Shown: piece after piece, positions 1 to 64,000 of the stretch
Layout: each line of letters opens with the position of its first letter
Position numbering within the stretch: position 1 is the first letter of the stretch
Source of the DNA: Candidatus Omnitrophota bacterium
Lineage (GTDB): Bacteria > Omnitrophota > Gorgyraeia > Gygaellales > UBA12090
Reading direction: 5' to 3'
NCBI GenBank assembly: GCA_030674475.1
Contig: JAUSCZ010000017.1
Coordinates: forward strand, 110,755-174,754
DNA: 64,000 nt
Made by a program: the position numbers and the translations under genes
Notes under the pieces: generated by a model
What the model was told of the DNA's origin: nothing
The model's database searches: none
Seen by the model: the letters and a program-made list of their open reading frames with translations, nothing else

Positions 1-1137
1 AATCGTAAAAATTCTCTTCTAATCCTACTGAAGCCTGCCAGTCCTTCTTTTTCTTATAGCTTATCTTTACTTCCAGGGTTTGTTTTTGATAATCATTAGC
101 CGGCTTTAAATTGTATTTCACCTCTTTATGTTCAATGGCAAAATCCAGCCAGAGCCTTTGCCTTTGGTCATCTAAAAGTTCATAATCCCAGCTATTCTGA
201 AGATAAAAACCCCGGTGGTCTAGGTCGGCGCTAATATAATCCTTGGCGAAATATTGATATTTCAGGTGTGTTTTTAGCTTGGGACTAATTCTATGCTCAC
301 TTTTGGCATAATATTGCCAATATTCAAAATCCATATCTTCATCTCTATCTTCTTCATCTTTCGTATCCCTCTGGCCCCAGTCTAACCTGGAAACAAGCCT
401 ATAAATCCAGGGAAGCTTAAATTGATAATCAAAGCCCGTACCAATTTCCTGTTTAGTCTTTTCACGGTTGGCCTTTTCCTGCTCCAACCGCTCTACCTTA
501 TAAGAAGAAAGCAGGGCTAATCTTTTTTCTAAAAAGTGCTTCTGGGCTCCCAGGCCGGCTAATGTTTTAAATTGGTCCTTTTCTCCTTCGGCTAAATAAT
601 CAAAATTATCCACTCCTAAGTTAAAATCAATTCTATAATTATCCTTTTCCTCAAAGATAAGCCCGGGAACCAGGCCAATCTCATCATATTCGCTCGCCGG
701 GCTGTTTTTGTAACGTCTCTGCCTATTTTTAAGCTTCACATCAAGCCTTATCCACTCTTCCTCAAGCTTCTTTAAGTTATAGAACAAACCGGCCTTAAAG
801 ATTCTGGAAACGTTATCTAAAGAATCCCGGGCTTTATAGTCTTTACGATAAACAAACGAACTAACATCGTAATTTAACGGCTGGGATATCCTTTGTTCAA
901 GCTTGAGATGATAATTCTGATAGCTATAGTCTTCATCCGTATCCTCTTCCGCGAAATCCTCCGCCTGAGACCTCCTGCCCACCTCCCCGTAGCCGCTAAA
1001 AACAAAATCCTCCGCCTTCGCTGAAGCGCCTGCCTGCCGGTCAGGCAGGTTTTCTCCTTCAGTCAAAGCGGAGGAATCCGCCTGGGCCATATAAGGCAAA
1101 AATAAAAATCCCACCGTGAGAATAAAAATTATTTTCA
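1..1137 (-). CDS. Secreted protein, partial (C-terminus lies beyond the window start). N-terminal signal peptide MKIIFILTVGFLFLPYMAQA followed by a D/E/Y/K-rich region; possibly an outer-membrane beta-barrel-like protein.
   Basis: Manual reverse translation gives an ATG at 1137 and an open frame running to position 1. It is absent from the ORF track because no stop lies in the window. The hydrophobic signal peptide is followed by an AQA cleavage-like site. Confidence 0.4.
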
Positions 1138-1177
1138 TCAGGCGGATCTACATACTGCCATACTCCCCCATACACGT

Positions 1178-1699
1178 CTAAATCTCGACTATATCAATCT
1201 TGGCGCCTAATTCACTAGTTATCTTTCTTAAAGTAAGTAAAGAAATATTTTCTCTGCCACTTTCAATCCGGGAAATTATCTGTTGAGAAACTTTTAACTT
1301 ATCCGCCAGCGCGTTCTGGGTAAGATTATTCTGTTTACGCAGTAACCTAAGCCTGCCGCCTACCGATAAACAAAACCCATTAATCGGCTTGGCCTTATTC
1401 CTTAACAATATACCTCTGTTATTCCCGCGGTATTTCTCCAGTATTTTCTCATATACAGCCTGCCAAAATCCTATCCGCGGGCTTTGCCAGGCATCCTTTC
1501 GCATCCTTTTTTTAATCTCATTCCAATGAAGGCAGAAATCCCGAGGTTTGAGATGATCCCGAAAAACTTCCCGGGGAATATTCTTCCTGCTAAGCAGCAA
1601 TGCGGCCAAGACAATAAATTTCGGATGTTCCGGATCGCCTAAAATTTTCTGTGCTTGTTTAGGGCTTATATTTCTATCCCACAACCAATCCTTATTCAT
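1178..1699 (-). CDS. XRE-family helix-turn-helix DNA-binding protein (HTH at the C-terminus). Likely regulator/antitoxin partner of the upstream nucleotidyltransferase.
   Basis: The C-terminal segment LRKQNNLTQNALADKLKVSQQIISRIESGRENISLLTLRKI matches the HTH_XRE pattern. Its start overlaps the upstream gene by 4 bp (ATGA), which suggests translational coupling. Confidence 0.6.
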   Translation of the reverse strand: MNKDWLWDRNISPKQAQKILGDPEHPKFIVLAALLLSRKNIPREVFRDHLKPRDFCLHWNEIKKRMRKDAWQSPRIGFWQAVYEKILEKYRGNNRGILLRNKAKPINGFCLSVGGRLRLLRKQNNLTQNALADKLKVSQQIISRIESGRENISLLTLRKITSELGAKIDIVEI

Positions 1700-2409
1700 A
1701 CTCTGCCTATCTGACTTTCCAAGATACGATCTATTTCAACCTTAAAATGCTTCTCCATTGCCCTATAATCAACTCTATTTTCAGTTTTTAACTCTAGGAT
1801 ACCGCTTTTAATCTCCAGGCGCGGATAGCTTCTGAACCAATTTATCAGTGCCTCCCGCATTGCCGGATTACAATATTTACGGGCGAACACAGACAAATTC
1901 ATAAAGGTATGAGAAAGAAAATACAGGTCATAAAAATCCTTGGCCTCCTGCCGGCCTCCGATTCTTATCTTACGCCCAATCTGGTCAAGGCTTTCCAGCG
2001 TCCCGGAAACCGCGTAAACCTTGCGCAGGTAAATATCCTCCAGCGAAAAAACCTCTATCCCTTTAAACTGCCTTGCCGGTTTTAATCTTTTTATATAATC
2101 CTCTATAAAATCAACCTTCAGCGAATACTTAGGGGATAGGCGCGCGTTAGAAACTAATATGCGAACTTTATCCTTCTTAGGTTGCTCTTTGAGTATTTCA
2201 AAATCCTTGCCTGATTCCTTTGATAAAAACTCAAGCAAAGAAATGATCTCTTTGCGGTTGTATCTCTGGGCAAAAAAGTCTAGATCAAAAGACATGCGGT
2301 GATTAAAATAAAATTTAGACAACGCCGTTCCTCCGCCTAAACAATAGTTATCGAGCCTGCCGGAAAGAATTCTCAAGACCTTATCCTGCCACGATACAAT
2401 CGTCTTCAT
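1696..2409 (-). CDS. Nucleotidyltransferase of the AbiEii/AbiGii toxin family (DUF1814/PF08843-like).
   Basis: The N-terminal motif LGGGTALSKFYFNHRMSFDLDFF matches the GGTAL...R.S.D.D core of AbiEii nucleotidyltransferases. It is first in a two-gene operon with the HTH protein. Confidence 0.65.
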   Translation of the reverse strand: MKTIVSWQDKVLRILSGRLDNYCLGGGTALSKFYFNHRMSFDLDFFAQRYNRKEIISLLEFLSKESGKDFEILKEQPKKDKVRILVSNARLSPKYSLKVDFIEDYIKRLKPARQFKGIEVFSLEDIYLRKVYAVSGTLESLDQIGRKIRIGGRQEAKDFYDLYFLSHTFMNLSVFARKYCNPAMREALINWFRSYPRLEIKSGILELKTENRVDYRAMEKHFKVEIDRILESQIGRV

Positions 2410-2415
2410 AATCTA

Positions 2416-2508
2416 AATATACAACATATATGTTGTAATGTCAAGAATTATACAACTTATATGTTGTAATACACAAAATAATTATAACACGGCTTCTTTG
2501 GCTGTCAA
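2416..2508 (-). promoter_or_regulatory. Promoter region of the AbiEii-HTH operon. Two sigma70-like promoters are overlaid by two copies of the 18-bp palindrome TACAAC(A/T)TATATGTTGTA.
   Basis: The perfect palindrome TACAACATATATGTTGTA is at 2420-2437. The near-perfect copy TACAACTTATATGTTGTA is at 2451-2468, 31 bp centre to centre. On the minus strand, TTGACA-17nt-TATATT has the first palindrome exactly in its spacer. A second TTGACA-16nt-TATAAT lies upstream. Confidence 0.45.
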
Positions 2509-3201
2509 GATTTCTTACACACACAGATAAAAGATATTGCCTTTCTTAAATTGCGGGCTGTTACCGCAAAATCAGCAGTGGTAACCGAATTATAAAATCT
2601 ATTCACCGGCAATCCTATCTTCTTAAGGCGCTGGTAAAGGTGATGCCTGGGTGTTAAATGCAGGCCATAAATCTCAACTCCGGGAAATTGGCTTAACAAT
2701 AATCTTCTCAATTCTTCCAGGATAAATTCCCTGCAATGCGCCGGATTCTTTTTATAGGTCATTGGTGAACCCTTCATTGCGTGTTCTAAATTTAAGGTAG
2801 ACAAATAAAAAGCGCCATCAGGCCTTAAAACCCTCTTTATTTCTGAAAGATACCGCGGGATATCCGGTTCCGGGATATGTTCAATAACCTGAAAGGAACA
2901 GACAATATCAAAAGAACCGTCCTCAAAACACAAGGCCCCCCGCCTCCATAGGGAAGAATTTCAGATTGGGCCTGCCGTATTTAGCCCGCGCCGCGGCGAT
3001 AACCGCCTCGTCGTAATCAAGGGCCGTAACCTCAAAAACCTCCGCCGCCAGATAATCCGCCCCATAGCCATCCCCGCAGCCGACATCCAAAACTTTCTTT
3101 CCACAGGCATCATCTCTCAAGAATTCATAAACCTTGAGATGCTCAGCAAAAAACTTAGGCGCGACCGCCTCCGGAATAATCCTGGTCTCTGGTTTGCGCA
3201 T
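2505..3201 (-). pseudogene. Class I SAM-dependent methyltransferase, split into two ORFs by a frameshift at a C6/G6 homopolymer (2936-2941).
   Basis: ORF 2923..3201 carries motif I, VLDVGCGDGYG. ORF 2505..2933 carries motif II, DGSFDIVCS, in a different frame. The junction lies in the run ggcccccc. Confidence 0.6.
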
Positions 3202-3206
3202 ACTGG

Positions 3207-3383
3207 TTAGGGAATCCTGGACAAGGAAATGACCTTTAACACTTCAAGCGCCTCTTTTTCATCCGCTAAAAAAGCAATAAGGGTAGATGTATCCAGAACA
3301 AAGACTTCTCCATTATGGGGACAATCACCACCTCCAAAAACTACTACAGTAAAGGAAGAGAAATAAGTGTTGCGTTCCCCGAA
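3207..3383 (-). pseudogene. PIN-domain (VapC-like) N-terminal remnant without a start codon.
   Basis: Minus-strand translation gives ...EVFVLDTSTLIAFLADEKEALEVLKVISLSRIP*. The VLDTSxLIAFL pattern is typical of PIN N-termini. The frame opens straight after a TAA and has no ATG, GTG or TTG. Confidence 0.25.
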
Positions 3384-3432
3384 TTACCCGAACGCCACGA
3401 AAGGGCCGGTAGGATTATCCTGTTATGCAGTT

Positions 3433-3741
3433 TTATAAAATTTTAAAACCTTTTTTAATTTCTCTATTGAGAGGATTATCGTCTTGGAAATCTTTCAGGA
3501 CAATAGGGTGGGGTTCTATACGTAAATCAAAATTTCTCCTAAGCCGCATCAGGTTGGAAAGCTCTTTTATCGTATCTTTATACCCTGCCAATACCAGAGC
3601 AATATCAATATCACTGTCATCGCTAAAATGATTCTTTGCGTATGACCCGAATAAAAAAGCCTCCCTTATTTTATAATAATTATGCGCGGCAAGAAAATGC
3701 ACGTAATCACGGGCTAGCTTTAAAGCAGTTTTCTTATCCAT
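3433..3741 (-). CDS. Minimal nucleotidyltransferase (MNT/MntA-like antitoxin-type NTase). It is an orphan, with no HEPN partner.
   Basis: The motif LFGSYAKNHFSDDSDIDIALV matches the GS...DxD nucleotidyltransferase fold. The downstream neighbour is a PIN remnant, not HEPN. Confidence 0.6.
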   Translation of the reverse strand: MDKKTALKLARDYVHFLAAHNYYKIREAFLFGSYAKNHFSDDSDIDIALVLAGYKDTIKELSNLMRLRRNFDLRIEPHPIVLKDFQDDNPLNREIKKGFKIL

Positions 3742-3842
3742 ATCCTAAATTATAACATACTTTAATATTTATACAAGCCAGCCCAATTATTCCCAGCGTT
3801 AAAAATAGAGAAAGCGCTGTCATGAGGCAGAACAAACTATTT

Positions 3843-5075
3843 CTAATATATACTGCTTGCGGGAAATACGGTTGTCTTCGCGTCCAAAGGCATAATATCT
3901 TGCGCGAGAGAGAATATCCACTGCTCTATTATATTAAGCTTGCCAACCTTTGCGGTTTCTAATGCTTTAAAAGATTTCACTTTTGCCATCGCTGACAGCT
4001 TTATTTCAGAGGCGATAATCCCCTCTCCGGTTACACAAAAAAGATCTATTTCCAATCCATCCCTTGTTCTATAAAAATAAAAAGGCGCCTCCTTGCCCCT
4101 ATGCCAATAACTTTTTATCAACTCACTAATAACCCAGTTTTCAAACAATGGCCCAGCCATAGGACCGACGCAGACGGAATGATAATCCCTCCAGTAAGTC
4201 AAATAACATAACAAACCCGTATCCAAAAAATACACTTTCGGAGTTTTTATTTCCCTCTTGTTAAGATTGCTGTGATACGGCTTTAGGATATATATCTGAT
4301 ATGTCTTCTCCAATAAACTAATCCAGGATTTAACAGTATTCAATGCCGTTCCTATCTCAGAGGCAAGAGAGGCCATGTTTAAAAGCTGCGCGCTGCGCGC
4401 GGCTAAAAGCCTTAAGAATGCCTCAAAAGTCCTTGAGCTTCTCACCCCCACCTGACTTCTTATATCCCGTTCCAGATAAGTCTGCAGATAGGATGAATAA
4501 TACTGCTCAATGTCAATCCTGCGGTCAATAACCGGCTTCGGCATAGAACCTCGGAGAATAACTTTAAATAATTCCGGCATATTTAAAACCCGGGTTATCC
4601 TTTTGGTCTTATTCATAAAAAAAGGCTTAAGCTTATCCGAAGCAGAATCGCGCGCATACTCATACAGGGAAAAACCCAATAAATTCATTATCGCCACTCT
4701 TCCCGCCAAAGATTCAGATACATTATCCATTAAGGTAAAATTTTGCGAACCGCTCAGCCAGAACAAACCGTTTGCCGGCTTCAATCTTGTAGTCCTTTCA
4801 TCTACCAGCAGCTTTATATAGGTAAGAAGATTCGGGGCATACTGTATCTCATCTATAAACAGGGGAGGTTTAAACCGCTGAAAAAACAGCTTAGGGTCAG
4901 AAATGGCGAGTTCTCTCACAACCAGGTCATCAAGGCTTACAAAACCCATATCCGGCCTGGCAATCTTTCTTAAAAGCGTTGTCTTCCCGGATTGACGCGG
5001 CCCGGTCAACAAAACAACCGGAAACGAACGCGACGCCTTTAATATATAGCTGGCAAGCAAACGATTAATATACAT
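3843..5075 (-). CDS. AAA+ ATPase of the DUF4143 family (ATP-binding protein).
   Basis: Walker A is LLTGPRQSGKTTL. Length and C-terminal region are typical of the DUF4143 ATPase architecture. Confidence 0.65.
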   Translation of the reverse strand: MYINRLLASYILKASRSFPVVLLTGPRQSGKTTLLRKIARPDMGFVSLDDLVVRELAISDPKLFFQRFKPPLFIDEIQYAPNLLTYIKLLVDERTTRLKPANGLFWLSGSQNFTLMDNVSESLAGRVAIMNLLGFSLYEYARDSASDKLKPFFMNKTKRITRVLNMPELFKVILRGSMPKPVIDRRIDIEQYYSSYLQTYLERDIRSQVGVRSSRTFEAFLRLLAARSAQLLNMASLASEIGTALNTVKSWISLLEKTYQIYILKPYHSNLNKREIKTPKVYFLDTGLLCYLTYWRDYHSVCVGPMAGPLFENWVISELIKSYWHRGKEAPFYFYRTRDGLEIDLFCVTGEGIIASEIKLSAMAKVKSFKALETAKVGKLNIIEQWIFSLAQDIMPLDAKTTVFPASSIY

Positions 5076-5105
5076 ATTGCAAATAATGCATTACAATTGC
5101 ATAAT

Positions 5106-5189
5106 TGTCAAGTAAAATCTGCCTCTGGCTCTTAGATTTTACTTGATTCTGAGCTCTGCGAAGAATCTTATCAGATATAATTTCCTATG
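5106..5189. repeat. Left copy of an 84-bp inverted repeat; the partner is at 52309-52392. It contains an internal hairpin GTAAAATCT-N13-AGATTTTAC.
   Basis: The reverse complement of 5106-5189 matches 52309-52392 at 80 of 84 positions. The copy includes pilO-like last codons (GTCAAGTAA) and pilP-like first codons (ATGCTATCA), then diverges. Confidence 0.7.
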
Positions 5190-5222
5190 CTATCAAGATA
5201 AATTTTTGACTTACCGCGGCTT

Positions 5223-6296
5223 TTACTCACTAACTTCCGGTTTAATAGGATTTGCCATAATCTCATACACATCAATCGGGCCGGTTTTCTGCGCGCGTAT
5301 TAAATCAGGGTTAGGGAATTCTTGAGTGGAATCCTTTCTATCCTTGCTTGATTTTGCTGTTATTTTTAACTTTTTAAATATTTTCATGCCTACCGCGATT
5401 ACTAAAACCACATAAGCAATATTGATTATAAACTCGCTCAACATATCTAAACCCGAAATGAGAGTAATCGCGGTAAAAAGGATACACCACATAAATAAAA
5501 AAATTAATAACTCGCTTAAATCTCCACTGCCCGAAAGAATCTGGGATAGCGCCCCCGGAGCAGAATTCGCTTCATTATATATAATATTCTGCTGGAATTT
5601 ATTTTTTTTAAATAACGCGGTTGCAAGCAAAGGAATTTTGACAATGCTTACAAGAACAAGGCTTATAGTAATAAAGGCCGAGGCGGACATTATTAAACGC
5701 AATTGGCTAAACAATGAGACAAGAAAAATAAAACAAAAAAATAAGAAATAAGGAATATAAGAAATTAGATATAGAGAAAATATTTCAATGTCTAATTTGG
5801 CAAGAAGCAGCGATACAAAATATAATAGAAAATAGACAAGGATGGCAACTATAACAAATTTTAAGAAATTAAAATTTATTTCACTAATAAATTTTGAAGA
5901 GTTAAGCAAAATATAAATATTTTTTGACTTTGTAGCGCCGAAAAAATTCCGTATTTTGACGCTATATTTTCCAGAATCCGATATGTCTAATACGTTTATC
6001 CCCTTTAGCGTATAATCAACTGGCACTATTACATAGGCGACTCGCGTCTCTTCCTTGTTACTCACATAAGAAGGGAACACCTGCCGACCGTTAAAGTATA
6101 TTGCCTTTGGTACTCGTGGATTCCAAATATTTAATATATATGAATCTTTTTCAGGAAGCTCAAATTTCAATTCGGTATCAACATTATTAAATTTTAATGA
6201 AAAAGGATTAAATTTATTATAACTAAAAAAGGTATAAAAAAATGAAATCACTAACGAGAATACAAATAGTAAAAAGAATATATTTTTTTTATGCAT
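5223..6296 (-). CDS. Polytopic membrane protein of unknown function, encoded in an AT-rich island.
   Basis: It has many hydrophobic helices. Its C-terminus (GPIDVYEIMANPIKPE) resembles the C-terminus of ORF 10812..12623 (QIDVYEIVAPALEPN). Local GC is far below that of its surroundings. Confidence 0.4.
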   Translation of the reverse strand: MHKKNIFFLLFVFSLVISFFYTFFSYNKFNPFSLKFNNVDTELKFELPEKDSYILNIWNPRVPKAIYFNGRQVFPSYVSNKEETRVAYVIVPVDYTLKGINVLDISDSGKYSVKIRNFFGATKSKNIYILLNSSKFISEINFNFLKFVIVAILVYFLLYFVSLLLAKLDIEIFSLYLISYIPYFLFFCFIFLVSLFSQLRLIMSASAFITISLVLVSIVKIPLLATALFKKNKFQQNIIYNEANSAPGALSQILSGSGDLSELLIFLFMWCILFTAITLISGLDMLSEFIINIAYVVLVIAVGMKIFKKLKITAKSSKDRKDSTQEFPNPDLIRAQKTGPIDVYEIMANPIKPEVSE

Positions 6297-6301
6297 TCTA
6301 T

Positions 6302-7933
6302 CTAAGATTTATTTGTCAATTTAATTTTATAAAGATACATATAATCATATATTTTATCTTTAAACGCCTCTGCTTCTTGCGTGTTTACTATTCCACTATT
6401 CATCAAACCCATAAAAAAAAGAGGATAGTGCGGCCTCATGGTAGTATCCCTTATTTTTGCAACCAACTCACCATCCACAACCGCATTGTTAGTTTTTGCT
6501 AAAAAATATTCCCATGAACCATAAAAACAAAAACCTACCTTTTCTTTTTGGGCAATTTCATAAACTTCTTGCATGGTATCCGCAGGATACATCTCTACAG
6601 TCATCAAATAAGGATCAATATTTTTATACGCATAGATGCCGCCGGTTTTATAGATAACCAGTTTTGTTACTTTCTGCTCTTTTAATATTTTAGATATCTC
6701 GGGAAAATGACTTTTGATCTCAAAGAGTGTCCTAAGGTGATAAAGGCTGTAAGATACCGCAATAATCAAAAAGAACAGCATTGCCGTTATTCTAAAAAAT
6801 TTAAGCCTTATATTTTTAAATAAGGCGTCAACTCCCAAAGCAATATATAAGAACAAAAACGGCCATGCGCCAAGGCAGTTATATTCTACTTGATGTAACC
6901 GCCTCTGAGCCACCCAATATACATACGGCAGGATAAATAAGGCTGAAACCAGAAAAACTGATTGTGATTTTTTTTCCCTTGATAGAACTGATCTAATGAT
7001 AAAAAACAGACTAACAATAGCCAACAAAGATATAACCGGGCTCTCCAGGCGCCAAAGAACGTTCAAATAGTAACTCGGCTGTATATGCATACCCTGTTGG
7101 CTGACTAAATTTCCTGTTGTCGTATTAAATATCTGCCTGAAATAGCCGCGAGCGCTATAGCAATGAAATATCCTGCCTACGTTTGTCGTTATTTCAAGTA
7201 ATGCCAATGGCAGGAAAAAAGCAGGAATAAATACGGTAATCCGCCGGATGAATTCACTTATATTTTTATGATAAAAATATAAAAAACTCAAAAACTCCGC
7301 GAAAATTATTACTAAGGTAAATAAAAATATCTGTGCATGAAAAAGGAGCCCTATGCCTAAGATAAAGCCAGAAATTGCCAGATTTTTAATCCGGAGATTA
7401 TTCAAGAAATCCAGATAGTAATAAATTGACAAGACTAAAAACAGATAAGTTAAAGCCATTGAAAATCCATTACGGGAGTATCTTAAATAAATAAGTGAAA
7501 AGCTAAATAGAGTGCTTGCGATAATGCCAACGCGTAAGTTAAAGAATTTCCGCCCAACAAAAAATATAGTTACAATTGTTAAAATGCTGGCAACGGCATT
7601 AACAAACAGAATCGTGGAATGCTTATCTACAAATGCCCAGGAGATGCTATTGACTAAATAGAACGCGAATTTCGGAGGATATTGCACTAGCATTTGTAAT
7701 GTTTTATATAGCCCATCTATCTTCTGCCACATTCCGGATGAACAAAATACGGAACTTTTGAATAATTTAATCGCATCATGGCAGACAAGATAATAGTCTA
7801 TTTCATCGCTATGCCATAAGCCTTTTTGGGCTAAGTTATAAAATCTCAGCATCAGATTCGATCCTAATAAAAAAAACAAGAATATGATTTCTCGCCAGTA
7901 AAAAAGAAAATATCTATAGATTTTCTTACCCAT
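6302..7933 (-). CDS. GT-C fold membrane glycosyltransferase, GT39/ArnT/PMT-like (polyprenyl-phosphate-sugar dependent).
   Basis: The protein is 543 aa with 10 or more TM helices. A conserved D/E-containing first loop (WHSDEIDYY) follows TM1. It is paired with a DPM1-like GT2 immediately upstream. Confidence 0.5.
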   Translation of the reverse strand: MGKKIYRYFLFYWREIIFLFFLLGSNLMLRFYNLAQKGLWHSDEIDYYLVCHDAIKLFKSSVFCSSGMWQKIDGLYKTLQMLVQYPPKFAFYLVNSISWAFVDKHSTILFVNAVASILTIVTIFFVGRKFFNLRVGIIASTLFSFSLIYLRYSRNGFSMALTYLFLVLSIYYYLDFLNNLRIKNLAISGFILGIGLLFHAQIFLFTLVIIFAEFLSFLYFYHKNISEFIRRITVFIPAFFLPLALLEITTNVGRIFHCYSARGYFRQIFNTTTGNLVSQQGMHIQPSYYLNVLWRLESPVISLLAIVSLFFIIRSVLSREKKSQSVFLVSALFILPYVYWVAQRRLHQVEYNCLGAWPFLFLYIALGVDALFKNIRLKFFRITAMLFFLIIAVSYSLYHLRTLFEIKSHFPEISKILKEQKVTKLVIYKTGGIYAYKNIDPYLMTVEMYPADTMQEVYEIAQKEKVGFCFYGSWEYFLAKTNNAVVDGELVAKIRDTTMRPHYPLFFMGLMNSGIVNTQEAEAFKDKIYDYMYLYKIKLTNKS

Positions 7934-7936
7934 TCC

Positions 7937-8713
7937 TTACTTCTTCCTTTTCCGAACAAATAGATTCCTAAAGAAATAAACCATAATAAGATTAAGCATT
8001 TTAATAGCGAGAATGAAGGTTTTTGACTTATGCCCGGTGACCGAAGATTTACCAACCCGCTTATAATAATTTACTGGTATCTCCACGAAAGAAAATCCGT
8101 TGAGGATGGTAAGCAGCATTAGCTCAGGGCCAAAATGCTGAGAGCCGACGTTAAATTTATCTTTTATTTTTTCTATCACCTCTTTCTTAAATAATTTATA
8201 GGTACATCCCACATCAGTCAGGCGTGATGTGTTATATAGATTTTGCATAACTTTTGCCGCGGCCACATTGCCACATCTCATAAACATTCCCATATTCGCG
8301 CCTTGCTCAATAAGCGCGATGTTCGTTCTTGTCCCCCATACCGCGTCAAAAGAATCCGAATAAACTAAAAGTTTAAGTATATCCGCTGCCTCGAAAGTCC
8401 CATCCGGTTCACATAAGACTATTAAATCACTAGTGGCCTCCTCAAAGCCGCGGCGAATAGCGTAACCATAGCCTTGCTTTCTTTCAAAAACCTGAATTGC
8501 CCTGGTTTTACCCACTTCTCTATCTGTCCCTTCCCGGGCGTTATTATTAACCACTATAATTTCATCCACATAGCCTGTAGCAAAGAAATCTTCGATAGCC
8601 TCTCTTATTGATTCTTTTTCATTATATGTCGGAAAGATTACTGAAACTCTTCTATTGTTCCACATGTCAGCCTTTCTTAACATTTTTGGCGACAATAAGA
8701 AACTGCCGCGCAA
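7937..8713 (-). CDS. GT2 glycosyltransferase, polyprenol-phosphate sugar synthase (DPM1-like).
   Basis: Motifs VSVIFPTYNEKESI, ...IVVNNNAR and CEPDG are present. The true start is probably M16 (MWNNRR) at about 8668, which removes the overlap with the upstream gene. Confidence 0.7.
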   Translation of the reverse strand: MRGSFLLSPKMLRKADMWNNRRVSVIFPTYNEKESIREAIEDFFATGYVDEIIVVNNNAREGTDREVGKTRAIQVFERKQGYGYAIRRGFEEATSDLIVLCEPDGTFEAADILKLLVYSDSFDAVWGTRTNIALIEQGANMGMFMRCGNVAAAKVMQNLYNTSRLTDVGCTYKLFKKEVIEKIKDKFNVGSQHFGPELMLLTILNGFSFVEIPVNYYKRVGKSSVTGHKSKTFILAIKMLNLIMVYFFRNLFVRKRKK

Positions 8714-10799
8714 ATGGTTTTATTGGCAATCTTAAGTATACCTTAACTAACATGGCGGCTTTAGGTAAATGCGACTTAAGAGTTGCCGGAATAAACTTAG
8801 GAAAACGATGCTCTATCTCAAACCCATTTTGCCGCAAGAAATCCGCCAAGGATATATCGGTAAAAATCTGCCTGTGTGTAGGATCTTCAAAATATTTATC
8901 ACGATAATATCTAAAATTGGGCTGAATGACAATTAGCTTCCCTCCACTTTTTAAAATACGCTTTACTTCGCCAATAACCTTATAAAAATCTTCTTCATTA
9001 AGATGTTCAAAAAAATTGCTGGCAAAAACCACATCAAGATAATCCGAGGGTAAATTAATCCTTTCGGTTGCCGACTGTTTAAATATAGTTATACCTTCTT
9101 TAGCAAGCTTGTCCATATCGTCAAATATATCAAGAGCATATTTTTCTTTAGCCCCTATAGTATTGATAAAATCGCAATAGCCGGCGCCCATATCTAAAAT
9201 TTTTGAATCATGAGGTATAAATCGATTAAGGTAACGCGCTATCACGCTCCATACCACTGCCCTATTCTTATCAAACTTAAGCCTGGTTTCAAAATAACCC
9301 TTTTGCGCTTCTTCTGTTTTATTTTTTAAGTATGAAAAGAAGACATTTTTAAGCATTACTTCTATCGGAAATATGGTAAGGTGCTTCTTAAACCTCAATC
9401 TGGCCAGGGGCCTGTACATCTTTATGAATATTCTTAGTATTTTATATGCTGTTGCACCGGAGACCAGATGAATGTCGAGCTTCTGATCTATAAAAAAGCT
9501 GGTAACATAAAGCGTATTTAACAGGCGCACCATTCTGCTGTTCAGCCAAGGCAAAGAATTAGCGCTATTATCAGGCCCAAAATCACCCCAATCTCTAAGT
9601 GTTCGCGGAGGCCTGTATCCATATTTAGCCGCCATATCAAATAACTCGGAACCGGGATACGGAGTAAACTGATTAAAAAGTGTCATATGGCAAAATGGGT
9701 TATCCTTTAGTAAGCGAAATATTAAGTCCGTGGATTTAAAAACATCCTCCTCAGTTTCCGTGGGTAAACCGGAGAAGAAATTATACGTGGGACGCAGACT
9801 TTTAAAATTACTTAGTTTCTTATTTACGGCTATCGTCTGATCAACGCCTATACCCTTACGCATTAAATCAAGCATGCGCTGCGAACCAGACTCTGCCCCT
9901 ATATGCAGATTCCGCGTCCCTATTCTTTCTAAAAGAGACAGAGTTTCATTATCCATCCTGTATAAATCATCTATACGCACACCCCTGAAATCAAATTTTA
10001 CCTGCCACTTTTTCTTATAAATCTCGTAGAGTATCTTTTTGGCGCGGCCTAAATCTATAAAAAAATCATCATCTAATATGCATATATAGCCGGGGGAAAA
10101 TTTATCAATAACCAATTCCAGGGATTTCATTGATTTATCTACCCCCGCTTTTCTCCATCTGCGCCCTGAGAGAGTCGGCGCGTAACAGAACGCGCAGTTA
10201 TGCGGACAGCCTCTACTGGTTAAAACCGAGATCACTCTTTCATCGTATCCTTCTCGATAATAGTTTGAAATATCTATTAATTCATAAGGCAAATCCGGCA
10301 AAGACTCTAGATCCACAACATCAGCGCATTCGTTATGGAAAATCTCTCCTTGATGTTTATAGCTGAGGCCTTTGATATTTCTTAGAGGTCTCTTATTAAC
10401 TATCGCATCCGTCAATTCACAAAAGGTCAATTCCCCTTCACCTTTGACTACAATATCCACTAAATCATCTCCCAGGGTTTGCTGAGGCATAATAGTCGGG
10501 TGTATACCGCCCCAGACAACCGGAGCAGAAGAATACAATTTTACTATTTTGGATACCTCAAGGGCATATTTTATCGGAGTTCCCGTCATAGCAGAAATAC
10601 CTACGCACACAGGCTCCTTCCTTAATTCATTGATTAATTTTTCCTTCCAGTTTAATTCTACTCTTTGATCAATAATCTTAACCTCATATCCTTTTTTATA
10701 AACAATTGAAGCAACATACAGTAAGCTTAAGGGCAGGTCTTTTATTATCGCGTCATATACGCCGGATTTTGGATACACCAAAACAACTCTATGTGCCAT
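8667..10799 (-). CDS. Fusion of a B12-binding (class B) radical SAM protein with a C-terminal class I SAM-methyltransferase domain.
   Basis: The N-terminal B12-binding region has VVWGGIHPT. The radical SAM cluster is SRGCPHNCAFCYAP. GAESGSQRMLD follows. The C-terminus carries ILDMGAGYCDF (MTase motif I) and FASNFFEHL. Confidence 0.75.
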   Translation of the reverse strand: MAHRVVLVYPKSGVYDAIIKDLPLSLLYVASIVYKKGYEVKIIDQRVELNWKEKLINELRKEPVCVGISAMTGTPIKYALEVSKIVKLYSSAPVVWGGIHPTIMPQQTLGDDLVDIVVKGEGELTFCELTDAIVNKRPLRNIKGLSYKHQGEIFHNECADVVDLESLPDLPYELIDISNYYREGYDERVISVLTSRGCPHNCAFCYAPTLSGRRWRKAGVDKSMKSLELVIDKFSPGYICILDDDFFIDLGRAKKILYEIYKKKWQVKFDFRGVRIDDLYRMDNETLSLLERIGTRNLHIGAESGSQRMLDLMRKGIGVDQTIAVNKKLSNFKSLRPTYNFFSGLPTETEEDVFKSTDLIFRLLKDNPFCHMTLFNQFTPYPGSELFDMAAKYGYRPPRTLRDWGDFGPDNSANSLPWLNSRMVRLLNTLYVTSFFIDQKLDIHLVSGATAYKILRIFIKMYRPLARLRFKKHLTIFPIEVMLKNVFFSYLKNKTEEAQKGYFETRLKFDKNRAVVWSVIARYLNRFIPHDSKILDMGAGYCDFINTIGAKEKYALDIFDDMDKLAKEGITIFKQSATERINLPSDYLDVVFASNFFEHLNEEDFYKVIGEVKRILKSGGKLIVIQPNFRYYRDKYFEDPTHRQIFTDISLADFLRQNGFEIEHRFPKFIPATLKSHLPKAAMLVKVYLRLPIKPFARQFLIVAKNVKKG

Positions 10800-10811
10800 T
10801 CTAAGATATCC

Positions 10812-12623
10812 TCATATGTTTGGTTCTAACGCGGGAGCAACTATTTCATATACATCTATTTGCCCTGTTGCCTGAATACACATTACTCCTTTCCGCGAAC
10901 ATTCCTGGGGCGGAAAACTTTTGACGAATTTAAGGCCTTGGTTTTGGGGAATCCTTTCCATATCCTCTCTATCTTCCACCAAGTCTGTTTTCAAATAATC
11001 ATCTTTATGCACCAGCACATACTTTACCCCCATCCATTTCAAGGTTTTGACTGTATCATATTCTGATAATTTCCTGATAGTCTGGGCCACCTTATTGGCA
11101 TAAGTTCCGGGGATTGTGCCGTTAATGATTTTCTTTTCATGCACCGTTTGGAAGAATTTAAACAGCTCGTTTGGAGAATCCGCATCCAAGGGATACTCAG
11201 CAATCACCTCAACCTGCGGTTGTTCCTTCAACCAATAGTATACCGCCGGCACTTTGGATAAATCAATCACTTTATAGGGCGGCCAATTCCAGAATTCAAA
11301 TAAAACCAATCCGCAGAACAAGGCAGTTAGCGCGAGCTTGGTTTTTTGCGACTTGAATCTTTCTAAGATAAAATTCAACCCAAAGCCTGCCAACACCGCC
11401 ACCGCCAACATTACCACAATCCCAAAACGGCAGTACGCCCGAAACATCGGCAGAATTTTATACAAAAAGAATGACGGCATATACAGCTTAAAGCCAAAGA
11501 TATTCCACCACGGCGGCTGGGAAAAAAACCAGGCCATAACTGCCAGAAACACAAAAAAGCCGATATAAAAACCTTTTTTGTCCGTGATTTGCGGTTCGCG
11601 GCTGGTGGTTAGTTTTTTTCTATTTCTACTCCATCTTCTAAACGCCACAAACGCCAGCACAAGCGGCACCCAGCCCAAATAAAGCGCGTGTTCAGTTAAG
11701 CTCATTCCATATATATCCGTACCTACAAAACCTTTGGCCAGGCCTCCTAAAAACGGATGCTCCGGAGAAGGAAGCAAATAACTTAGAGGCCTCGCGGATT
11801 GGCTGAACAAATCCTCAAAAGGCCGGCGCAAGCTCCACACCGAAACAGCTTTAGCCTGAGGAGCCAGAACTCGAGTCTTTATAAACGGCCAAAGTATTAT
11901 AGCCATTACTGATCCTGTCAAGGCCATGCTTAAGATGATACGCAAAGTCAACTTTTTACTATTCTTTTTATCCGCGATAAGACAATACATCCAGAAAAAA
12001 ACAGTAACCAAAAGCATAAAATACAGATAATAATAATCAAAAGAAGCCACCAGAAATAACGCTAAAGACAAAAATATCGTAGTCCGCAAATTCACATCTT
12101 TTTTCATCTTCAATAAGGCATAGACATACAAAGGAATCCACTGGATATGGGTTAAACCGATATGCTGCCAAGCCCGGGCAAAATGATACGGCGAGAAAGC
12201 GTATATTATGCCGGAAAAAACAGCTACTCTGAAATTCCCAGAGATAAACCGCATTAACCCATACATACACAATCCGGACAAAATGAAGGATAGTATAACT
12301 TCACTATTATAGGCAAAACACTGATTTGTAGTTATTGCCATTACTCTTTTAAAACCCGACCACAACGGATAAAGCTGATCAAGGACAGCGTAATCCTGGC
12401 CAAAAGGATAGGAGATATACCGGCAATCGCCATGATTAATATTATTTGTATGCGCGTATTTTAACCACCAAAAATACCATACAGACGGCTCATCAGTGCT
12501 CGCAAACCCGGCAATGGATTTATTTACAGTAAAAAATAAAGGATACGTCATTGCGAATGTCAACACTACAAACAATATCGTAATCGCAATCAATCCTAAA
12601 GCCTTATAATTTCTTATTTTCAT
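10812..12623 (-). CDS. Large polytopic membrane protein, putative GT-C-type glycosyltransferase (YfhO/DUF-like).
   Basis: The protein is 603 aa with multiple TM helices and a soluble C-terminal domain. It sits within the glycan locus. Family assignment is tentative. Confidence 0.4.
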   Translation of the reverse strand: MKIRNYKALGLIAITILFVVLTFAMTYPLFFTVNKSIAGFASTDEPSVWYFWWLKYAHTNNINHGDCRYISYPFGQDYAVLDQLYPLWSGFKRVMAITTNQCFAYNSEVILSFILSGLCMYGLMRFISGNFRVAVFSGIIYAFSPYHFARAWQHIGLTHIQWIPLYVYALLKMKKDVNLRTTIFLSLALFLVASFDYYYLYFMLLVTVFFWMYCLIADKKNSKKLTLRIILSMALTGSVMAIILWPFIKTRVLAPQAKAVSVWSLRRPFEDLFSQSARPLSYLLPSPEHPFLGGLAKGFVGTDIYGMSLTEHALYLGWVPLVLAFVAFRRWSRNRKKLTTSREPQITDKKGFYIGFFVFLAVMAWFFSQPPWWNIFGFKLYMPSFFLYKILPMFRAYCRFGIVVMLAVAVLAGFGLNFILERFKSQKTKLALTALFCGLVLFEFWNWPPYKVIDLSKVPAVYYWLKEQPQVEVIAEYPLDADSPNELFKFFQTVHEKKIINGTIPGTYANKVAQTIRKLSEYDTVKTLKWMGVKYVLVHKDDYLKTDLVEDREDMERIPQNQGLKFVKSFPPQECSRKGVMCIQATGQIDVYEIVAPALEPNI

Positions 12624-12624
12624 A

Positions 12625-13996
12625 TTATGTTTTTCGCGCTTGTTTTAAGACATAATACCTTAGGTAATAAATAAACAGGTTGAATTTCAGCCTTGCAATT
12701 ATAAATTTAATTTCCTGATAAATATTACGACGATCAAAATAATTCTTAATCTTAAGTAGAAAATTAGTATCAATTTTGCTGGTATTAATTGTTCGTTCAT
12801 AGATAGACCCTACGCCCTCCAAATTGTCATCATAGGTAAAAAGTCTTTATTTATGCAATAATTAAATAATTCTGTCCCGGGATAAGGACGATAAATAGTG
12901 CAAAGCGTTATATAAGGATTAAGACGTTTAACTAATTTTACAGTAGCCATTAAATCATTCTCAGTTTCCGTGGGCAATCCAATCATAAGCAAGGCGCTCA
13001 CTTTAAGCTTAAGCCTACGACAGAGATTAAACACATTGATTATTTGCTCAACAGTTTGGCCCTTATTAAGAAAGTTAAGCACTCTATCTGAGCCGCTCTC
13101 TATTCCAAATTCAACAAGCCGAAGGCCGCATTTAATCTCTGTCTTTATCACATCCTCTTTTACTAAGTTAATCCTTGAAAAATGCGACCACTTAAATTTC
13201 AGGTTATTCTTTTGTAATAAATCGCACAATTTTAGGACACGCTCTCTATTAATATCAAACTCATCGTCATCCACCTGAAAGCCATCAATATGATAGTGCT
13301 CTTTCAAATATTTCAAATTCTCAATTATTTTCTCCGCGCGTATCCCTCTCCAGTTGCCAAGGTGAACTTTAGGCACACAGCAAAAAGAACATTTATACGG
13401 GCATCCTCGGGATGTGTTTATCGTGATTACCCTGCTCGCGTAGAACTTCCTTCTTATATATTTTTCTACTTTAATTAAGTGCCACGCTGGCTGGGGAAGT
13501 TTCTCTAAATCAAAAAAAGATCTTTTAGTATATTTCAACTGCCCGTTATCTTTATATCCAATATTGTTTAAGTCTTCCAAGCGCTTTCTTTTGCTAATAG
13601 CGTAATCCAACAGCCCCGAAAACGCACTCTCTCCATCTCCGATAATAACAAAATCAACAAAGCCGTTTTTTAAAATAGAATCCGGATACAAAGTTGTATG
13701 GATGCCGCCCCATACAATTTTTATCGATAAATCAAATTCCGCACCTCCTTAGAAACAAAAATAGCATCATCTATTGAGGTGCCGGTAAGACAGCCCAATC
13801 CTACCACTCTCGGTTTTAATTTTAGAAAGACCACATCAATATTCTCAGTATCTACATTTCTGTCATAGACTGATATACGATAGCCGCGCTCTATGGCATA
13901 AGATGCAATATAAAGCAGTCCGTGAGGAATAAAAGCCGGTATTGTTTGAGCGCTTATGGGATTAATCAAAAGAGCGTCTACAGGAGCAAGCTTCAT
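12625..13996 (-). pseudogene. B12-binding radical SAM paralog disrupted by two frameshifts; three ORF fragments remain.
   Basis: Fragment 13721..13996 carries the B12-binding N-terminus. Fragment 12810..13691 carries the SRGCPYKCSFC core after a frameshift; the motif IVWGGIHTTLYPDS is in the shifted frame. Fragment 12625..12822 carries the C-terminal ...IYYLRYYV segment in a third frame. Confidence 0.6.
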
Positions 13997-14003
13997 GAGG
14001 CAT

Positions 14004-15464
14004 TTATCTTTCTGATATTTTTAATATCCTGCAGGCATATTCATACATCCGCCATTCTATTGGGAAAATATATAAATCCAAGACCCACCTGATTCTTGCT
14101 GACAAGGTAAATACAAAAAAAGCAATCCAGTACATAGGATTCTTAAAAGGGATGGTGTATTTCAAGCTAAGGCGCTGATTAAAGGAAAAATGAGTAAATA
14201 AAGTAGCTGTCCTGATAACACTCCGGGCTCTCCCCTTTATCCAGGGAAGATTAGCTACCGTATTGTATTGATACTCTGCCCAATCCTCTAATCTGGCTGG
14301 GGGATTAAGCCCGTTTTTTAATGCTTGAGGATACAGCGGGGTGCCGGGATAAGGAGTATAAATACTCAATCCTGAATAAAAGTTTTTGTTTTTCGCGGAA
14401 AGTTTTTTGATGATGGCGAATGTCTTAATTACATCAGCATATTGTTCCCCCGGTAGACCTAACATATAATTCGCGTAAAGCATAAAATCATATTTTCCCA
14501 GAGTTGAAATTACCATTTCCATCTGCTCAGGAGAAATCATTTTATTTATCATTTTTAGTATTTCCGTAGAACCCGACTCACCTCCAAAATTAGGATTAAC
14601 AAAGCCTGACCTTTTGAGCAAATCCCAGAAATCATCGTTTAAGCGCACTGCTGAATCAAAACGCATACTGCCGCTCCACTTAATACCCAATTTCTCATCT
14701 ATTATCCTTTGGGCAATTTCTTTAGCGCGAGGTATACTGGCAAAAAGGTAATCATCGTTTGCCATAAGTATATCCGGCTTGAAAAACTGTAATATATTCT
14801 TAATCTCTAGAATAACCCTATCCACGGACATTGCCCGCCATCTTCTTCTGTGCACGGCTTTTGTATAGCAAAATCCACAATTAAAAGGGCATCCCCGGCT
14901 TGTCCCAATGCTTACAAATGACGGCTTTCTATTAAGCTCAGAATACTTCTGTAAATCTTTTAACAAATAATATGGGACGGTGGGCATTTCATTTAAATCA
15001 ATAAAATCCCTTTCGCTCGTATTGATAATTTCACCATTATTTTTAAAGGTGATGCCTGCGATATCCGCGGGGTTTTTCCCTGAGTCAAGAGCCAAGAGCA
15101 GTTGGCAGAGTGTTTCCTCTCCTTCTCCTCTTACCACATAATCTACAAATTCATTTTGCGCGGTTTCTGCCGCGGTGATAGACGCATGCACGCCTCCCCA
15201 GATAAAAGGTGATGTAACGCCCTGTTTTCTCAGAAAACCCGCGCATTCAAGCGCGCTCCTTATCTGAGGCCCGGTAAACTGCAAGGAAAAACCAAAATAA
15301 TCATACTGTTTAAAATTTATACTTTCTTTATTTTCAACTTGAAGATCGCACACGTCAGCAATAATACCTTTTTTTCGCAAATATCCAGCCACACATAAAA
15401 CAGGATAAGGCATTCTGGCAAACAAACCGCAGGGATGCGGATAAATAAGTAAAATCTTAGGCAT
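14004..15464 (-). CDS. B12-binding (class B) radical SAM protein.
   Basis: Motifs FIWGGVHAS, GTSRGCPFNCGFCYT, GGESGS and YTPYPGTPLY are present. Confidence 0.75.
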   Translation of the reverse strand: MPKILLIYPHPCGLFARMPYPVLCVAGYLRKKGIIADVCDLQVENKESINFKQYDYFGFSLQFTGPQIRSALECAGFLRKQGVTSPFIWGGVHASITAAETAQNEFVDYVVRGEGEETLCQLLLALDSGKNPADIAGITFKNNGEIINTSERDFIDLNEMPTVPYYLLKDLQKYSELNRKPSFVSIGTSRGCPFNCGFCYTKAVHRRRWRAMSVDRVILEIKNILQFFKPDILMANDDYLFASIPRAKEIAQRIIDEKLGIKWSGSMRFDSAVRLNDDFWDLLKRSGFVNPNFGGESGSTEILKMINKMISPEQMEMVISTLGKYDFMLYANYMLGLPGEQYADVIKTFAIIKKLSAKNKNFYSGLSIYTPYPGTPLYPQALKNGLNPPARLEDWAEYQYNTVANLPWIKGRARSVIRTATLFTHFSFNQRLSLKYTIPFKNPMYWIAFFVFTLSARIRWVLDLYIFPIEWRMYEYACRILKISER

Positions 15465-16455
15465 TTTTACTTCCTTTATACCATTTAATGGTGCGGGCGG
15501 TTCCCGCGGCTAAGCCATATTCCTGCGCATAGCCTAACTCCTTAAAAATCCTTGAACCGTCGAAAATTCGTTCGGTGGCAATCGCTATAATACTTTCCTT
15601 GTTTATAAATTCTTTTCTTAAGAAAATTTTAGTTAAGAAGTTTACGATTGAGACACAAAAGAGTATTAACCAAACAGGAATATATATTTTAACCGGCTTC
15701 TGTTTCATGTCTTGGGAAGTAGCGTTTACTAACTCGTTAACCGCGTAAGGCCTGTCATCAGTAGTTATGTATGTTTTATCCGCTGAATCCTTATTCTCAG
15801 CTACGAAAATCGCCTGACTGACTACATTGCCCACATAGGTCAAACTCTGTCTATTCCTACCGGAGCCTACAATAGGCACAAGCCCTCTTTCAATAAAATA
15901 GATAATTTTTGTTAATGCCCCTAATCCTCGCTCGCCAAATACCCCGGGCGGCTGTAGTATGGTAGCATCGATGCCCATCACACTAGCATTACTTCTGATA
16001 ATTTTCTCGGCTTCAAATTTTGCCTTGCCATAAGGATCTACCGGAGACTCCACGGAGACTTCATTATAAACCGATACGCCTTTCCTGTACCCAATCGCAG
16101 CTACACTGCTTAGATACACAAGACGCTTTATCTTGTTAATCCTGCAGGCCTCTAAAAGATTATGAGTTCCCTGAGAATGAAGCGCGTACAATTCCTTTTC
16201 ATATTCCTGCAGACTCTTACCGATAGGCTTAACATTCACCAGGCAAAAAACCATATCTACCCCGGAAAGAGCAGCTTTAAGCGAATCTAAATCCAGAAGA
16301 TCCCCAAACCGTAATTCAACTCCCAAAGATTTGAGAAATTTTGTATCAGAATTATTTCTGAATAAAACAAACACTTTATACCCTTTAGCTATGAGCCGCT
16401 CAACTAAATGGCTGCCAATAAACCCACTTCCCCCTACAACCAAAACATTATTCAT
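15457..16455 (-). CDS. NAD-dependent epimerase/dehydratase (SDR family, nucleotide-sugar modifying).
   Basis: VLVVGGSGFIGSHLVERL forms the Rossmann GxxGxxG motif. A YxxxK-type active site is present (YGKAK). Confidence 0.75.
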   Translation of the reverse strand: MNNVLVVGGSGFIGSHLVERLIAKGYKVFVLFRNNSDTKFLKSLGVELRFGDLLDLDSLKAALSGVDMVFCLVNVKPIGKSLQEYEKELYALHSQGTHNLLEACRINKIKRLVYLSSVAAIGYRKGVSVYNEVSVESPVDPYGKAKFEAEKIIRSNASVMGIDATILQPPGVFGERGLGALTKIIYFIERGLVPIVGSGRNRQSLTYVGNVVSQAIFVAENKDSADKTYITTDDRPYAVNELVNATSQDMKQKPVKIYIPVWLILFCVSIVNFLTKIFLRKEFINKESIIAIATERIFDGSRIFKELGYAQEYGLAAGTARTIKWYKGSKNA

Positions 16456-17908
16456 TCACAACCCTATCGCGCGACCGCAACGATAGCCTATTAAACAGCG
16501 ATTTTATCGTATAGCACAAGGCTTTTGGTTTCATTTGTCGTTTTAAATAATAAATTATAAGCCCAAAATTGAACTCCTTCAAACAAAGAATAGCCTCCTT
16601 GATGGCAAATTTGGCGTAAAAGCTTCTTTGCAGTTTAAGCAGATATTCCGTAGAAACAAAACTCATATTACAGGCTCCGTCTTTCATATGGCTGAAACGG
16701 TAAAACTCACCTTGAGCCTCTAAAGTAGCAGGGACAAAAAAATTCTTATTTTTGGCGCAATAATCATACAGGGGAGTCCCGGGATAAGGCCTATAGATAG
16801 TGCTGATCAGGATATGCGCGGGCAGCCCCTCTACCAAATCTATGGTTTCTTTAAGCTCTTCCTTAGTTTCTGAAGGATACCCTATCATAAACAAAGCCGC
16901 CGACTTTATCCCCACCCGTTTACAGACCTGAAAGGCCTCTTTAATCTGGGCGACATCCTGTCTTTTATTTATCAGCTGGAGTATCCGATCGGAACCGGAC
17001 TCCACGCCATACTCAACATATTTACAGTTGGCGGCCTTTTCCAGCCTTAACATAGCCTCATCACAGTAAATTATATTGGAGAAATGGCTCCAGTTAACCT
17101 TCGCTTCAGAACTAATCATCAGATTACAGAATTCCTTCACCCGGTTTTTATCCGTGTCAAAGCTATCCTCATAGAACTGAATCCCATTAATCCCATAGTT
17201 GTCCTTTAAGCGCATCAGTTGTTTAAATATATTCCCGGCATTCAGAGAACGCCACCTTTGATAAGGCAGCCCCTGATTAAAGCAAAATGCGCATTTGAAA
17301 GGACAACCCCGGGAAGTATTCATTGTAAGAACCCGGCTGGCAAAAAATCGGTTAGCAATATATTTAGGCATATCCACCAAATCCCAGGCCGGCATAGGGG
17401 ATAAATTTAAATCAATAAGACTGTCCTCTACCGGATTAATAAAGATATTTCCCTTATCTTTATATCCTAGATTCCGGACAGAGGGATCCTCCCTGCTCTT
17501 GAGTAAGGCATCCATTAACCTAAAAAGCGCGTTTTCCCCTTCTGCCTGGATAATAAAATCAACTGAATCCTCCCCTAAAACATACTTAGGAAAAAGAGTA
17601 GGATGCAGGCCTCCCCAAATTATCTTTATATCCTTAAACCTGCTTTTGGCCGCGCGGGAGATTTTCAGGGCTTCATTGATGACCGGCCCGGTTAATACTG
17701 ATAAACCAAGGGCTAAAGGCCGATTACGCGCAACCACCTCCAAAGGGTCAGTGGGATCGGTATTAGCGTCAAAGATATCCACCTTAATTCCTTTCCCTCT
17801 CAAGTAACCAGCCAAATATAACACCCCGTAAGGCAGATAAGCCGGGCTGCCGTCACGGATCCAGGAAAAAGGATTAATCAATAAGATATCCGGTTTCTCA
17901 CTCATCAT
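16448..17908 (-). CDS. B12-binding (class B) radical SAM protein.
   Basis: Motifs IIWGGLHPT, NTSRGCPFKCAFCFN, GVESGS and YRPYPGTPLY are present. Confidence 0.75.
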   Translation of the reverse strand: MMSEKPDILLINPFSWIRDGSPAYLPYGVLYLAGYLRGKGIKVDIFDANTDPTDPLEVVARNRPLALGLSVLTGPVINEALKISRAAKSRFKDIKIIWGGLHPTLFPKYVLGEDSVDFIIQAEGENALFRLMDALLKSREDPSVRNLGYKDKGNIFINPVEDSLIDLNLSPMPAWDLVDMPKYIANRFFASRVLTMNTSRGCPFKCAFCFNQGLPYQRWRSLNAGNIFKQLMRLKDNYGINGIQFYEDSFDTDKNRVKEFCNLMISSEAKVNWSHFSNIIYCDEAMLRLEKAANCKYVEYGVESGSDRILQLINKRQDVAQIKEAFQVCKRVGIKSAALFMIGYPSETKEELKETIDLVEGLPAHILISTIYRPYPGTPLYDYCAKNKNFFVPATLEAQGEFYRFSHMKDGACNMSFVSTEYLLKLQRSFYAKFAIKEAILCLKEFNFGLIIYYLKRQMKPKALCYTIKSLFNRLSLRSRDRVVNE

Positions 17909-17916
17909 AATAGCGG

Positions 17917-19470
17917 TTATTTATTCACCGAGGAAGCAAAGGAAAAACTCTTCAATACCTGCGCCACATCCTTAAGCCCTATCTCCCGGGCTTTAAGCAA
18001 ACCAAAACCTATGAAAGCGATATTTATGATATTCGCCATTTTGGCAAAATAGAGCAAATATTCCGGATTATTCCGCAAAAATCTGCTCTTGGATAAACCC
18101 TTAATCAGCCAAGAGGGAATAAACGGTTTAGAGGTCAAGGAAAAAAGGCAATTCCAGAACAGGTTATTTTTATAGCCGTAAATCATTTTCTTGTCCTTTA
18201 ACAAGACATGATTAAGCCTGAGGGCCTCATCCGTTTCCCCTTCTACGTGCTCTTTGCGGATAATCCCGTCCTTAAGCGCCATATTGGTTAAGTCGGTTTT
18301 GGGAAAATAAACCAGTGAATGCATATTCAGCTCAAAAGGCTTGGGTATCTGAAGATAAAAGTTAAGGGTTTCGCGCAGGTCGGTTTCGGTTTCGTAAGGA
18401 TTATTGACAATGATATCAAAGGTCAGCCTTATCCCCGCCCGATGAAAGATACTGGCCAGCTCCATGGTTTTCTCGTTAGAGTGATTTCTTTTATAAAGGT
18501 CTTTTCGTATCCGCTCTGATCCGGACTGCAGACCGGCCCGGCCGTGGGTAAGCCCGGCATCTTTTAACATTCTCACCGCGTCCTCAGTGACCATATTGGG
18601 ATAAAAAAGGGCGGCAAAAGGAAGATGGATTTTCTCTTTATACTTAGCGCAGAATTCCGCGGTCCACTGTTTATTAAAGGCAAACACCTCATCGGCAAAG
18701 ACAATTTTCTTAAGATTCTTAAAATATCTCTTTAAATTAATTATATCGCCGATCACATTATCCACGCTCTTTAGCCGGACGAACTTTTTGTCATTCATTA
18801 TGGCCTTTAAGATATTATTGGTGCAATAAGTACATTTATAGGGGCAGCCACGGGAGGAGAAAACCTCGCCTACAGAATTACCGGCCAAAGGATCTCCGGA
18901 TAAAACCAGATCATTTTCTATATACCATTTATTCCGGCCAGAATAATCTATCGCCGGCAGATTATCTATATCAATAAGCTCATTCATCCGGTTCTTATAA
19001 ATATGGCCGCCGGATTTTACCCATAGGCCGGGGACATCTTTAACCCGGCTTAAATCCTCTGAGAAGCCCCGCAATAAATCCAAAAAAGGATCCTCCCCCT
19101 CTCCCAGGCAAACCATATCCGCCAATTCTATGCATTCCTCCGGAGAAAGTATCGCGTGCGTTCCCCCTATTATAATTTTTACGTCTTTAAGCTCTCTACG
19201 CAGGCGGCGGATGATTTCTACCCCGGTCTTTAAAGATGAAGAACGGATGCTCACCCCCAGAAGCCGCGTATTCAATTCCTTAATCAAGCGGATTAAAAGC
19301 TCAAGTTCATGAGCGGTGTAAGGAAAATTCGCCGGGAAGAGATTCTTAAAGAAAATCTGATTTACCTTACAGCCCAGGCGATCCGCGGCCATACTATCCA
19401 ATGTCCTTATGCCTATGGCATCCGGGTCATACAAAGCTAACAACGTAGTTACAGGAAAACTATCCGTCAT
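17917..19470 (-). CDS. B12-binding (class B) radical SAM protein.
   Basis: Motifs IIGGTHAI, SSRGCPYKCTYCTN, GLQSGS and YFPKT are present. Confidence 0.75.
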   Translation of the reverse strand: MTDSFPVTTLLALYDPDAIGIRTLDSMAADRLGCKVNQIFFKNLFPANFPYTAHELELLIRLIKELNTRLLGVSIRSSSLKTGVEIIRRLRRELKDVKIIIGGTHAILSPEECIELADMVCLGEGEDPFLDLLRGFSEDLSRVKDVPGLWVKSGGHIYKNRMNELIDIDNLPAIDYSGRNKWYIENDLVLSGDPLAGNSVGEVFSSRGCPYKCTYCTNNILKAIMNDKKFVRLKSVDNVIGDIINLKRYFKNLKKIVFADEVFAFNKQWTAEFCAKYKEKIHLPFAALFYPNMVTEDAVRMLKDAGLTHGRAGLQSGSERIRKDLYKRNHSNEKTMELASIFHRAGIRLTFDIIVNNPYETETDLRETLNFYLQIPKPFELNMHSLVYFPKTDLTNMALKDGIIRKEHVEGETDEALRLNHVLLKDKKMIYGYKNNLFWNCLFSLTSKPFIPSWLIKGLSKSRFLRNNPEYLLYFAKMANIINIAFIGFGLLKAREIGLKDVAQVLKSFSFASSVNK

Positions 19471-20977
19471 ATTGATTTATTCCGGCTCTTAGCAAATAAA
19501 AATAATCGGTAATCTATGGCAAAAGAGAATATTTTATGTTTCCATCTCCAGCGCGCGATTACGGATAAAATCATAAACGCCGCGACAAACAAGGCTTTCT
19601 TAATCCGTGATTTTATCCGCTCTTTAACCCATCCAATCGTATCCGAATCCAAGAACATAAATATATAACTGGACAACATCGGGACAAAAAACTCCTGTTT
19701 GCGGGTAATCCAAGGGGTATGTCCTTCATATAAGCTGAAATTTCCCCATTCCTCCAGGCTCCGGGGCTCTTTAAAACCAAGCCTGAGCGCCTCTTGATAC
19801 AATGGCGTCCCGGGATAAGGGCAATAAATAAACATTAAGCCCCGGTGCCGGCTGTCCAAAGAAAGCAATTTATCGAACATATCCACCGTCAACTTAATCT
19901 GTTCGTCTGTTTTACGGGCAATCTCAGTGAAACTAAGATTAGCTATAGGCAATCCGACTAAGGTGGAAAATACCACTTTAATCCCATACTCATGGCATTT
20001 TTGAGCGAATTTTATGGTATCCTCAACAGTAATATCCTTATTAATAATCTTAAGGGCATCCTCATCCCCCGACTCCGCTCCGGTCAGGATACTGTAACAG
20101 CGGGTGGCCGCATAAGATCCCAGAGTTCATCATCAGCCTCAGCCAATTGCTTAGTCCTGCCGTCTATATTGCCCAGTCTGAGTGTCAGCCCCCGTTCCAG
20201 AATCCCTTTTAAAATCCCCTTGGCCCTCTTTATATCCACAAAGAAATTACTGTCATACATAGAGATACCGTTAACCTTAAATACTTTCTCCAGCCGCTCT
20301 AAATCCCGCACCACCGCCTCGGCATTCAAACCTACCCACCTTCTCTGATTGACCGTCTGCTCACAACAGAATCCGCAGCGATAGGGGCAGCCGTAGCTGG
20401 AGACATAATTAACTGTCCGGCCGCCGAACTCCGTCTCAATCAAACACTTCTCCACATCCACCAAATGATATGGAATCGCCGGCATGCCGTCCAAAGCCAT
20501 CAGCGGTCGGTCAGGATTAGAAAAGACGCGCCCGTTTTCTTTCCAATGCACTCCCGGAATACTTTCATAATTCTTTCCGGATTCTATTCTCTTTACTACC
20601 TCATAAAACGCTATCTCCCCCTGCCCCTTGACTACTATATCAATATACGGATTCTCCATGACCTGTTTTGGATACAACGAGGGATGCCAGCCTCCCCATA
20701 TAACCTTAATATCCTTGTTGGCTTCCTTGGCTATCCGGCTGGCCTTTATCCCGTCATAAATCTGATGACCGGTCATTGAAGAAACGCCAAAGACAAAGGC
20801 ATCTTTTGCCTCCCGGGCAATAATCTCAAAGTGATTATCATAGAGATTCTCGCTGATTATTTGAATAGGATAACCATCTTTATCCAGAAAACGGGAAACG
20901 CATAATAATGATAACGGTATGTCTACCGGCTTTAAATGCGGATTAGGCCGGGGATTGTATAGTATAATTTTTCTCAT
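19467..20977 (-). pseudogene. B12-binding radical SAM paralog with a single frameshift between the DDELWDLMR segment and the GAESG motif.
   Basis: ORF 20084..20977 has VIWGGWHPS, SSYGCPYRCGFC and DDELWDLMR, then stops. The out-of-frame continuation ...SILTGAESGDEDALKIINKDITVED... leads into ORF 19467..19976 (YCPYPGTPLY). Confidence 0.55.
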
Positions 20978-21008
20978 CTCAACTTAGTTTCTATGATCCA
21001 TCTTCGCG

Positions 21009-22745
21009 CTATTTTAAGATATTAAGGTCAAACCATAATTCAAACACCAATAGCCTCCAGAGCAGGATTTTATTCTCTAACTCCCGGAGACCGCTTCGCG
21101 GAATAAACAAAGTCCTGATTTTTTCTAACCCTAAGGCGCAGGCTGAAAAACTGTCTTCGCGCAGTAAAATGTCTTCGGCGTATTTCTTAAGCTCTCCGTT
21201 CAACCATTTAGTTATGGGGACCAGGAAGCCGCGTTTTTTCCGGTTTACGATTTCCGAAGGCAGTTTGTTCTCCATAAATTTTCTTAATATATATTTATTA
21301 GTTAAACCCCTCATTTTAAACCCCGCCGGCAAAGCCGCGGCAAATTCTATCAGTTTATGGTCCAAAAACGGGGCCCGTGCCTCCAGGGAATGGGCCATAG
21401 TCATTTTATCCACCTTCATCAGAAGGCAATTGGGCAGGAGATTTTCTAACTCAAAAAACATCATCCGGGATAAGAAATCCCGCCTGCCGCCTTTTAAGTT
21501 AAAACGCTCCTTAAATTCCTTATAGATATCCGGCTGATTTTTCTTCCTGCGGTAAAAAGTATTCAGATAAAAATAAAGGCGGTTCTTAATTGCTCCGGGG
21601 ATAAGCGCAAAACCAGGGCTGGAGAGACGATGCCAGGAATATCCGGCAAATAACTCATCCGCTCCCTCTCCCACCAGAATAACTTTAACATATTGTTTAA
21701 CCACCTCCGCTATCATATAAGTAGCAAAAGCCCCGCCGTCGGCAATAGGCTCATCCATATGCCAGACAATCTTCTTAAGGGTAAGAGCTAAATTAGCCGG
21801 CTTCACAATAAACTCCCGGTGTTCAGTATTAAACTCACCAGAAACTATCCGGGCATATTTAAACTCATCGCTTTCCTCACCGAAACCCGCGGAAAATGTC
21901 CTTATTGATTTTACCCCGCTCCCTGAGATCAAGGCCACGATACTGCTGGAGTCCAGGCCTCCGGAAAGCAAAACCCCCAAGGGGACATCGCTGACTAGCC
22001 TCAAGTTTGCGGACTCTTCCAGGAGATGACCCATCCGATCCATAGCCTTATCCGCGGAAATATCCCCTGTGGAATTGACAATCTTACGGATTGACCAATA
22101 TTCGCGCAGTTTAACCGTGCCATTTTCTGCTATCAGCATATTTCCCGGTGGAACCCGAAAAATATTCTTAACCGCGGTTTCAACCCCCGGGACATACTGA
22201 AAAGCCAGAAAAGAATAAAAACCCTCCATATTCACTTCCCTGGGAATCTCCCGACAGCACAAAAGCGATTTTAACTCCGAGGCAAAAATCAACCTCTCAC
22301 CGTTTTGCCAATAATAAAGCGGTTTCTTACCAATACGATCCCGACAGATAATCAGTCGTCTTTTATTACTATCCCAAAGCGCGAAGGCAAACATCCCTCT
22401 AAAATTATCCACACAAGATAGTCCGTTCTCCTCGTAAGAATGCAGAATAACCTCGCTGTCGGTATGGCTTCTAAAGATATGCCCTTTATTTTCCAACTCC
22501 GCCCGCAAATCCCGGAAGTTATAAATCTCGCCGTTAAAGGCCAGCCAAATAGTATTATCCTCATTAGCCATCGGCTGTCTTCCTTGAGGGCTTAAATCAA
22601 TGATGCTCAACCTCCTATGGCCCAAACTCACCCGCTCATCCTCATAAAAACCCGAATCATCCGGGCCGCGATGGACTAAAACCCCGGCCATTGCTTCCAA
22701 CAACGGCCTATCTTTCATACCATAAAAACCACAAATCCCGCACAC
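21009..22745 (-). CDS. asnB: Asparagine synthetase (glutamine-hydrolysing), AsnB-family amidotransferase.
   Basis: MCGICGF is the N-terminal nucleophile Cys. SGGLDSS is the PP-loop. Length is typical. Confidence 0.8.
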   Translation of the reverse strand: MCGICGFYGMKDRPLLEAMAGVLVHRGPDDSGFYEDERVSLGHRRLSIIDLSPQGRQPMANEDNTIWLAFNGEIYNFRDLRAELENKGHIFRSHTDSEVILHSYEENGLSCVDNFRGMFAFALWDSNKRRLIICRDRIGKKPLYYWQNGERLIFASELKSLLCCREIPREVNMEGFYSFLAFQYVPGVETAVKNIFRVPPGNMLIAENGTVKLREYWSIRKIVNSTGDISADKAMDRMGHLLEESANLRLVSDVPLGVLLSGGLDSSSIVALISGSGVKSIRTFSAGFGEESDEFKYARIVSGEFNTEHREFIVKPANLALTLKKIVWHMDEPIADGGAFATYMIAEVVKQYVKVILVGEGADELFAGYSWHRLSSPGFALIPGAIKNRLYFYLNTFYRRKKNQPDIYKEFKERFNLKGGRRDFLSRMMFFELENLLPNCLLMKVDKMTMAHSLEARAPFLDHKLIEFAAALPAGFKMRGLTNKYILRKFMENKLPSEIVNRKKRGFLVPITKWLNGELKKYAEDILLREDSFSACALGLEKIRTLFIPRSGLRELENKILLWRLLVFELWFDLNILK

Positions 22746-23909
22746 TTAATTTAACCTCTCCAATATTTGCCGGGCGGTTTTCTCCCAGTTGAATGCCTGG
22801 CTTACTTCTTGCGCCTGGAGAGAAATCCTCTCCCTCAAGCTATTATCCGAAAGCAGATCCAAAATCAATTTTGCCAGGCCATTAATATCGCCAATCTCAG
22901 CCTTAAGCATCCCGGCAGGATAAATCTCCGTATAAACCGGAAGCGCGTAAGCCACAACCGGCAGACCGCAGGCCATCCCTTCCGCGGCCGCCATTCCAAA
23001 ACTCTCATAGGTGCTTGGGAAAACCAGCAGTTTTGAAGACTTCAGGACCTGAAACTTGCTGATTCCGGATAAGAATCCCAGAAACTTAATGTTAGAGGAT
23101 AATCCTTCCTCCCGAACTCTCTTCTTCACCGCGTCCATATTAGTATCCGTGCCGATAATGGCTAAAAGCGCATCCGGCAGGTTAGCGCGGACTATTTTCC
23201 AGGCCTCTACAAGATCAAAAAATCCTTTTTGTTGATGAAATCTGCCTATATAGCAGGCGCTGAACTCTTCTTTTTGCTTAAGCGCGCTGTTTATAGCCGG
23301 CCAATCCACCGCCCCATAGGTCACTAAAACCTGCTCCGGAGAGAATCCCCGCTTCAGCAGGAATACCCGGTCTAAAGAGTTAGAAACCATAACCAGACTG
23401 ACATACCTGCGCATAAAAAATAAGACTAACCGCTGGCTAAGATAATAATATACGTTTTTAATCTCCGGGAAGATAACCCCGCCGGAAGATATCTTTCTAA
23501 AACCCTTGAACGGATTAGGCGCAATTAAATGCAGTCCGGATATCCATTTCAAAGAGGGTAACCTCAACTTACTATATAAGGCCGGGATACTGTCTGGAAG
23601 TAAATCAGAAGAAGAATAAATCACCCCTTCCCGGATCCCCTTTTCCTTCAGCTTGCGGAATAACATACCTGAGGTCTTAAATGCCCTCCAGAGATATACC
23701 CCGGCTATCAACACCACGCTCTTAACCAAACTCTTAGAAGTTATCCAGCATTCCAATCCTTCATATCTTTTCCGGCCAGACTCAGGGATAATCATAGTCA
23801 CCAGATGTCCGTAAGAAACGAATATCCTGGCCCAGGATAAGGCCCGCTGGTCAGAGCCGCTCATCCCTTGCGCGTTCAGCAAACCGTTATTAAGGATATA
23901 AAACTTCAC
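22746..23909 (-). CDS. GT4-family (GT-B) glycosyltransferase.
   Basis: The C-terminal motif FPSTYESFGMAAAEGMACGLPVVA matches the GT4 E-x7-E region. Confidence 0.7.
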   Translation of the reverse strand: MKFYILNNGLLNAQGMSGSDQRALSWARIFVSYGHLVTMIIPESGRKRYEGLECWITSKSLVKSVVLIAGVYLWRAFKTSGMLFRKLKEKGIREGVIYSSSDLLPDSIPALYSKLRLPSLKWISGLHLIAPNPFKGFRKISSGGVIFPEIKNVYYYLSQRLVLFFMRRYVSLVMVSNSLDRVFLLKRGFSPEQVLVTYGAVDWPAINSALKQKEEFSACYIGRFHQQKGFFDLVEAWKIVRANLPDALLAIIGTDTNMDAVKKRVREEGLSSNIKFLGFLSGISKFQVLKSSKLLVFPSTYESFGMAAAEGMACGLPVVAYALPVYTEIYPAGMLKAEIGDINGLAKLILDLLSDNSLRERISLQAQEVSQAFNWEKTARQILERLN

Positions 23910-25419
23910 TTTTGTATATCTTGGCCCGGATTTTTCCGGCCAGCAGGGTCTTTAAATAAAACAACTCGTTATGAATTACCGTAAAGAAAACAAAACCCGT
24001 TCCCGCGCGGATATTCAAGATGAATTTAACTAATAAAATCACTGCCGAAGGCAGCCCTAATAACATTCTCCTAAAAATATTATCTTCTATTATCTTAGCG
24101 GCAAAACGCTGCGGCAAAATCGGCAATATCGTAAATAACAAGGCATAGCGGCGATAGTCTCCGCGGGAATCCAATTGAATATTGATATAATTGGCGGCTA
24201 AGCCGCGGTTGATTAAATCCCGGGAATCCTCCCTAAGCGCCCCGGCCCTTATGCCGTGTTCTATAATCTTTGTATTCGGGAAATAAGCCAGGTTGAAAGA
24301 ATGTATCATATTTGGGCGCAATTCATTATAAAAACTAAAGGATTCCTTAATCGTGTCCGGGGTATCAAAAGGGATATTCAGAATATTATCCAGGGAGAAT
24401 TTAAGTTTTGATTCCTTGAGGAATCCTACCGCCTTACGGTATTCCTCATTGCTCTCCGGACGATCCAATATCTCCCGGCGGATCCGTTCACAGCCGGACT
24501 GCAGGCCCAACAATACCAGGTTACAATAAGACAATTTAAGCAGACTACAAGTCTCCTTATCCAAAAAACGCGTATGGGTAAGACAGCTATACGGCAGGTG
24601 GATATCCCTGGCATAACTCAAAGCGAAATCCGCCAGCCAATCCTTATTAAAAGTGAATAAATCATCCATAAATAATATATACTTCGGCGCATATCTTGAT
24701 TTTATCTCTTTAAGCTCGGCAATCACGCTATGCGGGCTTCTGCGCCTTAAATAACTTCCCTTATCCTTATACACCTGGGATATGGCATTATTGGCACAAT
24801 AAGCGCAGCGGTAAGGGCAGCCGTAGCTGGTAAGCATAATCGGATACTTGCTATAGGAACGCGGCAGTTGGGCGTATAAAGACCACCTGTCCGGAAAAGG
24901 GAGAGCATCCAAATCTTGAGTTAAAAGCCGGATCTCATTTCTGATAACCCTGCCTGATTCCTTAAACCAGATATTCCTTATGGTGTAGTTCCTATTTTTG
25001 TCCTTTAGCCCCCGCAATAACTCTAACAGCGGACCCTCGCCTTCCCCCACGCAGACCATATCAACCGCGGATTCTTTAATCACCACTTCCGGAACCAGGG
25101 TCGCGTGGATCCCTCCGAAGATAACCGGCACATCCATATTCCTCTTGATTTCTCCGGCCATTCCCAAAGCCCACTGATAATTGGAAGTAAAAACTGAAAA
25201 TCCGATAATATCCGGAGAAAACTCTTTTAGCCGGCTAAGAATCAAACCTCGCCGACTAAAGAGTTCCGATAAATATTTATTATTCGCGTAGGCCTTGCCG
25301 AATTGCTTAGGGTCAAAAATAACCTTGACCTCATGCCCGTTTTTCTTCAAAAACGCCGACAGGCAGGCCACGCTCAAAGAAAAATCTTCCGCGCAAAGTA
25401 AGGCTAATTTCATAATCAA
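23890..25419 (-). CDS. B12-binding (class B) radical SAM protein.
   Basis: Motifs IFGGIHAT, TSYGCPYRCAYCAN, GLQSGC and YFPNT are present. Confidence 0.7.
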   Translation of the reverse strand: MIMKLALLCAEDFSLSVACLSAFLKKNGHEVKVIFDPKQFGKAYANNKYLSELFSRRGLILSRLKEFSPDIIGFSVFTSNYQWALGMAGEIKRNMDVPVIFGGIHATLVPEVVIKESAVDMVCVGEGEGPLLELLRGLKDKNRNYTIRNIWFKESGRVIRNEIRLLTQDLDALPFPDRWSLYAQLPRSYSKYPIMLTSYGCPYRCAYCANNAISQVYKDKGSYLRRRSPHSVIAELKEIKSRYAPKYILFMDDLFTFNKDWLADFALSYARDIHLPYSCLTHTRFLDKETCSLLKLSYCNLVLLGLQSGCERIRREILDRPESNEEYRKAVGFLKESKLKFSLDNILNIPFDTPDTIKESFSFYNELRPNMIHSFNLAYFPNTKIIEHGIRAGALREDSRDLINRGLAANYINIQLDSRGDYRRYALLFTILPILPQRFAAKIIEDNIFRRMLLGLPSAVILLVKFILNIRAGTGFVFFTVIHNELFYLKTLLAGKIRAKIYKSEVLYP

Positions 25420-25420
25420 T

Positions 25421-26533
25421 CTACAACCGGTTTAACAATGTCTTTTTATTCAGATTTCTTAATATAGTCATCTTATCTCTGCTCTTTAATATCCAGCGCG
25501 CCACATCCCAGGGAGCCACAATCGCCGAAGAGCTCACCTCGCATTCACACCAACACTTGCAGCTATTAAGCTTCTTGCGCAGTTCCCAGGCCTGCCGGTT
25601 AATTACCATGTCCCTAAAGGCCTTACCCTTGATATTACCAAAAGCCTCATTCCTCAAGATGCAGGGATGCACCTCGCCATAAGGATCAATCACATACGAG
25701 GTATATCCGGAATAACAAGGAAGCGCGCGCTTTGACTCACCGGTTATTTGCCGGCGCAGGTTATCCATAAAGTAATGATACTGAAAATCACGCAGTTCTT
25801 CGGTAATCACCTTAAGCTGTTCCTGGGTAAACTGTTTTTTCCTATCCGGGTTGCCGAAATACTCGCAATTCTCGGCCATAAAACAAGAGAATTCACAGCC
25901 CATGGCCTCCACCTGCTTAGCCACTTCTCTGATCTTATTAAAATTAACCGGGGTTAAGGTCATCCCGCAGGTAATTCCGCTTATGCCCAGCTCCTTAGCA
26001 TATTGAATAGTGGTAAGAGCTTTAGTATACGCGTCTTTAATTCCCCTTACTTCGTTATGTACATCTCCTATCCCATCCAAAGATACCGCTATCTTAAAAT
26101 TAGGGTAGAAACTTAATATCTCCCGCATCTTAGCCCTTATTATATCCGGCAGCAGGCCATTAGTCTGCACACCCATATCCACCCAGGGCAATTGCGAATG
26201 CACCACCTTGATTATTTCCACTATGTCTTTTCTTAAAAAGGCCTCTCCGCCGGTAAACCCGATACTCTTAATATCCGATAAAAACTCTTTATTTCGTTTA
26301 ACAAAACCGGTAATATCGTTAAGAGTAAGCTCATCAGCAATATTTTTCTTAAACCTATCGCTATCTTTATCGTATTTTTGCCAAATATCGCACATAATGC
26401 ATTTAGAATTACACATATAGGTCACAATGAAATTTATAAACAGCGGCTTTACCGGCTTCTTAAGACCACGGCTTAGCTTATAGCCCAAGGAAGAAAATAG
26501 GCGTCTTTTGGCCAACATAAACAACTTTATCAT
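25421..26533 (-). CDS. Radical SAM protein with a C-terminal Cys-rich SPASM/twitch-like domain.
   Basis: The CxxxCxxC cluster is VTYMCNSKCIMCDIW. Further cysteines lie at the C-terminus (PCYSG...HPC...SCKCWCEC). Confidence 0.65.
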   Translation of the reverse strand: MIKLFMLAKRRLFSSLGYKLSRGLKKPVKPLFINFIVTYMCNSKCIMCDIWQKYDKDSDRFKKNIADELTLNDITGFVKRNKEFLSDIKSIGFTGGEAFLRKDIVEIIKVVHSQLPWVDMGVQTNGLLPDIIRAKMREILSFYPNFKIAVSLDGIGDVHNEVRGIKDAYTKALTTIQYAKELGISGITCGMTLTPVNFNKIREVAKQVEAMGCEFSCFMAENCEYFGNPDRKKQFTQEQLKVITEELRDFQYHYFMDNLRRQITGESKRALPCYSGYTSYVIDPYGEVHPCILRNEAFGNIKGKAFRDMVINRQAWELRKKLNSCKCWCECEVSSSAIVAPWDVARWILKSRDKMTILRNLNKKTLLNRL

Positions 26534-26544
26534 ATCTGCTTTTC

Positions 26545-27375
26545 CTATTCTTTAATTGCCTTTACTAAAATTGCCGCGCAAGACCTTTCTTTAGACTGTG
26601 AATCATTGCCTCTGTCAATAATCTCTAAAATCCGATAACCCAGGCGGATCAACTTGGACTGTTTATCTTTCGCGGCGGAGAATTTATCCGAGGTATTACT
26701 CATACCTTTCGGCAACACCCCGCTTAAAAGCAATTTCTTTAAACCGTACAGGATAATATGATTAAAAGGCACGCAGTAATGGGTCAAAAACTCCGCGGCC
26801 TTAACCTTGAATCCGGCCTGCCGGATTAAGGCCTCAATTTCCTCCCTATAATAAAGCCGAAGATGCATATTCCATATCCCGGCCCAGAATCCTGATTTTA
26901 TGTGTTTGTCCAGACAACGCTCAAGCATCCAGTTGAGCGGATCCCATAAAAACGGATAGTTATGATTGGGCACCGTAATAATAAGCATGCCTTCCGGCTT
27001 AAGTATCCTTAATATTTCCTTGAGAGCGCCGAGATCATCTTCAACATGCTCCAGTACTTCCGTAGAAAATATCTTACTGAAGGAATTATCCTTATATGGC
27101 AAGGCCCCTATGCGGCCTTGGACCAGAGGCACGCCCATATCCTTCGTATACCCCTGGGCCAGTCTTAAAGACCCTCCATTTAAATCAAAACCGAAAATAG
27201 CGACCCCGAAGAGTTCCTTTATTGTCTTTAAATATAATCCGTCGCCACAGCCACAATCAAGTATAGAATCAAAAAGACTTATATTCAAACCCTTAACAAT
27301 ACTCAACACCCTTCTTTTAAGAGCCATATCCCCGATATTCGCGGTCAAGGATCCCAGTTTTTTAAGATCTGTCAT
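26545..27375 (-). CDS. Class I SAM-dependent methyltransferase.
   Basis: Motif I is ILDCGCGDGLYL. The post-I acidic residue is GFDLN. Confidence 0.7.
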   Translation of the reverse strand: MTDLKKLGSLTANIGDMALKRRVLSIVKGLNISLFDSILDCGCGDGLYLKTIKELFGVAIFGFDLNGGSLRLAQGYTKDMGVPLVQGRIGALPYKDNSFSKIFSTEVLEHVEDDLGALKEILRILKPEGMLIITVPNHNYPFLWDPLNWMLERCLDKHIKSGFWAGIWNMHLRLYYREEIEALIRQAGFKVKAAEFLTHYCVPFNHIILYGLKKLLLSGVLPKGMSNTSDKFSAAKDKQSKLIRLGYRILEIIDRGNDSQSKERSCAAILVKAIKE

Positions 27376-27380
27376 TTGGT

Positions 27381-28532
27381 TTATCTTGAAATATAAGCAT
27401 CCGTGATAATCCGGGCATTAGCCACTCCGAACCTCTTTAAAGCGTAAGCGCGACAATTATCTTTAAGTGCCTTCAATTTTTCCCGATCATAGAACAATTT
27501 CAGTATGGCAGACTTAAAGGCTTGGACATCCGGCTCAACCAGCACACCCACAGTCTCATCCACCGCCTCCGGGATGCCTCCTCTATCAGAAGCAACTACC
27601 GGTGTTCCGCAAGACAAAGACTCCAATATGACCCTACCAAAACCTTCATCATATTTAGACGGAACGCATACAATATCAGCGGCGGAATAACAAGCCGGCA
27701 AGTCCTTATTATCAACTTTCCCTAGGTACTTAACATTAATCAGCCCTATTGAAGCCTTTCTTACGATTCCCTCAAATGGCCCGTCCCCGGCAAAAACAAA
27801 AGCAATATCTTCCCTAATCTGCTCTGCCGCCTCAAGGAGGATATCCGCCCCTTTCTTTTCAATTAATCTTCCCGCGAAAAAAACAGTAAATTTATCCGGC
27901 CAGCCTAAGCTATTTCTCGCCGCTTCCCGCAAAATAGGAAAAAAACGCCGCTGGTCAACCCAATAGGTATAAACGCCAATAAGTTTATCCTTCAAGCCGA
28001 TTCTGACTAATTCTTCTTTAGAGGCTGATGATAATGTAAGCACCTTCCCGGCGCCAGATAGCGTCCATTTAATTAACTTGGACAGCCTTGAAAAAGGTTT
28101 AAGATTATATATGGCGTGTATGCTGACCACCAGCCTTTTAGAAAAAAGCGGCGACAGAAGACGGCCGATAAAAGCGGCATTAAACCCCTGGGCGTGGATT
28201 ACAGTTATGCTCCGGCCGCGAACTAACAATAAAATAAAGGCATTAAGAAATAACAGTGGGGTAAGATATAGAAACTCCAGTATGGGATAAGGTTCTAACT
28301 TATGGAATAAATTATACCCTGCCCAGGGTATTCTTATTATCCTTAAACAACCGTTATTCTCAAATACCGGAGCTTTGGCTTTCGTGGTAAGCGGCTGATA
28401 AGTTAAAACAAAGATTTTATATTCACTGGCTGAGCGCAGATAATCAGTCAGATCCTTTAAGTGGGTCTCAACGCCTCCGGTATTAGGCTCATAAAAAGGG
28501 GTTAAAATCAGTATCCCGGTTTCTTTAGACAT
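27381..28532 (-). CDS. GT4/GT1-family (GT-B) glycosyltransferase.
   Basis: The C-terminal region is VPSKYDEGFGRVILESLSCGTPVVAS. Confidence 0.65.
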   Translation of the reverse strand: MSKETGILILTPFYEPNTGGVETHLKDLTDYLRSASEYKIFVLTYQPLTTKAKAPVFENNGCLRIIRIPWAGYNLFHKLEPYPILEFLYLTPLLFLNAFILLLVRGRSITVIHAQGFNAAFIGRLLSPLFSKRLVVSIHAIYNLKPFSRLSKLIKWTLSGAGKVLTLSSASKEELVRIGLKDKLIGVYTYWVDQRRFFPILREAARNSLGWPDKFTVFFAGRLIEKKGADILLEAAEQIREDIAFVFAGDGPFEGIVRKASIGLINVKYLGKVDNKDLPACYSAADIVCVPSKYDEGFGRVILESLSCGTPVVASDRGGIPEAVDETVGVLVEPDVQAFKSAILKLFYDREKLKALKDNCRAYALKRFGVANARIITDAYISR

Positions 28533-29428
28533 AACCTTACGGGCTGACTTCCAACTCCCGCTCCAGGATTAAACACGTAAGCCAATCCTACCGACAAACG
28601 CAAGAAATACATCGCCAGAGCTAACAATGGACGCGAGAATAAACGCCGGGATTTACCTTTTTCCATAAAAACCCCAAAATACCGGTAGCCCATCCCCATT
28701 TGTCTTTTTATTATCCTGTCCTGCTTGCCCCATTTACGCGCGTAACGCTCAAAATCCCGGGTGTAATAAAGTTTTTTCTCCATATATTTTTTTAAATCGA
28801 AATTATCTTCATTATGATAAAGGCAGGAGTTAATTACCGCTGTTTCTCCAGCAGAGCTTATCCTGCGGTCAAAATCCCAGTCCTCGGGACCGGTGAGGGC
28901 TTCATCAAAACCTCCGATTTCCTGAAACTTGCCTTTCCTTACAAACCTCACCGCGTCAATGCAGGTGGCGTTGTAGAAACCGCGCTCAAAATCTCTTACC
29001 TTTATCCAGAAACCCTCGCCGACGATTCTTTCGGGGATATACAAAGCAATATAATTGCCGGATTCACACTTATCCACACACTCCTTAATAACATCCGGGG
29101 ATAAGACCATATCCGAATCAAGATAAAGGATATATTTCCCTTTTGCCTGCCTGACTCCAAAATTACGCTGCGCGGAACGCTCCGGGCCAAAATTAAATAC
29201 TTTATCTGTATATTTAAATGCGCTTTCTTTTGTCTTATCTTGTGAATTATTATCTACTACAATTATCTCTATTTTATCCCGCGGGTAGCTTTGTTTTCTA
29301 ATTGAATTCAAGCATTCCGTGATATTTTTTTCTTCATTTCTGGTAGTAACTATCACGGAAATATCAATGGGAACCATCTTGATTGTTAAGAGAGGGGTAG
29401 AATGTGCTTTATATGCCTTATCCGTCAA
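28508..29428 (-). CDS. GT2-family glycosyltransferase.
   Basis: Motifs ISVIVTTRNEEKNI and YLDSDM (DxD) are present. The true start may be the internal Met (MVPIDIS). Confidence 0.65.
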   Translation of the reverse strand: MTDKAYKAHSTPLLTIKMVPIDISVIVTTRNEEKNITECLNSIRKQSYPRDKIEIIVVDNNSQDKTKESAFKYTDKVFNFGPERSAQRNFGVRQAKGKYILYLDSDMVLSPDVIKECVDKCESGNYIALYIPERIVGEGFWIKVRDFERGFYNATCIDAVRFVRKGKFQEIGGFDEALTGPEDWDFDRRISSAGETAVINSCLYHNEDNFDLKKYMEKKLYYTRDFERYARKWGKQDRIIKRQMGMGYRYFGVFMEKGKSRRLFSRPLLALAMYFLRLSVGLAYVFNPGAGVGSQPVRLCLKKPGY

Positions 29429-29500
29429 AGCCTGTACTCGGAATCCTCAAGGGCAATTCGCCGGACAATTCCGTGAACCTGGTAGCCTTTTTCTAATATG

Positions 29501-29555
29501 ATAAACCCTATTCACCCCCGAGAAACAGTAAAAACTGCACATCGGGGGTGTTTAA
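29501..29555. repeat. Copy 1 of a 55-bp palindromic hairpin element (CACCCCCGAG-loop-CTCGGGGGTG), terminator-like.
   Basis: It is nearly identical to 33052-33106. It lies immediately 3' of the stop codon of ORF 29560..30030. Confidence 0.45.
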
Positions 29556-29559
29556 GGGT

Positions 29560-30030
29560 TCATTTAGACTTCTCTTCCCGTTCCAGAATTTTCTCTAACA
29601 GTTTTTTTATCAACGCGCGCTGGGTGGCGAACATAGTGATCGCTTCCCAGCGAAAGTTTAGGTAGCGATGCGCGAGACGATTTCTCTGTAGAGCTAATTT
29701 AGCTAAATTTTCCTGTTCTTCATTAGAAAAACCCAGCTTTTTGGCGGATGCGCTGAGAACCTGGACATAACTTTCTGTAGAGATGCCTTCCTGAGTAAGC
29801 AATGTGCCGCATACCTCAATAAGGGCGGTAAGGATATTTTCCACCGTCCGGTCCATCAACTTCTGCAATTTTCTATCTTCAAGATAGTCTGTCCGGCTCT
29901 TAGGCGAGTAATCCTGCTCAAACTCTTTTAATTCCGCCATAATAAATTGCAAAGATTCCGCGATCCTTCCTTGCGCGTATTTAAATTCAGCCATAGAACA
30001 CCTCCCGCATAATTTTTCTGGAGACATCAT
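29560..30030 (-). CDS. HEPN-domain protein (HepT-like toxin of the HepT/MntA pair).
   Basis: The Rx4-6H motif is QRNRLAHRY. It overlaps the upstream MNT gene by 44 bp. Confidence 0.6.
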   Translation of the reverse strand: MMSPEKLCGRCSMAEFKYAQGRIAESLQFIMAELKEFEQDYSPKSRTDYLEDRKLQKLMDRTVENILTALIEVCGTLLTQEGISTESYVQVLSASAKKLGFSNEEQENLAKLALQRNRLAHRYLNFRWEAITMFATQRALIKKLLEKILEREEKSK

Positions 30031-30427
30031 TCTGCCACTTAACCCCGAAAATCCGGAAATCTTCCATTTGAAAAAGTGCCTCCAGCCTCAGGCTCAGGAA
30101 TTTATCATTGTCTTTTATGTATAAAGGCAACCCAAAGATTATTATATTATAGTATAGCATCGGATGGTCAAAATCAGGATTAATATTGACGATATTAACT
30201 TCTTTCTTCAGCTCCGGGGTTAGCTTATATGAAATATCGGTAATCAAAGAGTGAATCTTAAAAAGATCCTTAACTCTTTGGCCAAAAAGTATTCCCAAGT
30301 CAATATCCGATTCTATCTTAGGATATCCACCCGCGAATGAGCCATACAAAAAAACCATCTCTAGATCAAACTGCTCCGCCTTTTCCAGAAAAAAAGCGCT
30401 TAGTTTAGAAACAATAAAATCTTTCAT
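29987..30427 (-). CDS. Minimal nucleotidyltransferase (MntA-like antitoxin).
   Basis: The motif is LYGSFAGGYPKIESDIDLGI (GS...DxD). Confidence 0.65.
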   Translation of the reverse strand: MKDFIVSKLSAFFLEKAEQFDLEMVFLYGSFAGGYPKIESDIDLGILFGQRVKDLFKIHSLITDISYKLTPELKKEVNIVNINPDFDHPMLYYNIIIFGLPLYIKDNDKFLSLRLEALFQMEDFRIFGVKWQNDVSRKIMREVFYG

Positions 30428-30599
30428 TCTTAATTTTGGTTTCTTTAAAGTTCTGGGTGGGTCAATTCATTCGTTGACCGCAAAGCCACTTTTTTACCCC
30501 TCCCCGCCTCCCCTTGGTAAGGGGAGGATTTCAAATAACTTACCCTCTTGAAATTCCAAAGAGCCAAAACTTCCTCGCGTTCAACATTAAGGTAACATT

Positions 30600-31529
30600 T
30601 TAACCAGCGTATAATTCAATATCTAACAGATCTAATACGCTGGCGATAGGATTCAGGATGGTTATCTGCTCGGAGCCGGCGAAGAGGAGGCCTACGGCGC
30701 GCTGTTTCATATCCAAGACTAAAGAGCCGGAGTCGCCGCCTTGAGACATATTGGTGGCGATGATTTGGTTGCGGAACAAGGCGACCTGATTGTCGTAATT
30801 AACCTTTACGGTGGCGCTGATGTCTTTGATTTTACCGGTGGTGTAGCCGGTGGTGCGGCCGGATTTCTGAATCGGCATTCCCAATTTTGCTTTAGCAACG
30901 CCTTGGGGTGAGCCGATCAACATAATCTCGGGCTTCACATCGCCGGCATTCTTAGGCCTGGCCAGGGCGGCATCTATCAAGTTGACCTCTTTGCCGAATC
31001 CAATCTCAATCCAGTTTTCTAAATAGCCAATTATGTCTTTAGGCTTCTTGCCGCCATCGTAAGGGCCGGGCTGGAGGATGGGGTCGCCCTTTTTAGCCTT
31101 ATTGGAATTGGCCAGGACGTGGTTATTGCTTAAGATAAAAACTTTTCCGCTCTTTTTGTCTTTTACCAGACAACCCAGGGTTCCGGCGGTTATCTGGTAA
31201 TGGCCGAGGGATACTCCACCTGGGGCCGGACGGAAGCGTCCGGAATTACCTTGTGGTGAGCGCGGTCGAACCACCTGGGCAACGATTTTACCAACTTCTT
31301 CCACATCGGTTTCAATACGCGCGATTTCCTGAGGGATGAGTTCTTTCTTGGCTAACTTTTTCGCGCTGAGCTTTTTCTGCACATAAATCTTCAGGCATAA
31401 TCTGCCTTGAGAAAAGCCGCCTCTGATCTTTTCGCCGATGCCCACGCCAACCACATTGGATTTGGCTAATAATTCGTCTTCGCTTTGCCTTAAGGCATTA
31501 GCTACAACTTGGTTAGTAATTTTTTCCAC
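30600..31529 (-). CDS. Chymotrypsin-fold (S1 family) serine peptidase with an N-terminal domain of about 85 aa of unknown function (pro-domain-like). It has a GTG start.
   Basis: Catalytic triad candidates are SNNHVL (His), IDAAL (Asp) and GDSGS (Ser). An RBS, AAAGAGGAG, lies 8 nt upstream of the GTG. Confidence 0.55.
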   Translation of the reverse strand: MEKITNQVVANALRQSEDELLAKSNVVGVGIGEKIRGGFSQGRLCLKIYVQKKLSAKKLAKKELIPQEIARIETDVEEVGKIVAQVVRPRSPQGNSGRFRPAPGGVSLGHYQITAGTLGCLVKDKKSGKVFILSNNHVLANSNKAKKGDPILQPGPYDGGKKPKDIIGYLENWIEIGFGKEVNLIDAALARPKNAGDVKPEIMLIGSPQGVAKAKLGMPIQKSGRTTGYTTGKIKDISATVKVNYDNQVALFRNQIIATNMSQGGDSGSLVLDMKQRAVGLLFAGSEQITILNPIASVLDLLDIELYAG

Positions 31530-31547
31530 TTGAAAATCTCCTCTTTA

Positions 31548-31650
31548 GTGCGATAAATCGCACCGCTACGCGACACGAATGATCCTATCTCTATTTTCAT
31601 GCTCATTAGTGCCCCGCCTCTGACGGGGCATGACTGTTTCATTTTATTTT
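31548..31650 (-). repeat. Family-1 intergenic element (about 100 bp) that contains the palindrome GTGCGATAAATCGCAC. Copy 1 of 5.
   Basis: It is about 85% identical to 36478-36572. The palindrome sits about 20 nt upstream of the protease start codon. Confidence 0.55.
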
Positions 31651-31728
31651 CTTTTAATGCGGGAATATTGCTTCGTCGCAAAAAACGCTCCTCGCAAAGA
31701 CACGAGATACCCTTGCTATGCTTGTTAT

Positions 31729-31992
31729 TCACAGAACTTTTGACACTACTTGGGCTTTTAATCTGCCTACTTCTTCCACGTCTGTTTCTATGCCGTTTAG
31801 CTTTTGAGGAATCAACTCATTTTTTTTCAATTTGCTTTTGGGTATCTTTTTCCGGACGTAAATTTTAATGCATTGTCTTTGGGTGGAAATACCTTTTATT
31901 ATTTTAGTGCCAATTCCCACTCCGACCACATTGGGGTTAAGAAGCAATTCTTCCTCATACTGCTCCTTAACCCTTTGAATATTCATTCTCAC
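31729..31992 (-). CDS. Stand-alone paralog of the N-terminal domain of the S1 peptidase encoded at 30600..31529.
   Basis: Its NVVGVGIG...IKIYVRKK...ELIPQ...GIETDVEEVG aligns with residues of about 25-95 of the peptidase (NVVGVGIG...LKIYVQKK...ELIPQ...IETDVEEVG). Confidence 0.45.
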   Translation of the reverse strand: MRMNIQRVKEQYEEELLLNPNVVGVGIGTKIIKGISTQRQCIKIYVRKKIPKSKLKKNELIPQKLNGIETDVEEVGRLKAQVVSKVL

Positions 31993-32034
31993 TTAAAGAT
32001 AAATTCCATCCTGGATAACTCAAAACCTTATTCA

Positions 32035-32256
32035 TCAAAGAAGCATCTTTTTATCTATCATTTTACGAAAAGGACGGCGGATATGGCCGATAAAATCATT
32101 ATAATCGTTTAAAAAATCAATAAATTTATCCAAATCAACAACGCCGTGGACTAAAAAAGGATTGTGGCGATTACCGGCCATTATTCTAAAATCCTCCCGT
32201 ATCCGCTCAGAATGAGCCATTTCCAGCAACTCTCTCTTATCTTGGTCGCTAAGCAT
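32035..32256 (-). CDS. Hypothetical small protein (73 aa counted from the internal Met MLSDQDKREL...), coupled to the upstream nucleotidyltransferase-like gene.
   Basis: The ORF-track start at 32319 overlaps the upstream gene by 71 bp. The internal Met gives an 8-bp overlap, typical of a TA-like pair. Confidence 0.3.
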   Translation of the reverse strand: MLSDQDKRELLEMAHSERIREDFRIMAGNRHNPFLVHGVVDLDKFIDFLNDYNDFIGHIRRPFRKMIDKKMLL

Positions 32257-32788
32257 AGTATTTATTCTTATATTCCTGATATTTATGTCCCAAATCAAAC
32301 AAGGTAAAATACTCCTCAAGCAACGGCCAGTCTAAATTCTTCTTATAAAGCCCAAGCAAAGATTCTATGTCAAAATATTCCTGGGAAGTCCTGGTTTCGT
32401 CATTGGCTAAGGCCTGTATTTTTAATCCGATTACATCTTCCGGCCTTAACACTTTTACTGTCCGGGAAAATATCTCTTTGTCTTGAGCCCTCTCCAACAT
32501 CTTATAAGAGATATTCCTATGCGCCAAAATAAAGTCTATTTCACCAAAAATCTTTGCCTGGCAAACGTATTGGGCTACCTCATCGCTTTTATATACACAC
32601 TGGTAACCGTGTATCCGCATAATCTTATCCACCTTTTCCAAATCGCCGCGGTGGATAATAAAATCCAAGTCAATGGTTGCCCGGTGAACTCCTAATGCCC
32701 CCAAAGCGAATCCGCCTATCAACGCCCAGCGGATATTTTCTCTGGAGAAATCCTCTTCTATCAATCTTAAGACTGCCCGAAAATCCAT
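32249..32788 (-). CDS. Nucleotidyltransferase-fold protein (AbiEii-like/DUF-type NTase).
   Basis: The motif ALIGGFALGALGVHRATIDLDFII matches the GG...R.T.DLD nucleotidyltransferase signature. Confidence 0.45.
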   Translation of the reverse strand: MDFRAVLRLIEEDFSRENIRWALIGGFALGALGVHRATIDLDFIIHRGDLEKVDKIMRIHGYQCVYKSDEVAQYVCQAKIFGEIDFILAHRNISYKMLERAQDKEIFSRTVKVLRPEDVIGLKIQALANDETRTSQEYFDIESLLGLYKKNLDWPLLEEYFTLFDLGHKYQEYKNKYYA

Positions 32789-33066
32789 TATGCGGTTCGT
32801 CTGTATTTGTAATACAAAAAGAGCGCGCTTAAAAGCGTGAGCAAGGTAACGGCATTAGCCAAAATAATGATATAATCTTTCAAATATATCCCGTATATCA
32901 TCCAAAGGCTCACCCCCAGGGAAAGCTGAATTAAGGTTACCAGGCTTATATCTTTAGCCGACTTGGTGGTATGCATCTTTACGACCTGGGGTATAAAGGC
33001 GAAGCTGGTCAGGCCAGCGGCTATCACGCCAATCAGTTTCCAGAACATTTTGTAAACCTCATTCAC
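32788..33066 (-). CDS. SemiSWEET / PQ-loop (MtN3-like) small sugar transporter.
   Basis: It is 92 aa with 3 TM helices and the PQ motif (FIPQVVKMHTTKSAKDIS). Confidence 0.5.
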   Translation of the reverse strand: MNEVYKMFWKLIGVIAAGLTSFAFIPQVVKMHTTKSAKDISLVTLIQLSLGVSLWMIYGIYLKDYIIILANAVTLLTLLSALFLYYKYRRTA

Positions 33067-33106
33067 CCCCGAGGAGCAGTAAAAACTGCACCTCGGGGGT
33101 GTTTAG
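33052..33106. repeat. Copy 2 of the 55-bp CACCCCCGAG...CTCGGGGGTG hairpin element. It overlaps the last about 12 codons of ORF 33063..34583.
   Basis: It matches 29501-29555. The hairpin encodes the C-terminal HPRGAVFTAPRG of the radical SAM ORF. Confidence 0.45.
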
Positions 33107-34583
33107 ATCTATGCCTAAAGTCAAAGATATGACCGAAAACCCTGGGAATGGCACGTAGGAAATAGTTCGCGTCAGCTAAGCTAGATATTGACCTTAAGCG
33201 GTTATAGATAAATTCCGGATTAAAGGCGATTCCGTAGAGTGAGCGCACTAAGCGCATAATTTTCTCATCTCCTATCGGATTAGTCATTACCGGCTGTTTC
33301 ATATCATATTCCTGCCAGTCTAAGGTTTTCAACCAGCCATTGGTCTTACATTCTTCAAATAAGGGCGAGCCCGGATAAGGAATCACCACTGTGGACTGCA
33401 CGGTGTAGGCATAGCCTTTTCTCAATAGATACTTTCCTAATTTTAAGGTATTTAGAGCCTCCGGATAGGTCTCCCAAGGATAGCCGAACATAATGGTAAT
33501 ATGGGGATAAAGCCCGCATTTACGCGCCGTCTTACAGGATTCAATTATATTCTCTACCTGGACATTCTTGTTTATCCTATTCAGGGTATTTTGATTGGCT
33601 GATTCTATGCCGAACAATAAAAGGCGAAAACCCGCCCTTTTCATCAGGCGATATTCATCCGCGGATAAAGCCCCGAAGCGCATATTACAGTCCAGATTTA
33701 CCTTACGGCTATAGCCCCGCTCGATCATCCCCTCACAAAAATCCCTTAACCACTCGCCGGCCGGAAAGGTGCCGGAGTCATCCATAATTTCTTTTACCGC
33801 GCATTTATCTATCAATTCTCCAATTTCATCCAGGACATTGTTTACCGAACGGCTGCGGAATTTATTATACAAGGTCGGCCAAGAACAAAAACTGCATTTT
33901 CCCCACCAACAGTCCCGGCCAGACATAATGTAGGTACCGGGAACGCGCTTGTAATTACCATTCTCATAGGCATAATTCTGCCATTTGGTCAGGTCCCGGT
34001 CAATAAAAGGGACGTTGTCTAAGTCGTGGTTTAGCTGGAACTTGCCGGTGTTTCTAACCTGTCCATCTCCGCGATAATAGATTCCAGGCTCTAATTTGGT
34101 TGATAGTTGATAGTTGATAGTTGATATCTTAGATTCGTTTAAAATATTACATAGATTTAATAATAAGAAGTCATAATCCCCTCCGGTAAGCACATAGTCA
34201 ACCTGGCTGTTCTGAAAAGACTCTTCTGATAAGGCAGTGACATGGTCACCAAACAGAACACACTTGAGATTTGAGATTTGAGATTTGAGACTGTTAATTA
34301 TCTGCCAATGCTCTTGGACTACCGGGGTTTTGGTTTCAAAGGCTACTACATCGGGCTTTTCTTTAGCGATAAATTGATAAAATTGTTCCTTAGTCCATCC
34401 TTCAGCAATGCAGTCCTTCCAAATCACCTCATAACCGGCTTGTTTTAAAAGGGTTGCCGCGCTGGCCGGGACTACCGGATAAATATAGGTGGGTTTCTTA
34501 AAATACTGAAACTGGCGGTTTTGGGATAATAAAGGAATGCCTTTGGATGTACCTAACGGCGGATATCCGATAAAAATCTTCAT
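33063..34583 (-). CDS. B12-binding (class B) radical SAM protein.
   Basis: Motifs FGDHVT, MSGRDCWWGKCSFCSW, GIESAN and IPYPGSPLF are present. Confidence 0.65.
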   Translation of the reverse strand: MKIFIGYPPLGTSKGIPLLSQNRQFQYFKKPTYIYPVVPASAATLLKQAGYEVIWKDCIAEGWTKEQFYQFIAKEKPDVVAFETKTPVVQEHWQIINSLKSQISNLKCVLFGDHVTALSEESFQNSQVDYVLTGGDYDFLLLNLCNILNESKISTINYQLSTKLEPGIYYRGDGQVRNTGKFQLNHDLDNVPFIDRDLTKWQNYAYENGNYKRVPGTYIMSGRDCWWGKCSFCSWPTLYNKFRSRSVNNVLDEIGELIDKCAVKEIMDDSGTFPAGEWLRDFCEGMIERGYSRKVNLDCNMRFGALSADEYRLMKRAGFRLLLFGIESANQNTLNRINKNVQVENIIESCKTARKCGLYPHITIMFGYPWETYPEALNTLKLGKYLLRKGYAYTVQSTVVIPYPGSPLFEECKTNGWLKTLDWQEYDMKQPVMTNPIGDEKIMRLVRSLYGIAFNPEFIYNRLRSISSLADANYFLRAIPRVFGHIFDFRHRSKHPRGAVFTAPRG

Positions 34584-34601
34584 ATAGAAATATCCTCGTA
34601 A

Positions 34602-34660
34602 GTGCGATAAATCGCACCGCTACTTTGTCTGGTGCCCTGGCAAGCCCTATTCACTGACAC
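34602..34660 (-). repeat. Family-1 element copy 2 (GTGCGATAAATCGCAC palindrome about 20 nt upstream of the radical SAM start codon).
   Basis: GTGCGATAAATCGCACCGCTAC is conserved; the internal part is divergent. Confidence 0.5.
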
Positions 34661-34664
34661 ATTA

Positions 34665-35735
34665 TCATTCTTCCTTTAATCTCCAAGAAGACAGGCCTTT
34701 TATGAAATAAATTCCGTAAACTAAATGACTAAATATTATACCCCAAAAGACCAGGAAAATCAAACGGAAGTCTTCTTTTATAGTAGGCGCCCAACTATCA
34801 AAAGAAACTCGCGCTACTCCCCCTCCCCTGGCCCCTCCCACAAGGGGAGGGGAAATTTGGAAAGAGGGTTTGCTCCGGATAACTAAAGGATTACCTTTTA
34901 TAGTAAAAACAAGTACGCTAATAAGATAAAAAGATAGTAATAAAAAATAGGGATAGGTTAAGGTGGGATTTAATAAAGAAACAACTCTGCCGAAAAATAA
35001 TCCTAAAACAAAAAAAGACGGCAGAAAATAAGTAAACTTAAATGAAGTCTCTGGGAATCTTTTTACGAAATATCCCCGATGCAAGGCGTAATTGGCAATC
35101 TGTTTTAGGTGCCCTTTAAACAGGCTGCGGCGATGATGATAGACTAAAACCCGCGGATCGTAGATGATTTTCTTTTTTAAATCCCGGACGATTTTCAGGC
35201 ATAAGAAGGTGTCTTCGCCGGGCCAGAACTTAGTATTAAAACCTCCTAACGCGAGCATTATTGATTTGCGAACCAAGAAATTGCAAGACGGATAATCATC
35301 CACAAATCTTTGCGGGCGGGGTAAGCAGCGGTAAACATACTGGCCGCTCATTAGATATGAGCTGTATACCCGGCCGCTGGCCTTCTGCATCAGGGAATCT
35401 GTTTCCGGGGTGACTGCCGGCCCGCCTACCGCTGCGATTTCAGGATTGGTAAAATGCTTTAGCGCTAAAGATAACCAGTCTTCAGCCGGATAGGCATCGT
35501 CATCGAGAAAGGCTATTATCTCACCCCTGGCCTGGGATAAAGCCAGATCTCTCTTTATGGGTGGAGTTACCACGCCGGTAGGGATAACTCTGGTTTTGGG
35601 ATAATTTAGGATTAATTCATTATCCGGCAAAACCAAAATCTCAAAATCGGGATAATCTAACCTAAGGCAGTTTTCAATGCACTCCCTAAGATTGGGATTA
35701 TCCCCTTTTACGGCGACGATAATCGAAACGGTCAT
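34665..35735 (-). CDS. GT2-family glycosyltransferase with a C-terminal membrane anchor.
   Basis: Motifs VSIIVAVKGDNPN and FLDDDA (DxD) are present. C-terminal TM helices follow. An in-frame GC-rich palindromic insert lies at 34820-34856. Confidence 0.6.
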   Translation of the reverse strand: MTVSIIVAVKGDNPNLRECIENCLRLDYPDFEILVLPDNELILNYPKTRVIPTGVVTPPIKRDLALSQARGEIIAFLDDDAYPAEDWLSLALKHFTNPEIAAVGGPAVTPETDSLMQKASGRVYSSYLMSGQYVYRCLPRPQRFVDDYPSCNFLVRKSIMLALGGFNTKFWPGEDTFLCLKIVRDLKKKIIYDPRVLVYHHRRSLFKGHLKQIANYALHRGYFVKRFPETSFKFTYFLPSFFVLGLFFGRVVSLLNPTLTYPYFLLLSFYLISVLVFTIKGNPLVIRSKPSFQISPPLVGGARGGGVARVSFDSWAPTIKEDFRLIFLVFWGIIFSHLVYGIYFIKGLSSWRLKEE

Positions 35736-36459
35736 AGTATCTTAAGATATAAGCCCTATACCAAACAGCCATAGTGTCCCGCCAGGTAATCCAGATAGAA
35801 TTCATACCTATCCTGCCATAGCGCTGAGTATCCAGCACAATCGGGGCCTCGGCAATCCGATAACCCAACTGGTGCACATTGACCAAAATCTCCAGGTCAT
35901 AACCAAAGGCCTTAACCAGAATCCGGGGAAAAACTCTTTGCAATACCTCATACTTAAATAATTTCAAGCCGGTCTGGGTGTCCCTTATGGGCAGGCCGAA
36001 GAATATCTTAATTAGAAAAAAATAGACGCCGCTGATAATTCTGCGGTCTAAGGGATAATCCAGCCGGGAATTGGGATGGCGCTTGGAACCGATTACCACA
36101 TCGGCATCATCCAAACGCATAATGTCAAAAAAAGTCTGCAGCTGCGCCGGATGCAATTCCATATCCGCGTCTAAAAATACCACATAATCCCCTGAGCACT
36201 GCCGAAAACCAACCTTGAGCGCCCGGCCCTTGCCCCGGTTAGTTTTGAGCTGTTTGACAATTATGTTCGAATGTTGCCTTGAAACCTTTAAGGCATTTTG
36301 AAAGGTATCATCACTGCTTCCGTCATCAACTACGATTAACTCATATTTACAGCCGAAATCATTAAAAACCCGGATGGTCTCATTAAGGCTTTCCGCGATA
36401 ACGCCGGCCTCGTTATAGGCCGGAATAATTACCGAAATCTTTCCTTTAATGTTTTTCAT
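35698..36459 (-). CDS. GT2 glycosyltransferase, polyprenol-phosphate sugar synthase (DPM1-like).
   Basis: Motifs ISVIIPAYNEAGVI and FLDADM are present, and the protein is about 250 aa. Confidence 0.7.
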   Translation of the reverse strand: MKNIKGKISVIIPAYNEAGVIAESLNETIRVFNDFGCKYELIVVDDGSSDDTFQNALKVSRQHSNIIVKQLKTNRGKGRALKVGFRQCSGDYVVFLDADMELHPAQLQTFFDIMRLDDADVVIGSKRHPNSRLDYPLDRRIISGVYFFLIKIFFGLPIRDTQTGLKLFKYEVLQRVFPRILVKAFGYDLEILVNVHQLGYRIAEAPIVLDTQRYGRIGMNSIWITWRDTMAVWYRAYILRYYDRFDYRRRKRG

Positions 36460-36477
36460 CCGAAAATCACCTTACAG

Positions 36478-36652
36478 GTGCGATAAATCGCACCGCTACA
36501 CGACACGGACGATTCAAACTCTATTTTCATACTCATTGGTACCGCGCCTTTGGCGGGGCATGACTGTTTCATTTGAAAATCCCCTTACCGGTGCGATAAA
36601 TCGCACCGCTACGCGGCTACCACGCCTTTGTCTGGGCATGACTGTTTCATTT
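36478..36652 (-). repeat. Family-1 elements, copies 3 and 4 in tandem (36478-36572 and 36590-36652).
   Basis: Each has GTGCGATAAATCGCACCGCTAC...GGGCATGACTGTTTCATTT. Copy 4 has an internal deletion. Confidence 0.55.
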
Positions 36653-37878
36653 TAGGCTTTTTGATATAATGCCGACCTTAGGTTTAAGCCAAACATCACA
36701 ACCGAGCCTGCCAGCATAATTCCTAAGACCCAAATGGTTGTGGTATGAAAAAGGCAAATCGCGATAATCTGCGCGAGCGCGATTATTACTAATGGCCGGA
36801 TAAAATTATACCTCTCAACCGATAACTGATACACAAATAAAACATTGCTTAAGGCGTAAAAAAGCATCGCCAAGCTAAAGAACCTCCCCAGGAGCACTAT
36901 TTCTTTAGTGGCCTGTCCGGTGAGCAGGCCGAATATTACTTCAGGAAATAAATTATATATGACCACCGCGGAAAAACTTAAGACAAAGGTATAAAACAAG
37001 CTACGTTTTAAGATTTCCTGGGAGCTGGTTTTGAGCGCGTGCAGGCCGGATACCCGCGAAAACATTACCGCGTAGATTACCCCGGGCAAAAAAAGTATAA
37101 TTTTTCCGATCATCTGGGCAATCGAATAATCCTGAACTTCAGTTAAAAAGAAATGTTTCACCAAAACCAAATCAATATTGGTAACCAGGGTGAAACATAA
37201 AGAAACCATCAAAACCGGAAAAATATACGCGTAGAGCTGTTTGGTTTCTATCTTCTCTTTTGACCTGCCCTTGATTAAGAATCTTAGCGGCCACAGGCAC
37301 AATACTATGCCTATTGCCGTGGAAAGAAGAAAACCGGTTAAGCCGGCCAAGAGCGTATCGCTTATACTTTTTATCAGGGCAACTGAAAAGAGCAGTTTTG
37401 AAAAACCGGCCACAACCCCGATTATAGCCAGCCATTTGAATTTTTCTAAGCCCTGCAAGCCCCCGGTTACTACCGAAGATAGGCAGACAAGAAAGAAGAT
37501 CAGACTTAAAATAGTAATACTTCCCAGGGAATCCAGATGTAAAAATGAAGCGATATTCCTCCTCAAAAGAACAATCAAAATAAATACAACCAGACTAAAA
37601 CAAAACGTATCCGCGGCTATTTTTCGCCAAACCGCCTTTAGGTGTTCCAGCTTTTTTCGGGCATTATAAGCGGAAACGTGCTTGGTAACCATAGTAGTAA
37701 AAGCCGCCGCGGGAACCGCGATAATAGCTAATAATGCTATCAGAGAATTTAAAGAGGCGAACTTATCTTTAGGCATCAGTCTAAGCATAGTCAATTGATA
37801 AAGCAGGTTAAAAAAGGAAGAAATGCTGGAGGCGGCAAACATAATGATGGTATTTTTGGCAAAGCTGTCTAAGCGCAT
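36652..37878 (-). CDS. Oligosaccharide flippase (Wzx/MOP-superfamily polysaccharide biosynthesis protein).
   Basis: The protein is 408 aa with about 12 TM helices and sits within the glycan locus. Confidence 0.55.
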   Translation of the reverse strand: MRLDSFAKNTIIMFAASSISSFFNLLYQLTMLRLMPKDKFASLNSLIALLAIIAVPAAAFTTMVTKHVSAYNARKKLEHLKAVWRKIAADTFCFSLVVFILIVLLRRNIASFLHLDSLGSITILSLIFFLVCLSSVVTGGLQGLEKFKWLAIIGVVAGFSKLLFSVALIKSISDTLLAGLTGFLLSTAIGIVLCLWPLRFLIKGRSKEKIETKQLYAYIFPVLMVSLCFTLVTNIDLVLVKHFFLTEVQDYSIAQMIGKIILFLPGVIYAVMFSRVSGLHALKTSSQEILKRSLFYTFVLSFSAVVIYNLFPEVIFGLLTGQATKEIVLLGRFFSLAMLFYALSNVLFVYQLSVERYNFIRPLVIIALAQIIAICLFHTTTIWVLGIMLAGSVVMFGLNLRSALYQKA

Positions 37879-38052
37879 ATTTTTATATTAAGAATTAAGG
37901 AAGGAGAAAACGGGTATGTTGTATACCTTTGCGTAATTTAAGTGTCCTTCACATTGTGCCGCGATACACTTTTTTTACAGATAGGCGGGACTTTCCTGTC
38001 CCGCATCGTCGAGGCGGGGTTAGAAAACCCCGCCTATCCTAAAGGATATATA

Positions 38053-39222
38053 TTAATCCTGAACGACCTTCAGGAAGCGTCTGCTTCCGGCCTTGATAAT
38101 CCCGGAGACGGAAACCAGAAAGTTTTCGTCGGTTATTTTTTGCTCATTAAGGCTTACCGCGCCCTGCTGGATAAGCCGGCGGGCTTCGTTTCGGGATTTG
38201 ACTAAATTACTTAGGTGTAAAAGCTCAAGGATTTTAATCGGCTGATTTATTTTGTATTCAGGAATATCCGAAGGTGCTTCTCTGCTTTTAAAAACCTTAG
38301 AGAATTCATCTTTCGCCTTTAAGGCCTCGGATGGGCCGTGGTATTGGCTGACCAATAAAGAGGCTAATCTTTCCTTGGCCTCTTTAGGGTGCGCGGCCCT
38401 CACTTGCCCCAAGTCTTCATCAGTAAGCAGTTCATAATACCTATACATCAACTCATCGCTTATGGACATCACCTTGCCGAAGATTTGACTTGGGCCTTCG
38501 CTTATCCCGATATAATTGCCTAAGGACTTACTCATCTTATTGACTCCGTCGGTGCCTTCCAATAAAGGAAGCATTATCACCACCTGCTCCGGCTGGCCAA
38601 AGTCGCGTTGAAGCTCCCTTCCTAAAAGCAGATTAAACTTTTGGTCTGTCCCGCCCAGTTCCACATCCGCTCTTAAATGCACCGAATCATAGGCCTGCAG
38701 AAGAGGATAAATAAACTCACTGGTTCGGATATCTATGTTTTGCTTAATGCGTTTTTTAAAATCCGCCCGGGCTAAGATCTGGGAGGCTGTTGAATGTTTA
38801 AGTAATTCAAACACATCATAAATAGACATCTTGGAAAACCAATCATTATTGAAGACTACTTCGGTTTTAGCGGGGTCCAGGATTTTATACACCTGGGATT
38901 TGTAGGTTGAGGCGTTTTTTTTGATCTCCTCATCGGACATCGGGGGGCGGGACTTATTTTGACCGGTAGGATCCCCTATCCGGGCGGTAAAATCGCCGAT
39001 AAGGAATATGACGGTGTGGCCTAAATCCTGGAATTGACGCAGTTTTCTTAAGAGGACAGTGTGGCCTAAGTGCAGGTCGGGGGCGGTAGGATCAAAGCCG
39101 GCCTTTATTTTCAAAGGCCGGCTTTCTTTAACGCTTACTTCAAGCTTATGTTTTAGCTCTTCTATACTGATTATCTCGGAGGTGCCGCGTTTTATTCCAG
39201 CCAACTGGCCCAAGACATCCAT
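38053..39222 (-). CDS. tyrS: Tyrosine--tRNA ligase.
   Basis: The HIGH motif is [15 protein letters not shown] is present. There is a C-terminal S4-like domain. Confidence 0.85.
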
Positions 39223-39223
39223 T

Positions 39224-40768
39224 TTAAATCTTGGCGGATAAACCTATCTTTGCCTGCTCGACATCAACCTTGATAACCTTGGCTTTTATTACATCGGAAG
39301 GCTTTAATTTATCGGCAATCTCTTTATCTATCTCGCTGGCATAGATAAGCCCCTCAAGATTATCATCTATCTTTACAAAAACTCCGAAAGAAGCCTGTTG
39401 CACCACCTGGGTTTCTATCACCGTATCCAAGGGATACTTTTTGGCAATCTCCGCCCAAGGGTTAGGCTCCAGCTGTTTCAAGCCTAAAGATATCCTGCGG
39501 TTTTGTCCGTCAACAGAAAGCACGGTTACCTCCACCTTTTGGCCTTTTTTCAGGACATCCTGTGGGTGGGCCACCCTCTTGGTCCAGGACATATCCGAGA
39601 CATGAATCATCCCTTCCAGGTTATTATCCAATTCCACAAACGCGCCGTAATCGGTAAAACCTCTCACCTTGCCGCTCACCTTGGAGCCGGCCGGATATTT
39701 AGCCTCAGCCTCAAGCCAGGGATTAACCTCTAATTGTTTCACGCTTAAGGAAATCCTGCGGGCGTCTTTATCTATGCTTAGTATCTGCACCTCCAGGATA
39801 TCTCCCACGGCAAAGATGCTTTGCAGATTAGTTACCCGCTTGGCCCAGGAAATCTCCGAGACATGGATAAGCCCTTCAATTCCCTTCTCCAGTTCAACAA
39901 ACACTCCGTAAGGGAGAATATTTACCACTTTACCTTTTACCTTAGAGCCGACTAAATGTTTATTCGCTATCTCCAGCCAGGGATCCTGGAGCCTCTGCTT
40001 AAGCCCTAAAGAAACTTTACCTTCCTTGCGGTCAAGATTCAGGACCATTACCTCTATCCTATCGCCTACTGCTACTGCCTCCGAGGGATGGCTGATTTTG
40101 GACCAGCTCATATCGGTAATATGCAAAAGCCCGTCCACTCCGCCTAAATCTATAAACGCCCCGAAATCAGTAACGCTCTTTACCAGGCCATTTTTGATAT
40201 CGCCTATCTTTAAAGACGTCCAGAGCTTCTCGCGGCTTTCTTCCTTCTCCTTATACACGGCATCCTTACGCGAGATAATTACGCTATGGCGCAAATTATT
40301 CATCTTAACCATTTTGAACTTAAACTGCTTGTTCATTATCTCATTATCCGACATATTCCGGAAGCTGGATAAAGAAACCGGCAGGAAACCTTCAATGCCT
40401 AACACATCAACCAGATAACCGCCTTTTATCTTCCTTCTTATCGTGCCTTCCACTAAATCGCCTTCGCGGAAATTGCGCCCGATTTTATCCCAGCCCTGCA
40501 CCTTGGCCGCTTTTTCCTTAGAGAGAGTAAGCATTCCCGCGTCATTCTCCACGGATTCCACATACACGTCTACCTCTCTACCCACCTCAAGCTCGTTGCG
40601 GGAAAACTCCATCAAGGGTATAATCCCCTCAGACTTATATCCGATGTCAATCATCACCTCTTTTAAGCCGATAGAGATAATTTTACCCTTAACCACCTGA
40701 CCTTCTTTAATCGCCTTAAAATTCTCCTGGTAAAGCTTCTCAAAATCCATCATCTTCTCTTCAACCAT
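39224..40768 (-). CDS. rpsA: 30S ribosomal protein S1.
   Basis: Multiple S1 repeats are present (GxVxG...FGAFV motifs repeated at least four times). Confidence 0.85.
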
Positions 40769-40807
40769 TAAACGCCACTCTCCTTTTTTTTATTTTAATT
40801 TTATATA

Positions 40808-40975
40808 GTTACCACTGAAAAAGTGGTAACTACTGGGGGATTTTAAGGGGGTTGCAGGCAACCCCCTTAAGGGGTAACAGTGAGTTCCGACAGAGTCGGA
40901 ACGAACGCCATAGGGGCGTGAGCCCCTTTGGAAACGATTACCGCGGAAAAACAAGAGTTTTTCAGTGGTAATCGT
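40808..40975. other. Densely structured intergenic region with at least five consecutive perfect hairpins; candidate rpsA 5' leader or small RNA.
   Basis: Hairpins: GTTACCACT-GAAAA-AGTGGTAAC; AAGGGGGTTGC-AG-GCAACCCCCTT; GTTCCGAC-AGA-GTCGGAAC; GGGGC-GTGA-GCCCC; AACGATTACC-N24-GGTAATCGTT. Confidence 0.3.
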
Positions 40976-41002
40976 TATATTATCCCTCTAAATCTGTTAT
41001 TG

Positions 41003-41596
41003 TCAACAAGAATCGCTTAAACCCTGTATCTGCCCCACAACTTCCCGGGCTACAACTTCATAATCCCGTCTATTCCCTACATCTACCGGCCTTCCAAAAA
41101 TCACCCTTATCTTTACCGGCTTAATAAACCTGCTTCCCTTGCCCCAGGCCTTCCAGGAGCCCGAAATCCAAACCGGGATTATGGGAACTCTTGCCTTGGC
41201 CGCCAGCATAACAAAACCGCTGGTAATATCGCGGATATTTCCGTCTTGACTGCGGGTCCCTTCCGGAAACACCAAAAGGCCGGCATTATTTTTCAGCCGG
41301 CGCACCGACTCCTTAACCGCGGACAAGTCAGCTGACCAGCGCTTAATCGGAAAAGAACCCACCTCGGCAATAAGCCAGCCAAATAATTTATTCCGAAAAA
41401 GGCTCTCCCGGGCGGCAAAATTCAAAACCCGCGGACAGGCGGTGCCCACCAGAATCGGGTCAAGAAAGCTGGCGTGATTAGAAGCCAGGACAAATCCGCC
41501 TTTCTTGGGGATAAAACCTTTGCCTCGGACCTCTAAATGAAAAAACAGCTTACATGACCAGATCAAGAAAAACCTGAAAAACCGATACAAAAACAT
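41003..41596 (-). CDS. plsC: 1-acyl-sn-glycerol-3-phosphate acyltransferase.
   Basis: The HX4D motif is NHASFLD. The PEGTR motif is FPEGTRS. Confidence 0.7.
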   Translation of the reverse strand: MFLYRFFRFFLIWSCKLFFHLEVRGKGFIPKKGGFVLASNHASFLDPILVGTACPRVLNFAARESLFRNKLFGWLIAEVGSFPIKRWSADLSAVKESVRRLKNNAGLLVFPEGTRSQDGNIRDITSGFVMLAAKARVPIIPVWISGSWKAWGKGSRFIKPVKIRVIFGRPVDVGNRRDYEVVAREVVGQIQGLSDSC

Positions 41597-42972
41597 TACT
41601 GCAATTTATGGATGATCTCGCGGCCTAGCTTCAACAGGCCGCTTGAGCGCTTAAGGGTTCTTGCCTCACTATATAAACGCATCACGGCCTCGGTTCCTGA
41701 GGCCCGAAACATCAGCCAGCTTTCATCCTCACAAACCAGTTTTATCCCGTCGTAGTCTTTCACCTGGACCACCTTTTTTCCCAGCAGTTCACCGGGGAGG
41801 TCTTCCTTCTTCGGCTCTATCCTTTTCTCAAGATGCAAATCATCCCTAAGATAATAATACCTGCCGAACTGCCTTTCCATCTCTTGAAGTATCTTTAGGA
41901 TAGGCTTACCACGAAAGGCCATCATTTCTAAAAGCAAGAGCCCGGCTACTGAGCCGTCGCGCTCCGGGATATAGCCTTTAACCCCCATCCCGCCGGCCTC
42001 TTCGCCTCCGGTGAGGATATCCTCCTTTTCCATCAGATTAGAGATGTATTTAAAACCCACCGGGGTCTCATAAAGCTTGACCCCAAGAAACCCGGCAATA
42101 TTATCTATCATTGTAGTCCCGGCAGTAGTCTTGACAATGCCGCCACTCCATTTTCTGTCCTGATTTAGATGTAAGGCCAACAACCCAAGTATTTTCTGGG
42201 GATGAATATAGCTCCCGTCTCCGGAGACCGCGGCCAGGCGGTCGGCATCTCCGTCCAAGGCAATCCCTAAGTCAAATTTACCCTCTCTTACCCTCTTCTT
42301 TAACTCCCCTAAATTTTCCTCTAATGGCTCAGGCTGATGGCCTCCAAAAGAAGGATTGACGCTGCTACGGATAAACTCCAGCCGTATCTTAGACCCCTTC
42401 AATACCTCGGCGATAAAGCTGTCTCCAGAACCAAACATCGAATCCACTAAAACCTTAAAATTCTTATTCTTTATACTCTTAAAATCAATGTAGGAACGGA
42501 TAAATTTTACATACTCCTTGCTCAAATCTTCGGTTATAATTTTATCCTTGGCTCGCGAAAAACACTTAACCGGAGATTTTCCCAGATAACTCTCCACCTT
42601 CCGGGTAACTTCCGGGCCGGCCGCTCCTCCGCTGGTAGTCTTGATTTTAAAGCCGTTATACGCGGCCGGGTTATGCGAGGCGGTTATCATAACCCCCAAA
42701 TCCAGCTTTCCGGCTCTTACCGCCAGGCTTACCGCCGGGGTGGGTATGGCCCGGTCCGAAAGCACTACGGATATGCCGTTACTGGCAAAGACCTCCGCCG
42801 AGGCCTGAGCGAATTCCTTGGAAAGAAAACGGGTATCGTAACCCACCGCTATCTTTTTTCCCTCGCCTAAATAATCCGCCACCGCCTGACTGACTATCTT
42901 AAGGTTTTCAAAGGTATAATCCTGAGCAATAATGCCCCGCCAGCCATCGGTTCCAAATTTTATATTAAGCAT
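41596..42972 (-). CDS. Phosphoglucomutase/phosphomannomutase (alpha-D-phosphohexomutase).
   Basis: The active-site Ser loop is TASHNP. GGEEAGG and GDGDADR are present. Confidence 0.8.
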   Translation of the reverse strand: MLNIKFGTDGWRGIIAQDYTFENLKIVSQAVADYLGEGKKIAVGYDTRFLSKEFAQASAEVFASNGISVVLSDRAIPTPAVSLAVRAGKLDLGVMITASHNPAAYNGFKIKTTSGGAAGPEVTRKVESYLGKSPVKCFSRAKDKIITEDLSKEYVKFIRSYIDFKSIKNKNFKVLVDSMFGSGDSFIAEVLKGSKIRLEFIRSSVNPSFGGHQPEPLEENLGELKKRVREGKFDLGIALDGDADRLAAVSGDGSYIHPQKILGLLALHLNQDRKWSGGIVKTTAGTTMIDNIAGFLGVKLYETPVGFKYISNLMEKEDILTGGEEAGGMGVKGYIPERDGSVAGLLLLEMMAFRGKPILKILQEMERQFGRYYYLRDDLHLEKRIEPKKEDLPGELLGKKVVQVKDYDGIKLVCEDESWLMFRASGTEAVMRLYSEARTLKRSSGLLKLGREIIHKLQ

Positions 42973-43606
42973 TTCTTAGCTCCTCTATCGCTGATTGCTT
43001 ATCTTTGGCCTTAAAAATATATGTCCCGCAGGCCAGTATATTCGCCCCCGCCTTAACTGCCAATTTAGAATTATCCCCGTCTATCCCTCCGTCAACGGCT
43101 ATATCCCCGGGATAAAAAGAGCGAATCTGAGAAATCTTAGGCAGTACCTCTGCCATAAATTTCTGCCCCCCGAAGCCGGGCTGGACCGTCATCACTAAAA
43201 CCATATCCGAAAACTTAGAGACATTTTTTATGGCGCCGGGTTCGGTTTCCGGATTAAGGGATATGGCTATTTTAATTCCTTGCTGACGCAATCTTTTGGC
43301 CGCGGTAATAAAATCCTTCTCCTTTATTGTCTCAATATGTAAGGTAACAATATTAGCGCCGGCCTGAATAAAGCTATCAATATACTTAAGCGGCTCACTG
43401 ACCATTAGGTGGGCCTCAAACGGAAGCTCGCTGTAGGGCCTGATAGCCTTGACCACTGCCGGGCCGATGGTGATATTGGGTACAAAATGCCCATCCATTA
43501 TATCAATATGCAGGAAATCTATCTTGTATCGGCTGATGTCTTTGACTTCCTGGCCTAATTTAGAGAAATCCGCGGATAAGATGGAAGGAGCGATTTTGAT
43601 GTTCAT
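42965..43606 (-). CDS. rpe: Ribulose-phosphate 3-epimerase.
   Basis: Motifs HIDIMDGHFVPN and VMTVQPGFGGQKF are present. Confidence 0.8.
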   Translation of the reverse strand: MNIKIAPSILSADFSKLGQEVKDISRYKIDFLHIDIMDGHFVPNITIGPAVVKAIRPYSELPFEAHLMVSEPLKYIDSFIQAGANIVTLHIETIKEKDFITAAKRLRQQGIKIAISLNPETEPGAIKNVSKFSDMVLVMTVQPGFGGQKFMAEVLPKISQIRSFYPGDIAVDGGIDGDNSKLAVKAGANILACGTYIFKAKDKQSAIEELRNA

Positions 43607-43707
43607 TTTTTAGCTCTCAGCTGTCTGCTGTCTGCTTTCTGCTTGCGCCGTAGGCGCATCCGCCTGCGGCGGAGAAAGCCGAATGCGGAAAGCTGACAGC
43701 TGAAAGC

Positions 43708-44307
43708 TTATTTATAGAATCCGTTTTTTACAATATAACTATACACTTCCTTAGGCAAATAATAGCGTGTGGACTCACCCGCCTTAAGGCGCTGGCGCAG
43801 CCTAAAACCTGAGATATCTACAGACTCAATTGCCACGGGAAGGACATTTTTGGGCAGGTTCTTTAGAGGATAATTAGGACGCAAGGCCACCACCAGCTTT
43901 GCCAGCTTCATCACCTGATCAATATCCTTCCAACTGCTTAAGTAACCCAAGGCGTCCGAACCCACAATAAAAAAAAATTTATCCCGCGCCGGATATTTCT
44001 CCCGCAGGCTCCTTAAGGTATCTATAGTATAAGATTTGCCTTGGCGTTTAACCTCAATATCCGAGGCCTCAAAACAGGGATTGCTTTTAAGTGCCATCCG
44101 GACCATCTTTAATCTCTCAGAGGCGTAAAGCAAGTCCTTCTCTTCCTTATGCGCCGCCAGATAAAGAGGAATAAAGATAATTTTATCTAACTTTAGCTTC
44201 TCCCGGACCTCATCAGCCAAAATCAGATGGCCGATATGGATAGGATTAAAACTTCCCCCTAATATGCCGATTTTCATCTTAAAATAAATTGCGCACCCTT
44301 CTTGCAC
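43708..44307 (-). CDS. nadD: Nicotinate-nucleotide adenylyltransferase.
   Basis: GGSFNPIHIGHL is the (H/T)xGH motif. Confidence 0.8.
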   Translation of the reverse strand: MQEGCAIYFKMKIGILGGSFNPIHIGHLILADEVREKLKLDKIIFIPLYLAAHKEEKDLLYASERLKMVRMALKSNPCFEASDIEVKRQGKSYTIDTLRSLREKYPARDKFFFIVGSDALGYLSSWKDIDQVMKLAKLVVALRPNYPLKNLPKNVLPVAIESVDISGFRLRQRLKAGESTRYYLPKEVYSYIVKNGFYK

Positions 44308-44326
44308 CTACGAGGTGCAGGAAAGG

Positions 44327-45568
44327 TTAGTGGCGGATTTGCCCGCTGCCGAAAATCATATATTTATAACTGGTCAGCTCTTGTAAGGCCATCGGGCCGC
44401 GGGCGTGGAGCTTATCGGTAGAAATGCCTATCTCCGCGCCCATGCCGAATTCGTATCCGTCGGTAAAACGGGTTGAGGCGTTCACATACACGCAGGCCGA
44501 ATCCACTTTATTCAGGAACTCGCGGGCATTATTATAATTCTCGGTAATAATACTATCGGAATGATGCGATCCGTAATGATTTATACGCGTGATTGCCTCA
44601 TCCAGGCTGTCTACCACTTTTATTGATAAAATAAGGTCAAGATACTCCGTGGACCAATCCAGCTCTTTGGCCTTTTTTATCCCGTGGGCTAACTTTACAG
44701 TTTTATCACAGCCGCGGATCTCTACCCCGGCCTGCGTATATCTTTTAATCATTTCCGGCAGGAAATCACAGGAGGCCTCATTATGCACCAGAAGGGTTTC
44801 CATGGCGTTACATACCCCCGGCCTTTGCACCTTGGCGTTAAAACAGATATCCTCTGCCATTTTTAAATCCGCGTATCTATCCACATAGGTATGACAAACT
44901 CCCTTATAATGCTTAATCACCGGAATCTTGGAATACTTCTGGACAAAACTAATCAGCCCTTCGCCTCCCCGGGGAATAACCAAATCTATGGAATCGGATA
45001 AACCTAAAAGTTCAGTTAAGGCCTTACGCTCCACGGTGTCCACAAAATTTATTGCTTCAGCGGGAAGGCCGGATTCAACAGCCGCATTCTTTAAGATATG
45101 ATAAATTACCCTATTGGTATTGATAGCCTCTGAGCCCCCTTTAAGAATACAGGCATTGCCGGATTTTAAACACAACCCGATGCAATCGCTGGTGACATTG
45201 GGCCGCGACTCGTAAATTATGGCCACCACTCCGATAGGAACTCTGACCTTTTGGATCCAAAGCCCGTTTGGCCTTAAGGCGCCCTCAATCACCTCACCCA
45301 CCGGATCCTTAAGCCCGGCCACTGCTAAAAGAGAATCCGCCATCAGCTTTATCCGCTGTTCATTCAAGCTCAAACGCTCTCGCGCCGCCTTAGGCAAATC
45401 CTGAGCTTTAACCAAATCTTGTTTATTGGCTGAAAGTATTTCCTTGGTTTTAGCTTTAAGCGAGCCGGCCATCCTCACTAAGGCCTTATTCTTTATCACG
45501 CCAGATAAAACCGCCAGTTCATAAGATGCTGTTTTTGCCGCTTTAGCCTGCTCTTTTATGTTTCGCAT
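44327..45568 (-). CDS. proA: Glutamate-5-semialdehyde dehydrogenase.
   Basis: It belongs to the aldehyde dehydrogenase fold and lies immediately downstream of proB. Confidence 0.85.
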   Translation of the reverse strand: MRNIKEQAKAAKTASYELAVLSGVIKNKALVRMAGSLKAKTKEILSANKQDLVKAQDLPKAARERLSLNEQRIKLMADSLLAVAGLKDPVGEVIEGALRPNGLWIQKVRVPIGVVAIIYESRPNVTSDCIGLCLKSGNACILKGGSEAINTNRVIYHILKNAAVESGLPAEAINFVDTVERKALTELLGLSDSIDLVIPRGGEGLISFVQKYSKIPVIKHYKGVCHTYVDRYADLKMAEDICFNAKVQRPGVCNAMETLLVHNEASCDFLPEMIKRYTQAGVEIRGCDKTVKLAHGIKKAKELDWSTEYLDLILSIKVVDSLDEAITRINHYGSHHSDSIITENYNNAREFLNKVDSACVYVNASTRFTDGYEFGMGAEIGISTDKLHARGPMALQELTSYKYMIFGSGQIRH

Positions 45569-45570
45569 TT

Positions 45571-46638
45571 TTAAAGTATCACCAAATCATCCCGGTGGAT
45601 AACTTCTTCTTCCAGGCGCCGGCCTTTTAAGCGCCTTAAATCCTTGGCTGAAAAATTCACCTTTCCCCGGGCAAATTCGTTGCGGTCTTTATCTGCGATA
45701 CTGACGGTATCATCCGCCTTGAAATCCCCTTCTATTTCCTCTATTCCTACCGAAAGCAGGCTCTTTCCGGCTTCAACCAGGGCTTTTTTTGCCCCGGAAT
45801 CCACAATAAGCCTTCCCCTTGTTCTCACCCCATAAGCAATCCAGGATTTCTTCGCCTTAAGACAAGGCTTATGAGGGGCGAAAAATGTGCCTATTTTTTC
45901 CCCGTAAACTGATTTCAACAAGCTGTCTTTAGCCCGGCCATTGGCAATAATCGCGGGTACACCAGCGCCGCAGGCAATCTTTATCGCCTCAAGCTTGCTG
46001 GACATCCCCCCCACGCAGCCCGGCTTGTCCGTCTTACAGCAAAAATTAGTTATTTCCGGAGTGATCTCATCCACCCTCTCAATAACCTGTTTTTCCGGCA
46101 GACGGTATAAGCCGTCCACATCGGATAAAATTAATAGCAAATCCGCCCCAATCAAATTAGCCACCATAGCCGAAAGCCGGTCATTGTCGCCGAAACGGAT
46201 TTCGTCGGTGGATACGGTATCGTTCTCGTTGATAACCGGAAGCGCTTTATTTTTTAACAATGTCCTCAGGGTGGCGCGGACATTAAGATAGCGATTTCTA
46301 TTTTCAAAATCATCCCAGGTAAGCAGCAGCTGAGCGCAAAGACGATTCTTTTCCTTAAGCAGGCGCCGGTATATGGCCATCAGCTCATTCTGGCCGATAG
46401 CCGCCGCGGCCTGAAGGCTGTCCATATCCCGGGGGCGTTCCTTTAAATTCAACAAAGACATTCCGCAGGCCACCGCTCCCGATGAAACCAGCACCACTTC
46501 TTTATTATCCAGCCAAAGTTTTTCTATCTGCTCAATCAGCGCCTTAAGATATTTTAGTTCGATCGCGCTTGCCCTGGGGCTGATTAAGCTGGAGCCAACC
46601 TTAACGACAACCCGGGAAAAGCTCTTTCTGGATTGCAT
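45571..46638 (-). CDS. proB: Glutamate 5-kinase (with C-terminal PUA domain).
   Basis: VVKVGSSLI marks the amino-acid kinase fold. A C-terminal PUA region is present. Confidence 0.85.
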   Translation of the reverse strand: MQSRKSFSRVVVKVGSSLISPRASAIELKYLKALIEQIEKLWLDNKEVVLVSSGAVACGMSLLNLKERPRDMDSLQAAAAIGQNELMAIYRRLLKEKNRLCAQLLLTWDDFENRNRYLNVRATLRTLLKNKALPVINENDTVSTDEIRFGDNDRLSAMVANLIGADLLLILSDVDGLYRLPEKQVIERVDEITPEITNFCCKTDKPGCVGGMSSKLEAIKIACGAGVPAIIANGRAKDSLLKSVYGEKIGTFFAPHKPCLKAKKSWIAYGVRTRGRLIVDSGAKKALVEAGKSLLSVGIEEIEGDFKADDTVSIADKDRNEFARGKVNFSAKDLRRLKGRRLEEEVIHRDDLVIL

Positions 46639-47593
46639 TTAACAAAACCTTTAGGCCTTGAGATTCCAAGGCTGAAATGGGAATAATTTTCTTTCTGACC
46701 TTTTTCTTAAAATCCGCCAGGTTCTTTTTGGCCTGGGGTAAATCCATTTTATTGGCTACTAAGATTCTTGGTTTTTTAAAGACCTCATGGCTATAAAATT
46801 TTAATTCATCATTGATGACAAAATAATCGTCCAAGGGGCTTCTTCCGTCTACACCGGCCATATCTATCATATGGACAATAACCTTAGTCCTCTCGATATG
46901 GCGCAGAAACCTATCCCCTAAGCCTTTTCCCAGGTGCGAATCCTTGATCAATCCGGGGATATCAGCAATAGAAAAAAAGGCTTCTTCGTTGATAGTAACT
47001 GTTCCTAAAGCCGGCTTTTTGGTGGTAAAAGGATAATTGGCAATTTCAGGATGGGCATTGGATATTTTAGAGATTAAGGTAGATTTTCCGCTGTTGGGAA
47101 AACCCGCCAGGCCAACATCGGCAATCAGCTTTAGGTCTAATGTTACTATCCTTTCTTCACCCGGAGCTCCCGGAAAATCATCCTCGCTCTTAGCATGCAC
47201 GCTCCCCTTGCCCCCGGGTCCGCCATAAGCCGCGATAAATTCTTCCCGGTCGCTCACCAATTCCCTTAAACGGCAGTTGGTCTGGGCATCGGTAATCAGG
47301 GTTCCGCAAGGCACGGTTATAACCAGGCTTTCGGCATCAAAGCCTTTTTTGCGGTTAGAAGAGGCGTTGCCGCCGCGAAGCGCGCTAAAATGCTGGCGGT
47401 ATTTAAAGTCATAAAGGGTGAGGAGATTTTTATTCGCGCGAATAACGACATCTCCGCCTTTACCGCCGTCTCCTCCGTCCCGGCGGGGATAGCGGGTATA
47501 CTTATCCCGGTATAAACTATTACAGCCGCCTCCGCCATTACCGGCCTTGATCATAATCCTGGCATTATCAACAAACATAATCAAATCTTTCAA
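46601..47593 (-). CDS. obg: GTPase Obg/CgtA.
   Basis: An N-terminal Gly-rich Obg fold is present. G motifs are GFPNSGKST and DIPGLI. Confidence 0.85.
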   Translation of the reverse strand: MKDLIMFVDNARIMIKAGNGGGGCNSLYRDKYTRYPRRDGGDGGKGGDVVIRANKNLLTLYDFKYRQHFSALRGGNASSNRKKGFDAESLVITVPCGTLITDAQTNCRLRELVSDREEFIAAYGGPGGKGSVHAKSEDDFPGAPGEERIVTLDLKLIADVGLAGFPNSGKSTLISKISNAHPEIANYPFTTKKPALGTVTINEEAFFSIADIPGLIKDSHLGKGLGDRFLRHIERTKVIVHMIDMAGVDGRSPLDDYFVINDELKFYSHEVFKKPRILVANKMDLPQAKKNLADFKKKVRKKIIPISALESQGLKVLLNAIQKELFPGCR

Positions 47594-47654
47594 TGATCAA
47601 TAACCAAGCACCCAAATAACATTGAACACCGAACAAGGAATATCGAATGAAAAA

Positions 47655-47740
47655 GTAGTGGTCAGCGTCCGCTGACCTCAACATAATCTCGTGGTTCGAC
47701 TAGGCTCACCACAAGTTGCCTTACGGCAACCGCTACTTCG
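47655..47740. repeat. Family-2 REP-like double-hairpin element, copy A. It occupies the position where rpmA would be expected between rplU and obg.
   Basis: It has the hairpin GGTCAGCGTCCGCTGACC, then GTTGCCTTAC...GGCAACCGCTACTTC. It shares its core with 48162-48234 (reverse orientation) and 60641-60727. Confidence 0.5.
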
Positions 47741-47802
47741 AAATTCGTTATTCTGTTATTCAATACTTGTTATTTGTCTGCCACAGACAGGGTTATTAAC
47801 CA

Positions 47803-48117
47803 TTACTCAACGGCGATTTCCTTAATCCTCACGACGGCTAACTGCTGACGGTGGCCTTTTAGGGTTTTGCTGTTTTTTCTCCTGCGGAATTTAAAGGATG
47901 TTACTTTTTTAGCTTTGAGGTCACGCAGTTTCTCGGCAATAACCTTTGCTCCCTTTAAATAGGGAAAACCCACCTTGACTTTCTCACCCTCCACGGTTAA
48001 CAAGACATTACTAAATATGATTTCATCTTTAGCCTTACCGTCTAATTTTTCGACCTGGACCACATCGTCTTTTTCCACCTTATACTGTTTACCGCCGGTT
48101 TCAATTATCGCATACAT
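47803..48117 (-). CDS. rplU: 50S ribosomal protein L21.
   Basis: The N-terminus is MYAIIETGGKQYKV... Confidence 0.85.
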   Translation of the reverse strand: MYAIIETGGKQYKVEKDDVVQVEKLDGKAKDEIIFSNVLLTVEGEKVKVGFPYLKGAKVIAEKLRDLKAKKVTSFKFRRRKNSKTLKGHRQQLAVVRIKEIAVE

Positions 48118-48161
48118 TACTTCGCTCCTTTTTGTTTAGTTGCTTCAATTTCAATTTCATA

Positions 48162-48234
48162 CAGCAGCGGTTGCCGCCTGCTCAGCAGGCAGGTAAGGCA
48201 ACGATATTACAGGGTCAACGGAGCTGACCCCTAC
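48162..48234. repeat. Family-2 element copy B (reverse orientation), immediately upstream of rplU.
   Basis: Its reverse complement reads GGGGTCAGCTCCGTTGACCC...GTTGCCTTACCTGCCTGCTGAGCAGGCGGCAACCGCTGCTG. Confidence 0.5.
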
Positions 48235-48262
48235 TATTATTCATATTGCCCATTTCTATTGT

Positions 48263-49708
48263 TTATACTATTTTTACTTCTTCAACATGCGCGTTGGGCT
48301 CTATAGTGAAGCTGATTTTTGTCCGATAGCGCCTCTCTATGGTCTTAATGTGCTCTTCGTTTTCTTTGAGCAGATAATTCAAGAGATTAGGATTAAGGCT
48401 GACATGAAGCTCTCGCTTATCCGGATGTTCCGTAAGGGTTCTTTTCAATTCCTTGAGCACATACACGCACATAGCCGCGTTTGACTTTACCTTGCCCCTG
48501 CCCCGGCAATATGGGCAAGTCTCATAAGAAAGGCTCTCGATCGCCCGATAGACCCTTTCCCGGGTCATCTCTACCACCCCGAACTTAGAAATGCCGATGA
48601 TTTCGTATTTGGCCTTATCGTCCTTAAGGGAATTTTTTAATATCCTCAGGACTTCCCGGCGGTGGTCTTCCCTTTCCATATCAATAAAATCAATCACGAT
48701 AATCCCGCCTAAATCTCTTAATCTTAACTGCCTAGCGATTTCACCCGCGGCCTCGCTGTTAACCGCGAAGGCCATATGCTCGGGATCGTATTTCTTGCGG
48801 AATCTCCCGGAGTTGACATCAATCACCACCAGCCCCTCGGTCGGCTCAATAACCAGATACGCCCCGGATTTCAAATAGACATTGCGCTCATAGATTTTAT
48901 CCACCTGCTTTTCAATGCCCTTCTCGGTAAAGAGTTCCAGCCTTCCCCGGTGTAATTCTATATTTTTCAGCAGGTCGCGGGAAAAAACCTTCAAGAAATT
49001 ACATATCCGTTTAAACTCCTCTTTGGAATCAACAATCAACTTTGAAACTTCATCGTCAAACGAATCCCGGATTACCCTTAAGACTATGTCATAATCTTCG
49101 TAAATCAAGGCGGGGGCGGTGTTTCTCTGGGCAAAAGAGCTGATCCTGCGCCAAAGCTTAAACAGGAATAAGACATCGTGGTGCAGTTGGCGCTTATCTT
49201 TGCCTTCGGCCACGGTGCGAATAATATACCCTATGTCGGTAGGAAGTTTTATCTCCTCAAGCAGGCCTAAGAGCCTGGACCTTTCTTGCCTGTCCTCAAT
49301 CCGGCGGGAAAGCCCGCGATGGTCATCCTGAGGCATCAGCACTAAGTATCTTCCGGCCAGGCCGATATGGGTGGTTAGCCGCGGGCCCTTGGTGCTGATC
49401 GGCTCTTTAACCACCTGGACCAAGACCTCTTCCCCTTTTTTAAATTCTCTTTTTTTAGTCTCAACCGGAGCAATGGGCTCAATCGGCTCAACGATATCCG
49501 AGAGATAAAGAAAGCCTTTCTTCTCTAAGCCAATCTCCACAAAGGCCGCCCCGATTGAGGGCACAATACTATCAATCCTGCCCTTATAGATGTTGCCCAC
49601 GATTGTTTTATAAGAAGGCCGCTCAATATAATACTCATCAAGTATGCCATCCTTAACAATAGCCGCCCGCTTTTCCTGCATTTCCGTGTTAACTAAAATT
49701 TCTTTCAT
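48263..49708 (-). CDS. rng: Ribonuclease G/E-family endoribonuclease (Rng/CafA-like; S1 domain plus catalytic domain).
   Basis: An N-terminal S1 domain is present (GNIYKGRIDSIVPSIGAAFVEIG). Length is 481 aa, and a C-terminal Zn-link CPxCxGxG is present. Confidence 0.75.
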   Translation of the reverse strand: MKEILVNTEMQEKRAAIVKDGILDEYYIERPSYKTIVGNIYKGRIDSIVPSIGAAFVEIGLEKKGFLYLSDIVEPIEPIAPVETKKREFKKGEEVLVQVVKEPISTKGPRLTTHIGLAGRYLVLMPQDDHRGLSRRIEDRQERSRLLGLLEEIKLPTDIGYIIRTVAEGKDKRQLHHDVLFLFKLWRRISSFAQRNTAPALIYEDYDIVLRVIRDSFDDEVSKLIVDSKEEFKRICNFLKVFSRDLLKNIELHRGRLELFTEKGIEKQVDKIYERNVYLKSGAYLVIEPTEGLVVIDVNSGRFRKKYDPEHMAFAVNSEAAGEIARQLRLRDLGGIIVIDFIDMEREDHRREVLRILKNSLKDDKAKYEIIGISKFGVVEMTRERVYRAIESLSYETCPYCRGRGKVKSNAAMCVYVLKELKRTLTEHPDKRELHVSLNPNLLNYLLKENEEHIKTIERRYRTKISFTIEPNAHVEEVKIV

Positions 49709-50001
49709 ATAACTCCTATCTTAATGCCTTCCGGAAGCTGTTTTTGAAATCTTTCTTTGAATTCTTCGGGTTTCATATATTCACTCAAGGCGATTTTCGC
49801 CTCTTCATTTTCACTGGTCAGGCCCAATTTTAAGGCCCGCTTAATCACAATCTTAGGGTGTTTGCTGAAACCTTCGGAGACCGCGAAAGGAAGGTCCGCC
49901 CGGCGCAAGGCCCGGCCAAAAAGCCGGATCAGGTCAAGATGGGATATAAATCTGCTTAGACCTAATTTGGTAAAAGTAAATTCTGCTTGATAGATCATCA
50001 A
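49705..50001 (-). CDS. Small conserved hypothetical protein, possibly a DUF2344-like (radical-SAM-linked) fragment. It is co-located with rng.
   Basis: It is 98 aa and overlaps the rng start by 4 bp. The family call is tentative and from memory. Confidence 0.3.
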   Translation of the reverse strand: MMIYQAEFTFTKLGLSRFISHLDLIRLFGRALRRADLPFAVSEGFSKHPKIVIKRALKLGLTSENEEAKIALSEYMKPEEFKERFQKQLPEGIKIGVI

Positions 50002-50260
50002 ACTAACCTTCCAGCGAGCCTGCGAGGTTCGTATGGTTCAAATTTAACTAAGGTAGCTTCTTAGGATTTTATTACGGCAAGATACTAGATAGTTAACGCT
50101 GAAAAACCCGTCATTCAGACTGTATCACAATAGTAAAATGCGTGTCATTGCGAACCTCGAAGGGGTGAAGCAATCCCGTTTTTTGAGATTGCCGCGTCGC
50201 CTAACGGCTCCTCGCAATGACACAAAAATGGGGGTTTTCAGTATAAACTAAATAGGCGGA

Positions 50261-51910
50261 TTATTTCTTAGTCTTTTTCTTCTTTTTTGGTTCAAACGTA
50301 TTCAGTCTTTCCTCTAAAGTCGCGATATAGGCGTCGCTAAATTCTTCCTCCCTTATAACCCGCGCGGTAATAAATATTAAAAGGTCTATCTTTTCAGTAT
50401 CATTGGTCTCGCGTTGAAAAAGCAGTCCCAATAAAGGAATCTTTCCTAAAAACGGGACTCCTATCTTGCTTTTGGTCTTGACATCTTTAAGCAGTCCGCC
50501 GATGACTACAGTTTCCCCGTCTTTAAGGAGTATCTGGGTTTCCACCTCGCGGGTATTTATAATCGGATACTTAGATAACACAACCCCGGACTCTGTCTTG
50601 GACTCCACATTCTCATTGGAAGAAGTTACCGCGGGATGGATTATCATATTAATGTAATCCTTATCACATATCTGGGGCACCACATTAAGCTGGATTCCGA
50701 TATCCTGATACCTATCCAGGGTTGAGCCGGTAACCTGGTTGGTTTGAGTCGAAATACTGGTAGTGATTAAGGGGAATTTTTGCCCAACTAAAATCGTTGC
50801 CTCCTGGTTATTCAGGGTCATAATCCGGGGAGCGGACAAAATATTAGTGTCCACGTCTTCCTCCAGGGCGTGCAGAATTATCTCAAGCTGGGACCCGGTC
50901 AATTTTCTATAAGCCAGTTTTAAGCCGGTATTTGCTGAGGTAAGGCTGGTCTTAGGAGTAAAAGTTGTCGGAGTAACTAAGTCGCTTAACACATGCCCGC
51001 CGATCCGGCTGTTATCAAATCCACCAGCGTTTTTTCCCACGGGGACATAACTAAGCGTCGAGCTGGAGGCCCCGCTTGAACCGGTTCCCCAATCAATGCC
51101 GAGATCCCTGAGGTGATCCTTATTAGCCTCAATAATCTTGGCCTCAATCAATACCTGCTGAGGCTTGACGTCTATAGCAACTATCATCTTCTTTATTTTA
51201 TCTATGACCGGAGGCACATCGGTAATAATAACCGTCTTGGAGAGGGAAATTCTGTCATCCTTAGACCTTTTCCTCTTTCCGGTATCATCTGTCTTGCCAA
51301 ACGCCCATCCGGCCTGTCCGGTAGTCTCCAGAACCGTAATCTGGCCCCGGGAGGAAAGCTGAGGCTCAATCGCGTTTTTGGCATCCTGGGCATCGATGTA
51401 TTTAAGGGTAAATACCTCGGTCGCCGTAGGCTGAACCTGGTTGAGCTCCACCTCCTGTTTTTTCTGTTCGGTCAATTTCTCCAATGGCGCGACCATAATA
51501 ATATTTTCCCTCTGCTCATACCCATAGCTGTAAGCACTGATAATTGTCTTCAGAGCGTCTTTCCAGGAAACATCAACTAAGCGGATAGTTACTGTCCCGG
51601 TTACCTCGGGACTAGTAACTATATTTACTCCGGCTTTTAAGGCAATCACCTTGAGCACATTGTGGATATCCGCGTCTTTAAAATCAATGGTAATTTTGCC
51701 GGGAAGAAGCTCTTCTTTTACCGGAACAACTGTAGATTGAGCAATGGCGGGGATAGTATTCTCTGAATTGGGGCTTGCTGGCGCAACCTGCGCCGCTAAA
51801 GGCTCCTGCGCGTCCACAAAACCGATTAAGCGCGCCAAAAACGCCGCGCCTAAAGCGAGCATAACGACTAACACTCTTTTCACCACTATTATACCGCGCT
51901 CCTTCATCAA
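50261..51910 (-). CDS. pilQ: Type IV pilus secretin PilQ.
   Basis: There is a signal peptide. The secretin C-domain contains LNNQEATILVGQKFP. There is an AMIN/N0-type N-terminal region. Confidence 0.75.
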   Translation of the reverse strand: MMKERGIIVVKRVLVVMLALGAAFLARLIGFVDAQEPLAAQVAPASPNSENTIPAIAQSTVVPVKEELLPGKITIDFKDADIHNVLKVIALKAGVNIVTSPEVTGTVTIRLVDVSWKDALKTIISAYSYGYEQRENIIMVAPLEKLTEQKKQEVELNQVQPTATEVFTLKYIDAQDAKNAIEPQLSSRGQITVLETTGQAGWAFGKTDDTGKRKRSKDDRISLSKTVIITDVPPVIDKIKKMIVAIDVKPQQVLIEAKIIEANKDHLRDLGIDWGTGSSGASSSTLSYVPVGKNAGGFDNSRIGGHVLSDLVTPTTFTPKTSLTSANTGLKLAYRKLTGSQLEIILHALEEDVDTNILSAPRIMTLNNQEATILVGQKFPLITTSISTQTNQVTGSTLDRYQDIGIQLNVVPQICDKDYINMIIHPAVTSSNENVESKTESGVVLSKYPIINTREVETQILLKDGETVVIGGLLKDVKTKSKIGVPFLGKIPLLGLLFQRETNDTEKIDLLIFITARVIREEEFSDAYIATLEERLNTFEPKKKKKTKK

Positions 51911-52311
51911 TCCTCCTTTTTTAATTCAATCTCAAGCTTTTCACTACCCTTTAGAAATATGACCTTTTCCGGATGTATTTCTAAAACTTGATAACCGCCG
52001 CTAGTATCCCCAACCTTTATAACCTCTCCGCTAACCACAGCGTAAGATGAACCGCCAGCCTCATAGATAATTCCTTCTATCTGAGGCCTTCCTTCACTGC
52101 CCTTAACAATTTGCGGCTCTAAGACCCGGCCGTCAGGACTAACCAAAGGCAAGAATGGGTCTCTTCTATCTTGAGCCTCATACACAAAAACCTTGCGCTG
52201 TTCAGGCTCCGCCGCCAGACAAGCCTTGGGTAAAAATGTGGCCGCGTAAAGATATGTAATTATAGCAAAAAAACGCCTAAAAAAGAAGCACTTATTTTTA
52301 TCTGATAACAT
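51907..52311 (-). CDS. pilP: Pilus assembly protein PilP-like.
   Basis: The conserved RDPFLP motif is present. It has a lipoprotein-like N-terminus, and its position is between pilO and pilQ. Confidence 0.5.
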   Translation of the reverse strand: MLSDKNKCFFFRRFFAIITYLYAATFLPKACLAAEPEQRKVFVYEAQDRRDPFLPLVSPDGRVLEPQIVKGSEGRPQIEGIIYEAGGSSYAVVSGEVIKVGDTSGGYQVLEIHPEKVIFLKGSEKLEIELKKED

Positions 52312-52392
52312 AGGAAATTATATCTGATAAGATTCTTCGCATAGCTCAGAATCAAGTAAAATCTAATTGCCAGAGGCAGATTTTATTTGACA
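52309..52392. repeat. Right copy of the 84-bp inverted repeat. It is the native pilO-pilP junction, running from the pilO stop to the pilP start codon.
   Basis: It is the reverse-complement match of 5106-5189 at 80 of 84 positions. It starts exactly at the pilP ATG (CAT on the plus strand) and ends within pilO's last codons. Confidence 0.7.
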
Positions 52393-52958
52393 TATACCCT
52401 CAAGGTAAGCGATGTCTTTTGTTTGGCGAGGTCCAAATTATCCCGAACTATCTTTAAACCCGAAACCGCGATTAAAGGATTCTCTTCCAGCCGACTCAAA
52501 AATTTTCCCAACTGATGATACCCCGAACTAAGTTCTGTCTTTAATTCTATAGGCTGAAGTTTAAATCCGGAAATTTCAGCTGATGGCTCCGTCTTATCCT
52601 TGCTGAGAGAGGCTTGAGATTGCGGATTAATCTGGAGAATCTTTACTCCGCAAAGATGCGCCTTTCGCGAAATATCATCCAAAAGTAAAGACATATTCGC
52701 GTCCCCGAAAACCATATTCTCCATAATCAGGCTTTTTTCCTTTATTGCCTCCAAATCATTTTGCAGGCCCTGCGTATCAGCTCCATATCCTTTATACTCA
52801 GCCAAGTCCTTTTTCGCGGTTTTAAGTTTGGCGGAAATACTTTTAAGGCTTTTAGTTTGAGAACCCAGGATAAAAACGCAATCTATATACAAAAATAACG
52901 CTATGCCGAGGGCAATCAAAATATTCTTTTTCAGCTTCGGGCTTAATTCTTTAGGCAT
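52383..52958 (-). CDS. pilO: Pilus assembly protein PilO-like.
   Basis: It has a single N-terminal TM helix and a coiled-coil region. Its position is between pilN and pilP. Confidence 0.5.
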   Translation of the reverse strand: MPKELSPKLKKNILIALGIALFLYIDCVFILGSQTKSLKSISAKLKTAKKDLAEYKGYGADTQGLQNDLEAIKEKSLIMENMVFGDANMSLLLDDISRKAHLCGVKILQINPQSQASLSKDKTEPSAEISGFKLQPIELKTELSSGYHQLGKFLSRLEENPLIAVSGLKIVRDNLDLAKQKTSLTLRVYVK

Positions 52959-52960
52959 AG

Positions 52961-53581
52961 CTATTTTGATTTCTTTTTTTTGTTGGTCTCTTTTTTCTTG
53001 ACCGGGGGATCAACCTTGGGTTTTTTTGAATTTATATTCCACTCGGCTATTTCCGTGGGCCCGAGTTTTTTTCTCTGAACCGAACCCAGCTCTAAACTGC
53101 TAAAGGCCCGGGCCGAGTCCTTATTGGATTTAAGGACATTCAGGAATTGGCCGATTTGAGTCATCTCTGATGAAGAAACGGAAAAACATTTTCCTTTTAT
53201 TTCCCAATTCTCTCCGGAAAAAAGAACTTCATCCAGCCATACGCCTTGCGGCAGACCGTCGCTTACCGCGTTTAATTTGGGAGCGATACTAAGCCGAGAT
53301 GAATACATACCGGAAAATAACTTCTCCAGCGCTTTATGCTTGGCGCTCTCTTCTCTTATCCGGTCAATCTGCTTTCTTTGGGGGGCAATATTGTCCAAGG
53401 CTTTGCTAGCCTGTTTTAGCCTTAGGCTCTTGGCAAGGACAAGCGCGGGAATAAGTATGTTAGGCAGAATAACTACAGAAATACCTAAGGCAACTATTTT
53501 CTTTAGAAACCCCTGGGGAAGATTGAACGCGGTTTTTTGGCCGCGGCGTAATTCTTTGGGTAGAAGATTTATCTCAATCAT
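52961..53581 (-). CDS. pilN: Type IV pilus assembly protein PilN.
   Basis: The N-terminus is MIEINLLPKELRR, and there is a single TM helix. Confidence 0.65.
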   Translation of the reverse strand: MIEINLLPKELRRGQKTAFNLPQGFLKKIVALGISVVILPNILIPALVLAKSLRLKQASKALDNIAPQRKQIDRIREESAKHKALEKLFSGMYSSRLSIAPKLNAVSDGLPQGVWLDEVLFSGENWEIKGKCFSVSSSEMTQIGQFLNVLKSNKDSARAFSSLELGSVQRKKLGPTEIAEWNINSKKPKVDPPVKKKETNKKKKSK

Positions 53582-54510
53582 CTTAACGCGAGGCCTAAAG
53601 CTACGGTAAAAATATTTTTCTTAGGTTTAAATTCTTCTAAATTCAGATTCTGATCAACCGCTACTCCGGAAAGGATATCAAAACTATCCACCGGTAAATT
53701 CAACTGATGACTCAAAAAATTCAACGTATCCTGAGAATAACTTCCCCCCCCGCTTAACAATAACTTCTCCACCGGCCTGCCATTTTGATTTTCATAATAA
53801 TCAATAGAAGTGGTGATTTCAGCAGACAGGCCGGCCAGGGCCGAGCCCTTCACCCCAAAGGAAATATCCCGGCTAAACCTCAAGGCTCCGCTGTCAATAA
53901 TCGCCATATTAGTAGTCTGGGCCCCGATATTAAGCAAGGCTATGGTTTTTTCTTTGACTGAAGCATCCGAGACGCGATAGCTTTTAGCAAAGATGTTAGC
54001 CAGGCAAAAACAATCTACATCAATAATTTTAGGGACAAATCCGGCCTTCTCTAATAAGCCCAGACGCTCCTGAAGGATTACTTTCTTGATTGCCGCCAAG
54101 ACAATCAGCATCTTGCTATTTTCAAAATTATCTTTTATTATGGCGCAGTCTAAAACCACTTCCTCCAAAGGAAAAGGAATATATTCTTTGGCCTCAAATT
54201 GCATCGCGTTTTTAAGCTCATTCATAGTCATCCTGGGCCAGCTAAGATAACGCGTTACCACCGACTGTCCGGAAACCGAAATATTAACCTGGCGTCCGGC
54301 TAATTTCTGGGATTTTAAAAAATCGCTGAGTGAGTTTCCCAAATCCGCGCCCGGGGTCAGCTCCACATAAGAAAATCTCTTGAGAATCTTTTCTTTGCCT
54401 TTTTTTTCCAACTCAATCAACTTAAGGCTGGAACTTCCGATGTCTAAGCCGATGGAAGGCTCCTGTTTAAGCAAAAAATCGGGGATTTTAATTTTCTTTA
54501 AGAAATCCAT
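53578..54510 (-). CDS. pilM: Type IV pilus assembly ATPase-fold protein PilM.
   Basis: An actin-like fold is present, with the N-terminal IGLDIGSSSLKLIE motif. Confidence 0.75.
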   Translation of the reverse strand: MDFLKKIKIPDFLLKQEPSIGLDIGSSSLKLIELEKKGKEKILKRFSYVELTPGADLGNSLSDFLKSQKLAGRQVNISVSGQSVVTRYLSWPRMTMNELKNAMQFEAKEYIPFPLEEVVLDCAIIKDNFENSKMLIVLAAIKKVILQERLGLLEKAGFVPKIIDVDCFCLANIFAKSYRVSDASVKEKTIALLNIGAQTTNMAIIDSGALRFSRDISFGVKGSALAGLSAEITTSIDYYENQNGRPVEKLLLSGGGSYSQDTLNFLSHQLNLPVDSFDILSGVAVDQNLNLEEFKPKKNIFTVALGLALR

Positions 54511-54589
54511 TTCATAAAATTATACGCTGATTGCCGCTTTAACGCAAGGATTTTCATAAGTAATCTCGGGATAGCGGCATAAATGCCGC

Positions 54590-54795
54590 CGCTACCTATG
54601 CCTGTAGCGGTGCGATTTATCGCACCCTTAAGCCGCTTAGGCAAGCTGTATAAATTTACAGTTCGGATAGGCTGGACATTCTTGTCGTGCCACCGGGGCG
54701 GGGTTACCTGCCTTGCCGACAGGCAGGGAAAACCCAGTCTATCCGGCTTTCAATATAGGGGCAGGTTCTGAACCTGCCCCTACTGAACGATTATT
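54590..54795 (+). ncRNA. Candidate small structured RNA. A family-1 palindrome at 54606-54627 is followed by nested stems and a terminator-like hairpin AGGGGCAGGTT-CTG-AACCTGCCCCT followed by a T-rich run.
   Basis: GGATAGGCTGG at 54662-54672 pairs with CCAGTCTATCC at 54745-54756. The inner hairpin is ACCTGCC-TTGCCGAC-AGGCAGG. The terminal hairpin is at 54759-54783, followed by ACTGAACGATTATTTT. Confidence 0.3.
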
Positions 54796-54801
54796 TTAGA
54801 A

Positions 54802-55818
54802 TTAATCAAGGCCATAGGGATTCTGGGTGTCATCCCAGGAGGTTATCTGCGGAGTGCCCACCAAATTCAGAGCCTCTATCGCGTCCATATAGGCCTGATT
54901 ATAGGTAACATTGGCGTTTCCGTTTAGCTCGGCTTCTTCTCCCGCCCAAACCCCGCCGTTTACGTTTAAATTTCCCGCTCCTCCGTTAACATCAAAGTCA
55001 CCGCGGGTGTAAATCACGCCTTCAATCGTCCCGACTCCATTAACGCTGGCTTCTTCCACGGCATCCGGATTAGTAAGCACATCACCAACCACCACAAAAA
55101 AACCTCCCACGGTTCCGATGTTTCCATTAAGGCTTAAGTCTCCCTCAATATACACAATATTAGGCACTCCGGCCGAATACCAAAAAGAACTGGGGAAGGC
55201 TTCACTTCCGGTTGCCTGGTTAACCAGTTTAGGGCCGTCTTCCACATACACATTATTCTGGGCACTGCTTAAATCGCGCAGCTCCTGAAAATCAAAACGA
55301 GCCAAAGGGGTTATTGAAGAATCTTCGGTTACTGTTCCGGTTATATGATTTTGCGAATACTCAAGCTCATCTCCATAAATCACATTTCCGTTAACCGTAT
55401 AGGAGTTTCCATTTAAATCCACCTCTCCTGCCGAGTAGATGGCGTTATCGTAAAAATTAGCAGGGATGTCTTTGGATATTTCTACCTGAATCGCCCGGCT
55501 GGAGCGCGGAGCGCCGCCGGAAGGAACCTCGCCGGTTGAGACCACAATTTTATCCGAGCCACTAGTGCTTATCTGCGCGGAGAACTCCCCGGCTCCGAGT
55601 TCAGTGGCGCTGACCGAGGTAGCGTCATAATCATTTCTTAGCGCGTATAATGCCTGGTTTACGCCGGCCTCAGCCAGCCAAAAAGCCTGGGTAGACTCAA
55701 CATACTGCTGGGCCAAAGAGCGTTCAGAAACGCTTTTATTAAATATGGCCACACCCAAAATGGTTAATACCACTATAACCAAAAAGATATAGATTAAAAC
55801 CGCTCCTTTTTTATCCAT
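54802..55818 (-). CDS. PilX N-terminal domain-containing pilus assembly protein.
   Basis: The N-terminal TM helix plus ...AFWLAEAGVNQALYAL matches the PilX_N pattern. Confidence 0.55.
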   Translation of the reverse strand: MDKKGAVLIYIFLVIVVLTILGVAIFNKSVSERSLAQQYVESTQAFWLAEAGVNQALYALRNDYDATSVSATELGAGEFSAQISTSGSDKIVVSTGEVPSGGAPRSSRAIQVEISKDIPANFYDNAIYSAGEVDLNGNSYTVNGNVIYGDELEYSQNHITGTVTEDSSITPLARFDFQELRDLSSAQNNVYVEDGPKLVNQATGSEAFPSSFWYSAGVPNIVYIEGDLSLNGNIGTVGGFFVVVGDVLTNPDAVEEASVNGVGTIEGVIYTRGDFDVNGGAGNLNVNGGVWAGEEAELNGNANVTYNQAYMDAIEALNLVGTPQITSWDDTQNPYGLD

Positions 55819-56365
55819 TTCTTAACCTCACCTGTTCTTTGAGGGAAAAATTCAAATCCGCGCCGTAAACCGATTTTCCCAAATCCAACTGAATAATAAG
55901 GACATCACCGCTCAGAGAAAAATTAACCGTTTCCACATCCCCGGACAATATCTTTTCAGTTCCCGCGGGATATTCCCGGATAAGTTGATTACTTTCTAGA
56001 TAATAACTAATCGTTCCCCCTGCCTCAACTGTGGTAAAGTCTAATTGCGCGCTATTGCCGCCGTCAGCAGGCTGGGTAATGCCCGCGGAACTGCTCTCCC
56101 TGACTTCCCGAATCATTCCATCCATAGCCAGGCGCGCCTGCTGTTGAAGCTCAACCTTACCCACATCCGAATGCCAAGCCTTTTGTCCGATGGTAAGCAC
56201 TGATAAAATAGCCATCGCCAATATGCTGAAGATCAAAACGCTGACCATAGTCTCGGCAAAGGTAAACCCCGTTAGAGATAGGTCGCCTTTAGGCGACCGT
56301 CTATAGCTACCCGTTATCTCTAACGGGGTAAAACCTTTATTCGTGATTTGTATTTTAGGCATCAA
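55811..56365 (-). CDS. Minor pseudopilin (prepilin-type N-terminal cleavage/methylation domain) with a duplicated cleavage motif.
   Basis: Both KGFTPLEI and LSLTGFTFAE precede the hydrophobic helix. They are encoded by the arms of an inverted-repeat cassette at 56258-56345. Confidence 0.55.
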   Translation of the reverse strand: MMPKIQITNKGFTPLEITGSYRRSPKGDLSLTGFTFAETMVSVLIFSILAMAILSVLTIGQKAWHSDVGKVELQQQARLAMDGMIREVRESSSAGITQPADGGNSAQLDFTTVEAGGTISYYLESNQLIREYPAGTEKILSGDVETVNFSLSGDVLIIQLDLGKSVYGADLNFSLKEQVRLRNG

Positions 56366-56912
56366 TATCGGTAAAAAGACTGGTTAAGCTTATAGTTTGG
56401 GCTCCCCCTAAGCGGTCCTGCCAGGAAACAGTTACTAAGACCCCCGCGGGATCCCCGGAAGCAGAAACTGTTGTTTCAATAGCCTCACTCTTTAAGACCG
56501 GCAGATTTTCGTTTTCTATTTCTGTCTCATCCCAATTCCAATTCCCGGCATTAATATTAGTCTCAATAGCATCAAAATTCGTATTTTTTATCTCCTCCAG
56601 CACAAACTGGGCCTGAGCTATGGCTGTAGCGCGATTACGGCTGGATTCATTCAAAAGCATACAACTGATAAAAAGAGACAGCAGTCCGGCTAAAGCGAAT
56701 ACCAAGATCGCCGCGGCCAAAATAACCTCAGCCAGGGTAAACCCCGTTAAAGACATCCTATCGCTTGCTAATTTCACTATAGTCTTTAATGGGGTAAACC
56801 CCGTTAGAGATAGGTTGCTAAAGGCAACCGTCGGACACCTTCGGTGTCCTATCTCTAACGGGGTGAACCCCTTGTTATTCAGCAAGTTACGCAAATTAAG
56901 CCTCTTATTCAT
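56355..56912 (-). CDS. Minor pseudopilin (prepilin-type N-terminal domain) with a triplicated cleavage motif.
   Basis: KGFTPLEI, SLTGFTPLKTI and SLTGFTLAEV precede the TM helix. They are encoded by repeat arms at 56744-56871. Confidence 0.55.
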   Translation of the reverse strand: MNKRLNLRNLLNNKGFTPLEIGHRRCPTVAFSNLSLTGFTPLKTIVKLASDRMSLTGFTLAEVILAAAILVFALAGLLSLFISCMLLNESSRNRATAIAQAQFVLEEIKNTNFDAIETNINAGNWNWDETEIENENLPVLKSEAIETTVSASGDPAGVLVTVSWQDRLGGAQTISLTSLFTDIDA

Positions 56913-57027
56913 AGTATATAATTATACGCTGAACACTCCATTCCGGCAAGGATTTTTAAACAAATGGGGGAGCTTGCGCCCCCCCACCTACACTGCTCTG
57001 CTATTGACAAAAAAAATCAAATCAACT

Positions 57028-57501
57028 CTAGGCACAATCAGCAGCGGTACAGATTTCAATCGCACCACCGGTGTTTACCTCATAACCATCATCTCCAGTA
57101 GTTGGCCTACTAACAGGATTTGCCAGAAGCTGGTAACCGGTCGCGGCGAATGTACAAGTAAAAGTATAACCACTGATATCATTACCGCAGAGTCTTGTTC
57201 CGGTAACGCTGCCCAGGGTATCTGCATCGCCTGTAGCAGCCACATCAACTGGGTACAATCCACCAGCTCCTTGCGCAGCAAAAGTCTCTGCCTCAGTAGC
57301 TATGGTTTTAAGATTTGCCTGGGCTGATGCCTGATTGGCTGCCCTTCTGGCATTAAGCAAACTGGGTATACCTACCGCGGCCAATAAGGCAATAATGGCC
57401 ACCACAATCATAATTTCGACTAAGGTAAAACCACTTCTTTTATTTTTGATAAACATAGTAATCCTCCCTCTTTCTTGCGAAGCTCTCCGAAGTATGTTCA
57501 A
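57028..57501 (-). CDS. Type IV pilin / GspG-like major pseudopilin.
   Basis: The motif KRSGFTLVEIMIVVAIIALLAAV is present. The true start is probably the internal Met (MFIKNKRSGFTL) at about 57456. Confidence 0.65.
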   Translation of the reverse strand: MNILRRASQERGRITMFIKNKRSGFTLVEIMIVVAIIALLAAVGIPSLLNARRAANQASAQANLKTIATEAETFAAQGAGGLYPVDVAATGDADTLGSVTGTRLCGNDISGYTFTCTFAATGYQLLANPVSRPTTGDDGYEVNTGGAIEICTAADCA

Positions 57502-57667
57502 AAAATGTGATTTTTTGACTTTGAAAATTCGGAGTATTTTTTTATATATAATAGATATAATAGATTGAACCCTTTGCTTCTTCTTTCCCTATCCTCCTTT
57601 CTGCCTTAAAGTAAGGCAATATATAACCATACTATTATCAACCCTGCGAAAAACCTTGTCAAGAGAA

Positions 57668-57774
57668 ATTTTAGGGTGAAATTTTAGGGTGGGTTTAGAA
57701 CCCTATTTTAGGGGTGGGTTTAGAACCCACCCCTACATGGGACAAATAAAAATGCCTATTGGCGCGCCAATAGG
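57668..57774. repeat. Tandem-repeat and hairpin region: (AAATTTTAGGGTG)x2, (GGGTTTAGAACCC)x2, and the 20-bp perfect palindrome CCTATTGGCGCGCCAATAGG at 57755-57774.
   Basis: Direct inspection shows the AGGGGTGGGTTTAGAACCCACCCCT hairpin at 57706-57730. The region lies in the rsmA-pilin intergenic gap. Confidence 0.4.
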
Positions 57775-57955
57775 CTCAGATGTTATTTATCACCCTTTGG
57801 CAACCCGGCTGTCCTTCGGCTTATTTTACGGTGAGGACCCTTGGCTTTGCGCCCCATCCTTACGGATGGTTTACTCTTATCAGTAGTGTATCTTTAATCA
57901 AAGTATACCACATATTCCCTAAAATGCAAATTTTTTTACCGCTGGGTCCACTTTG

Positions 57956-58750
57956 TCAATACTGGTTAACACGGTTCGCCAATCTGGCAAAATCGGCCAG
58001 GGATAAATCTTCGGCCCGTAGGTTTGGTTTGAGCTTGGCTGATTTTAAGCAATCCTTAAGTAAAGGCTCAGGCAGTAATGAACCCAGGCTGTTTTTGAGG
58101 GATTTGCGGCGCTGATTAAAGGCACAGCGGATAAGCTTAAAGAATAATTGCTCATCACTCACCCTTACTTTAGGTTTAGAGAGTATTTTTAACTTCAGAA
58201 AACAGGAATCCACCTTGGGCGCCGGCCAAAAAGAGGTATTCTTGATAGGAAAAAGAATCTGGGCATCAGAATAAAATTGGATAAAACAACTAATTGAGCC
58301 GTATTCCTTGCTTCCCGGCCCGGTGGTTAAACGCGAAGCCAATTCTTTCTGCAAGGTGAGGTACATCTCTTTGATTACTTCTCTATGCTCAAACAGATGG
58401 GTGATAATCGGGGTGGAGATATAATAAGGCAGGTTGGCGATAACTTTAAGTTTTTTATCATTTTTGATAAAATCGCGGATATCGAACTTTAAGATATCCT
58501 GATTAATCAGCTCAAAATTCTGATAGCCGGAAAATTTATCCCTTAAAATCGCGCAAAGAGATGAGTCTATTTCAACGGCAATAACTTTTTTGACCTTCTC
58601 CAAGAGGAACGATGTCAGCTCCCCCCTTCCCGGTCCTATCTCTAAAACAACATCGCTTTTTTTGAGATTACCCGACTGGATTATCTTTTCTTGGATATTT
58701 TTATCAACTAAGAAATTCTGGCCTAAGCTTTTCTTAGGTTTTGGGCGCAT
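57956..58750 (-). CDS. rsmA: 16S rRNA (adenine1518/1519-N6)-dimethyltransferase RsmA/KsgA.
   Basis: Motifs VLEIGPGRGELT and ANLPYYISTPI are present. Confidence 0.8.
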   Translation of the reverse strand: MRPKPKKSLGQNFLVDKNIQEKIIQSGNLKKSDVVLEIGPGRGELTSFLLEKVKKVIAVEIDSSLCAILRDKFSGYQNFELINQDILKFDIRDFIKNDKKLKVIANLPYYISTPIITHLFEHREVIKEMYLTLQKELASRLTTGPGSKEYGSISCFIQFYSDAQILFPIKNTSFWPAPKVDSCFLKLKILSKPKVRVSDEQLFFKLIRCAFNQRRKSLKNSLGSLLPEPLLKDCLKSAKLKPNLRAEDLSLADFARLANRVNQY

Positions 58751-59679
58751 TGGATGGCGGTCTTAATGGCTTGAATCAGGGATTCGGCGGAGGCGGCGTT
58801 CTTTCCGGCGATATCAAAGGCAGTGCCGTGGGCTGTGGAAGTGCGCGCGAAAGGCAGGCCTAAGGTGACATTGACCGCGCCCTTAAAGCCGGTAAGCTTT
58901 AAGGGAATAAGCCCCTGGTCATGATACATCGCTATTATACAGGCAAATTCTTCAGCCTTTAAAAAAATGGTATCCGCGGGATACGGGCCGCTCACCGAAA
59001 TGCCTTTAGCTCTGGCCTTCTTTATTGCCGGGATAATAATCTGCTTTTCTTCTTCACCGATTGCGCCGTTATCAGAGGCGTGAGGATTTAGCCCGCAGAC
59101 GGCAATCTTGGGATGATTAATCCCGAATAAGCCGGCCAGGCCTTCGGCTGTCCCTAAGATAATTTTAAATATCTTCTCTTGGCTTAAAGATCCGGGAACA
59201 TCTTTTAAGCTGATATGTTGGGTAACTAAGGAAACCCTGAGTTTACGATTAAACAACATCATCACTTCATCCTTTACTCCAAAGTATTCCGCGATGTATT
59301 CGGTATGCCCCCGGTAACCACATCCGGCCAGCTTAAGCGCTTCTTTATTAATAGGACAGGTAACTAAGCAATCCGCTCTTTTTGCCTTAATCAATTCTAA
59401 AGCCTTTTCTAAATATTCCCAGGAAGCCCGGCCGTATTCAGCCCGGACCTTACCAAATTCAAAATTCTTCCTGGGAACATTCTCTAAATCTATGATTTTG
59501 AATTTTTGATTTTTCCTGCCGGACGGCAGGCTGGGATTTTTATTAAACGCCCAGGCGTCCCCGATAACCGTCCAATCCGCCAAACTTTTTACCTGCGGAC
59601 TGCTTAAAGCCTTAACGATAATCTCAGGCCCTATCCCGGAAGGATCCCCCATCGTTATCAGACATCTTATCTTAGGCAT
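58723..59679 (-). CDS. pdxA: 4-hydroxythreonine-4-phosphate dehydrogenase.
   Basis: The PdxA fold is present with HTEY and TAHGTAFDIAG motifs. It sits between surA and rsmA, conserving the surA-pdxA-ksgA synteny. Confidence 0.8.
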   Translation of the reverse strand: MPKIRCLITMGDPSGIGPEIIVKALSSPQVKSLADWTVIGDAWAFNKNPSLPSGRKNQKFKIIDLENVPRKNFEFGKVRAEYGRASWEYLEKALELIKAKRADCLVTCPINKEALKLAGCGYRGHTEYIAEYFGVKDEVMMLFNRKLRVSLVTQHISLKDVPGSLSQEKIFKIILGTAEGLAGLFGINHPKIAVCGLNPHASDNGAIGEEEKQIIIPAIKKARAKGISVSGPYPADTIFLKAEEFACIIAMYHDQGLIPLKLTGFKGAVNVTLGLPFARTSTAHGTAFDIAGKNAASAESLIQAIKTAIQCAQNLRKA

Positions 59680-59681
59680 AA

Positions 59682-60587
59682 TTATTCCGGTTTAATCTGA
59701 ATATAGGATTTTTCTTTTAAGCCCTCAATCCACTCCAGCATAGCCACGGCAAACTTCTCCTCAGAAAAATAGCTGTATATTCTGTCGTGAACCTCGGATA
59801 GGCCCTGAACCTTGGGAGGGAGTATCTCAAGAATCTTAAATATATAGTAACCGTTTCCCGCTTTGGCGGGATCGGATATTTCAAGGGCCTTCAGGCCGGA
59901 AAAACCCTCTTGAAGCTCAGGCCTAATCTGCTCTTTAGAAATAGTATCCTTGGCGTAGGCGGACTTATAAAGTTTAGCCGCCTCTTGAAAATCCATCCCG
60001 TTTTTTACGGCTTCGCTTAAATTGGCCAGCATAGCTTCATTTTCAATATAAAGGGTCTCTACGGTGCGGGTTTCCGTCAGGTTAAACAGCTCGGACTTAT
60101 TTTTCTCGTAAAACTTAGTTACCTCATCCGGGCTGACTACGATCTTATCCCGCACTTCTCTTTCAACCACCTCGCGCATTATCATCTGGTCGGCAACCTT
60201 ATCTTCCATATCCTTAACGGTCAGGCCTTTTTGTTTCAGGCTGTTCTCAAAATCAGTCTCTGAAGCGAAAGCGGCCTTCATCTGCGCTATCCTCTCTTTT
60301 ACTCTTTCAAGTCTGGCTTGATAGCCTTTGCGTTTAGCCTCCTGGAGAATAATTTTATCCTCCACCATCTTAGAAATAAGCTGTTCTTTCTCTTCCTTCA
60401 TTCTCTCATCCAGCTCTATTCCTTTATATTGCTGACCAAGCTGTAAGGATATTATACTTAAATATACATCCGCCTCAGACTGGGTGATGGTATCCTGATT
60501 GACTACGGCGATTATCCTGTCTACGGCGGATGAGTTAGAAACAAATGCTAAAAAAAGATAAAAAACAAAAAAAAGTCTTGCCAACAT
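59682..60587 (-). CDS. SurA N-terminal domain-containing periplasmic chaperone (SurA-like, short).
   Basis: A signal peptide and a SurA_N-like helical region are present. It is immediately upstream of pdxA. Confidence 0.55.
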   Translation of the reverse strand: MLARLFFVFYLFLAFVSNSSAVDRIIAVVNQDTITQSEADVYLSIISLQLGQQYKGIELDERMKEEKEQLISKMVEDKIILQEAKRKGYQARLERVKERIAQMKAAFASETDFENSLKQKGLTVKDMEDKVADQMIMREVVEREVRDKIVVSPDEVTKFYEKNKSELFNLTETRTVETLYIENEAMLANLSEAVKNGMDFQEAAKLYKSAYAKDTISKEQIRPELQEGFSGLKALEISDPAKAGNGYYIFKILEILPPKVQGLSEVHDRIYSYFSEEKFAVAMLEWIEGLKEKSYIQIKPE

Positions 60588-60640
60588 CTAAGCCTCCGGC
60601 TATGAATAACAAACAAAAAATGTTGAATAATAAAGTATCA

Positions 60641-60727
60641 GTCAGCGTGTAGGGGTCAGCGTCCGCTGACCTTACAATATTCGTTGCCTTACCTGCCTGC
60701 CGGCAGGCAGGCGGCAACCGCTACTTC
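60641..60727. repeat. Family-2 element copy C.
   Basis: Sequence: GGGGTCAGCGTCCGCTGACC...GTTGCCTTACCTGCCTGCCGGCAGGCAGGCGGCAACCGCTACTTC. Confidence 0.5.
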
Positions 60728-60765
60728 TTCATTCATCATTCCTGGTTCGCCATTCAATATTCTTC

Positions 60766-62703
60766 CTAATTATTTACACCTTTAGTTTTAAGGAAATCCA
60801 CTGCTTCTTTCAACAGGCGGCAGTAAAGGTCAAAACCCACGGCCTGGATATGGCCGTGCTGCTGGGTGCCCAGCAGATTTCCCGCCCCGCGAATCTCCAA
60901 GTCCTCCATTGCTATCCTAAAGCCTGAACCCAACTGAGAATATTCTTTTACTGCCTCTAAGCGCTTGCGGGCCTGCGGATTCAAGGGTTCATTCTTAGGA
61001 ATAAGAAAATAACTATAAGCCTTGCGGTCAAACCTGCCCACCCGTCCCCTGAGTTGATGCAAGTCGGACAAGCCAAAGGTGTGGGCATTATTAACTATTA
61101 TGGTATTGGCCCCGGGCACATCTATACCCGATTCAATAATAGCAGTAGAAACCAAACAGTCAATCTCTTTATCTAAAAACCTGACCATGACCTCTTCAAG
61201 CTCATGCTCGGGCATCTGTCCGTGGGCAGACACCACCCGCGCCTTGGAATCCGCTAAACTTCTCACCCTTTCACAAACCTCATCTATATCGTGCACCCGG
61301 TTATGCACAAAAAATACCTGGCCGCCTCTCTCTAATTCCCTCTTTAAGGCATAAGAGATAATCTCTTCATCATATTCAGCCACATAAGTAGCCACCGGCA
61401 TACGATTTTGCGGCGGGGTATTGATTGCTGAAATATCTCTCAACCCCATCAGCCCCATATAAAGAGTGCGCGGAATAGGGGTAGCGGTAAGGGTCAAAAC
61501 ATCCACATCGGTTTTTAAAGATTTGATCTTTTCCTTGTTCCTGACTCCGAAACGCTGCTCCTCATCAATAATCAAAAGCCCTAAATTCTTGAAAACGATA
61601 TCATCAGAAAGCAGGCGGTGGGTTCCGATGATTATATCCACGCTCCCCTTTTTTATCCCTTCTATGATTTCTTTTTGTTGGCTATCCGAACGGAATCGGG
61701 AAAGCATTTCCACGGCTACCGGAAAATCCTTAAGCCGGCGCCTGAAATTCTGATAGTGCTGTTCAGCCAGGATTGTAGTCGGCACCAAAATAGCCGCCTG
61801 CTTATTATCCATCACCGCTTTAAAGACCGCGCGCATAGCCACCTCGGTCTTGCCGTATCCCACATCGCCGCATAAAAGCCTATCCATCGCGCCAGGCGAC
61901 TCCATATCTTTTTTTACCTCTAAAACCGCCTTTTTCTGATCTGGGGTTTCGTGGTAAGGAAAGGTATTTTCAAAATCCGCCTGCCACTGAGTATCTTTAC
62001 TAAAGGCGAATCCTCCTAAGGCCAGCCTTTGGGCCTGCTGTCTCAGAAGGCCTACGGCAACCATAGCAATTGCCTTCTGGGCCCGGTTTTTTATTTTCTG
62101 CCATTCCTTGGTCCCTAAGCGATTAATTTTTGGCGGCCGGCCTTTTAAACCGATGAATTTCTGGATGAAATGAATATTTGAAGCAGGAACAAATAGCTTT
62201 TCTTTATTAGCGTATTCTATGACAAAAGCGTCCTGGAGGCCGCGGGCGGTCTTAATTTTCTCTAAGCCCAGATACCTGCCTATGCCGTGCTGGACATGCA
62301 CCACATAATCCCCTTTTTTCAGCTCAATAAATAACTCCAGAGGAATTTCCTGGTTGAACTTTATGGCCGGGGTCGTGGATTTAAGGTCAAAGCGGTTAGA
62401 AACGACTATTCGCGAATGATAGGCTTTATGCTTAGGAAGGATGATTACCGCGTTATGCGGGCCGAGGATTCTATTGGCCGCGATATCAATGCTGGAAACA
62501 GACTCTATTTTATTAAAATCAAATACCAGCCTGATCGGACACTCAAAAGAGGCAGGATAGATATCCATAACTTCTCCCCGCAAGGAGAAATCCCCTTCTT
62601 CCGCTACCTGTTCCTGACGGGAATATCCAAAACCCGCCAAATCCGAAGCTAACTGCTTAGGGTCTATCTGCTGGCCGACATAAAGTTTGAGGGATTTGAA
62701 CAT
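60766..62703 (-). CDS. mfd: Mfd-like transcription-repair coupling factor, short form (645 aa). It lacks most of the N-terminal UvrB-homology module and the C-terminal D7.
   Basis: A CarD/TRCF RNAP-interaction domain is present. Helicase motifs are DVGYGKTEVAMRA, DEEQRFG and QLRGRVGR. The protein ends about 95 aa after motif VI. Confidence 0.65.
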   Translation of the reverse strand: MFKSLKLYVGQQIDPKQLASDLAGFGYSRQEQVAEEGDFSLRGEVMDIYPASFECPIRLVFDFNKIESVSSIDIAANRILGPHNAVIILPKHKAYHSRIVVSNRFDLKSTTPAIKFNQEIPLELFIELKKGDYVVHVQHGIGRYLGLEKIKTARGLQDAFVIEYANKEKLFVPASNIHFIQKFIGLKGRPPKINRLGTKEWQKIKNRAQKAIAMVAVGLLRQQAQRLALGGFAFSKDTQWQADFENTFPYHETPDQKKAVLEVKKDMESPGAMDRLLCGDVGYGKTEVAMRAVFKAVMDNKQAAILVPTTILAEQHYQNFRRRLKDFPVAVEMLSRFRSDSQQKEIIEGIKKGSVDIIIGTHRLLSDDIVFKNLGLLIIDEEQRFGVRNKEKIKSLKTDVDVLTLTATPIPRTLYMGLMGLRDISAINTPPQNRMPVATYVAEYDEEIISYALKRELERGGQVFFVHNRVHDIDEVCERVRSLADSKARVVSAHGQMPEHELEEVMVRFLDKEIDCLVSTAIIESGIDVPGANTIIVNNAHTFGLSDLHQLRGRVGRFDRKAYSYFLIPKNEPLNPQARKRLEAVKEYSQLGSGFRIAMEDLEIRGAGNLLGTQQHGHIQAVGFDLYCRLLKEAVDFLKTKGVNN

Positions 62704-62706
62704 TGT

Positions 62707-62849
62707 AACCGCAGAACCGCAGAGAACGCAGAATGATTTTTAAAAATAAATGTTTCCGCAGAAGCGCAGAGTAATTTATCTTATTAATTCAGCGCTTCCG
62801 CGTTTGCAAATTCAGCGCCTCTGCGGTTCTGCGGTTCTGCGGTTCAGCG
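62707..62849. repeat. Inverted heptamer-repeat array: AACCGCAGAACCGCAGAG ... CTCTGCGGTTCTGCGGTTCTGCGGTT flanking an AT-rich spacer of about 85 bp.
   Basis: The 62707-62735 arm and the 62819-62849 arm are inverted repeats built from CGCAGA(A/G) heptamers. More copies lie in the spacer (TTCCGCAGAAGCGCAGAG). Confidence 0.45.
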
Positions 62850-64000
62850 TTTCTTAGACCAGGCTAAAACTAACGGCGAAGCGATATAGACCGTAGAGTA
62901 TACGCCGGAAACAAAACCCACCAATAGGGTGAAGGCAAAATTATGCAAAACCTCACCTCCCCAGAAAAACAAAGCAATAACCATAAACAGGGTTACACCG
63001 CTGGTAAGGATAGTCCGGGATAACATCTGGTTCACACTCAGGTTAATAATCTCCGCCAAGTTGAGTTTACGCATCGCGCGCATATTCTCCCGCACCCGAT
63101 CATAGATAACAATGGTATCATTGATAGAATAACCGGCAATGGTCAAAAGCGCGGTAACTATCAAAAGGTCAATCTGTTTTCCGGTCAAAGCCAATACGCC
63201 CACGGTAACCAAGATATCATGAAAAAGGGCAATCACCCCGGCGATTCCAAAATTAAAATGCTTAAACCTAGAAGCCACATAGGCCAATATGCCTAACAAT
63301 GATAGCACCAAAGCCCAAACCGCTTTTTTGCTCAATTCCTTGCCTACTACCGGCCCCACCATTTCCACCCGCAGGATATTAAAAGGATTATCTTTAAAGC
63401 CTTCTTTTAGCTTATCCGCGAGGGCCTCTGAACTGTCAGCCGAGGTGCGAATCAGCACTATTTTAGGGTCTTCCTTAAACTGCTGGATTGAGGCTTCGGC
63501 AATACCGGCATCCTTAAGCACCCGGCGCATCTGATCAAGAGAAACCGGCTGAGTAAAACTAAATTCCTGAATTTTACCGCCGGAGAAATCTATCCCGTAG
63601 GCCTCTTTTCCTTTTGAGAAGAATGACCACAGGCCTACCGCTATCAGGATACAGGACAAGGCATAAAATATTTTTCTCTTGCCGATAAAATCCAGTTTTG
63701 TTTCGCCCATTATCTTAAGCATGGGAAGATTCTTAAAATTACGGTTCGACAATAATGTCTCAAAGATGGTGCGGGTAACGAATATGGCGGTAAACATACT
63801 GGCCAATAAACCCACGGTCAGGGTGAGGGCAAATCCGCGGATAGGCCCGGTGCCGAATTGAAACAAAAAGAAGGCCGCGATTAAAGTAGTAACATTAGAA
63901 TCAAAAATCGCGCTAAAGGCCTTGGAATAACCGTTAGTTATTGCCGCGTAAAGAGACTTACCTATTTTTAACTCCTCCCGGATACGCTCATTAATCAGCA
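62844..64000 (-). CDS. secDF: SecDF fusion protein translocase subunit, partial (N-terminus lies beyond the window end).
   Basis: The ORF-track Met (MFQFGTGPIRGFA) is internal. The frame stays open upstream to the window end (...LIAAFFLFQFGTGPIRGF), which is the SecD C-terminus. A SecF-like half follows. Confidence 0.7.
   Translation of the reverse strand, partial: LINERIREELKIGKSLYAAITNGYSKAFSAIFDSNVTTLIAAFFLFQFGTGPIRGFALTLTVGLLASMFTAIFVTRTIFETLLSNRNFKNLPMLKIMGETKLDFIGKRKIFYALSCILIAVGLWSFFSKGKEAYGIDFSGGKIQEFSFTQPVSLDQMRRVLKDAGIAEASIQQFKEDPKIVLIRTSADSSEALADKLKEGFKDNPFNILRVEMVGPVVGKELSKKAVWALVLSLLGILAYVASRFKHFNFGIAGVIALFHDILVTVGVLALTGKQIDLLIVTALLTIAGYSINDTIVIYDRVRENMRAMRKLNLAEIINLSVNQMLSRTILTSGVTLFMVIALFFWGGEVLHNFAFTLLVGFVSGVYSTVYIASPLVLAWSKKR

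Follow-up and report, generated by a model that had tools for sequence, protein, structure and literature searches.

An AbiEii-type nucleotidyltransferase gene placed ahead of its XRE helix-turn-helix partner in Candidatus Omnitrophota: a probable toxin-antitoxin-like module

Can an AbiEii-type nucleotidyltransferase (NTase) that is encoded ahead of its regulator belong to a toxin-antitoxin module? This question is raised by a two-gene operon in a 64,000-nt stretch of Candidatus Omnitrophota DNA (the window). Few defence or toxin-antitoxin enzymes are as abundant as the DUF1814 (AbiEii/MenT) toxins, and in every characterised pair known to us the regulator or antitoxin comes first, the antitoxins being of the AbiEi type or the small MenA1. 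The locus belongs to a known toxin-antitoxin family, as a variant not yet characterised, and is read here, as the probable interpretation, as a bicistronic, toxin-first, autorepressed NTase toxin-antitoxin-like module. The genes and domains concerned are the following.

1696..2409, minus strand: AbiEii/DUF1814-type nucleotidyltransferase, putative toxin, 237 aa (Pfam PF08843, PADLOC)
1178..1699, minus strand: partner, 173 aa, N-domain plus XRE HTH, putative antitoxin and autorepressor (ORF, homologues, AF2 model)
1415..1699, minus strand: N-domain of the partner, approximately aa 1-95, all-helical, with a WLWDR motif, putative NTase-binding and neutralising domain
1193..1378, minus strand: XRE-type HTH domain of the partner, aa 108-169, recognition helix VSQQIISRIE (HTH_3)

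The first gene (ORF 2409..1696) matched Pfam AbiEii with 62.6 bits (cut-off 22.5) over profile positions 13-225 of 238, and 19 PADLOC AbiEii models; it contains the sequence LGGGTAL...FDLDFF, in agreement with a first-pass annotation of the window that had recognised an AbiEii NTase, encoded first, from GGGTAL...DLDFF. Its motifs are G26-G27...R38-x-S40-x-D42-x-D44, K98-x-D100, K130 and K157-D158-x-x-D161. The pol-beta motifs I and II follow the pattern hG[GS]-x(n)-DhD, in which motif II contains an Arg (PMC3985639); they are present here as G26-G27-x14-D42-L-D44 with R38 within motif II, the spacer being 14 residues by count against the x15 quoted for AbiEii. Motif III, a conserved Lys in hydrophobic surroundings, is K130, and motif IV (+DxxD) is K157-D158-F-Y-D161, a stretch which aligned with the JHP933 motif in a profile search of the PDB. 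Regarding conservation, G26, R38, S40, D42, D44, D100, K130, D158 and D161 were invariant (76/76 loci), including the catalytic acidic residues on which the earlier reading depended; K98 was kept in 73/76 loci and K157 in 70/76 (motif IV being preceded by K or R in 75/76), and G27 was invariant in an alignment of 40 sequences. R38/S40/D42/D44 correspond in register to R63/T65/D67/D69 of S. agalactiae AbiEii, in which mutation of these residues abolishes toxicity (PMC3985639) and T65 is the phospho-acceptor (10.64898/2026.01.19.700257); judged from the R-x-[ST]-x-D-x-D register, S40 would be the equivalent of T65 and of MenT3 S78. A PDB sequence search with the single NTase query returned noise only, and a 40-sequence profile yielded JHP933 (PDB 4O8S, E=0.02) as the sole match, MenT and AbiEii chains being absent even when E was relaxed to 10.

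The second gene (ORF 1699..1178) encodes the 173-aa follower that had been described, with its HTH at the C-terminus (HTH_3, PF01381, aa 117-169, 51.4 bits, cut-off 23) and its ORF overlapping that of the NTase by 4 bp (ATGA, 1699..1696); 183 full-length partner homologues were found. The AF2 model (pLDDT 85) comprises two domains and a disordered linker (aa 96-102). The closest PDB sequence relatives of the HTH are HipB and restriction-modification (R-M) controller (C) proteins (E=4e-10 to 4e-8). The partner matched no AbiEi model in Pfam or PADLOC, and no COG5340/COG4861 AbiEi antitoxin (N-terminal wHTH and C-terminal domain), by which Dy et al. 2014 and PADLOC define an AbiE system, is encoded upstream of the NTase; the reversal of the canonical AbiEi-AbiEii order that had been pointed out is the rule in the family. 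A similarity comparison of the N-domain, suggested earlier as a way of placing the protein, gave no relative in Pfam, NCBIfam, PADLOC or the PDB; the domain has no zinc-binding cysteines or CxxC pairs, and no structural match to MqsA or HigA was found.

Upstream of the NTase lie two predicted operators and two promoter-like elements.

2420..2437, no strand: proximal operator O1, TACAAC-ATATAT-GTTGTA, in the promoter spacer, overlapping the -10 by 2 nt
2451..2468, no strand: distal operator O2, TACAAC-TTATAT-GTTGTA on the plus strand, 31 bp upstream of O1
2416..2444, minus strand: conserved promoter, -35 TTGACA 2444..2439, 17-nt spacer, -10 TATATT 2421..2416
2481..2508, minus strand: extra promoter-like site, TTGACA-16-TATAAT, extended TG, 12/12, window-specific

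O1 (TACAACATATATGTTGTA, 2420-2437) is a perfect palindrome, and O2 (TACAACTTATATGTTGTA, 2451-2468) has identical half-sites. The first-pass statement that one palindrome occurs twice, 31 bp apart, is right as to half-sites and start-to-start spacing and slightly inexact as to identity, because O2 differs at one base of the central N6. When the 64-kb window was searched for the 18-mer with up to 3 mismatches, these two copies and no further one were found (0.01 expected; 0/100 shuffles reached 2). O1 covers 16 of the 17 spacer bases and the first two bases of the -10, so that one palindrome indeed occupies the spacer of a TTGACA-17-TATATT promoter. This promoter matches the consensus at 11/12 positions. 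The -10 ends only 6 nt before the ATG at 2409 (6-9 nt for the conserved promoter) and, since the promoter ends so close to the start codon, the NTase mRNA is probably leaderless, as judged from E. coli-type geometry in a phylum whose promoters are unmapped. The extra promoter-like site is absent from the closest relative (L005) and from the other loci; O2 would sit just downstream of its start site.

The layout of two palindromes in the promoter recurs in about 60 of 75 related loci. The proximal operator was present with at least 10/12 half-site matches in 60/75 and the distal operator, at the same threshold, in 56/75; the spacing was 31 bp in 46 loci and 32 bp in 12, TTGACA stood 1 nt before the proximal operator in 56/75, and the operator ended 10-13 nt from the start codon in 62/75. 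In a clade with the recognition helix xIQQYISKIE, the sites are TACTAC/TACTAT-N6-GTAGTA at the same place. The operator sequence co-varies with the HTH recognition helix, in one or two clade-level switches and not in many independent events. The recurrence and the change of half-site with the helix bear out the autoregulated layout proposed for these palindromes and are strong sequence evidence that the partner would repress its own operon through them. An RNA-structure role was set aside because the palindromes lie upstream of the start site of the conserved promoter; no Rfam family was found in 900-2800.

Comparative data show that the pair is a conserved mobile module, present in metagenome-assembled genomes of Omnitrophota, Elusimicrobiota, Margulisiibacteriota/Saganbacteria and Nitrospirae. 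Among 55 genome loci seeded on the partner, the NTase was directly upstream in 49; among 27 metagenome loci seeded on the NTase and with room for a second gene, the partner was directly downstream in all 27, and no NTase without partner was seen. The genes overlap by 4 bp in 44/75 loci, and the pairwise identities of NTase and partner are correlated (r=0.84). In 6/55 partner-seeded loci the NTase was lost or truncated, with the HTH gene and promoter retained. Regarding these six, L021, L045 and L047 have deleted the NTase and kept both operators, TTGACA and an intact partner gene (a clear TATATT -10 only in L021), L013 has lost the NTase and kept one operator, L007 lacks aa 47-211 from within the NTase, and L043 keeps the C-terminal NTase remnant only. 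The asymmetry (6/55 against 0/27; one-sided Fisher ~0.08) is only suggestive of decay favouring loss of the NTase. In the three loci whose flanks were read, the cassette is inserted between unrelated genes that differ from locus to locus. The generic toxin-antitoxin layout is thus seen, with two small, adjacent, co-oriented and coupled genes whose pairing is conserved in varied contexts. Invariant motifs, unrelated flanks, NTase-only decay and the lack of NTases without partner indirectly support the toxin-antitoxin reading of the first-pass annotation; they do not point to the type IV mechanism or to the abortive infection that it also named as possible. Searches of INPHARED phages, IMG/VR viral contigs and PLSDB plasmids yielded no relatives, the matches in PLSDB being limited to generic HTH proteins and one distant Variovorax NTase; because the module is missing from these collections, a part played in maintaining mobile elements or in phage defence has no support. 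An MNT-type gene lies near the module, at 3433-3741.

The N-domain also occurs apart from the simple partner. Standalone N-domain proteins without HTH and N-domain-XRE-Mrr-TPR-PIN fusions were both found directly after an AbiEii gene, and in each locus read the standalone or fused N-domain was downstream of the NTase. Of 135 N-domain clusters, approximately 15 consist of longer proteins, roughly 320-1300 aa in length; the four long proteins given full domain scans have the order N-domain-XRE-Mrr_cat-TPR (two of the four also with PIN), and their genes come right after the AbiEii gene. Because HTH-less N-domain proteins directly follow the NTase, the role of the domain is tied to the NTase itself, and by gene context the N-domain is linked to the NTase rather than to the HTH. 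Regarding its own relationships, none of 25 N-domains matched DUF6922 (Pfam PF21956), even at E up to 10. In hhalign comparisons, the winged-helix partners of more distant NTases gave a probability of 88% (E=3e-6); a small DUF6922 alignment gave 44%, which is suggestive only and leaves homology unproven, a third group of neighbouring partners (small alignment) likewise 44%, and the 'WDYD' partner group (small alignment) no support. The domain was therefore not filed under DUF6922, the value of 88% being reached for the winged-helix partners only.

The mechanism proposed for the preferred, toxin-antitoxin-like reading is as follows. Gene 1 encodes a short AbiEii/MenT-family (DUF1814) nucleotidyltransferase, probably translated from the leaderless mRNA, that by homology would add nucleotides to the 3' ends of tRNAs and so stop growth; gene 2 is translationally coupled to it via the ATGA overlap. 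The helical N-domain of the partner would bind and neutralise the NTase, either by occlusion or by induced autophosphorylation of Ser40, as proposed for AbiEi and MenA (AbiE has been proposed to be type VII; bioRxiv 10.64898/2026.01.19.700257). The C-terminal XRE HTH, as a dimer, would bind the two TACAAC-N6-GTTGTA operators three helical turns apart; one of these fills the -35/-10 spacer, and negative autoregulation of the operon is therefore proposed. A wider extension, put forward as speculative, is that the N-domain, possibly together with the DUF6922 and 'FWDRD' partners, might form an unrecognised portable family of adaptors neutralising short DUF1814 toxins, either stand-alone or fused to various DNA-binding domains at either end or to Mrr-nuclease/TPR/PIN arrays. 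Such adaptors may trigger Ser40 autophosphorylation (type VII with an unrelated fold), and in the fusions the NTase-adaptor pair might be the control unit of a larger defence machine.

Three other explanations were considered. Ligand-responsive repressors commonly consist of a helical N-domain and an HTH, as the partner does; the NTase could then be an ordinary, regulated and non-toxic enzyme modifying a small molecule or nucleic acid (cf. ANT(2'')-Ia), with the partner as its transcription factor and the N-domain as ligand sensor. Neither ANT(2'')-Ia nor JHP933, both members of DUF1814, is known to be a toxin (10.64898/2026.01.19.700257), and JHP933, without established toxic activity, is the closest PDB sequence relative. 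However, N-domain proteins lacking an HTH still stand directly after the NTase, the cassette is set between unrelated flanks in the three loci read, the genes are translationally coupled and co-diverging, there is no variation in the phospho-acceptor Ser or in any toxin-essential motif, and loss of the NTase with repressor and promoter kept is typical of toxin-antitoxin decay; an ordinary enzyme is accordingly rated as unlikely. The nucleotidyltransferase acts as antitoxin in HEPN/MNT modules of type VII, and this precedent, with the MNT-type gene that happens to lie nearby, would allow the NTase to be the antitoxin and to inactivate a toxic partner by covalent modification. Such a reversal of roles is considered very improbable, since the partner is intact without any NTase in 6 loci and is thus unlikely to be toxic alone; it also bears an autoregulatory-type HTH typical of antitoxins, and the characterised AbiEii/MenT homologues are toxins (PMC3985639).

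The remaining explanation, a phage-defence (abortive infection) system, extends the preferred toxin-antitoxin-like reading rather than excluding it, and is held to be possible though clearly less probable. The partner would serve mainly as sensor or as effector scaffold and not as a housekeeping antitoxin, the NTase would be released or activated upon infection, and some lineages would add Mrr-type nuclease, TPR and PIN effectors to the same scaffold. AbiE, an abundant defence family, is established as an Abi system (PMC3985639; 10.64898/2026.01.19.700257), the scanned Mrr_cat-TPR fusions point the same way, locus L153 has the same operators, and L001 adjoins a type I R-M system. Against this, the neighbours in the window and in L003/L004 are methyltransferase and polysaccharide genes and not a defence island, and S. 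agalactiae AbiE was without anti-phage phenotype under the conditions tested (10.64898/2026.01.19.700257).

As in AbiE (L. lactis, S. agalactiae) and M. tuberculosis MenAT, systems of type IV for which type VII is now proposed, the operon is bicistronic, its DUF1814 NTase has motifs I-IV with a Ser/Thr placed two residues ahead of the DxD, the antitoxin (here putative) combines a DNA-binding domain with a neutralising domain distinct from it, and two inverted repeats cover the promoter (PMC3985639). The module differs in gene order (NTase first), in a partner that is not COG5340/COG4861, in domain order (putative neutralising domain at the N-terminus and XRE HTH at the C-terminus, against a winged helix at the N-terminus), and in an NTase that is short (237 aa) and too divergent for sequence matches to MenT or AbiEii in the PDB; the operator is an 18-bp 6-N6-6 palindrome, whereas AbiE has 23-bp repeats. 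The same toxin scaffold would thus have recruited a structurally unrelated, uncatalogued partner domain with both gene and domain order reversed, in a layout converging on an MqsRA-like arrangement. In MqsA, toxin binding resides in the N-terminal domain, and the XRE HTH at the C-terminus recognises two palindromes in the promoter of its own operon; the partner has the same domain layout, its toxin-binding domain being putative. Toxin-first order and overlapping or coupled genes are shared with MqsRA and HigBA, in which, however, the toxins are RelE-like RNases, and the N-domain differs from MqsA in lacking zinc-binding cysteines and a fold match. One member of the fusion family (P0251) gave a weak MqsA_antitoxin match over the HTH, below the Pfam cut-off.

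Literature searches for a reversed AbiEii order and for Omnitrophota toxin-antitoxin systems gave no description of the module; the only related report is of in-silico 'abiEii-HTH_XRE' and 'abiEii-higA' pairs in Pseudomonas aeruginosa, flagged unclassifiable (PMC9424990). These combine an AbiEii-type gene with an XRE-type HTH gene and not with AbiEi; they are database-level counts only, given with neither gene order nor domain analysis, operators or experiments, and are likened to the module by description. If the preferred reading is true, it would provide a function for the orphan N-domain, and perhaps for Pfam DUF6922, and would explain AbiEii genes without recognisable AbiEi partner in uncultured phyla; larger systems based on this control pair are hinted at by the Mrr/TPR/PIN fusions. 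Its compactness makes the module easy to test: two small genes are preceded by a consensus promoter with a pair of 18-bp operators, and the start is probably leaderless.

Two neighbouring groups of partners also resemble the module. The 'FW[DS]RD' plus winged-helix partners, exemplified by WP_146039601.1 (annotated hypothetical) on Variovorax sp. WDL1 plasmid 3, share toxin-first order, the 4-bp overlap, a length of ~172 aa, an N-terminal helical domain and a C-terminal DNA-binding domain, which is, however, a winged helix (HVO_A0114/TrmB-like) and not XRE; the NTases are ~30% identical. The DUF6922 partners (PF21956, function unknown; no mention of DUF6922 was found in the literature searched) accompany NTases of the same broad clade (27-35% identity) and are likewise small and helical, starting with an [FLVY]WD motif, but they are usually 68-101 aa long, upstream of the NTase and without HTH. 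In locus L132 an XRE-DUF6922 protein is encoded upstream of the NTase, which is the mirror image of the architecture in the window.

The operon genes and the elements upstream of them are as follows.

2409..1696, minus strand: AbiEii/DUF1814-type nucleotidyltransferase (NTase) ORF, 237 aa, MKTIVSWQDK...LGGGTALSKFYFNHRMSFDLDFF...
1699..1178, minus strand: partner ORF, 173 aa
2420-2437: proximal palindrome, TACAACATATATGTTGTA, a perfect palindrome
2451-2468: distal palindrome, with a one-base difference from the proximal copy, in the central hexamer
2444..2416, minus strand: conserved promoter, TTGACA-17-TATATT, from a promoter scan
2508..2481, minus strand: extra promoter, TTGACA-16-TATAAT with extended TG, perfect sigma-70-type

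The NTase gene comes first and the HTH gene second, with ATGA at 1699..1696 common to both ORFs; the ORFs and their Pfam matches agree with the first-pass annotation in this respect. The NTase matches Pfam AbiEii (PF08843) with 62.6 bits (cut-off 22.5) and 19 PADLOC AbiEii models, and every sequence feature of the AbiEii/DUF1814 NTase family was found in it. The sole solved structure related by sequence is H. pylori JHP933 (4O8S, E=0.02). Regarding the partner, aa 117-169 form an XRE HTH_3 domain (51.4 bits), and aa 1-110 yielded no match in Pfam, NCBIfam or PADLOC; an AlphaFold2 model (pLDDT 85) predicts that aa 13-92 fold into a helical N-domain, joined by a disordered linker (aa 96-102) to the HTH (aa 108-164). 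A terminator-like GC-rich hairpin with a T-run (1028-1050, plus strand) lies past the end of the HTH gene and is probably the terminator of a convergent gene that enters the window on its left side.

Full-length relatives number 183 for the partner and 821 for the NTase; those of the partner come mostly from Omnitrophota metagenomes and are at best annotated as 'XRE family regulator'. A genome scan seeded on the partner, using one genome per GTDB species, found the full-length partner gene at 55 loci, in Omnitrophota, Elusimicrobiota, Margulisiibacteriota/Saganbacteria, one Nitrospirae MAG and MAGs that bear the label Planctomycetia. Omnitrophica WOR_2 GWF2_43_52 is the closest (87%). The NTase was encoded immediately upstream of the partner in 49 of the 55, and the partner lay directly downstream in all 27 loci of an NTase-seeded set (metagenome contigs that extend far enough downstream and whose NTase has about 32% identity or more), which bears out the claim that the order is reversed relative to AbiEi-AbiEii. 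The two genes overlap by 4 bp in 44 of 75 loci, their pairwise identities are correlated (r=0.84, 76 loci), and on three long contigs the AbiEii gene followed by the HTH gene is flanked by quite different neighbours. Searches of INPHARED phages, IMG/VR contigs and PLSDB plasmids did not turn up the family.

With no AbiEi and a reversed gene order, the module falls outside AbiE as defined; in the DUF1814 pairs described in the searchable literature the regulator gene comes first (PMC3985639). Its layout is like that of MqsRA and HigBA, but its putative toxin is different. One P. aeruginosa survey lists 'abiEii-HTH_XRE/higA' pairs in silico, without analysis (PMC9424990), and AbiE goes unmentioned in two Omnitrophota genome preprints. 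Antitoxin swapping is familiar as a theme; what is new is the partner domain.

The two palindromes are 31 bp apart, start to start, and no further copy occurs in the 64-kb window with up to 3 mismatches allowed, at which threshold 0.01 matches would be expected by chance. One palindrome occurring twice had been reported initially; two copies at this spacing are present, but they are not identical. The placement of one copy within the spacer of the TTGACA-17-TATATT promoter was reproduced by the promoter scan: the proximal palindrome covers 16 bases of the 17-nt spacer and extends two bases into the -10. Overlooked at first were the distance of only 6 nt between the end of the -10 and the NTase ATG, and the extra promoter, which is absent from the closest relative (L005) and the other loci compared; the distal operator would fall just 3' of its start site, at about +6 to +23. 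The extra promoter overlaps the stop codon of an upstream methyltransferase fragment.

The regulatory design is unusually clear. One upstream layout is common to NTase genes whose proteins are only 40-60% identical: a distal TACAAC-N6-GTTGTA, about 7 nt, TTGACA, 1 nt, and a proximal TACAAC-N6-GTTGTA that runs into TAtaxT, with the start codon 6-9 nt on. Sites matching at 10 or more of the 12 half-site positions were present in 60 (proximal) and 56 (distal) of 75 loci; the same loci showed an operator spacing of 31 bp (46 loci) or 32 bp (12), TTGACA one base ahead of the proximal site (56) and an operator end 10-13 nt from the start codon (62). E. coli-type promoter geometry would place +1 at, or no more than 3 nt from, the start codon, from which a leaderless NTase mRNA is predicted. 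A divergent clade (L089, L090, L093, L096, L097, L100 and L101) has the recognition helix xIQQYISKIE versus the usual xSQQ[ILMV]ISRIE, and a single TACTAC/TACTAT-N6-GTAGTA operator upstream of its NTase genes, which lies between TTGACA and -10 wherever the promoter is clear (five loci: L089, L090, L093, L096 and L100). This co-variation, comprising only one or two clade-level switches, argues for direct readout. Several loci of the clade, most clearly L093 and L096, have a Shine-Dalgarno-bearing leader instead of the leaderless design.

Residues G26, G27, R38, S40, D42, D44, K98, D100, K130, R153, K157, D158 and D161 of the NTase are invariant or nearly so and correspond to AbiEii motifs I-IV, mutation of each of which abolished toxicity (PMC3985639). 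Loss of the catalytic acidic residues, named in the first-pass annotation as an argument against the module, is ruled out because these residues are kept in a 40-sequence alignment and in 76 loci. R38-x-S40-x-D42-x-D44 shares its register with R63, T65, D67 and D69 of S. agalactiae AbiEii, whose T65 is auto-phosphorylated upon antitoxin binding, like MenT3 S78 and MenT1 T39 (bioRxiv 10.64898/2026.01.19.700257).

An N-domain profile retrieved only 135 clusters from 1.84 billion representative proteins. The majority combine N-domain and XRE in 165-190 aa; standalone N-domain proteins have 84-106 aa, and the larger ones have roughly 320-1300 aa, those scanned being N-domain-XRE-Mrr_cat-TPR with or without PIN. 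The giant fusions were unexpected.

L153 3001-5466, L155 2238-5825 and L156 672-4259: fusions of 822-1195 aa, N-domain, XRE HTH, Mrr_cat restriction-endonuclease and TPR repeats

The 1195-aa fusion of L155 and L156 also has a PIN domain (PIN-TPR-GreABC type). An AbiEii NTase gene lies directly upstream of the fusion gene in L153 and L155, and a 224-aa gene in L156, each with a 4-bp overlap; L153 also has TACAAC operators as in the window. At another locus (L152) a standalone N-domain gene follows an NTase C-terminus, again with a 4-bp overlap. Because standalone and Mrr/TPR/PIN-fused N-domains also follow NTase genes, the N-domain goes with the NTase rather than with the HTH.

Other partners, opening with an [FLVY]WD motif, accompany short AbiEii NTases that are more distant (27-35% identity); some of the small upstream ones are Pfam DUF6922, and the downstream ones (about 172-196 aa) have a C-terminal winged helix. 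In hhalign the N-domain matched the winged-helix partners (88%, E=3e-6) and, weakly, DUF6922 (44%); the PF21956 (DUF6922) profile gave no N-domain matches, and the searchable literature holds no mention of DUF6922.

L157, Variovorax sp. WDL1 plasmid 3, NZ_LR594691.1 443335-444635: AbiEii NTase, then a 172-aa 'hypothetical protein', 4-bp overlap
L132 1753-2331 and 2261-2929: mirror-image architecture, a 192-aa protein (N-terminal XRE HTH, C-terminal DUF6922) upstream of a short AbiEii-like NTase

The 172-aa Variovorax protein is of the FWSRD-helical plus winged-helix type, and this pair could be a tractable model of toxin-first AbiEii modules. It adjoins a tyrosine recombinase, on a plasmid of a cultured organism.

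The module is proposed to be a toxin-first, negatively autoregulated NTase toxin-antitoxin. The NTase, probably translated from a leaderless start, would presumably modify tRNA 3' ends, like MenT and AbiEii; the partner, presumably made by translational coupling, would bind and neutralise it through the N-domain, possibly via induced Ser40 autophosphorylation, and an XRE dimer on the two operators, on the same helix face, would block the promoter. A defence system with the partner as sensor or effector scaffold, which would extend this proposal, is conceivable but the less likely form of it.

An intact NTase is missing in 6 of the 55 partner-seeded loci, all of which keep TTGACA at the orphan partner gene. 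In L021, L045 and L047 the NTase is excised and both operators and the partner gene are kept, with a clear TATATT -10 in L021 only; in L013 the NTase is gone and one operator kept; L007 keeps the operators but has lost residues 47-211 from within the NTase; and in L043, with one operator, the NTase is reduced to its C-terminal 50 residues. No NTase without partner was seen among the 27 NTase-seeded loci. This asymmetry (one-sided Fisher about 0.08) is as expected were the NTase harmful alone, and is only suggestive. Among the rival readings, a regulated enzyme that is not toxic seems improbable, and roles reversed as in HEPN-MNT highly improbable.

Further genes in the window lie upstream of the module.

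2505-2933 and 2923-3201, minus strand: overlapping ORFs matching the C-terminal and N-terminal halves of class I SAM methyltransferase models (Methyltransf_11/25/23)
3433-3741, minus strand: minimal nucleotidyltransferase, 102 aa, Polbeta/NTP_transf_2, MNT antitoxin type
3843-5075, minus strand: AAA_14/DUF4143 ATPase, beside the MNT-type gene

No recognisable HEPN partner ORF adjoins the MNT-type gene. The methyltransferase halves probably stem from a single frameshifted gene, which would be a pseudogene unless the frameshift is a sequencing error.

Follow-up and report, generated by a model that had tools for sequence, protein, structure and literature searches.

The window analysed here, 64,000 nucleotides of a contig (JAUSCZ010000017.1) from a Candidatus Omnitrophota bacterium, contains an island that is likely to produce a sugar coat for the cell surface bearing unusual chemical decorations. 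We read it as a composite locus for the assembly and modification of a cell-envelope glycan, in which radical SAM enzymes tailor sugars at unactivated carbons, and we hold this reading with somewhat more belief than doubt; it is backed by domain content, tight co-oriented packing, fold and family identities and conserved neighbourhoods. The island is operon-like, with about 24 co-oriented genes on the minus strand over 33 kb, and is flanked by tyrS on one side and by a patch of toxin-antitoxin genes on the other. Between 5.2 and 29.4 kb neighbouring genes abut or overlap, the sole gap longer than 60 nt being the frameshift in R6, and GC content drops to 0.34-0.39 at 6-14 kb. Module C (5.2-12.6 kb) holds a GT-C protein of 603 aa, the R1-methyltransferase, a DPM1/AglJ-like GT2, a PMT_2 GT-C and a 7-TM protein; module B (12.6-29.4 kb) a GT2, two GT4, a methyltransferase, a SPASM radical SAM enzyme, AsnB, an SDR and R2-R7; and module A (32.8-37.9 kb) a MOP flippase, an ArnC-like GT2, a membrane GT2, R8 and a SemiSWEET.

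Class B Radical SAM Paralogs and Associated Enzymes

An N-terminal B12-binding domain (PF02310) and a radical SAM core (PF04055) occur together in eight single or split ORFs, each on the minus strand, as the sequence-only reading had proposed for eight paralogs, two of them frameshifted. The class B label refers to this domain layout, as cobalamin binding is not readable from sequence; AprD4 has the same layout, yet does not use B12.

R1, 8667-10799, minus strand: class B radical SAM enzyme with a C-terminal class I SAM methyltransferase domain, 710 aa (PF02310, PF04055, PF08241)
R2, 12625-13996, minus strand: class B radical SAM pseudogene in three frames
R3, 14004-15464, minus strand: class B radical SAM enzyme, 486 aa
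R4, 16448-17908, minus strand: class B radical SAM enzyme, 486 aa
R5, 17917-19470, minus strand: class B radical SAM enzyme, 517 aa
R6, 19467-20977, minus strand: class B radical SAM gene with one frameshift, in two pieces
R7, 23890-25419, minus strand: class B radical SAM enzyme, 509 aa, with a hydrophobic C-terminal segment
R8, 33063-34583, minus strand: class B-type radical SAM enzyme (PF04055 54.6 bits; Cx4Cx2C)

With the eight as phmmer queries against the ORFs of the whole window, no further copy appeared outside 8.6-34.6 kb. Eight copies within 26 kb, while the other 38 kb are free of them, are clustering, not chance. Pairwise identity among them is 22-43%, and they are old paralogs. 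Seven carry the CxxxCxxC motif (CPHNCAFC in R1), and R8 instead has Cx4Cx2C (CWWGKCSFC), the form also present in its closest ortholog (CWYARCTFC); the PF02310 score of R8, 31.9 bits, is marginally below the cut-off of 32.1. The class B fold of R1 was confirmed in a predicted structure (AF2 model, pLDDT 92.7), which matched TsrM, OxsB, MgmA, AprD4, CysS and TokK, and the R1 protein is 100% identical to one in an NCBI Omnitrophota MAG. Kinship with BchE or HemN-like enzymes, which the sequence-only reading had considered, was not found, as all eight score below the cut-offs of every named NCBIfam family, these two included.

Interleaved with the paralogs are the following enzymes.

15457-16455, minus strand: extended SDR of the epimerase/dehydratase/3-beta-HSD type (PF01370 124 bits)
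21009-22745, minus strand: AsnB-type glutamine amidotransferase (PF00733 300 bits; TIGR01536 499.8 bits, cut-off 267)
25421-26533, minus strand: SPASM radical SAM enzyme (PF04055 and PF13186)
26545-27375, minus strand: class I SAM methyltransferase (PF08241 73 bits)

Domain matches thus bear out the SPASM enzyme, the SDR, AsnB and the two methyltransferases (the second being the domain fused to R1) named earlier. The SPASM enzyme has no NCBIfam family at cut-off, and the best NCBIfam match of the SDR is HpnA, at 127 bits versus a cut-off of 367.

Glycosyltransferases and Membrane Proteins

Transferases and membrane proteins make up much of the remainder.

5223-6296, minus strand: membrane protein, 357 aa, with about 7 predicted TM helices/hydrophobic segments, the last gene of the locus
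6302-7933, minus strand: PMT_2/ArnT-like GT-C, 543 aa, about 10 TM helices (PF13231 39.4 bits, cut-off 26.1)
7937-8713, minus strand: GT2a, short GT2, candidate polyprenyl-phosphate hexose synthase (PF00535)
10812-12623, minus strand: GT-C fold glycosyltransferase, 603 aa, related to YfhO/DUF6311 and identified by fold
22746-23909, minus strand: GT4a glycosyltransferase (PF00534)
27381-28532, minus strand: GT4b glycosyltransferase (PF00534 and PF13439)
28508-29428, minus strand: GT2b glycosyltransferase (PF00535 97 bits)
32788-33066, minus strand: SemiSWEET/PQ-loop protein, 92 aa (PF03083 43.7 bits, PF04193 38.3 bits)
34665-35735, minus strand: GT2c, GT2 with three C-terminal TM helices (PF00535 and PF13632)
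35698-36459, minus strand: GT2d, short ArnC/DPMS/PpgS-like GT2 (PF00535 114 bits)
36652-37878, minus strand: MOP-superfamily (Wzx/PST-like) flippase, 408 aa, about 11 TM helices (weak MatE Pfam match)

The six GT2/GT4 enzymes of the sequence-only reading are all present (GT2 at 7937, 28508, 34665 and 35698; GT4 at 22746 and 27381), as are GT-C-like membrane transferases, here the PMT_2 protein and the 603-aa protein. The latter has no Pfam match itself; PF19830 or PF09586 is found in its relatives, residues D44-E45 following TM1 are invariant, and all of the top 26 PDB matches of its AF2 model (pLDDT 81.9) are GT-C enzymes, including STT3, DPY19, PglB, ArnT and AftA. Its family shares the C-terminal motif KTGPIDVYEI with the 357-aa membrane protein, which has no match in Pfam or NCBIfam and whose homolog follows the GT-C gene in a related locus (L002), where the PMT_2 GT-C slot is filled at the same position. 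The two DPM1-like synthases proposed earlier stand as far as their closest relatives are concerned, although every family score falls under its cut-off: GT2a best matches DPMS (5mlz) and ArnC in the PDB and AglJ, dolichyl-phosphate hexose transferase, PpgS and ArnC in NCBIfam, and GT2d matches ArnC and DPMS (E about 1e-16) and, in NCBIfam, ArnC and PpgS. The putative Wzx, weak in Pfam, is by homology a member of the MOP superfamily, with a BLASTP E value of 8e-13 to a bona fide Polysacc_synt/MurJ protein of another locus (L087). The Wzx-dependent pathway in which it had been placed was not borne out beyond the flippase: the window holds no Wzy, no Wzz/chain-length regulator and no priming phosphoglycosyltransferase, and the locus no nucleotide-sugar pathway, priming transferase or polymerase. 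With its two DPM1/ArnC-like GT2s and two GT-C transferases, the locus looks more like a set of polyprenyl-phosphate-sugar/GT-C modification modules than like a classical Wzx/Wzy pathway.

Related Loci in Other Genomes

An AglJ/DPM1-like GT2 lies within about 3 kb of R1-methyltransferase orthologs in about 11 of 16 loci from bacteria and DPANN archaea, including Omnitrophota, a 'Deltaproteobacteria' MAG and Woesearchaeota, and in many loci a GT2a-like gene is directly downstream. The methyltransferase is either part of the same protein or encoded next to it, and the gene that follows usually encodes a polytopic membrane protein. Elsewhere, R1 orthologs have genes for GT9 heptosyltransferase, DegT, GmhA-like SIS, YfhO, AsnB and MurJ/Polysacc_synt proteins as neighbours. 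The order R8-GT2c-GT2d-flippase is repeated in two loci (L110 and L111), and module order varies among relatives. Counted from ORFs scoring at least 60 bits, arrays of 3-7 class B radical SAM paralogs recur in MAGs of many phyla, so the locus is not unique; no paper characterising such widespread multi-paralog B12-radical-SAM loci turned up in the literature, in keeping with the earlier statement that the locus has no characterised counterpart. Across the wider family, a single radical SAM gene is present in half of the genome loci that span at least 15 kb, and crude labelling showed a GT in only 16 of 50; the glycan link therefore holds for close orthologs and not for the whole radical SAM family.

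Frameshifts and Inserted Cargo

Six of the eight paralogs are intact. R2 is broken twice, into ORF pieces of 91, 293 and 65 aa, with tblastn frame changes near 13,700 and 12,822; an R4 query covers residues 1-463 over three frames, and R2 is missing between the R3 and GT-C orthologs of one relative (L040). R6 is broken once, into ORFs of 297 and 169 aa, with a frame change near 20,085-20,110 (tblastn, two frames), and its alternative frame reads ...CYSILTGAESGDEDALKI. In an independent Logan assembly of run SRR13727527 both sets of ORFs are broken alike and the R6 contig is split identically, thus the frameshifts are not one assembler's errors. Further interruptions and repeats are listed below.

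29560-32788, minus strand: accessory cargo splitting the locus (HepT/MNT toxin-antitoxin pair, trypsin-like protein, AbiEii/NTP_transf_5 fragment)
36447-36652, no strand assigned: tandem REP-like intergenic repeats (hairpin GGTGCGATAAATCGCACC)

The cargo region also holds a duplicated N-terminal fragment of the trypsin-like protein, and positions 2505-2933 contain a methyltransferase fragment. The locus shows partial decay and toxin-antitoxin cargo cuts into it; with two of eight paralogs broken and mobile cargo inserted, part of it may be non-functional.

Alternative Readings of the Array

These breaks, the inserted toxin-antitoxin and protease fragments, the methyltransferase fragment, the lowered GC content, the variable module order and the reported occurrence of surface-glycan genes with toxin-antitoxin genes in hypervariable regions of Omnitrophota would all suit a decaying hypervariable island, its paralog array a largely non-functional relic of gene shuffling. 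We regard this as very improbable, since six paralogs and every glycosyltransferase are unbroken, conserved orthologs of these six exist elsewhere (50-80% identity) and start/stop codon overlaps between locus genes are preserved. Still less credible is a proteusin-like RiPP cluster with overlooked precursors, whose peptide would be methylated or epimerised and later glycosylated. Class B and SPASM enzymes typically tailor RiPPs, the partial NCBIfam matches of the paralogs include ApyD and rSAM_ocin_1, and two small ORFs, at 31502-31732 and 36456-36572, resemble each other. However, both ORFs lie inside dispersed REP-like repeats with a perfect hairpin (four direct copies and one inverted; besides those at 36447-36652, copies lie at 31517-31644 and 34578-34626, and the inverted one outside the locus at 54603-54632); their peptides are about 66% identical versus 82% for the DNA, a third copy is in another frame, and they were rejected as precursors. 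The tight packing leaves no room for a precursor gene at 5.2-29.4 kb, none was found in the locus, as the sequence-only reading had noted, and there was likewise no sign of a leader-type domain, a protease/transporter pair or a gene for a RiPP recognition element. The genes around the paralogs mark a glycan or glycoconjugate locus, not a RiPP locus.

Within a glycan locus, C-methylation of sugars is plausible but unproven. Methylases make up most of the characterised class B enzymes, two separate class I methyltransferase domains suggest a methylation theme, and C-methylation is the most likely chemistry for at least some paralogs, with dehydration and ring contraction as live alternatives. 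The 'heavily C-methylated' product proposed earlier came from enzyme class only, and the nearest solved relatives of the paralogs include two non-methylating sugar enzymes, AprD4 (dehydratase) and OxsB (ring contraction). It is accordingly possible, if doubtful, that the paralogs tailor sugars mostly by 1,2-diol dehydration/deoxygenation (AprD4-like), ring contraction to cyclitol-like units (HpnJ/Cds/OxsB-like), epimerisation or C-C coupling, giving a deoxy or carbocyclic glycan. AprD4 is the closest solved sequence to R4 (6fd2, E = 1.3e-22) and, with OxsB, among the best fold matches of R1, and the SDR lies between R3 and R4, much as AprD3 pairs with AprD4. HpnJ, the top NCBIfam match of R2, R3 and R8, and Cds have been proposed to contract rings of sugar head groups (PMC13459092). 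All these similarities are nonetheless remote (17-21% identity, scores far under family cut-offs). We think it unlikely that the enzymes act instead on a lipid moiety (polyprenol carrier, membrane-spanning or branched lipid, or hopanoid-like anchor) to which the GTs add a head group, yielding a modified glycolipid. Many radical SAM enzymes are known to modify lipids (PMC13459092), partial matches include the lipid-pathway families HpnJ, HpnR and ladderane-associated TIGR04072, the SDR is nearest to HpnA, OleD and SdmB, and hydrophobic C-terminal segments are moderate in R3-R6 (maximum KD19 1.3-1.6) and clear in R7 (2.16, residue 452). Yet those family scores are 3-6 fold under cut-offs, squalene-hopene cyclase, polyprenyl synthase, fatty-acid and ether-lipid genes are absent from the locus, PlsC at 41003 belongs to the housekeeping flank, and R1 orthologs occur in LPS/O-antigen-like contexts with the GT9, DegT and GmhA-like genes described above.

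Proposed Assembly Pathway

In the glycan assembly that we favour, cytoplasmic GT2 and GT4 enzymes would build a lipid-linked oligosaccharide and the short GT2s would load single sugars on polyprenyl phosphate. The six intact class B enzymes and the SPASM enzyme would tailor sugars at unactivated carbons, the R1-methyltransferase most likely acting on the polyprenyl-phosphate-hexose that the adjacent GT2 makes, or on its nucleotide precursor. Once flipped, the polyprenyl-phosphate-linked sugars would be handed by the two GT-C enzymes to a periplasmic acceptor, be it glycan, lipid or protein. Such transfer by short GT2s and GT-C enzymes is proposed as in the Gtr, Arn, CsbB-YfhO and Ppm1-Pmt systems, and the putative role of the R1-methyltransferase resembles that of ArnD or DprE1/E2, where a lipid-linked sugar is tailored before GT-C transfer. 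For radical SAM action on sugars or glycolipid head groups, AprD4, HpnJ and Cds provide a precedent (PMC13459092 for HpnJ and Cds).

Organization of the Locus

The glycan locus is real and densely packed, and all of the genes discussed here lie on the minus strand. Because housekeeping genes border it on one side and toxin-antitoxin-type genes on the other, we place its extent at approximately 5,223-37,878, a little beyond the interval proposed by the sequence-only reading.

Features of the locus and its downstream edge (window coordinates)
1178-5075: defence/toxin-antitoxin-like patch with an HTH-XRE protein and AbiEii toxin, an MNT nucleotidyltransferase and an AAA_14/DUF4143 ATPase
5.2-12.6 kb, minus strand: module C, with the 7-TM protein (5223-6296, 357 aa), a PMT_2 protein, the short glycosyltransferase GT2a (7937-8713), the R1-methyltransferase and the 603-aa membrane protein (10812-12623)
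12.6-29.4 kb, minus strand: module B, with radical SAM paralogs R2-R7
29560-32788 (29.5-32.8 kb): cargo insert of 3.2 kb dividing the locus, with a HepT/MNT pair, a trypsin-like gene and its duplicated fragment, and a truncated AbiEii/NTP_transf_5 gene
32.8-37.9 kb, minus strand: module A, with SemiSWEET (32788-33066, 92 aa), paralog R8, GT2c (34665-35735, with C-terminal TM helices), the short GT2d (35698-36459) and the putative flippase (36652-37878, 408 aa)

The upstream flank (>38 kb) contains tyrS, an S1 protein gene, plsC, phosphoglucomutase, rpe, nadD, proA/B, obg and RNase G, followed by a type IV pilus cluster. The downstream flank (<5.1 kb) holds AbiEii/HTH and MNT toxin-antitoxin genes, the DUF4143 ATPase and a methyltransferase fragment. 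This class I C-terminal fragment (142 aa, 2505-2933), situated in the defence-like patch beside the locus, may be a relic of a once longer glycan locus. Within the cargo insert, the trypsin-like protein comprises 309 aa, and an 87-aa ORF (31729-31992) repeats its N-terminus. The GC content is 0.34-0.39 at 6-14 kb compared with 0.42-0.47 elsewhere and 0.45-0.47 in the flanks, and this drop at 6000-14000 suggests, for module C and the R2 pseudogene, an origin other than that of the rest of the locus. Broken paralogs, cargo insert and GC drop all agree with reports of hypervariable regions in Omnitrophota genomes that carry surface-glycan and toxin-antitoxin genes.

Rfam searches detected no RNA family within the glycan locus, and there are no tRNA genes anywhere in the window. 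A c-di-GMP-I riboswitch (RF01051, 57796-57885, minus strand, 62 bits; gathering score, 35) is located upstream of a type IV pilin gene (57028-57501, minus strand) with the N-terminal prepilin motif GFTLVEIMIVV; the surrounding pilus cluster includes PilQ secretin (50261-51910), PilM (53578-54510) and PilX_N (54802-55818).

Eight Class-B Radical SAM Paralogs

The sequence-only reading had proposed eight class-B radical SAM paralogs, two of them frameshifted, and Pfam indeed finds a B12-binding domain and a radical SAM core at every one of these positions, six in intact ORFs (8667, 14004, 16448, 17917, 23890 and 33063) and two in split ORFs (R2, 12625-13996; R6, 19467-20977). When all eight were searched by phmmer against every window ORF, the matches were confined to the eight themselves (8.6-34.6 kb). 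The closest paralog of R2, R4, covers residues 1-463 spread over three frames; for R6 the coverage spans two frames, the post-break frame reading the canonical '...GAESG...' radical SAM motif. An independent Logan assembly (run SRR13727527) yields the identical broken ORFs, which argues that the lesions are not the product of one assembler. Pairwise identities of 22-43% among the eight point to ancient paralogs rather than recent amplification.

PF04055 passes the cut-off in R1-R5, R7 and R8, and reaches 26.1 bits against a cut-off of 29.5 in the R6 fragment because this gene is split. The three-cysteine [4Fe-4S] motif is CxxxCxxC in R1-R7 and Cx4Cx2C in R8. For PF02310 the cut-off is 32.1 bits: R1 and R3-R7 reach 44-74 bits, R8 falls just short at 31.9 bits, and the R2 N-terminal fragment matches weakly. 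A radical SAM core preceded by an N-terminal Rossmann-type B12-binding domain places the paralogs, as judged from their sequences, in class B. To our knowledge, base-off, His-off cobalamin binding has no universal sequence motif, and AprD4 has the identical domain layout and does not use B12. The unusual cysteine spacing reads CWWGKCSFC in R8 (33063-34583, minus strand) and CWYARCTFC in its closest ortholog (related locus L058, 4859-6529), and farther relatives carry the canonical CxxxCxxC. R1 has a class I methyltransferase domain at its C-terminus (Pfam); the protein is 100% identical to the NCBI entry 'MAG: cobalamin-dependent protein [Candidatus Omnitrophota bacterium]' and is also present on an SRR13727527 Logan contig.

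None of the eight paralogs reaches a curated NCBIfam cut-off (best scores of 80-163 bits against cut-offs of 251-750). The best matches are BchE, HpnJ, PhpK, MJ_1487 and ApyD, all below cut-off, and none of the eight falls within BchE, HpnJ, HpnR, PhpK, MgmA/MJ_0865, ApyD, BzaD, TsrM-type enzymes, the ladderane family TIGR04072 or TIGR04295. The alternative that these are non-glycan enzymes clustering with BchE or HemN thus gains nothing from scores that all lie below cut-off, and no positive assignment emerges from them either. The nearest solved sequences, all remote, are AprD4 (R4, E = 1.3e-22), MgmA (9ccb), OxsB, TsrM, CysS and TokK. We compared an AlphaFold (AF2) model of R1 (residues 1-490, pLDDT 92.7) with the PDB using Foldseek, which returned TsrM (E = 1.7e-22), OxsB (TMq 0.74), MgmA, CysS and TokK. 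The model superposes on TsrM, OxsB, MgmA, AprD4, CysS and TokK with TM scores of 0.63-0.75 at 17-21% identity, and this match to solved class-B enzymes confirms the predicted class-B fold for R1, the paralog modelled.

Class-B radical SAM enzymes rank among the largest of the enzyme groups whose substrates are mostly unknown. The nearest relatives include AprD4, a B12-free sugar diol-dehydratase, and OxsB, a ring-contracting enzyme. Given the enzyme class and the methyltransferases in the same locus, C-methylation would be the most likely single chemistry, at less than even probability for any given paralog.

Glycosyltransferases and Membrane Proteins

The neighbouring genes named by the sequence-only reading are borne out by Pfam, which detects the SPASM radical SAM enzyme, methyltransferase, SDR and AsnB proteins together with four GT2 and two GT4 glycosyltransferases. 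GT-C-like membrane transferases had also been proposed, and the locus contains a PMT_2 protein above cut-off as well as the 603-aa protein with its GT-C fold. Pfam and NCBIfam, even at E = 1, returned nothing for the 603-aa or the 357-aa membrane protein. The relatives of the former, very common in Omnitrophota, are DUF6311 or YfhO proteins; a 40-sequence alignment of the family reveals an invariant Asp-Glu pair directly after TM1; and the top 26 PDB matches of its model (pLDDT 81.9) are all GT-C enzymes, STT3, DPY19, PglB, ArnT, AftA and ALG12 among them. On the basis of these relatives, the invariant pair and the fold matches, the 603-aa protein (10812-12623) is identified as the second GT-C glycosyltransferase of the locus. 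The end of the 7-TM protein (5223-5300, minus strand), KTGPIDVYEIMANPIKPE, is close to the conserved C-terminal strand of the 603-aa family (10812-10890; consensus TGPIDVYEV.A.P.EP). This apparent shared C-terminus may have been left behind by a gene fusion or deletion, or may be a motif common to both C-termini.

Both short GT2s have their nearest PDB and NCBIfam matches in DPMS, ArnC, AglJ and PpgS, all under the equivalog cut-offs. The putative Wzx (408 aa, ~11 TM helices) scores 19.8 bits for MatE in Pfam, below cut-off, and 23 bits for MATE in NCBIfam; a pairwise BLASTP alignment (E = 8e-13) to a Polysacc_synt/MurJ protein of a related locus makes it a candidate flippase of the MOP superfamily. 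A sequence search of the PDB gave nothing useful for the PMT_2 protein and the flippase. The SemiSWEET gene (PF03083, 43.7 bits) lies directly downstream of R8, with a 4-nt overlap with the R8 stop, and was not found beside R8 orthologs in other loci. A role in the translocation of sugars or lipid-linked sugars is speculative.

Small ORFs and Repeats

A RiPP (proteusin-like) cluster would carry a precursor peptide gene beside its tailoring enzymes, and none was found in the main operon. Throughout 5.2-29.4 kb the genes follow one another directly or with overlaps, and the R6 frameshift is the sole gap longer than 60 nt, in line with the earlier claim that no precursor peptide is visible. Intergenic gaps do occur in the second part of the locus, where two small ORFs resemble each other (31502-31732 and 36456-36572). 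We rejected these ORFs at 31.5 and 36.5 kb as RiPP precursors: they lie inside REP-like repeats, their peptides are ~66% identical compared with 82% for the DNA, and the third repeat copy is open in another frame, all of which argues for REP-like elements rather than precursor genes. Such repeats generate spurious small ORFs that resemble peptide genes.

Repeat elements of the window
31517-31644, 34578-34626, 36447-36652, 54603-54632: REP-like family, four direct copies and one inverted, perfect hairpin GGTGCGATAAATCGCACC, second motif ...GCCCCGCCAAAGGCG...; tandem copies between flippase and GT2 gene; inverted copy (54603) outside the glycan locus
29502-29554, 33053-33105: 53-nt repeat, 91% identical, GC-rich hairpin CACCCCCGAG...CTCGGGGGTG; directly after the hepT stop, and across the R8 3' end and SemiSWEET start
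5106-5195, 52303-52392: 90-nt element, two copies inverted relative to each other, 94% complementary, strong 13-bp hairpin, fold z-score -2.7; at the exact downstream edge of the glycan locus, and inside the pilus cluster

The 53-nt repeat looks like a terminator-like or REP-like element. The 90-nt element, which has no Rfam match, may be MITE-like.

Related Loci in Other Genomes

R1 homologs with the same methyltransferase fusion share 60-80% identity, and unfused homologs at 40-53% identity occur in Omnitrophota, Nitrospinota, a 'Deltaproteobacteria' MAG, Woesearchaeota, Pacearchaeota and others. More than 522 relatives were recovered from GTDB genomes; in this contig search an alignment query recovered them and the single R1 protein query gave no match. 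Matches were numerous in a metagenome scan as well. The best 80 of the >522 are all from MAGs of uncultured, mostly anaerobic organisms, Patescibacteria, Bathyarchaeota, Methanoperedens, Chloroflexota and Planctomycetota included. Within the strict R1 orthogroup (scores of 440 bits or more), the linkage of R1, methyltransferase and GT2 is conserved: the methyltransferase is fused or adjacent, an AglJ/DPM1-like GT2 occurs within ~3 kb in ~11 of the 16 loci, mostly immediately downstream, and the next gene encodes a polytopic membrane protein (PMT_2 in locus L002, a 13-TM protein in L003 and, in L004 and L005, an 8-TM protein that also has TPR repeats). Two further R1 orthologs reside among GT9 heptosyltransferase, DegT, GmhA-like SIS, YfhO, AsnB, SPASM radical SAM and Polysacc_synt/MurJ genes, a setting of LPS/O-antigen-like character. 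The order R8-GT2c-GT2d-flippase is found again in two loci (L110 and L111). In a further locus (L040), the GT-C ortholog directly follows the R3 ortholog with no R2 between them, which makes the R2 pseudogene an extra copy in this genome.

Of the 50 genome loci that span 15 kb or more, 25 contain two or more B12-radical-SAM ORFs (each scoring at least 60 bits) and 19 contain three or more, with a maximum of seven. Such arrays are therefore recurrent in uncultured microbes, widespread in MAGs and not specific to the window. Six loci (L006 from Woesearchaeota, L077, L079, L072, L084 and L063) have 4-9 ORFs matching a B12-radical-SAM paralog (E < 1e-5) in ~20 kb; their MAGs are unrelated, with a DPANN archaeon, goat-colon Clostridia, Bacteroidetes and Anaerolinea included, and some of the arrays lie beside DegT, GT or SPASM genes. 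Neighbours in the 160 related loci were labelled by phmmer with the window's own proteins as the only queries, which under-detects glycosyltransferases, so that the count of glycosyltransferase-bearing genome loci, at least 16 of the 50 (≥15 kb), is a lower bound and not a rate. The glycan link is firm for the closer orthologs only.

Proposed Pathway

The sequence-only reading described the pathway as Wzx-dependent. The locus resembles Wzx/Wzy O-antigen or capsule loci in its GT2 and GT4 enzymes, AsnB-type amidotransferase, SDR and candidate MOP flippase, and its radical SAM enzymes have orthologs elsewhere beside GT9, DegT and Polysacc_synt genes. It differs from them in that no Pfam domain for Wzy, a Wzz/PCP chain-length regulator, an OPX/outer-membrane exporter or a priming phosphoglycosyltransferase was found among the window ORFs scanned, a set made up of every minus-strand ORF of 100 aa or longer in 1-47.6 kb and most of those further along. 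Of the two membrane proteins without a domain match, one is the 603-aa GT-C and the other the 7-TM protein. Together with the GT-C pair and the short GT2s, these absences make two GT2-to-GT-C branches alongside a cytoplasmic GT2/GT4 set a better fit than a classical Wzx/Wzy pathway.

In such a two-branch pathway, whose chemistry we infer wholly, the short GT2s would load a sugar onto polyprenyl phosphate, and the R1-methyltransferase would alter this sugar on its lipid carrier or act earlier, on the nucleotide precursor. The modified sugar would then be flipped, with SemiSWEET, the MOP protein and the 7-TM protein as candidate flippases, and a GT-C enzyme would pass it to a periplasmic acceptor. 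The other intact paralogs, R3, R4, R5, R7 and R8, together with the SPASM enzyme, may tailor an oligosaccharide made by the GT2/GT4 set, which would also undergo amidation (AsnB), redox or epimerisation steps (SDR) and O/N-methylation.

More tentatively, and with the balance of probability against it, the R1-type fusion could represent a new envelope step, the radical modification of a polyprenyl-phosphate-borne monosaccharide, and the arrays a sugar code. This step would probably consist of C-methylation plus O- or N-methylation, between synthesis by the AglJ/DPM1-like GT2 and transfer by the GT-C enzyme. If so, the arrays would specify branched or C-methyl surface sugars by a combinatorial code that evolves fast, in ultra-small, often host-attached lineages (Omnitrophota, Patescibacteria and DPANN archaea).

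Comparison with Known Systems

Among the closest known parallels are the three-component periplasmic glycosylation systems GtrA/B/C, ArnC/ArnE-F/ArnT with ArnD, CsbB/GtcA/YfhO and Ppm1/Pmt. As in these systems, a short polyprenyl-P-GT-like GT2 lies beside a GT-C transferase, and it does so twice in the locus. No small flippase of the GtrA/ArnEF/GtcA type was found at the locus, where the candidates are SemiSWEET, the 7-TM protein and the MOP flippase. ArnD and DprE1/E2 are precedents for the tailoring of a lipid-linked monosaccharide ahead of GT-C transfer. The tailoring enzyme here, in contrast, would be a class-B radical SAM-methyltransferase fusion, for which we found no description in the literature in any three-component glycosylation system.

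Regarding the radical SAM enzymes, GenK, GenD1 and AprD4 have the two-domain layout of the window paralogs, in which a Rossmann/B12-type domain at the N-terminus is joined to a radical SAM barrel, and AprD4 is both the nearest solved sequence to R4 and one of the top fold matches of R1. GenK and GenD1 are class-B, cobalamin-dependent enzymes of aminoglycoside pathways, and their likeness to the paralogs is by description, not by sequence. All three act on sugars at unactivated carbons, AprD4 independently of B12. Identity is no more than 17-21% where sequences were compared, and the setting differs, the window enzymes lying in an envelope glycan locus with GT-C enzymes and a flippase rather than in a secondary-metabolite cluster. 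HpnJ is the best NCBIfam match of R2, R3 and R8, although at 133-144 bits against a cut-off of 577.6 these are not members, and there are no hopanoid or GDGT genes at the locus. The TIGR04295 family, 'B12_rSAM_oligo', is like others an uncharacterised family of B12-domain radical SAM proteins, one that probably occurs in a conserved cassette with carbohydrate-related genes; the window paralogs score 35-57 bits against its cut-off of 400 and are not members. Precedents for such remodelling of sugars are HpnJ (hopanoid cyclitol ether formation) and the calditol synthase Cds, radical SAM enzymes proposed to act on a lipid-attached sugar head group (PMC13459092).

Our literature search, which covered subscription papers in part, found no account of envelope glycan loci that carry arrays of class-B radical SAM genes, an absence of evidence only, and no report of a class-B radical SAM enzyme acting in cell-surface glycan assembly. 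Antibiotic pathways and hopanoid head groups are the sources of the characterised class-B sugar chemistry. The tailoring of sugars by class-B radical SAM enzymes is known, though from other cellular processes and cassettes. Should the proposed chemistry hold, uncultured anaerobes would possess a new class of envelope sugar, and their surface chemistry would be tied to cobalamin availability. The radical SAM-methyltransferase-GT2-GT-C cassette, common to bacteria and DPANN archaea, offers a concrete and testable entry point.

Follow-up and report, generated by a model that had tools for sequence, protein, structure and literature searches.

The window analysed here, a 64,000-nucleotide stretch of a contig from a Candidatus Omnitrophota bacterium, encodes on its minus strand a single, ATG-initiated open reading frame of 710 codons without internal stops, in which a B12-binding domain, a radical SAM core and a class I SAM-dependent methyltransferase (MT) domain follow one another in one polypeptide (Table 1). 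The protein is identical (100%) to a deposited 'MAG: cobalamin-dependent protein [Candidatus Omnitrophota bacterium]'. An earlier note on this DNA had described the gene as a natural fusion of a class B radical SAM enzyme (B12-rSAM) to a class I MTase, and Pfam, the family alignment, the structural model and Foldseek agree with this description. In the domain scan that the note had proposed, the B12-binding (67.9 bits, cutoff 32.1, E 9e-19), Radical_SAM (58.2 bits, cutoff 29.5, E 1.5e-15) and Methyltransf_11 (residues 535-624; 43.9 bits, cutoff 21.2, E 4e-11) models all score above the Pfam gathering thresholds, while Methyltransf_23 matches residues 520-664 (38.2 bits, cutoff 27). The WGGIHPT motif at residues 96-102 is kept across fused and unfused homologues, and CPHNCAFC (residues 198-205, nt 10185-10208) contains the cluster motif C198-x3-C202-x2-C205, the three cysteines of which are invariant in 13 of 13 aligned sequences.

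Table 1. Features of the fusion gene and its neighbours on the minus strand of the window (TM, transmembrane).
Feature	Residues	Position	Strand	Basis
357-aa protein, ~7 TM, last module gene		5223..6296	-	TM count
PMT_2-type GT-C membrane glycosyltransferase, 543 aa		6302..7933	-	PF13231
GT2 glycosyltransferase, 242 aa		7937..8665	-	PF00535; ATG at 8665
Whole fusion gene		8667..10799	-	ORF list; 710 codons + stop, TGA 8667-8669
Class I SAM methyltransferase domain	498-710	8670..9308	-	PF08241/PF13489, domain model, Foldseek
Helical C-terminal region of B12-rSAM family	358-497	9309..9728	-	Homologue ends and model helices
Radical_SAM core	193-357	9729..10223	-	PF04055
B12-binding (Rossmann-type) domain	23-129	10413..10733	-	PF02310
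603-aa polytopic membrane protein, DUF6311-like, directly upstream		10812..12623	-	Homology to loci L171, L003

In the MT domain, ILDMGAGYCDF (residues 534-544, nt 9168-9200) includes motif I (D536-M-G538-A-G540), and further motifs are formed by the acidic D557, D589-VVFASNFFEH599, Q626-P627 and D639-x-T641-H642. D536-x-G538-x-G540, D557 and D589 are conserved in the family alignment. Where the classic GxGxG has its third glycine the protein has Cys542, and a cysteine also occupies this position in 90% or more of the standalone MTs. The concern that the MT motif might prove degenerate is contradicted by the presence of all 20 family invariants in the window protein and of 18 of the 20 in every fused member. 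Likewise, the reading frame runs from one domain to the next without a stop or frameshift, and eight fused homologues with 60-100% identity align collinearly across this in-frame junction. The AlphaFold2 model of the whole fusion (pLDDT 94.4, pTM 0.89) has helices at residues 401-499 and a dip in pLDDT at ~490-510, corresponding to a short linker. When modelled separately, the MT domain (pLDDT 90.9) adopts a Rossmann beta-sheet with alternating beta/alpha elements and matches many class I MTases with a Foldseek probability of 1.00. The TM count of the fusion protein is zero, from which its location is read, and it appears to be a genuine enzyme of three domains that is soluble and located in the cytoplasm.

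Full-length fused sequences with 60-100% identity number at least 14 across NCBI, JGI, Logan and ENA assemblies; they form eight clusters at 90% identity and fall into a single 50%-identity cluster among 1.84 billion representatives. Membership of this fused clade is defined solely by protein-database matches, and the 160 loci kept from the genome and metagenome scans contain no further fused members; the fusion is rare. Two other B12-rSAM genes of the window are frame-disrupted (12822-13999 and 19473-20977), and indels, real or artefactual, thus do occur in the source contig, which would favour an assembly or sequencing artefact of the source MAG as the explanation of the fusion. This explanation is, however, effectively refuted by the identical in-frame junction in all of these full-length sequences across the independent assemblies and down to the lowest identity.

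The earlier note had also left it to be checked whether orthologs are fused or split in other genomes. Both arrangements were found, and the majority of relatives are split or unlinked, so that the fusion is an optional, recent and dispensable arrangement and not a mechanistic necessity. Unfused rSAM homologues of ~490 aa align with residues 1 to ~497 of the fusion, where the alignment stops, and the standalone MTs start at the end of the fused linker. In locus L093 the gene order is that of the window, with an rSAM gene (45% identity) overlapping by 8 nt (ATGTCTGA) with an MT gene (48%) that is followed by a GT2 gene (58%), while in L088 the rSAM (50%) and MT (48%) genes also overlap. Locus L173 carries an rSAM gene (64%), a Methyltransf_21 gene, an MT gene (60%) and a GT2 gene (62%). 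These gene orders give good support to an origin of the fusion inside a glycan operon of the cell envelope, where adjacent and overlapping rSAM and MT genes would have lost the stop/start boundary between them. Paralogues within the window were rejected as its source, since identity to the corresponding parts is just 24-32% for the other B12-rSAMs and 28% for the 276-aa MT encoded at 26545-27375.

An 8-nt stop/start overlap such as that in the split relatives could be fused by one indel, and a frameshift there may have joined the two genes by a selectively neutral accident, leaving two enzymes with independent jobs and no channelling or cooperation between them. The gene intervening between the halves in L173 (64%/60% identity) and the limitation of the fusion to one 50%-identity cluster would fit such an accident. 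It is nevertheless improbable, given that the fusion has been kept down to 60% identity with the invariant residues of both halves intact and that the high pTM of the model suggests a defined packing of the domains rather than beads on a string. A neutral fusion would be compatible with the lipid-carrier sugar pathway proposed below, and close relatives in which the genes are split and rearranged (L173) demonstrate that rSAM and MT need not be coupled in one chain.

A second protein with the same domain order, P0054 from Oligoflexales (795 aa), likewise combines a B12-rSAM with a class I MT. Its rSAM half is 39-42% identical to that of the window protein, whereas its MT domain is only 20% identical and its gene has different neighbours (a SPASM rSAM, a GT9 and an MBOAT protein). 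P0054 was therefore rejected as part of the same fusion event and is taken as the product of a separate one that involved an unrelated class I MTase. The literature search yielded no description of a B12-rSAM fused to a class I MT, which is an absence in that search and not proof, and likewise returned nothing relevant on B12-rSAMs in Omnitrophota or in glycan clusters of uncultivated lineages.

The C-terminal domain of the fusion belongs to a large family of standalone MTs of ~212 aa, which is distributed over at least 587 species of bacteria and archaea, including cultured Actinomycetes. The standalone members (P0121-P0240, loci L007-L086) are 42-60% identical over the full C-terminal domain and have the 20 invariant residues and a GT2 neighbour in common with the fusion, but are single-domain proteins. 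A B12-rSAM of any kind is encoded nearby in three of 80 standalone MT loci, and these rSAMs belong to other lineages (24-26% identity). A role of the MT domain in serving the rSAM half, for example by cobalamin methylation, was considered unlikely since 77 of the 80 family loci are without a nearby B12-rSAM. The nearest structures of the MT domain in Foldseek are the unannotated structural-genomics MTs 3dli and 3l8d, followed by BioC, RebM/AtmM and PfPMT (TM about 0.6, identity at most 22%). Both Foldseek and the PDB sequence search returned generic class I MTs, with no clue to the acceptor atom among them.

The GT2 glycosyltransferase is the hub in the gene neighbourhoods of the families of both halves. 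In the window its ATG lies one nucleotide past the stop codon of the fusion; the listed ORF begins at a TTG, and homologues align from its residue 17. A GT2 with 66-71% identity directly follows the fusion in all five fused loci, with a spacing of at most 4 nt or an overlap. Among the standalone MTs, a GT2 at least 40% identical to that of the window is encoded on the same strand within 300 nt in 56 of 80 species-level genomes, mostly at less than 50 nt or overlapping, in many phyla and whatever the other neighbours. On the rSAM side, this GT2 occurs within ~2 kb in six of the ten loci of the subclade with at least 45% identity and in none of the ~70 more distant rSAM loci. The top NCBIfam models for the window GT2 are AglJ, Dol-P-hexose transferase, PpgS and ArnC (26-78 bits against cutoffs of 325-529), and the top PDB matches are the Dol-P-Man synthase 5mlz and ArnC (E 3e-07 to 1e-04). 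With scores that lie below the curated cutoffs, these matches are consistent with the class of polyprenyl-P-sugar synthases, and the GT2 is a putative polyprenyl-phosphate-sugar synthase.

Downstream of the GT2, the GT-C protein matches PMT_2 with 39.4 bits (cutoff 26.1), has ~10 TM segments and has orthologues (47-50% identity) at the equivalent position in the fused loci L003 and L172. The 357-aa protein has no Pfam or NCBIfam match, and a homologue with 34% identity is found at the equivalent position in L003. On the other side of the fusion gene, the 603-aa protein (7-TM) is itself without a Pfam or NCBIfam match, but shares 52% identity with a DUF6311-bearing protein of the fused locus L171 and 49% with a 613-aa protein of L003. 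Pfam and NCBIfam recognised no flippase family (GtrA-like, MATE/Wzx-like or EmrE-like) among the adjacent genes. The PMT_2, 603-aa and 357-aa proteins were too divergent for detection by tblastn against the 160 loci, and membrane partners were sought instead with an iterated HMM, a TM-count proxy and a Pfam scan of neighbours. A protein of at least 380 aa and at least seven TM segments is encoded within 3.5 kb in 59 of the 80 MT loci, and 55 large TM neighbours scanned with Pfam included 16 PMT_2, six DUF2142 and two DUF2079 proteins. Further genes of the window cluster encode an NAD-epimerase, AsnB, GT4s and additional GT2s. Elsewhere, in P0280, an rSAM relative with 41% identity is joined to a Bac_transf polyprenyl-phosphate phosphoglycosyl transferase, which ties the rSAM family independently to lipid-carrier chemistry.

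The expectation that the fusion would give a handle on the identity of the substrate was borne out, in that the MT domain led to a GT2/GT-C lipid-carrier glycosylation module. The fusion thus acts as a Rosetta stone that links an uncharacterised B12-rSAM subfamily with a widespread, uncharacterised MT family, and both with the GT2/GT-C machinery. As the fusion arose in a sugar-modification operon, a sugar of the lipid-carrier pathway is its probable substrate, which makes for a concrete and testable hypothesis, namely the polyprenyl-phosphate sugar formed by the adjacent GT2. On a slight balance of probability, the fusion would doubly modify the sugar of this system, by O/N-methylation and radical C-methylation. 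The steps, with the substrate, their order and both chemistries as we infer them, would be as follows. At the cytoplasmic face, the GT2 would attach a sugar to polyprenyl phosphate, and the fusion would introduce two modifications into this sugar, while it is on the carrier or shortly before it is loaded. The polar O- or N-methylation would fall to the MT domain, and the B12-rSAM domain would act on an unactivated carbon by a radical mechanism, with C-methylation from methylcobalamin as the likeliest outcome. After flipping across the membrane, the modified sugar, still linked to the lipid, would be transferred by the PMT_2 GT-C to an acceptor in the periplasm, which may be LPS, a glycan or a protein. 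A combination of radical C-methylation and polar O/N-methylation on one substrate would be plausible. We know of no earlier case in which a radical SAM enzyme is described as acting on a glycosyl donor linked to a lipid.

Cytoplasmic accessory enzymes that modify the lipid-linked donor include ArnD, NaxD and DprE1/E2. Three-component glycosylation systems, in which lipid-linked sugar donors are made that can be modified on the carrier and for which epimerisation on the carrier is known (PMC11127046), provide a close parallel. Such extracytoplasmic systems, among them GtrB/GtrA/Gtr*, ArnC/ArnT, PpgS/Rv3779 and C. youngae ORF15/14/12, combine a polyprenyl-P-sugar synthase, a flippase and a GT-C (PMC11127046), and the present locus resembles them in its small DPM1/ArnC-like GT2 beside a PMT_2/ArnT-type GT-C. 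The window GT2, in contrast to GtrB and ArnC, is without TM helices, and the accessory enzyme here would be a methyltransferase, with a B12-rSAM in the fused clade, which is not known from these systems. The links between the MT family and this machinery also suggest that methylated lipid-linked sugar donors may be a common and overlooked decoration of the cell envelope.

The gene linkage would also be compatible with modification of an NDP-sugar before transfer, or of another molecule, as well as of the lipid-linked sugar. Adjacency reflects a shared pathway and not a shared substrate, and the NAD-epimerase, AsnB, GT4s and further GT2s of the cluster typify nucleotide-sugar and repeat-unit assembly. 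The linkage to the GT2 could accordingly represent mere co-operon membership, and the substrate would be a nucleotide-sugar precursor in solution or else the acceptor, glycan or lipid, at the end of the pathway. This is unlikely in view of the very tight pairing of MT and GT2 in 56 of 80 loci and many phyla and of the rSAM relative that is fused to a polyprenyl-P phosphoglycosyl transferase, while a periplasmic acceptor is excluded for a cofactor-dependent enzyme that is taken as cytoplasmic on its lack of TM segments.

Few groups of enzymes are as large and as poorly characterised as the class B radical SAM enzymes, and to our knowledge the substrates of environmental members are almost never known. 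TsrM, OxsB, AprD4, MgmA/QCMT, CysS and TokK share the B12-binding Rossmann domain, the CxxxCxxC barrel and the helical C-terminal region with the fusion, which matches the solved class B structures in Foldseek with E-values of 1e-18 to 1e-22 over ~450-550 columns and the PDB by sequence with E-values down to 4e-14. These solved enzymes are, however, just 15-21% identical to the fusion and none has a class I MTase domain, and a Foldseek search with the full-length model found no PDB chain covering both halves. The fusion is a rare and recent joining of two known domain types and does not represent a new enzymatic principle. Its substrate class is apparently an envelope glycan sugar, as opposed to the antibiotic, peptide or cofactor substrates of the solved enzymes.

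The lipid-carrier sugar pathway could also be retained with a B12-rSAM half that is not a methylase. The 43 NCBIfam matches of the fusion include none near its cutoff and assign it to no named family; the best are BchE (131.6 bits, cutoff 481) and HpnJ (122.5 bits, cutoff 578), neither of which is a methylase. HpnR, PhpK, MgmA and KedN5 all score far below their cutoffs, and NCBIfam places the rSAM half in none of the curated methylase families (GenK, Fom3, TokK, CysS, Mmp10 or MgmA type). The structural neighbours of the model include TsrM, MgmA and CysS as well as the non-methylases OxsB and AprD4. As BchE, HpnJ, OxsB and AprD4 are not methylases, C-methylation by the rSAM half would only be the commonest outcome for the class. 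The rSAM half may instead catalyse another radical step, such as epimerisation, dehydration/deoxygenation, ring contraction or rearrangement of the sugar, the product of which would then be methylated by the MT domain. This would be in line with the top NCBIfam profiles, with the presence of OxsB and AprD4 among the nearest solved structures and with the ring contractions and radical rearrangements that are ascribed to the Cbl-dependent subgroup (PMC8992657). A non-methylase is nonetheless somewhat unlikely, as the BchE and HpnJ scores lie so far below the family cutoffs that a shared function is not implied, and the methylases TsrM, MgmA and CysS are structurally just as close. The class B enzymes characterised so far are also mostly methylases.

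With the lipid-carrier sugar and C-methylation retained, the two halves might even act on one atom. CysS, a B12-rSAM methylase of cystobactamid biosynthesis, acts on an O-installed methyl group, converting OMe to OEt and OiPr, although its substrate is a carrier-bound aminobenzoate and not a sugar (PMC12846815). In the structural alignment it is 15-18% identical to the fusion, and it carries no class I MTase domain. By analogy, the MT domain could O-methylate a hydroxyl of the polyprenyl-P-sugar and the rSAM half C-methylate the resulting methoxy group, giving an O-ethyl or larger alkoxy sugar for export by the GT-C, which is very improbable. We know of no O-ethyl or larger alkoxy sugar as a modification in bacterial envelope glycans.

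Aside from the fusion itself, eight B12-rSAM-type genes are found in ~30 kb of glycan genes in the window, which points to an unusual amount of radical chemistry directed at Omnitrophota surface glycans.

The fusion protein (710 amino acids, aa) is encoded by a single ATG-started open reading frame (ORF) without an internal stop, at 8667..10799 on the reverse strand, exactly where an earlier note, which left the strand unstated, had placed a natural fusion of a class B radical SAM (rSAM) enzyme to a class I SAM methyltransferase (MT). Both motifs quoted in that note occur in the ORF, and the three-domain make-up it described is upheld by Pfam matches above the gathering thresholds (see table). 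The B12 domain and the CxxxCxxC motif of class B radical SAM proteins are both present, as are the fold and motifs of the class I MTases. A deposited protein from a 225-kb contig, named [quoted passage not shown], shows 100% identity to the fusion protein. The AlphaFold2 model of the full-length protein (pLDDT 94.4, pTM 0.89) shows its sole confidence dip at the linker (residues ~490-510), and the absence of transmembrane (TM) segments shows the protein to be of predicted cytoplasmic character. No curated functional family (NCBIfam) reaches its cutoff, no solved structure spanning both halves was found and no fusion of the B12-rSAM/class I MT type was found in the literature searched.

Database searches revealed seven more clusters of fused proteins (708-722 aa; 60-80% identity to the window fusion), one with a 5'-truncated representative. 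All aligned fused proteins share a collinear, in-frame junction between the halves, and the stop or frameshift which the earlier note named as fatal to its claim is absent. Each of the three cluster cysteines is kept in 13/13 aligned sequences, and the WGGIHPT stretch shows no variation in any aligned sequence that includes this region. The MTase motif is likewise not degenerate, with all 20 invariant residues of the standalone MT family retained in the window protein and 18/20 in every fused member. Identity within the fused clade is 65-83% for the rSAM half and 54-75% for the MT half, and both halves are therefore conserved; a neutral fusion, with halves that do not cooperate, is considered improbable. 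Cluster look-up yielded at least 14 full-length fused sequences across NCBI, JGI, Logan and ENA assemblies, leaving an artefact with a negligible probability, and an assembly artefact is excluded despite two frame-disrupted neighbouring B12-rSAM genes in the contig. The fusion is thus genuine, and its earlier description accurate.

When 1.84 billion representatives at 50% identity were searched exhaustively with HMMER, the fused clade was reduced to one representative (P0002). Besides this clade, only three multi-domain proteins occur among the top 150 relatives, the remainder being ~490-aa standalone B12-rSAMs terminating at query residue ~497. P0054 combines a B12-rSAM with a class I MT domain just 20% identical to that of the window and is, judging by this divergence, a separate, independent fusion event. 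P0280 (725 aa) joins a B12-rSAM to Bac_transf (polyprenyl-phosphate phosphoglycosyl transferase), which ties the rSAM family independently to lipid-carrier chemistry, while P0367 (934 aa) is a SPASM-rSAM plus B12-rSAM. Orthologues, which the earlier note proposed to compare, exist in both fused and split form. In locus L093, an rSAM gene (45% identity), an 8-nt ATGTCTGA overlap, an MT gene (212 aa, 48%) and a GT2 glycosyltransferase gene (58%) follow in exactly the window's order. In L088 the rSAM gene (50%) overlaps a 209-aa MT (48%), while L087 has the order MT (36%), rSAM (50%) and GT2 (60%). The rSAM and MT of L173 (64% and 60% identical) are as near to the window protein as the most divergent fused member, with a Methyltransf_21 gene between them and a GT2 after. 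These split pairs, including overlapping rSAM and MT genes, indicate that the fusion is a recent and evolutionarily optional joining of adjacent overlapping genes, which would most simply have arisen by an indel at the overlap. The fusion architecture and its origin from adjacent genes are near certain; the joining of consecutive operon genes from two well-known domain families is a rare but unsurprising event.

The mechanical ORF list places the downstream GT2 gene at 7937-8713 (-), with a TTG start and a 47-nt overlap with the fusion gene. Its homologues align only from residue 17 of this ORF, and the real start is therefore the ATG at 8665, one nucleotide after the TGA of the fusion, which implies translational coupling. 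The 242-aa GT2 has no TM helix. NCBIfam gives AglJ, Dol-P-hexose transferase, PpgS and ArnC as its best matches, each scoring under the cutoff, and the best-matching solved structures are Dol-P-Man synthase and ArnC. Every one of these matches is a polyprenyl-phosphate-sugar synthase. A GT2 (66-71% identity) directly follows the fusion in all five fused loci (the window, L003, L170, L171 and L172), at a spacing of at most 4 nt or overlapping. The next gene encodes a PMT_2 GT-C protein with ~10 TM segments in the window, a PMT_2 protein in L003 and L172 and a 649-aa protein without a Pfam match in L170. Among loci found via the rSAM half, only the subclade of at least 45% identity is linked to the standalone MT family (4/10 loci) or a window-type GT2 (6/10), with neither found in ~70 more distant loci. 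The combination of GT2 and GT-C via a lipid-linked sugar donor is a hallmark of three-component extracytoplasmic glycosylation, in which sugar donors can be modified while carrier-bound (PMC11127046). Two conserved polytopic membrane proteins without a Pfam or NCBIfam match flank the module: a 603-aa protein at 10812-12623 (-), 52% identical to a DUF6311 protein of L171, and a 357-aa protein at 5223-6296 (-), whose counterpart at that place in L003 is a 34%-identical homologue. The missing flippase, or a second transferase, might be one of these two.

The C-terminal domain alone retrieved more than 300 standalone MTases (~212 aa, 42-60% identity), and scanning a single genome for each species placed this family in at least 587 genomes, with bacterial and archaeal hosts in Saccharibacteria, Gemmatimonadota, Acidobacteriota, Actinomycetota, Verrucomicrobiota, Methanocellaceae and Woesearchaeota. 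Cultured Actinomycetota hosts include Actinoplanes, Knoellia and Nocardioides (e.g. L030, Actinoplanes subtropicus; L038, Knoellia; L068, Nocardioides sp. Root190). Among the best 80 loci (L007-L086), 56 have a GT2 with at least 40% identity to that of the window on the strand of the MT and no more than 300 nt away, a number that rises to 60 for a distance of 2.5 kb, and a protein of at least 380 aa with at least seven TM segments lies within 3.5 kb in 59. Pfam matches for 55 of these membrane proteins were PMT_2 (16), DUF2142 (6) and DUF2079 (2), most others having none. From these neighbourhoods, a DPM1/ArnC-like GT2, the MT and a GT-C look like a widespread unstudied module, with cultured hosts open to genetics. 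A B12-rSAM of any kind, always of other lineages, occurs near the MT in only three of the 80. In L050 (Elusimicrobiota), L060 and L026 (Methanocellaceae) it lies 51 nt, 115 nt or 2.4 kb downstream and is 24-26% identical to that of the window; the MT therefore co-occurs with more than one rSAM lineage.

The GT2 would make a polyprenyl-P-sugar, and the fusion protein would modify this, or the immediate precursor of its sugar, twice: the MT domain by polar O/N-methylation and the B12-rSAM domain by a radical reaction, most probably C-methylation. The doubly modified product would then be flipped, and the GT-C would pass it on to an acceptor in the envelope. ArnD, NaxD and DprE1/E2 are further cases of donor modification on the carrier. 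This overall reading has a somewhat better than even chance of being correct. Its substrate class is about evenly poised; an NDP-sugar or some other substrate is unlikely. The specific chemistries are held at less than even odds. BchE/HpnJ are the top profile matches of the radical half and OxsB/AprD4 are among its close structural neighbours, both favouring a radical half which is not a methylase, a rather unlikely alternative. The alternatives overlap with one another and with the overall reading, so their likelihoods do not sum to one. The B12-rSAM CysS extends O-methyl to O-ethyl and beyond (PMC12846815), which motivates a reading of tandem O-methylation and radical C-methylation yielding an alkoxy sugar, although for the fusion this would be very doubtful. 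The fusion is of value as a guide: it ties two uncharacterised groups, a B12-rSAM subfamily and a very widespread MT family, to lipid-carrier glycosylation, and it offers a substrate hypothesis that can be tested directly.

The surrounding glycan-biosynthesis island (~32 kb, ~5200-37900, all genes on the reverse strand) contains eight B12-rSAM-type genes, just 24-32% identical to one another, along with GT4s and GT2s, and housekeeping genes (TyrRS, S1, PGM) follow from ~38 kb.

Features of the fusion protein, the island and its edge
Feature	Position	Strand	Remark
B12-binding domain	residues 23-129	(-)	Pfam, 67.9 bits
Radical_SAM	residues 193-357	(-)	Pfam, 58.2 bits
CPHNCAFC	residues 198-205	(-)	motif present
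Methyltransf_11/23	residues 520-664	(-)	Pfam, 43.9 / 38.2 bits
ILDMGAGYCDF	residues 534-544	(-)	motif present
NAD-epimerase	15457-16455	(-)	island gene
AsnB	21009-22745	(-)	island gene
SPASM radical SAM	25421-26533	(-)	island gene
Separate MT	26545-27375	(-)	island gene
HTH/AbiEii toxin-antitoxin pair	1178-2409		island edge
Degraded class I MT remnants, two pieces	2754-3093		inside 142-aa ORF 2505-2933 and upstream of it
AAA_14/DUF4143 ATPase	3843-5075		island edge

The gene content at 1178-5075 suggests mobile or decaying DNA at the island boundary. The B12-rSAM gene at 12822-13999 (-) is split over two frames, with paralogue residues 1-130 matched at 13999-13616 and 94-396 at 13724-12822, and that at 19473-20977 (-) is broken near 20081-20108 into ORFs of 297 and 169 aa; both may be pseudogenes, or the breaks may be indel errors of the MAG.
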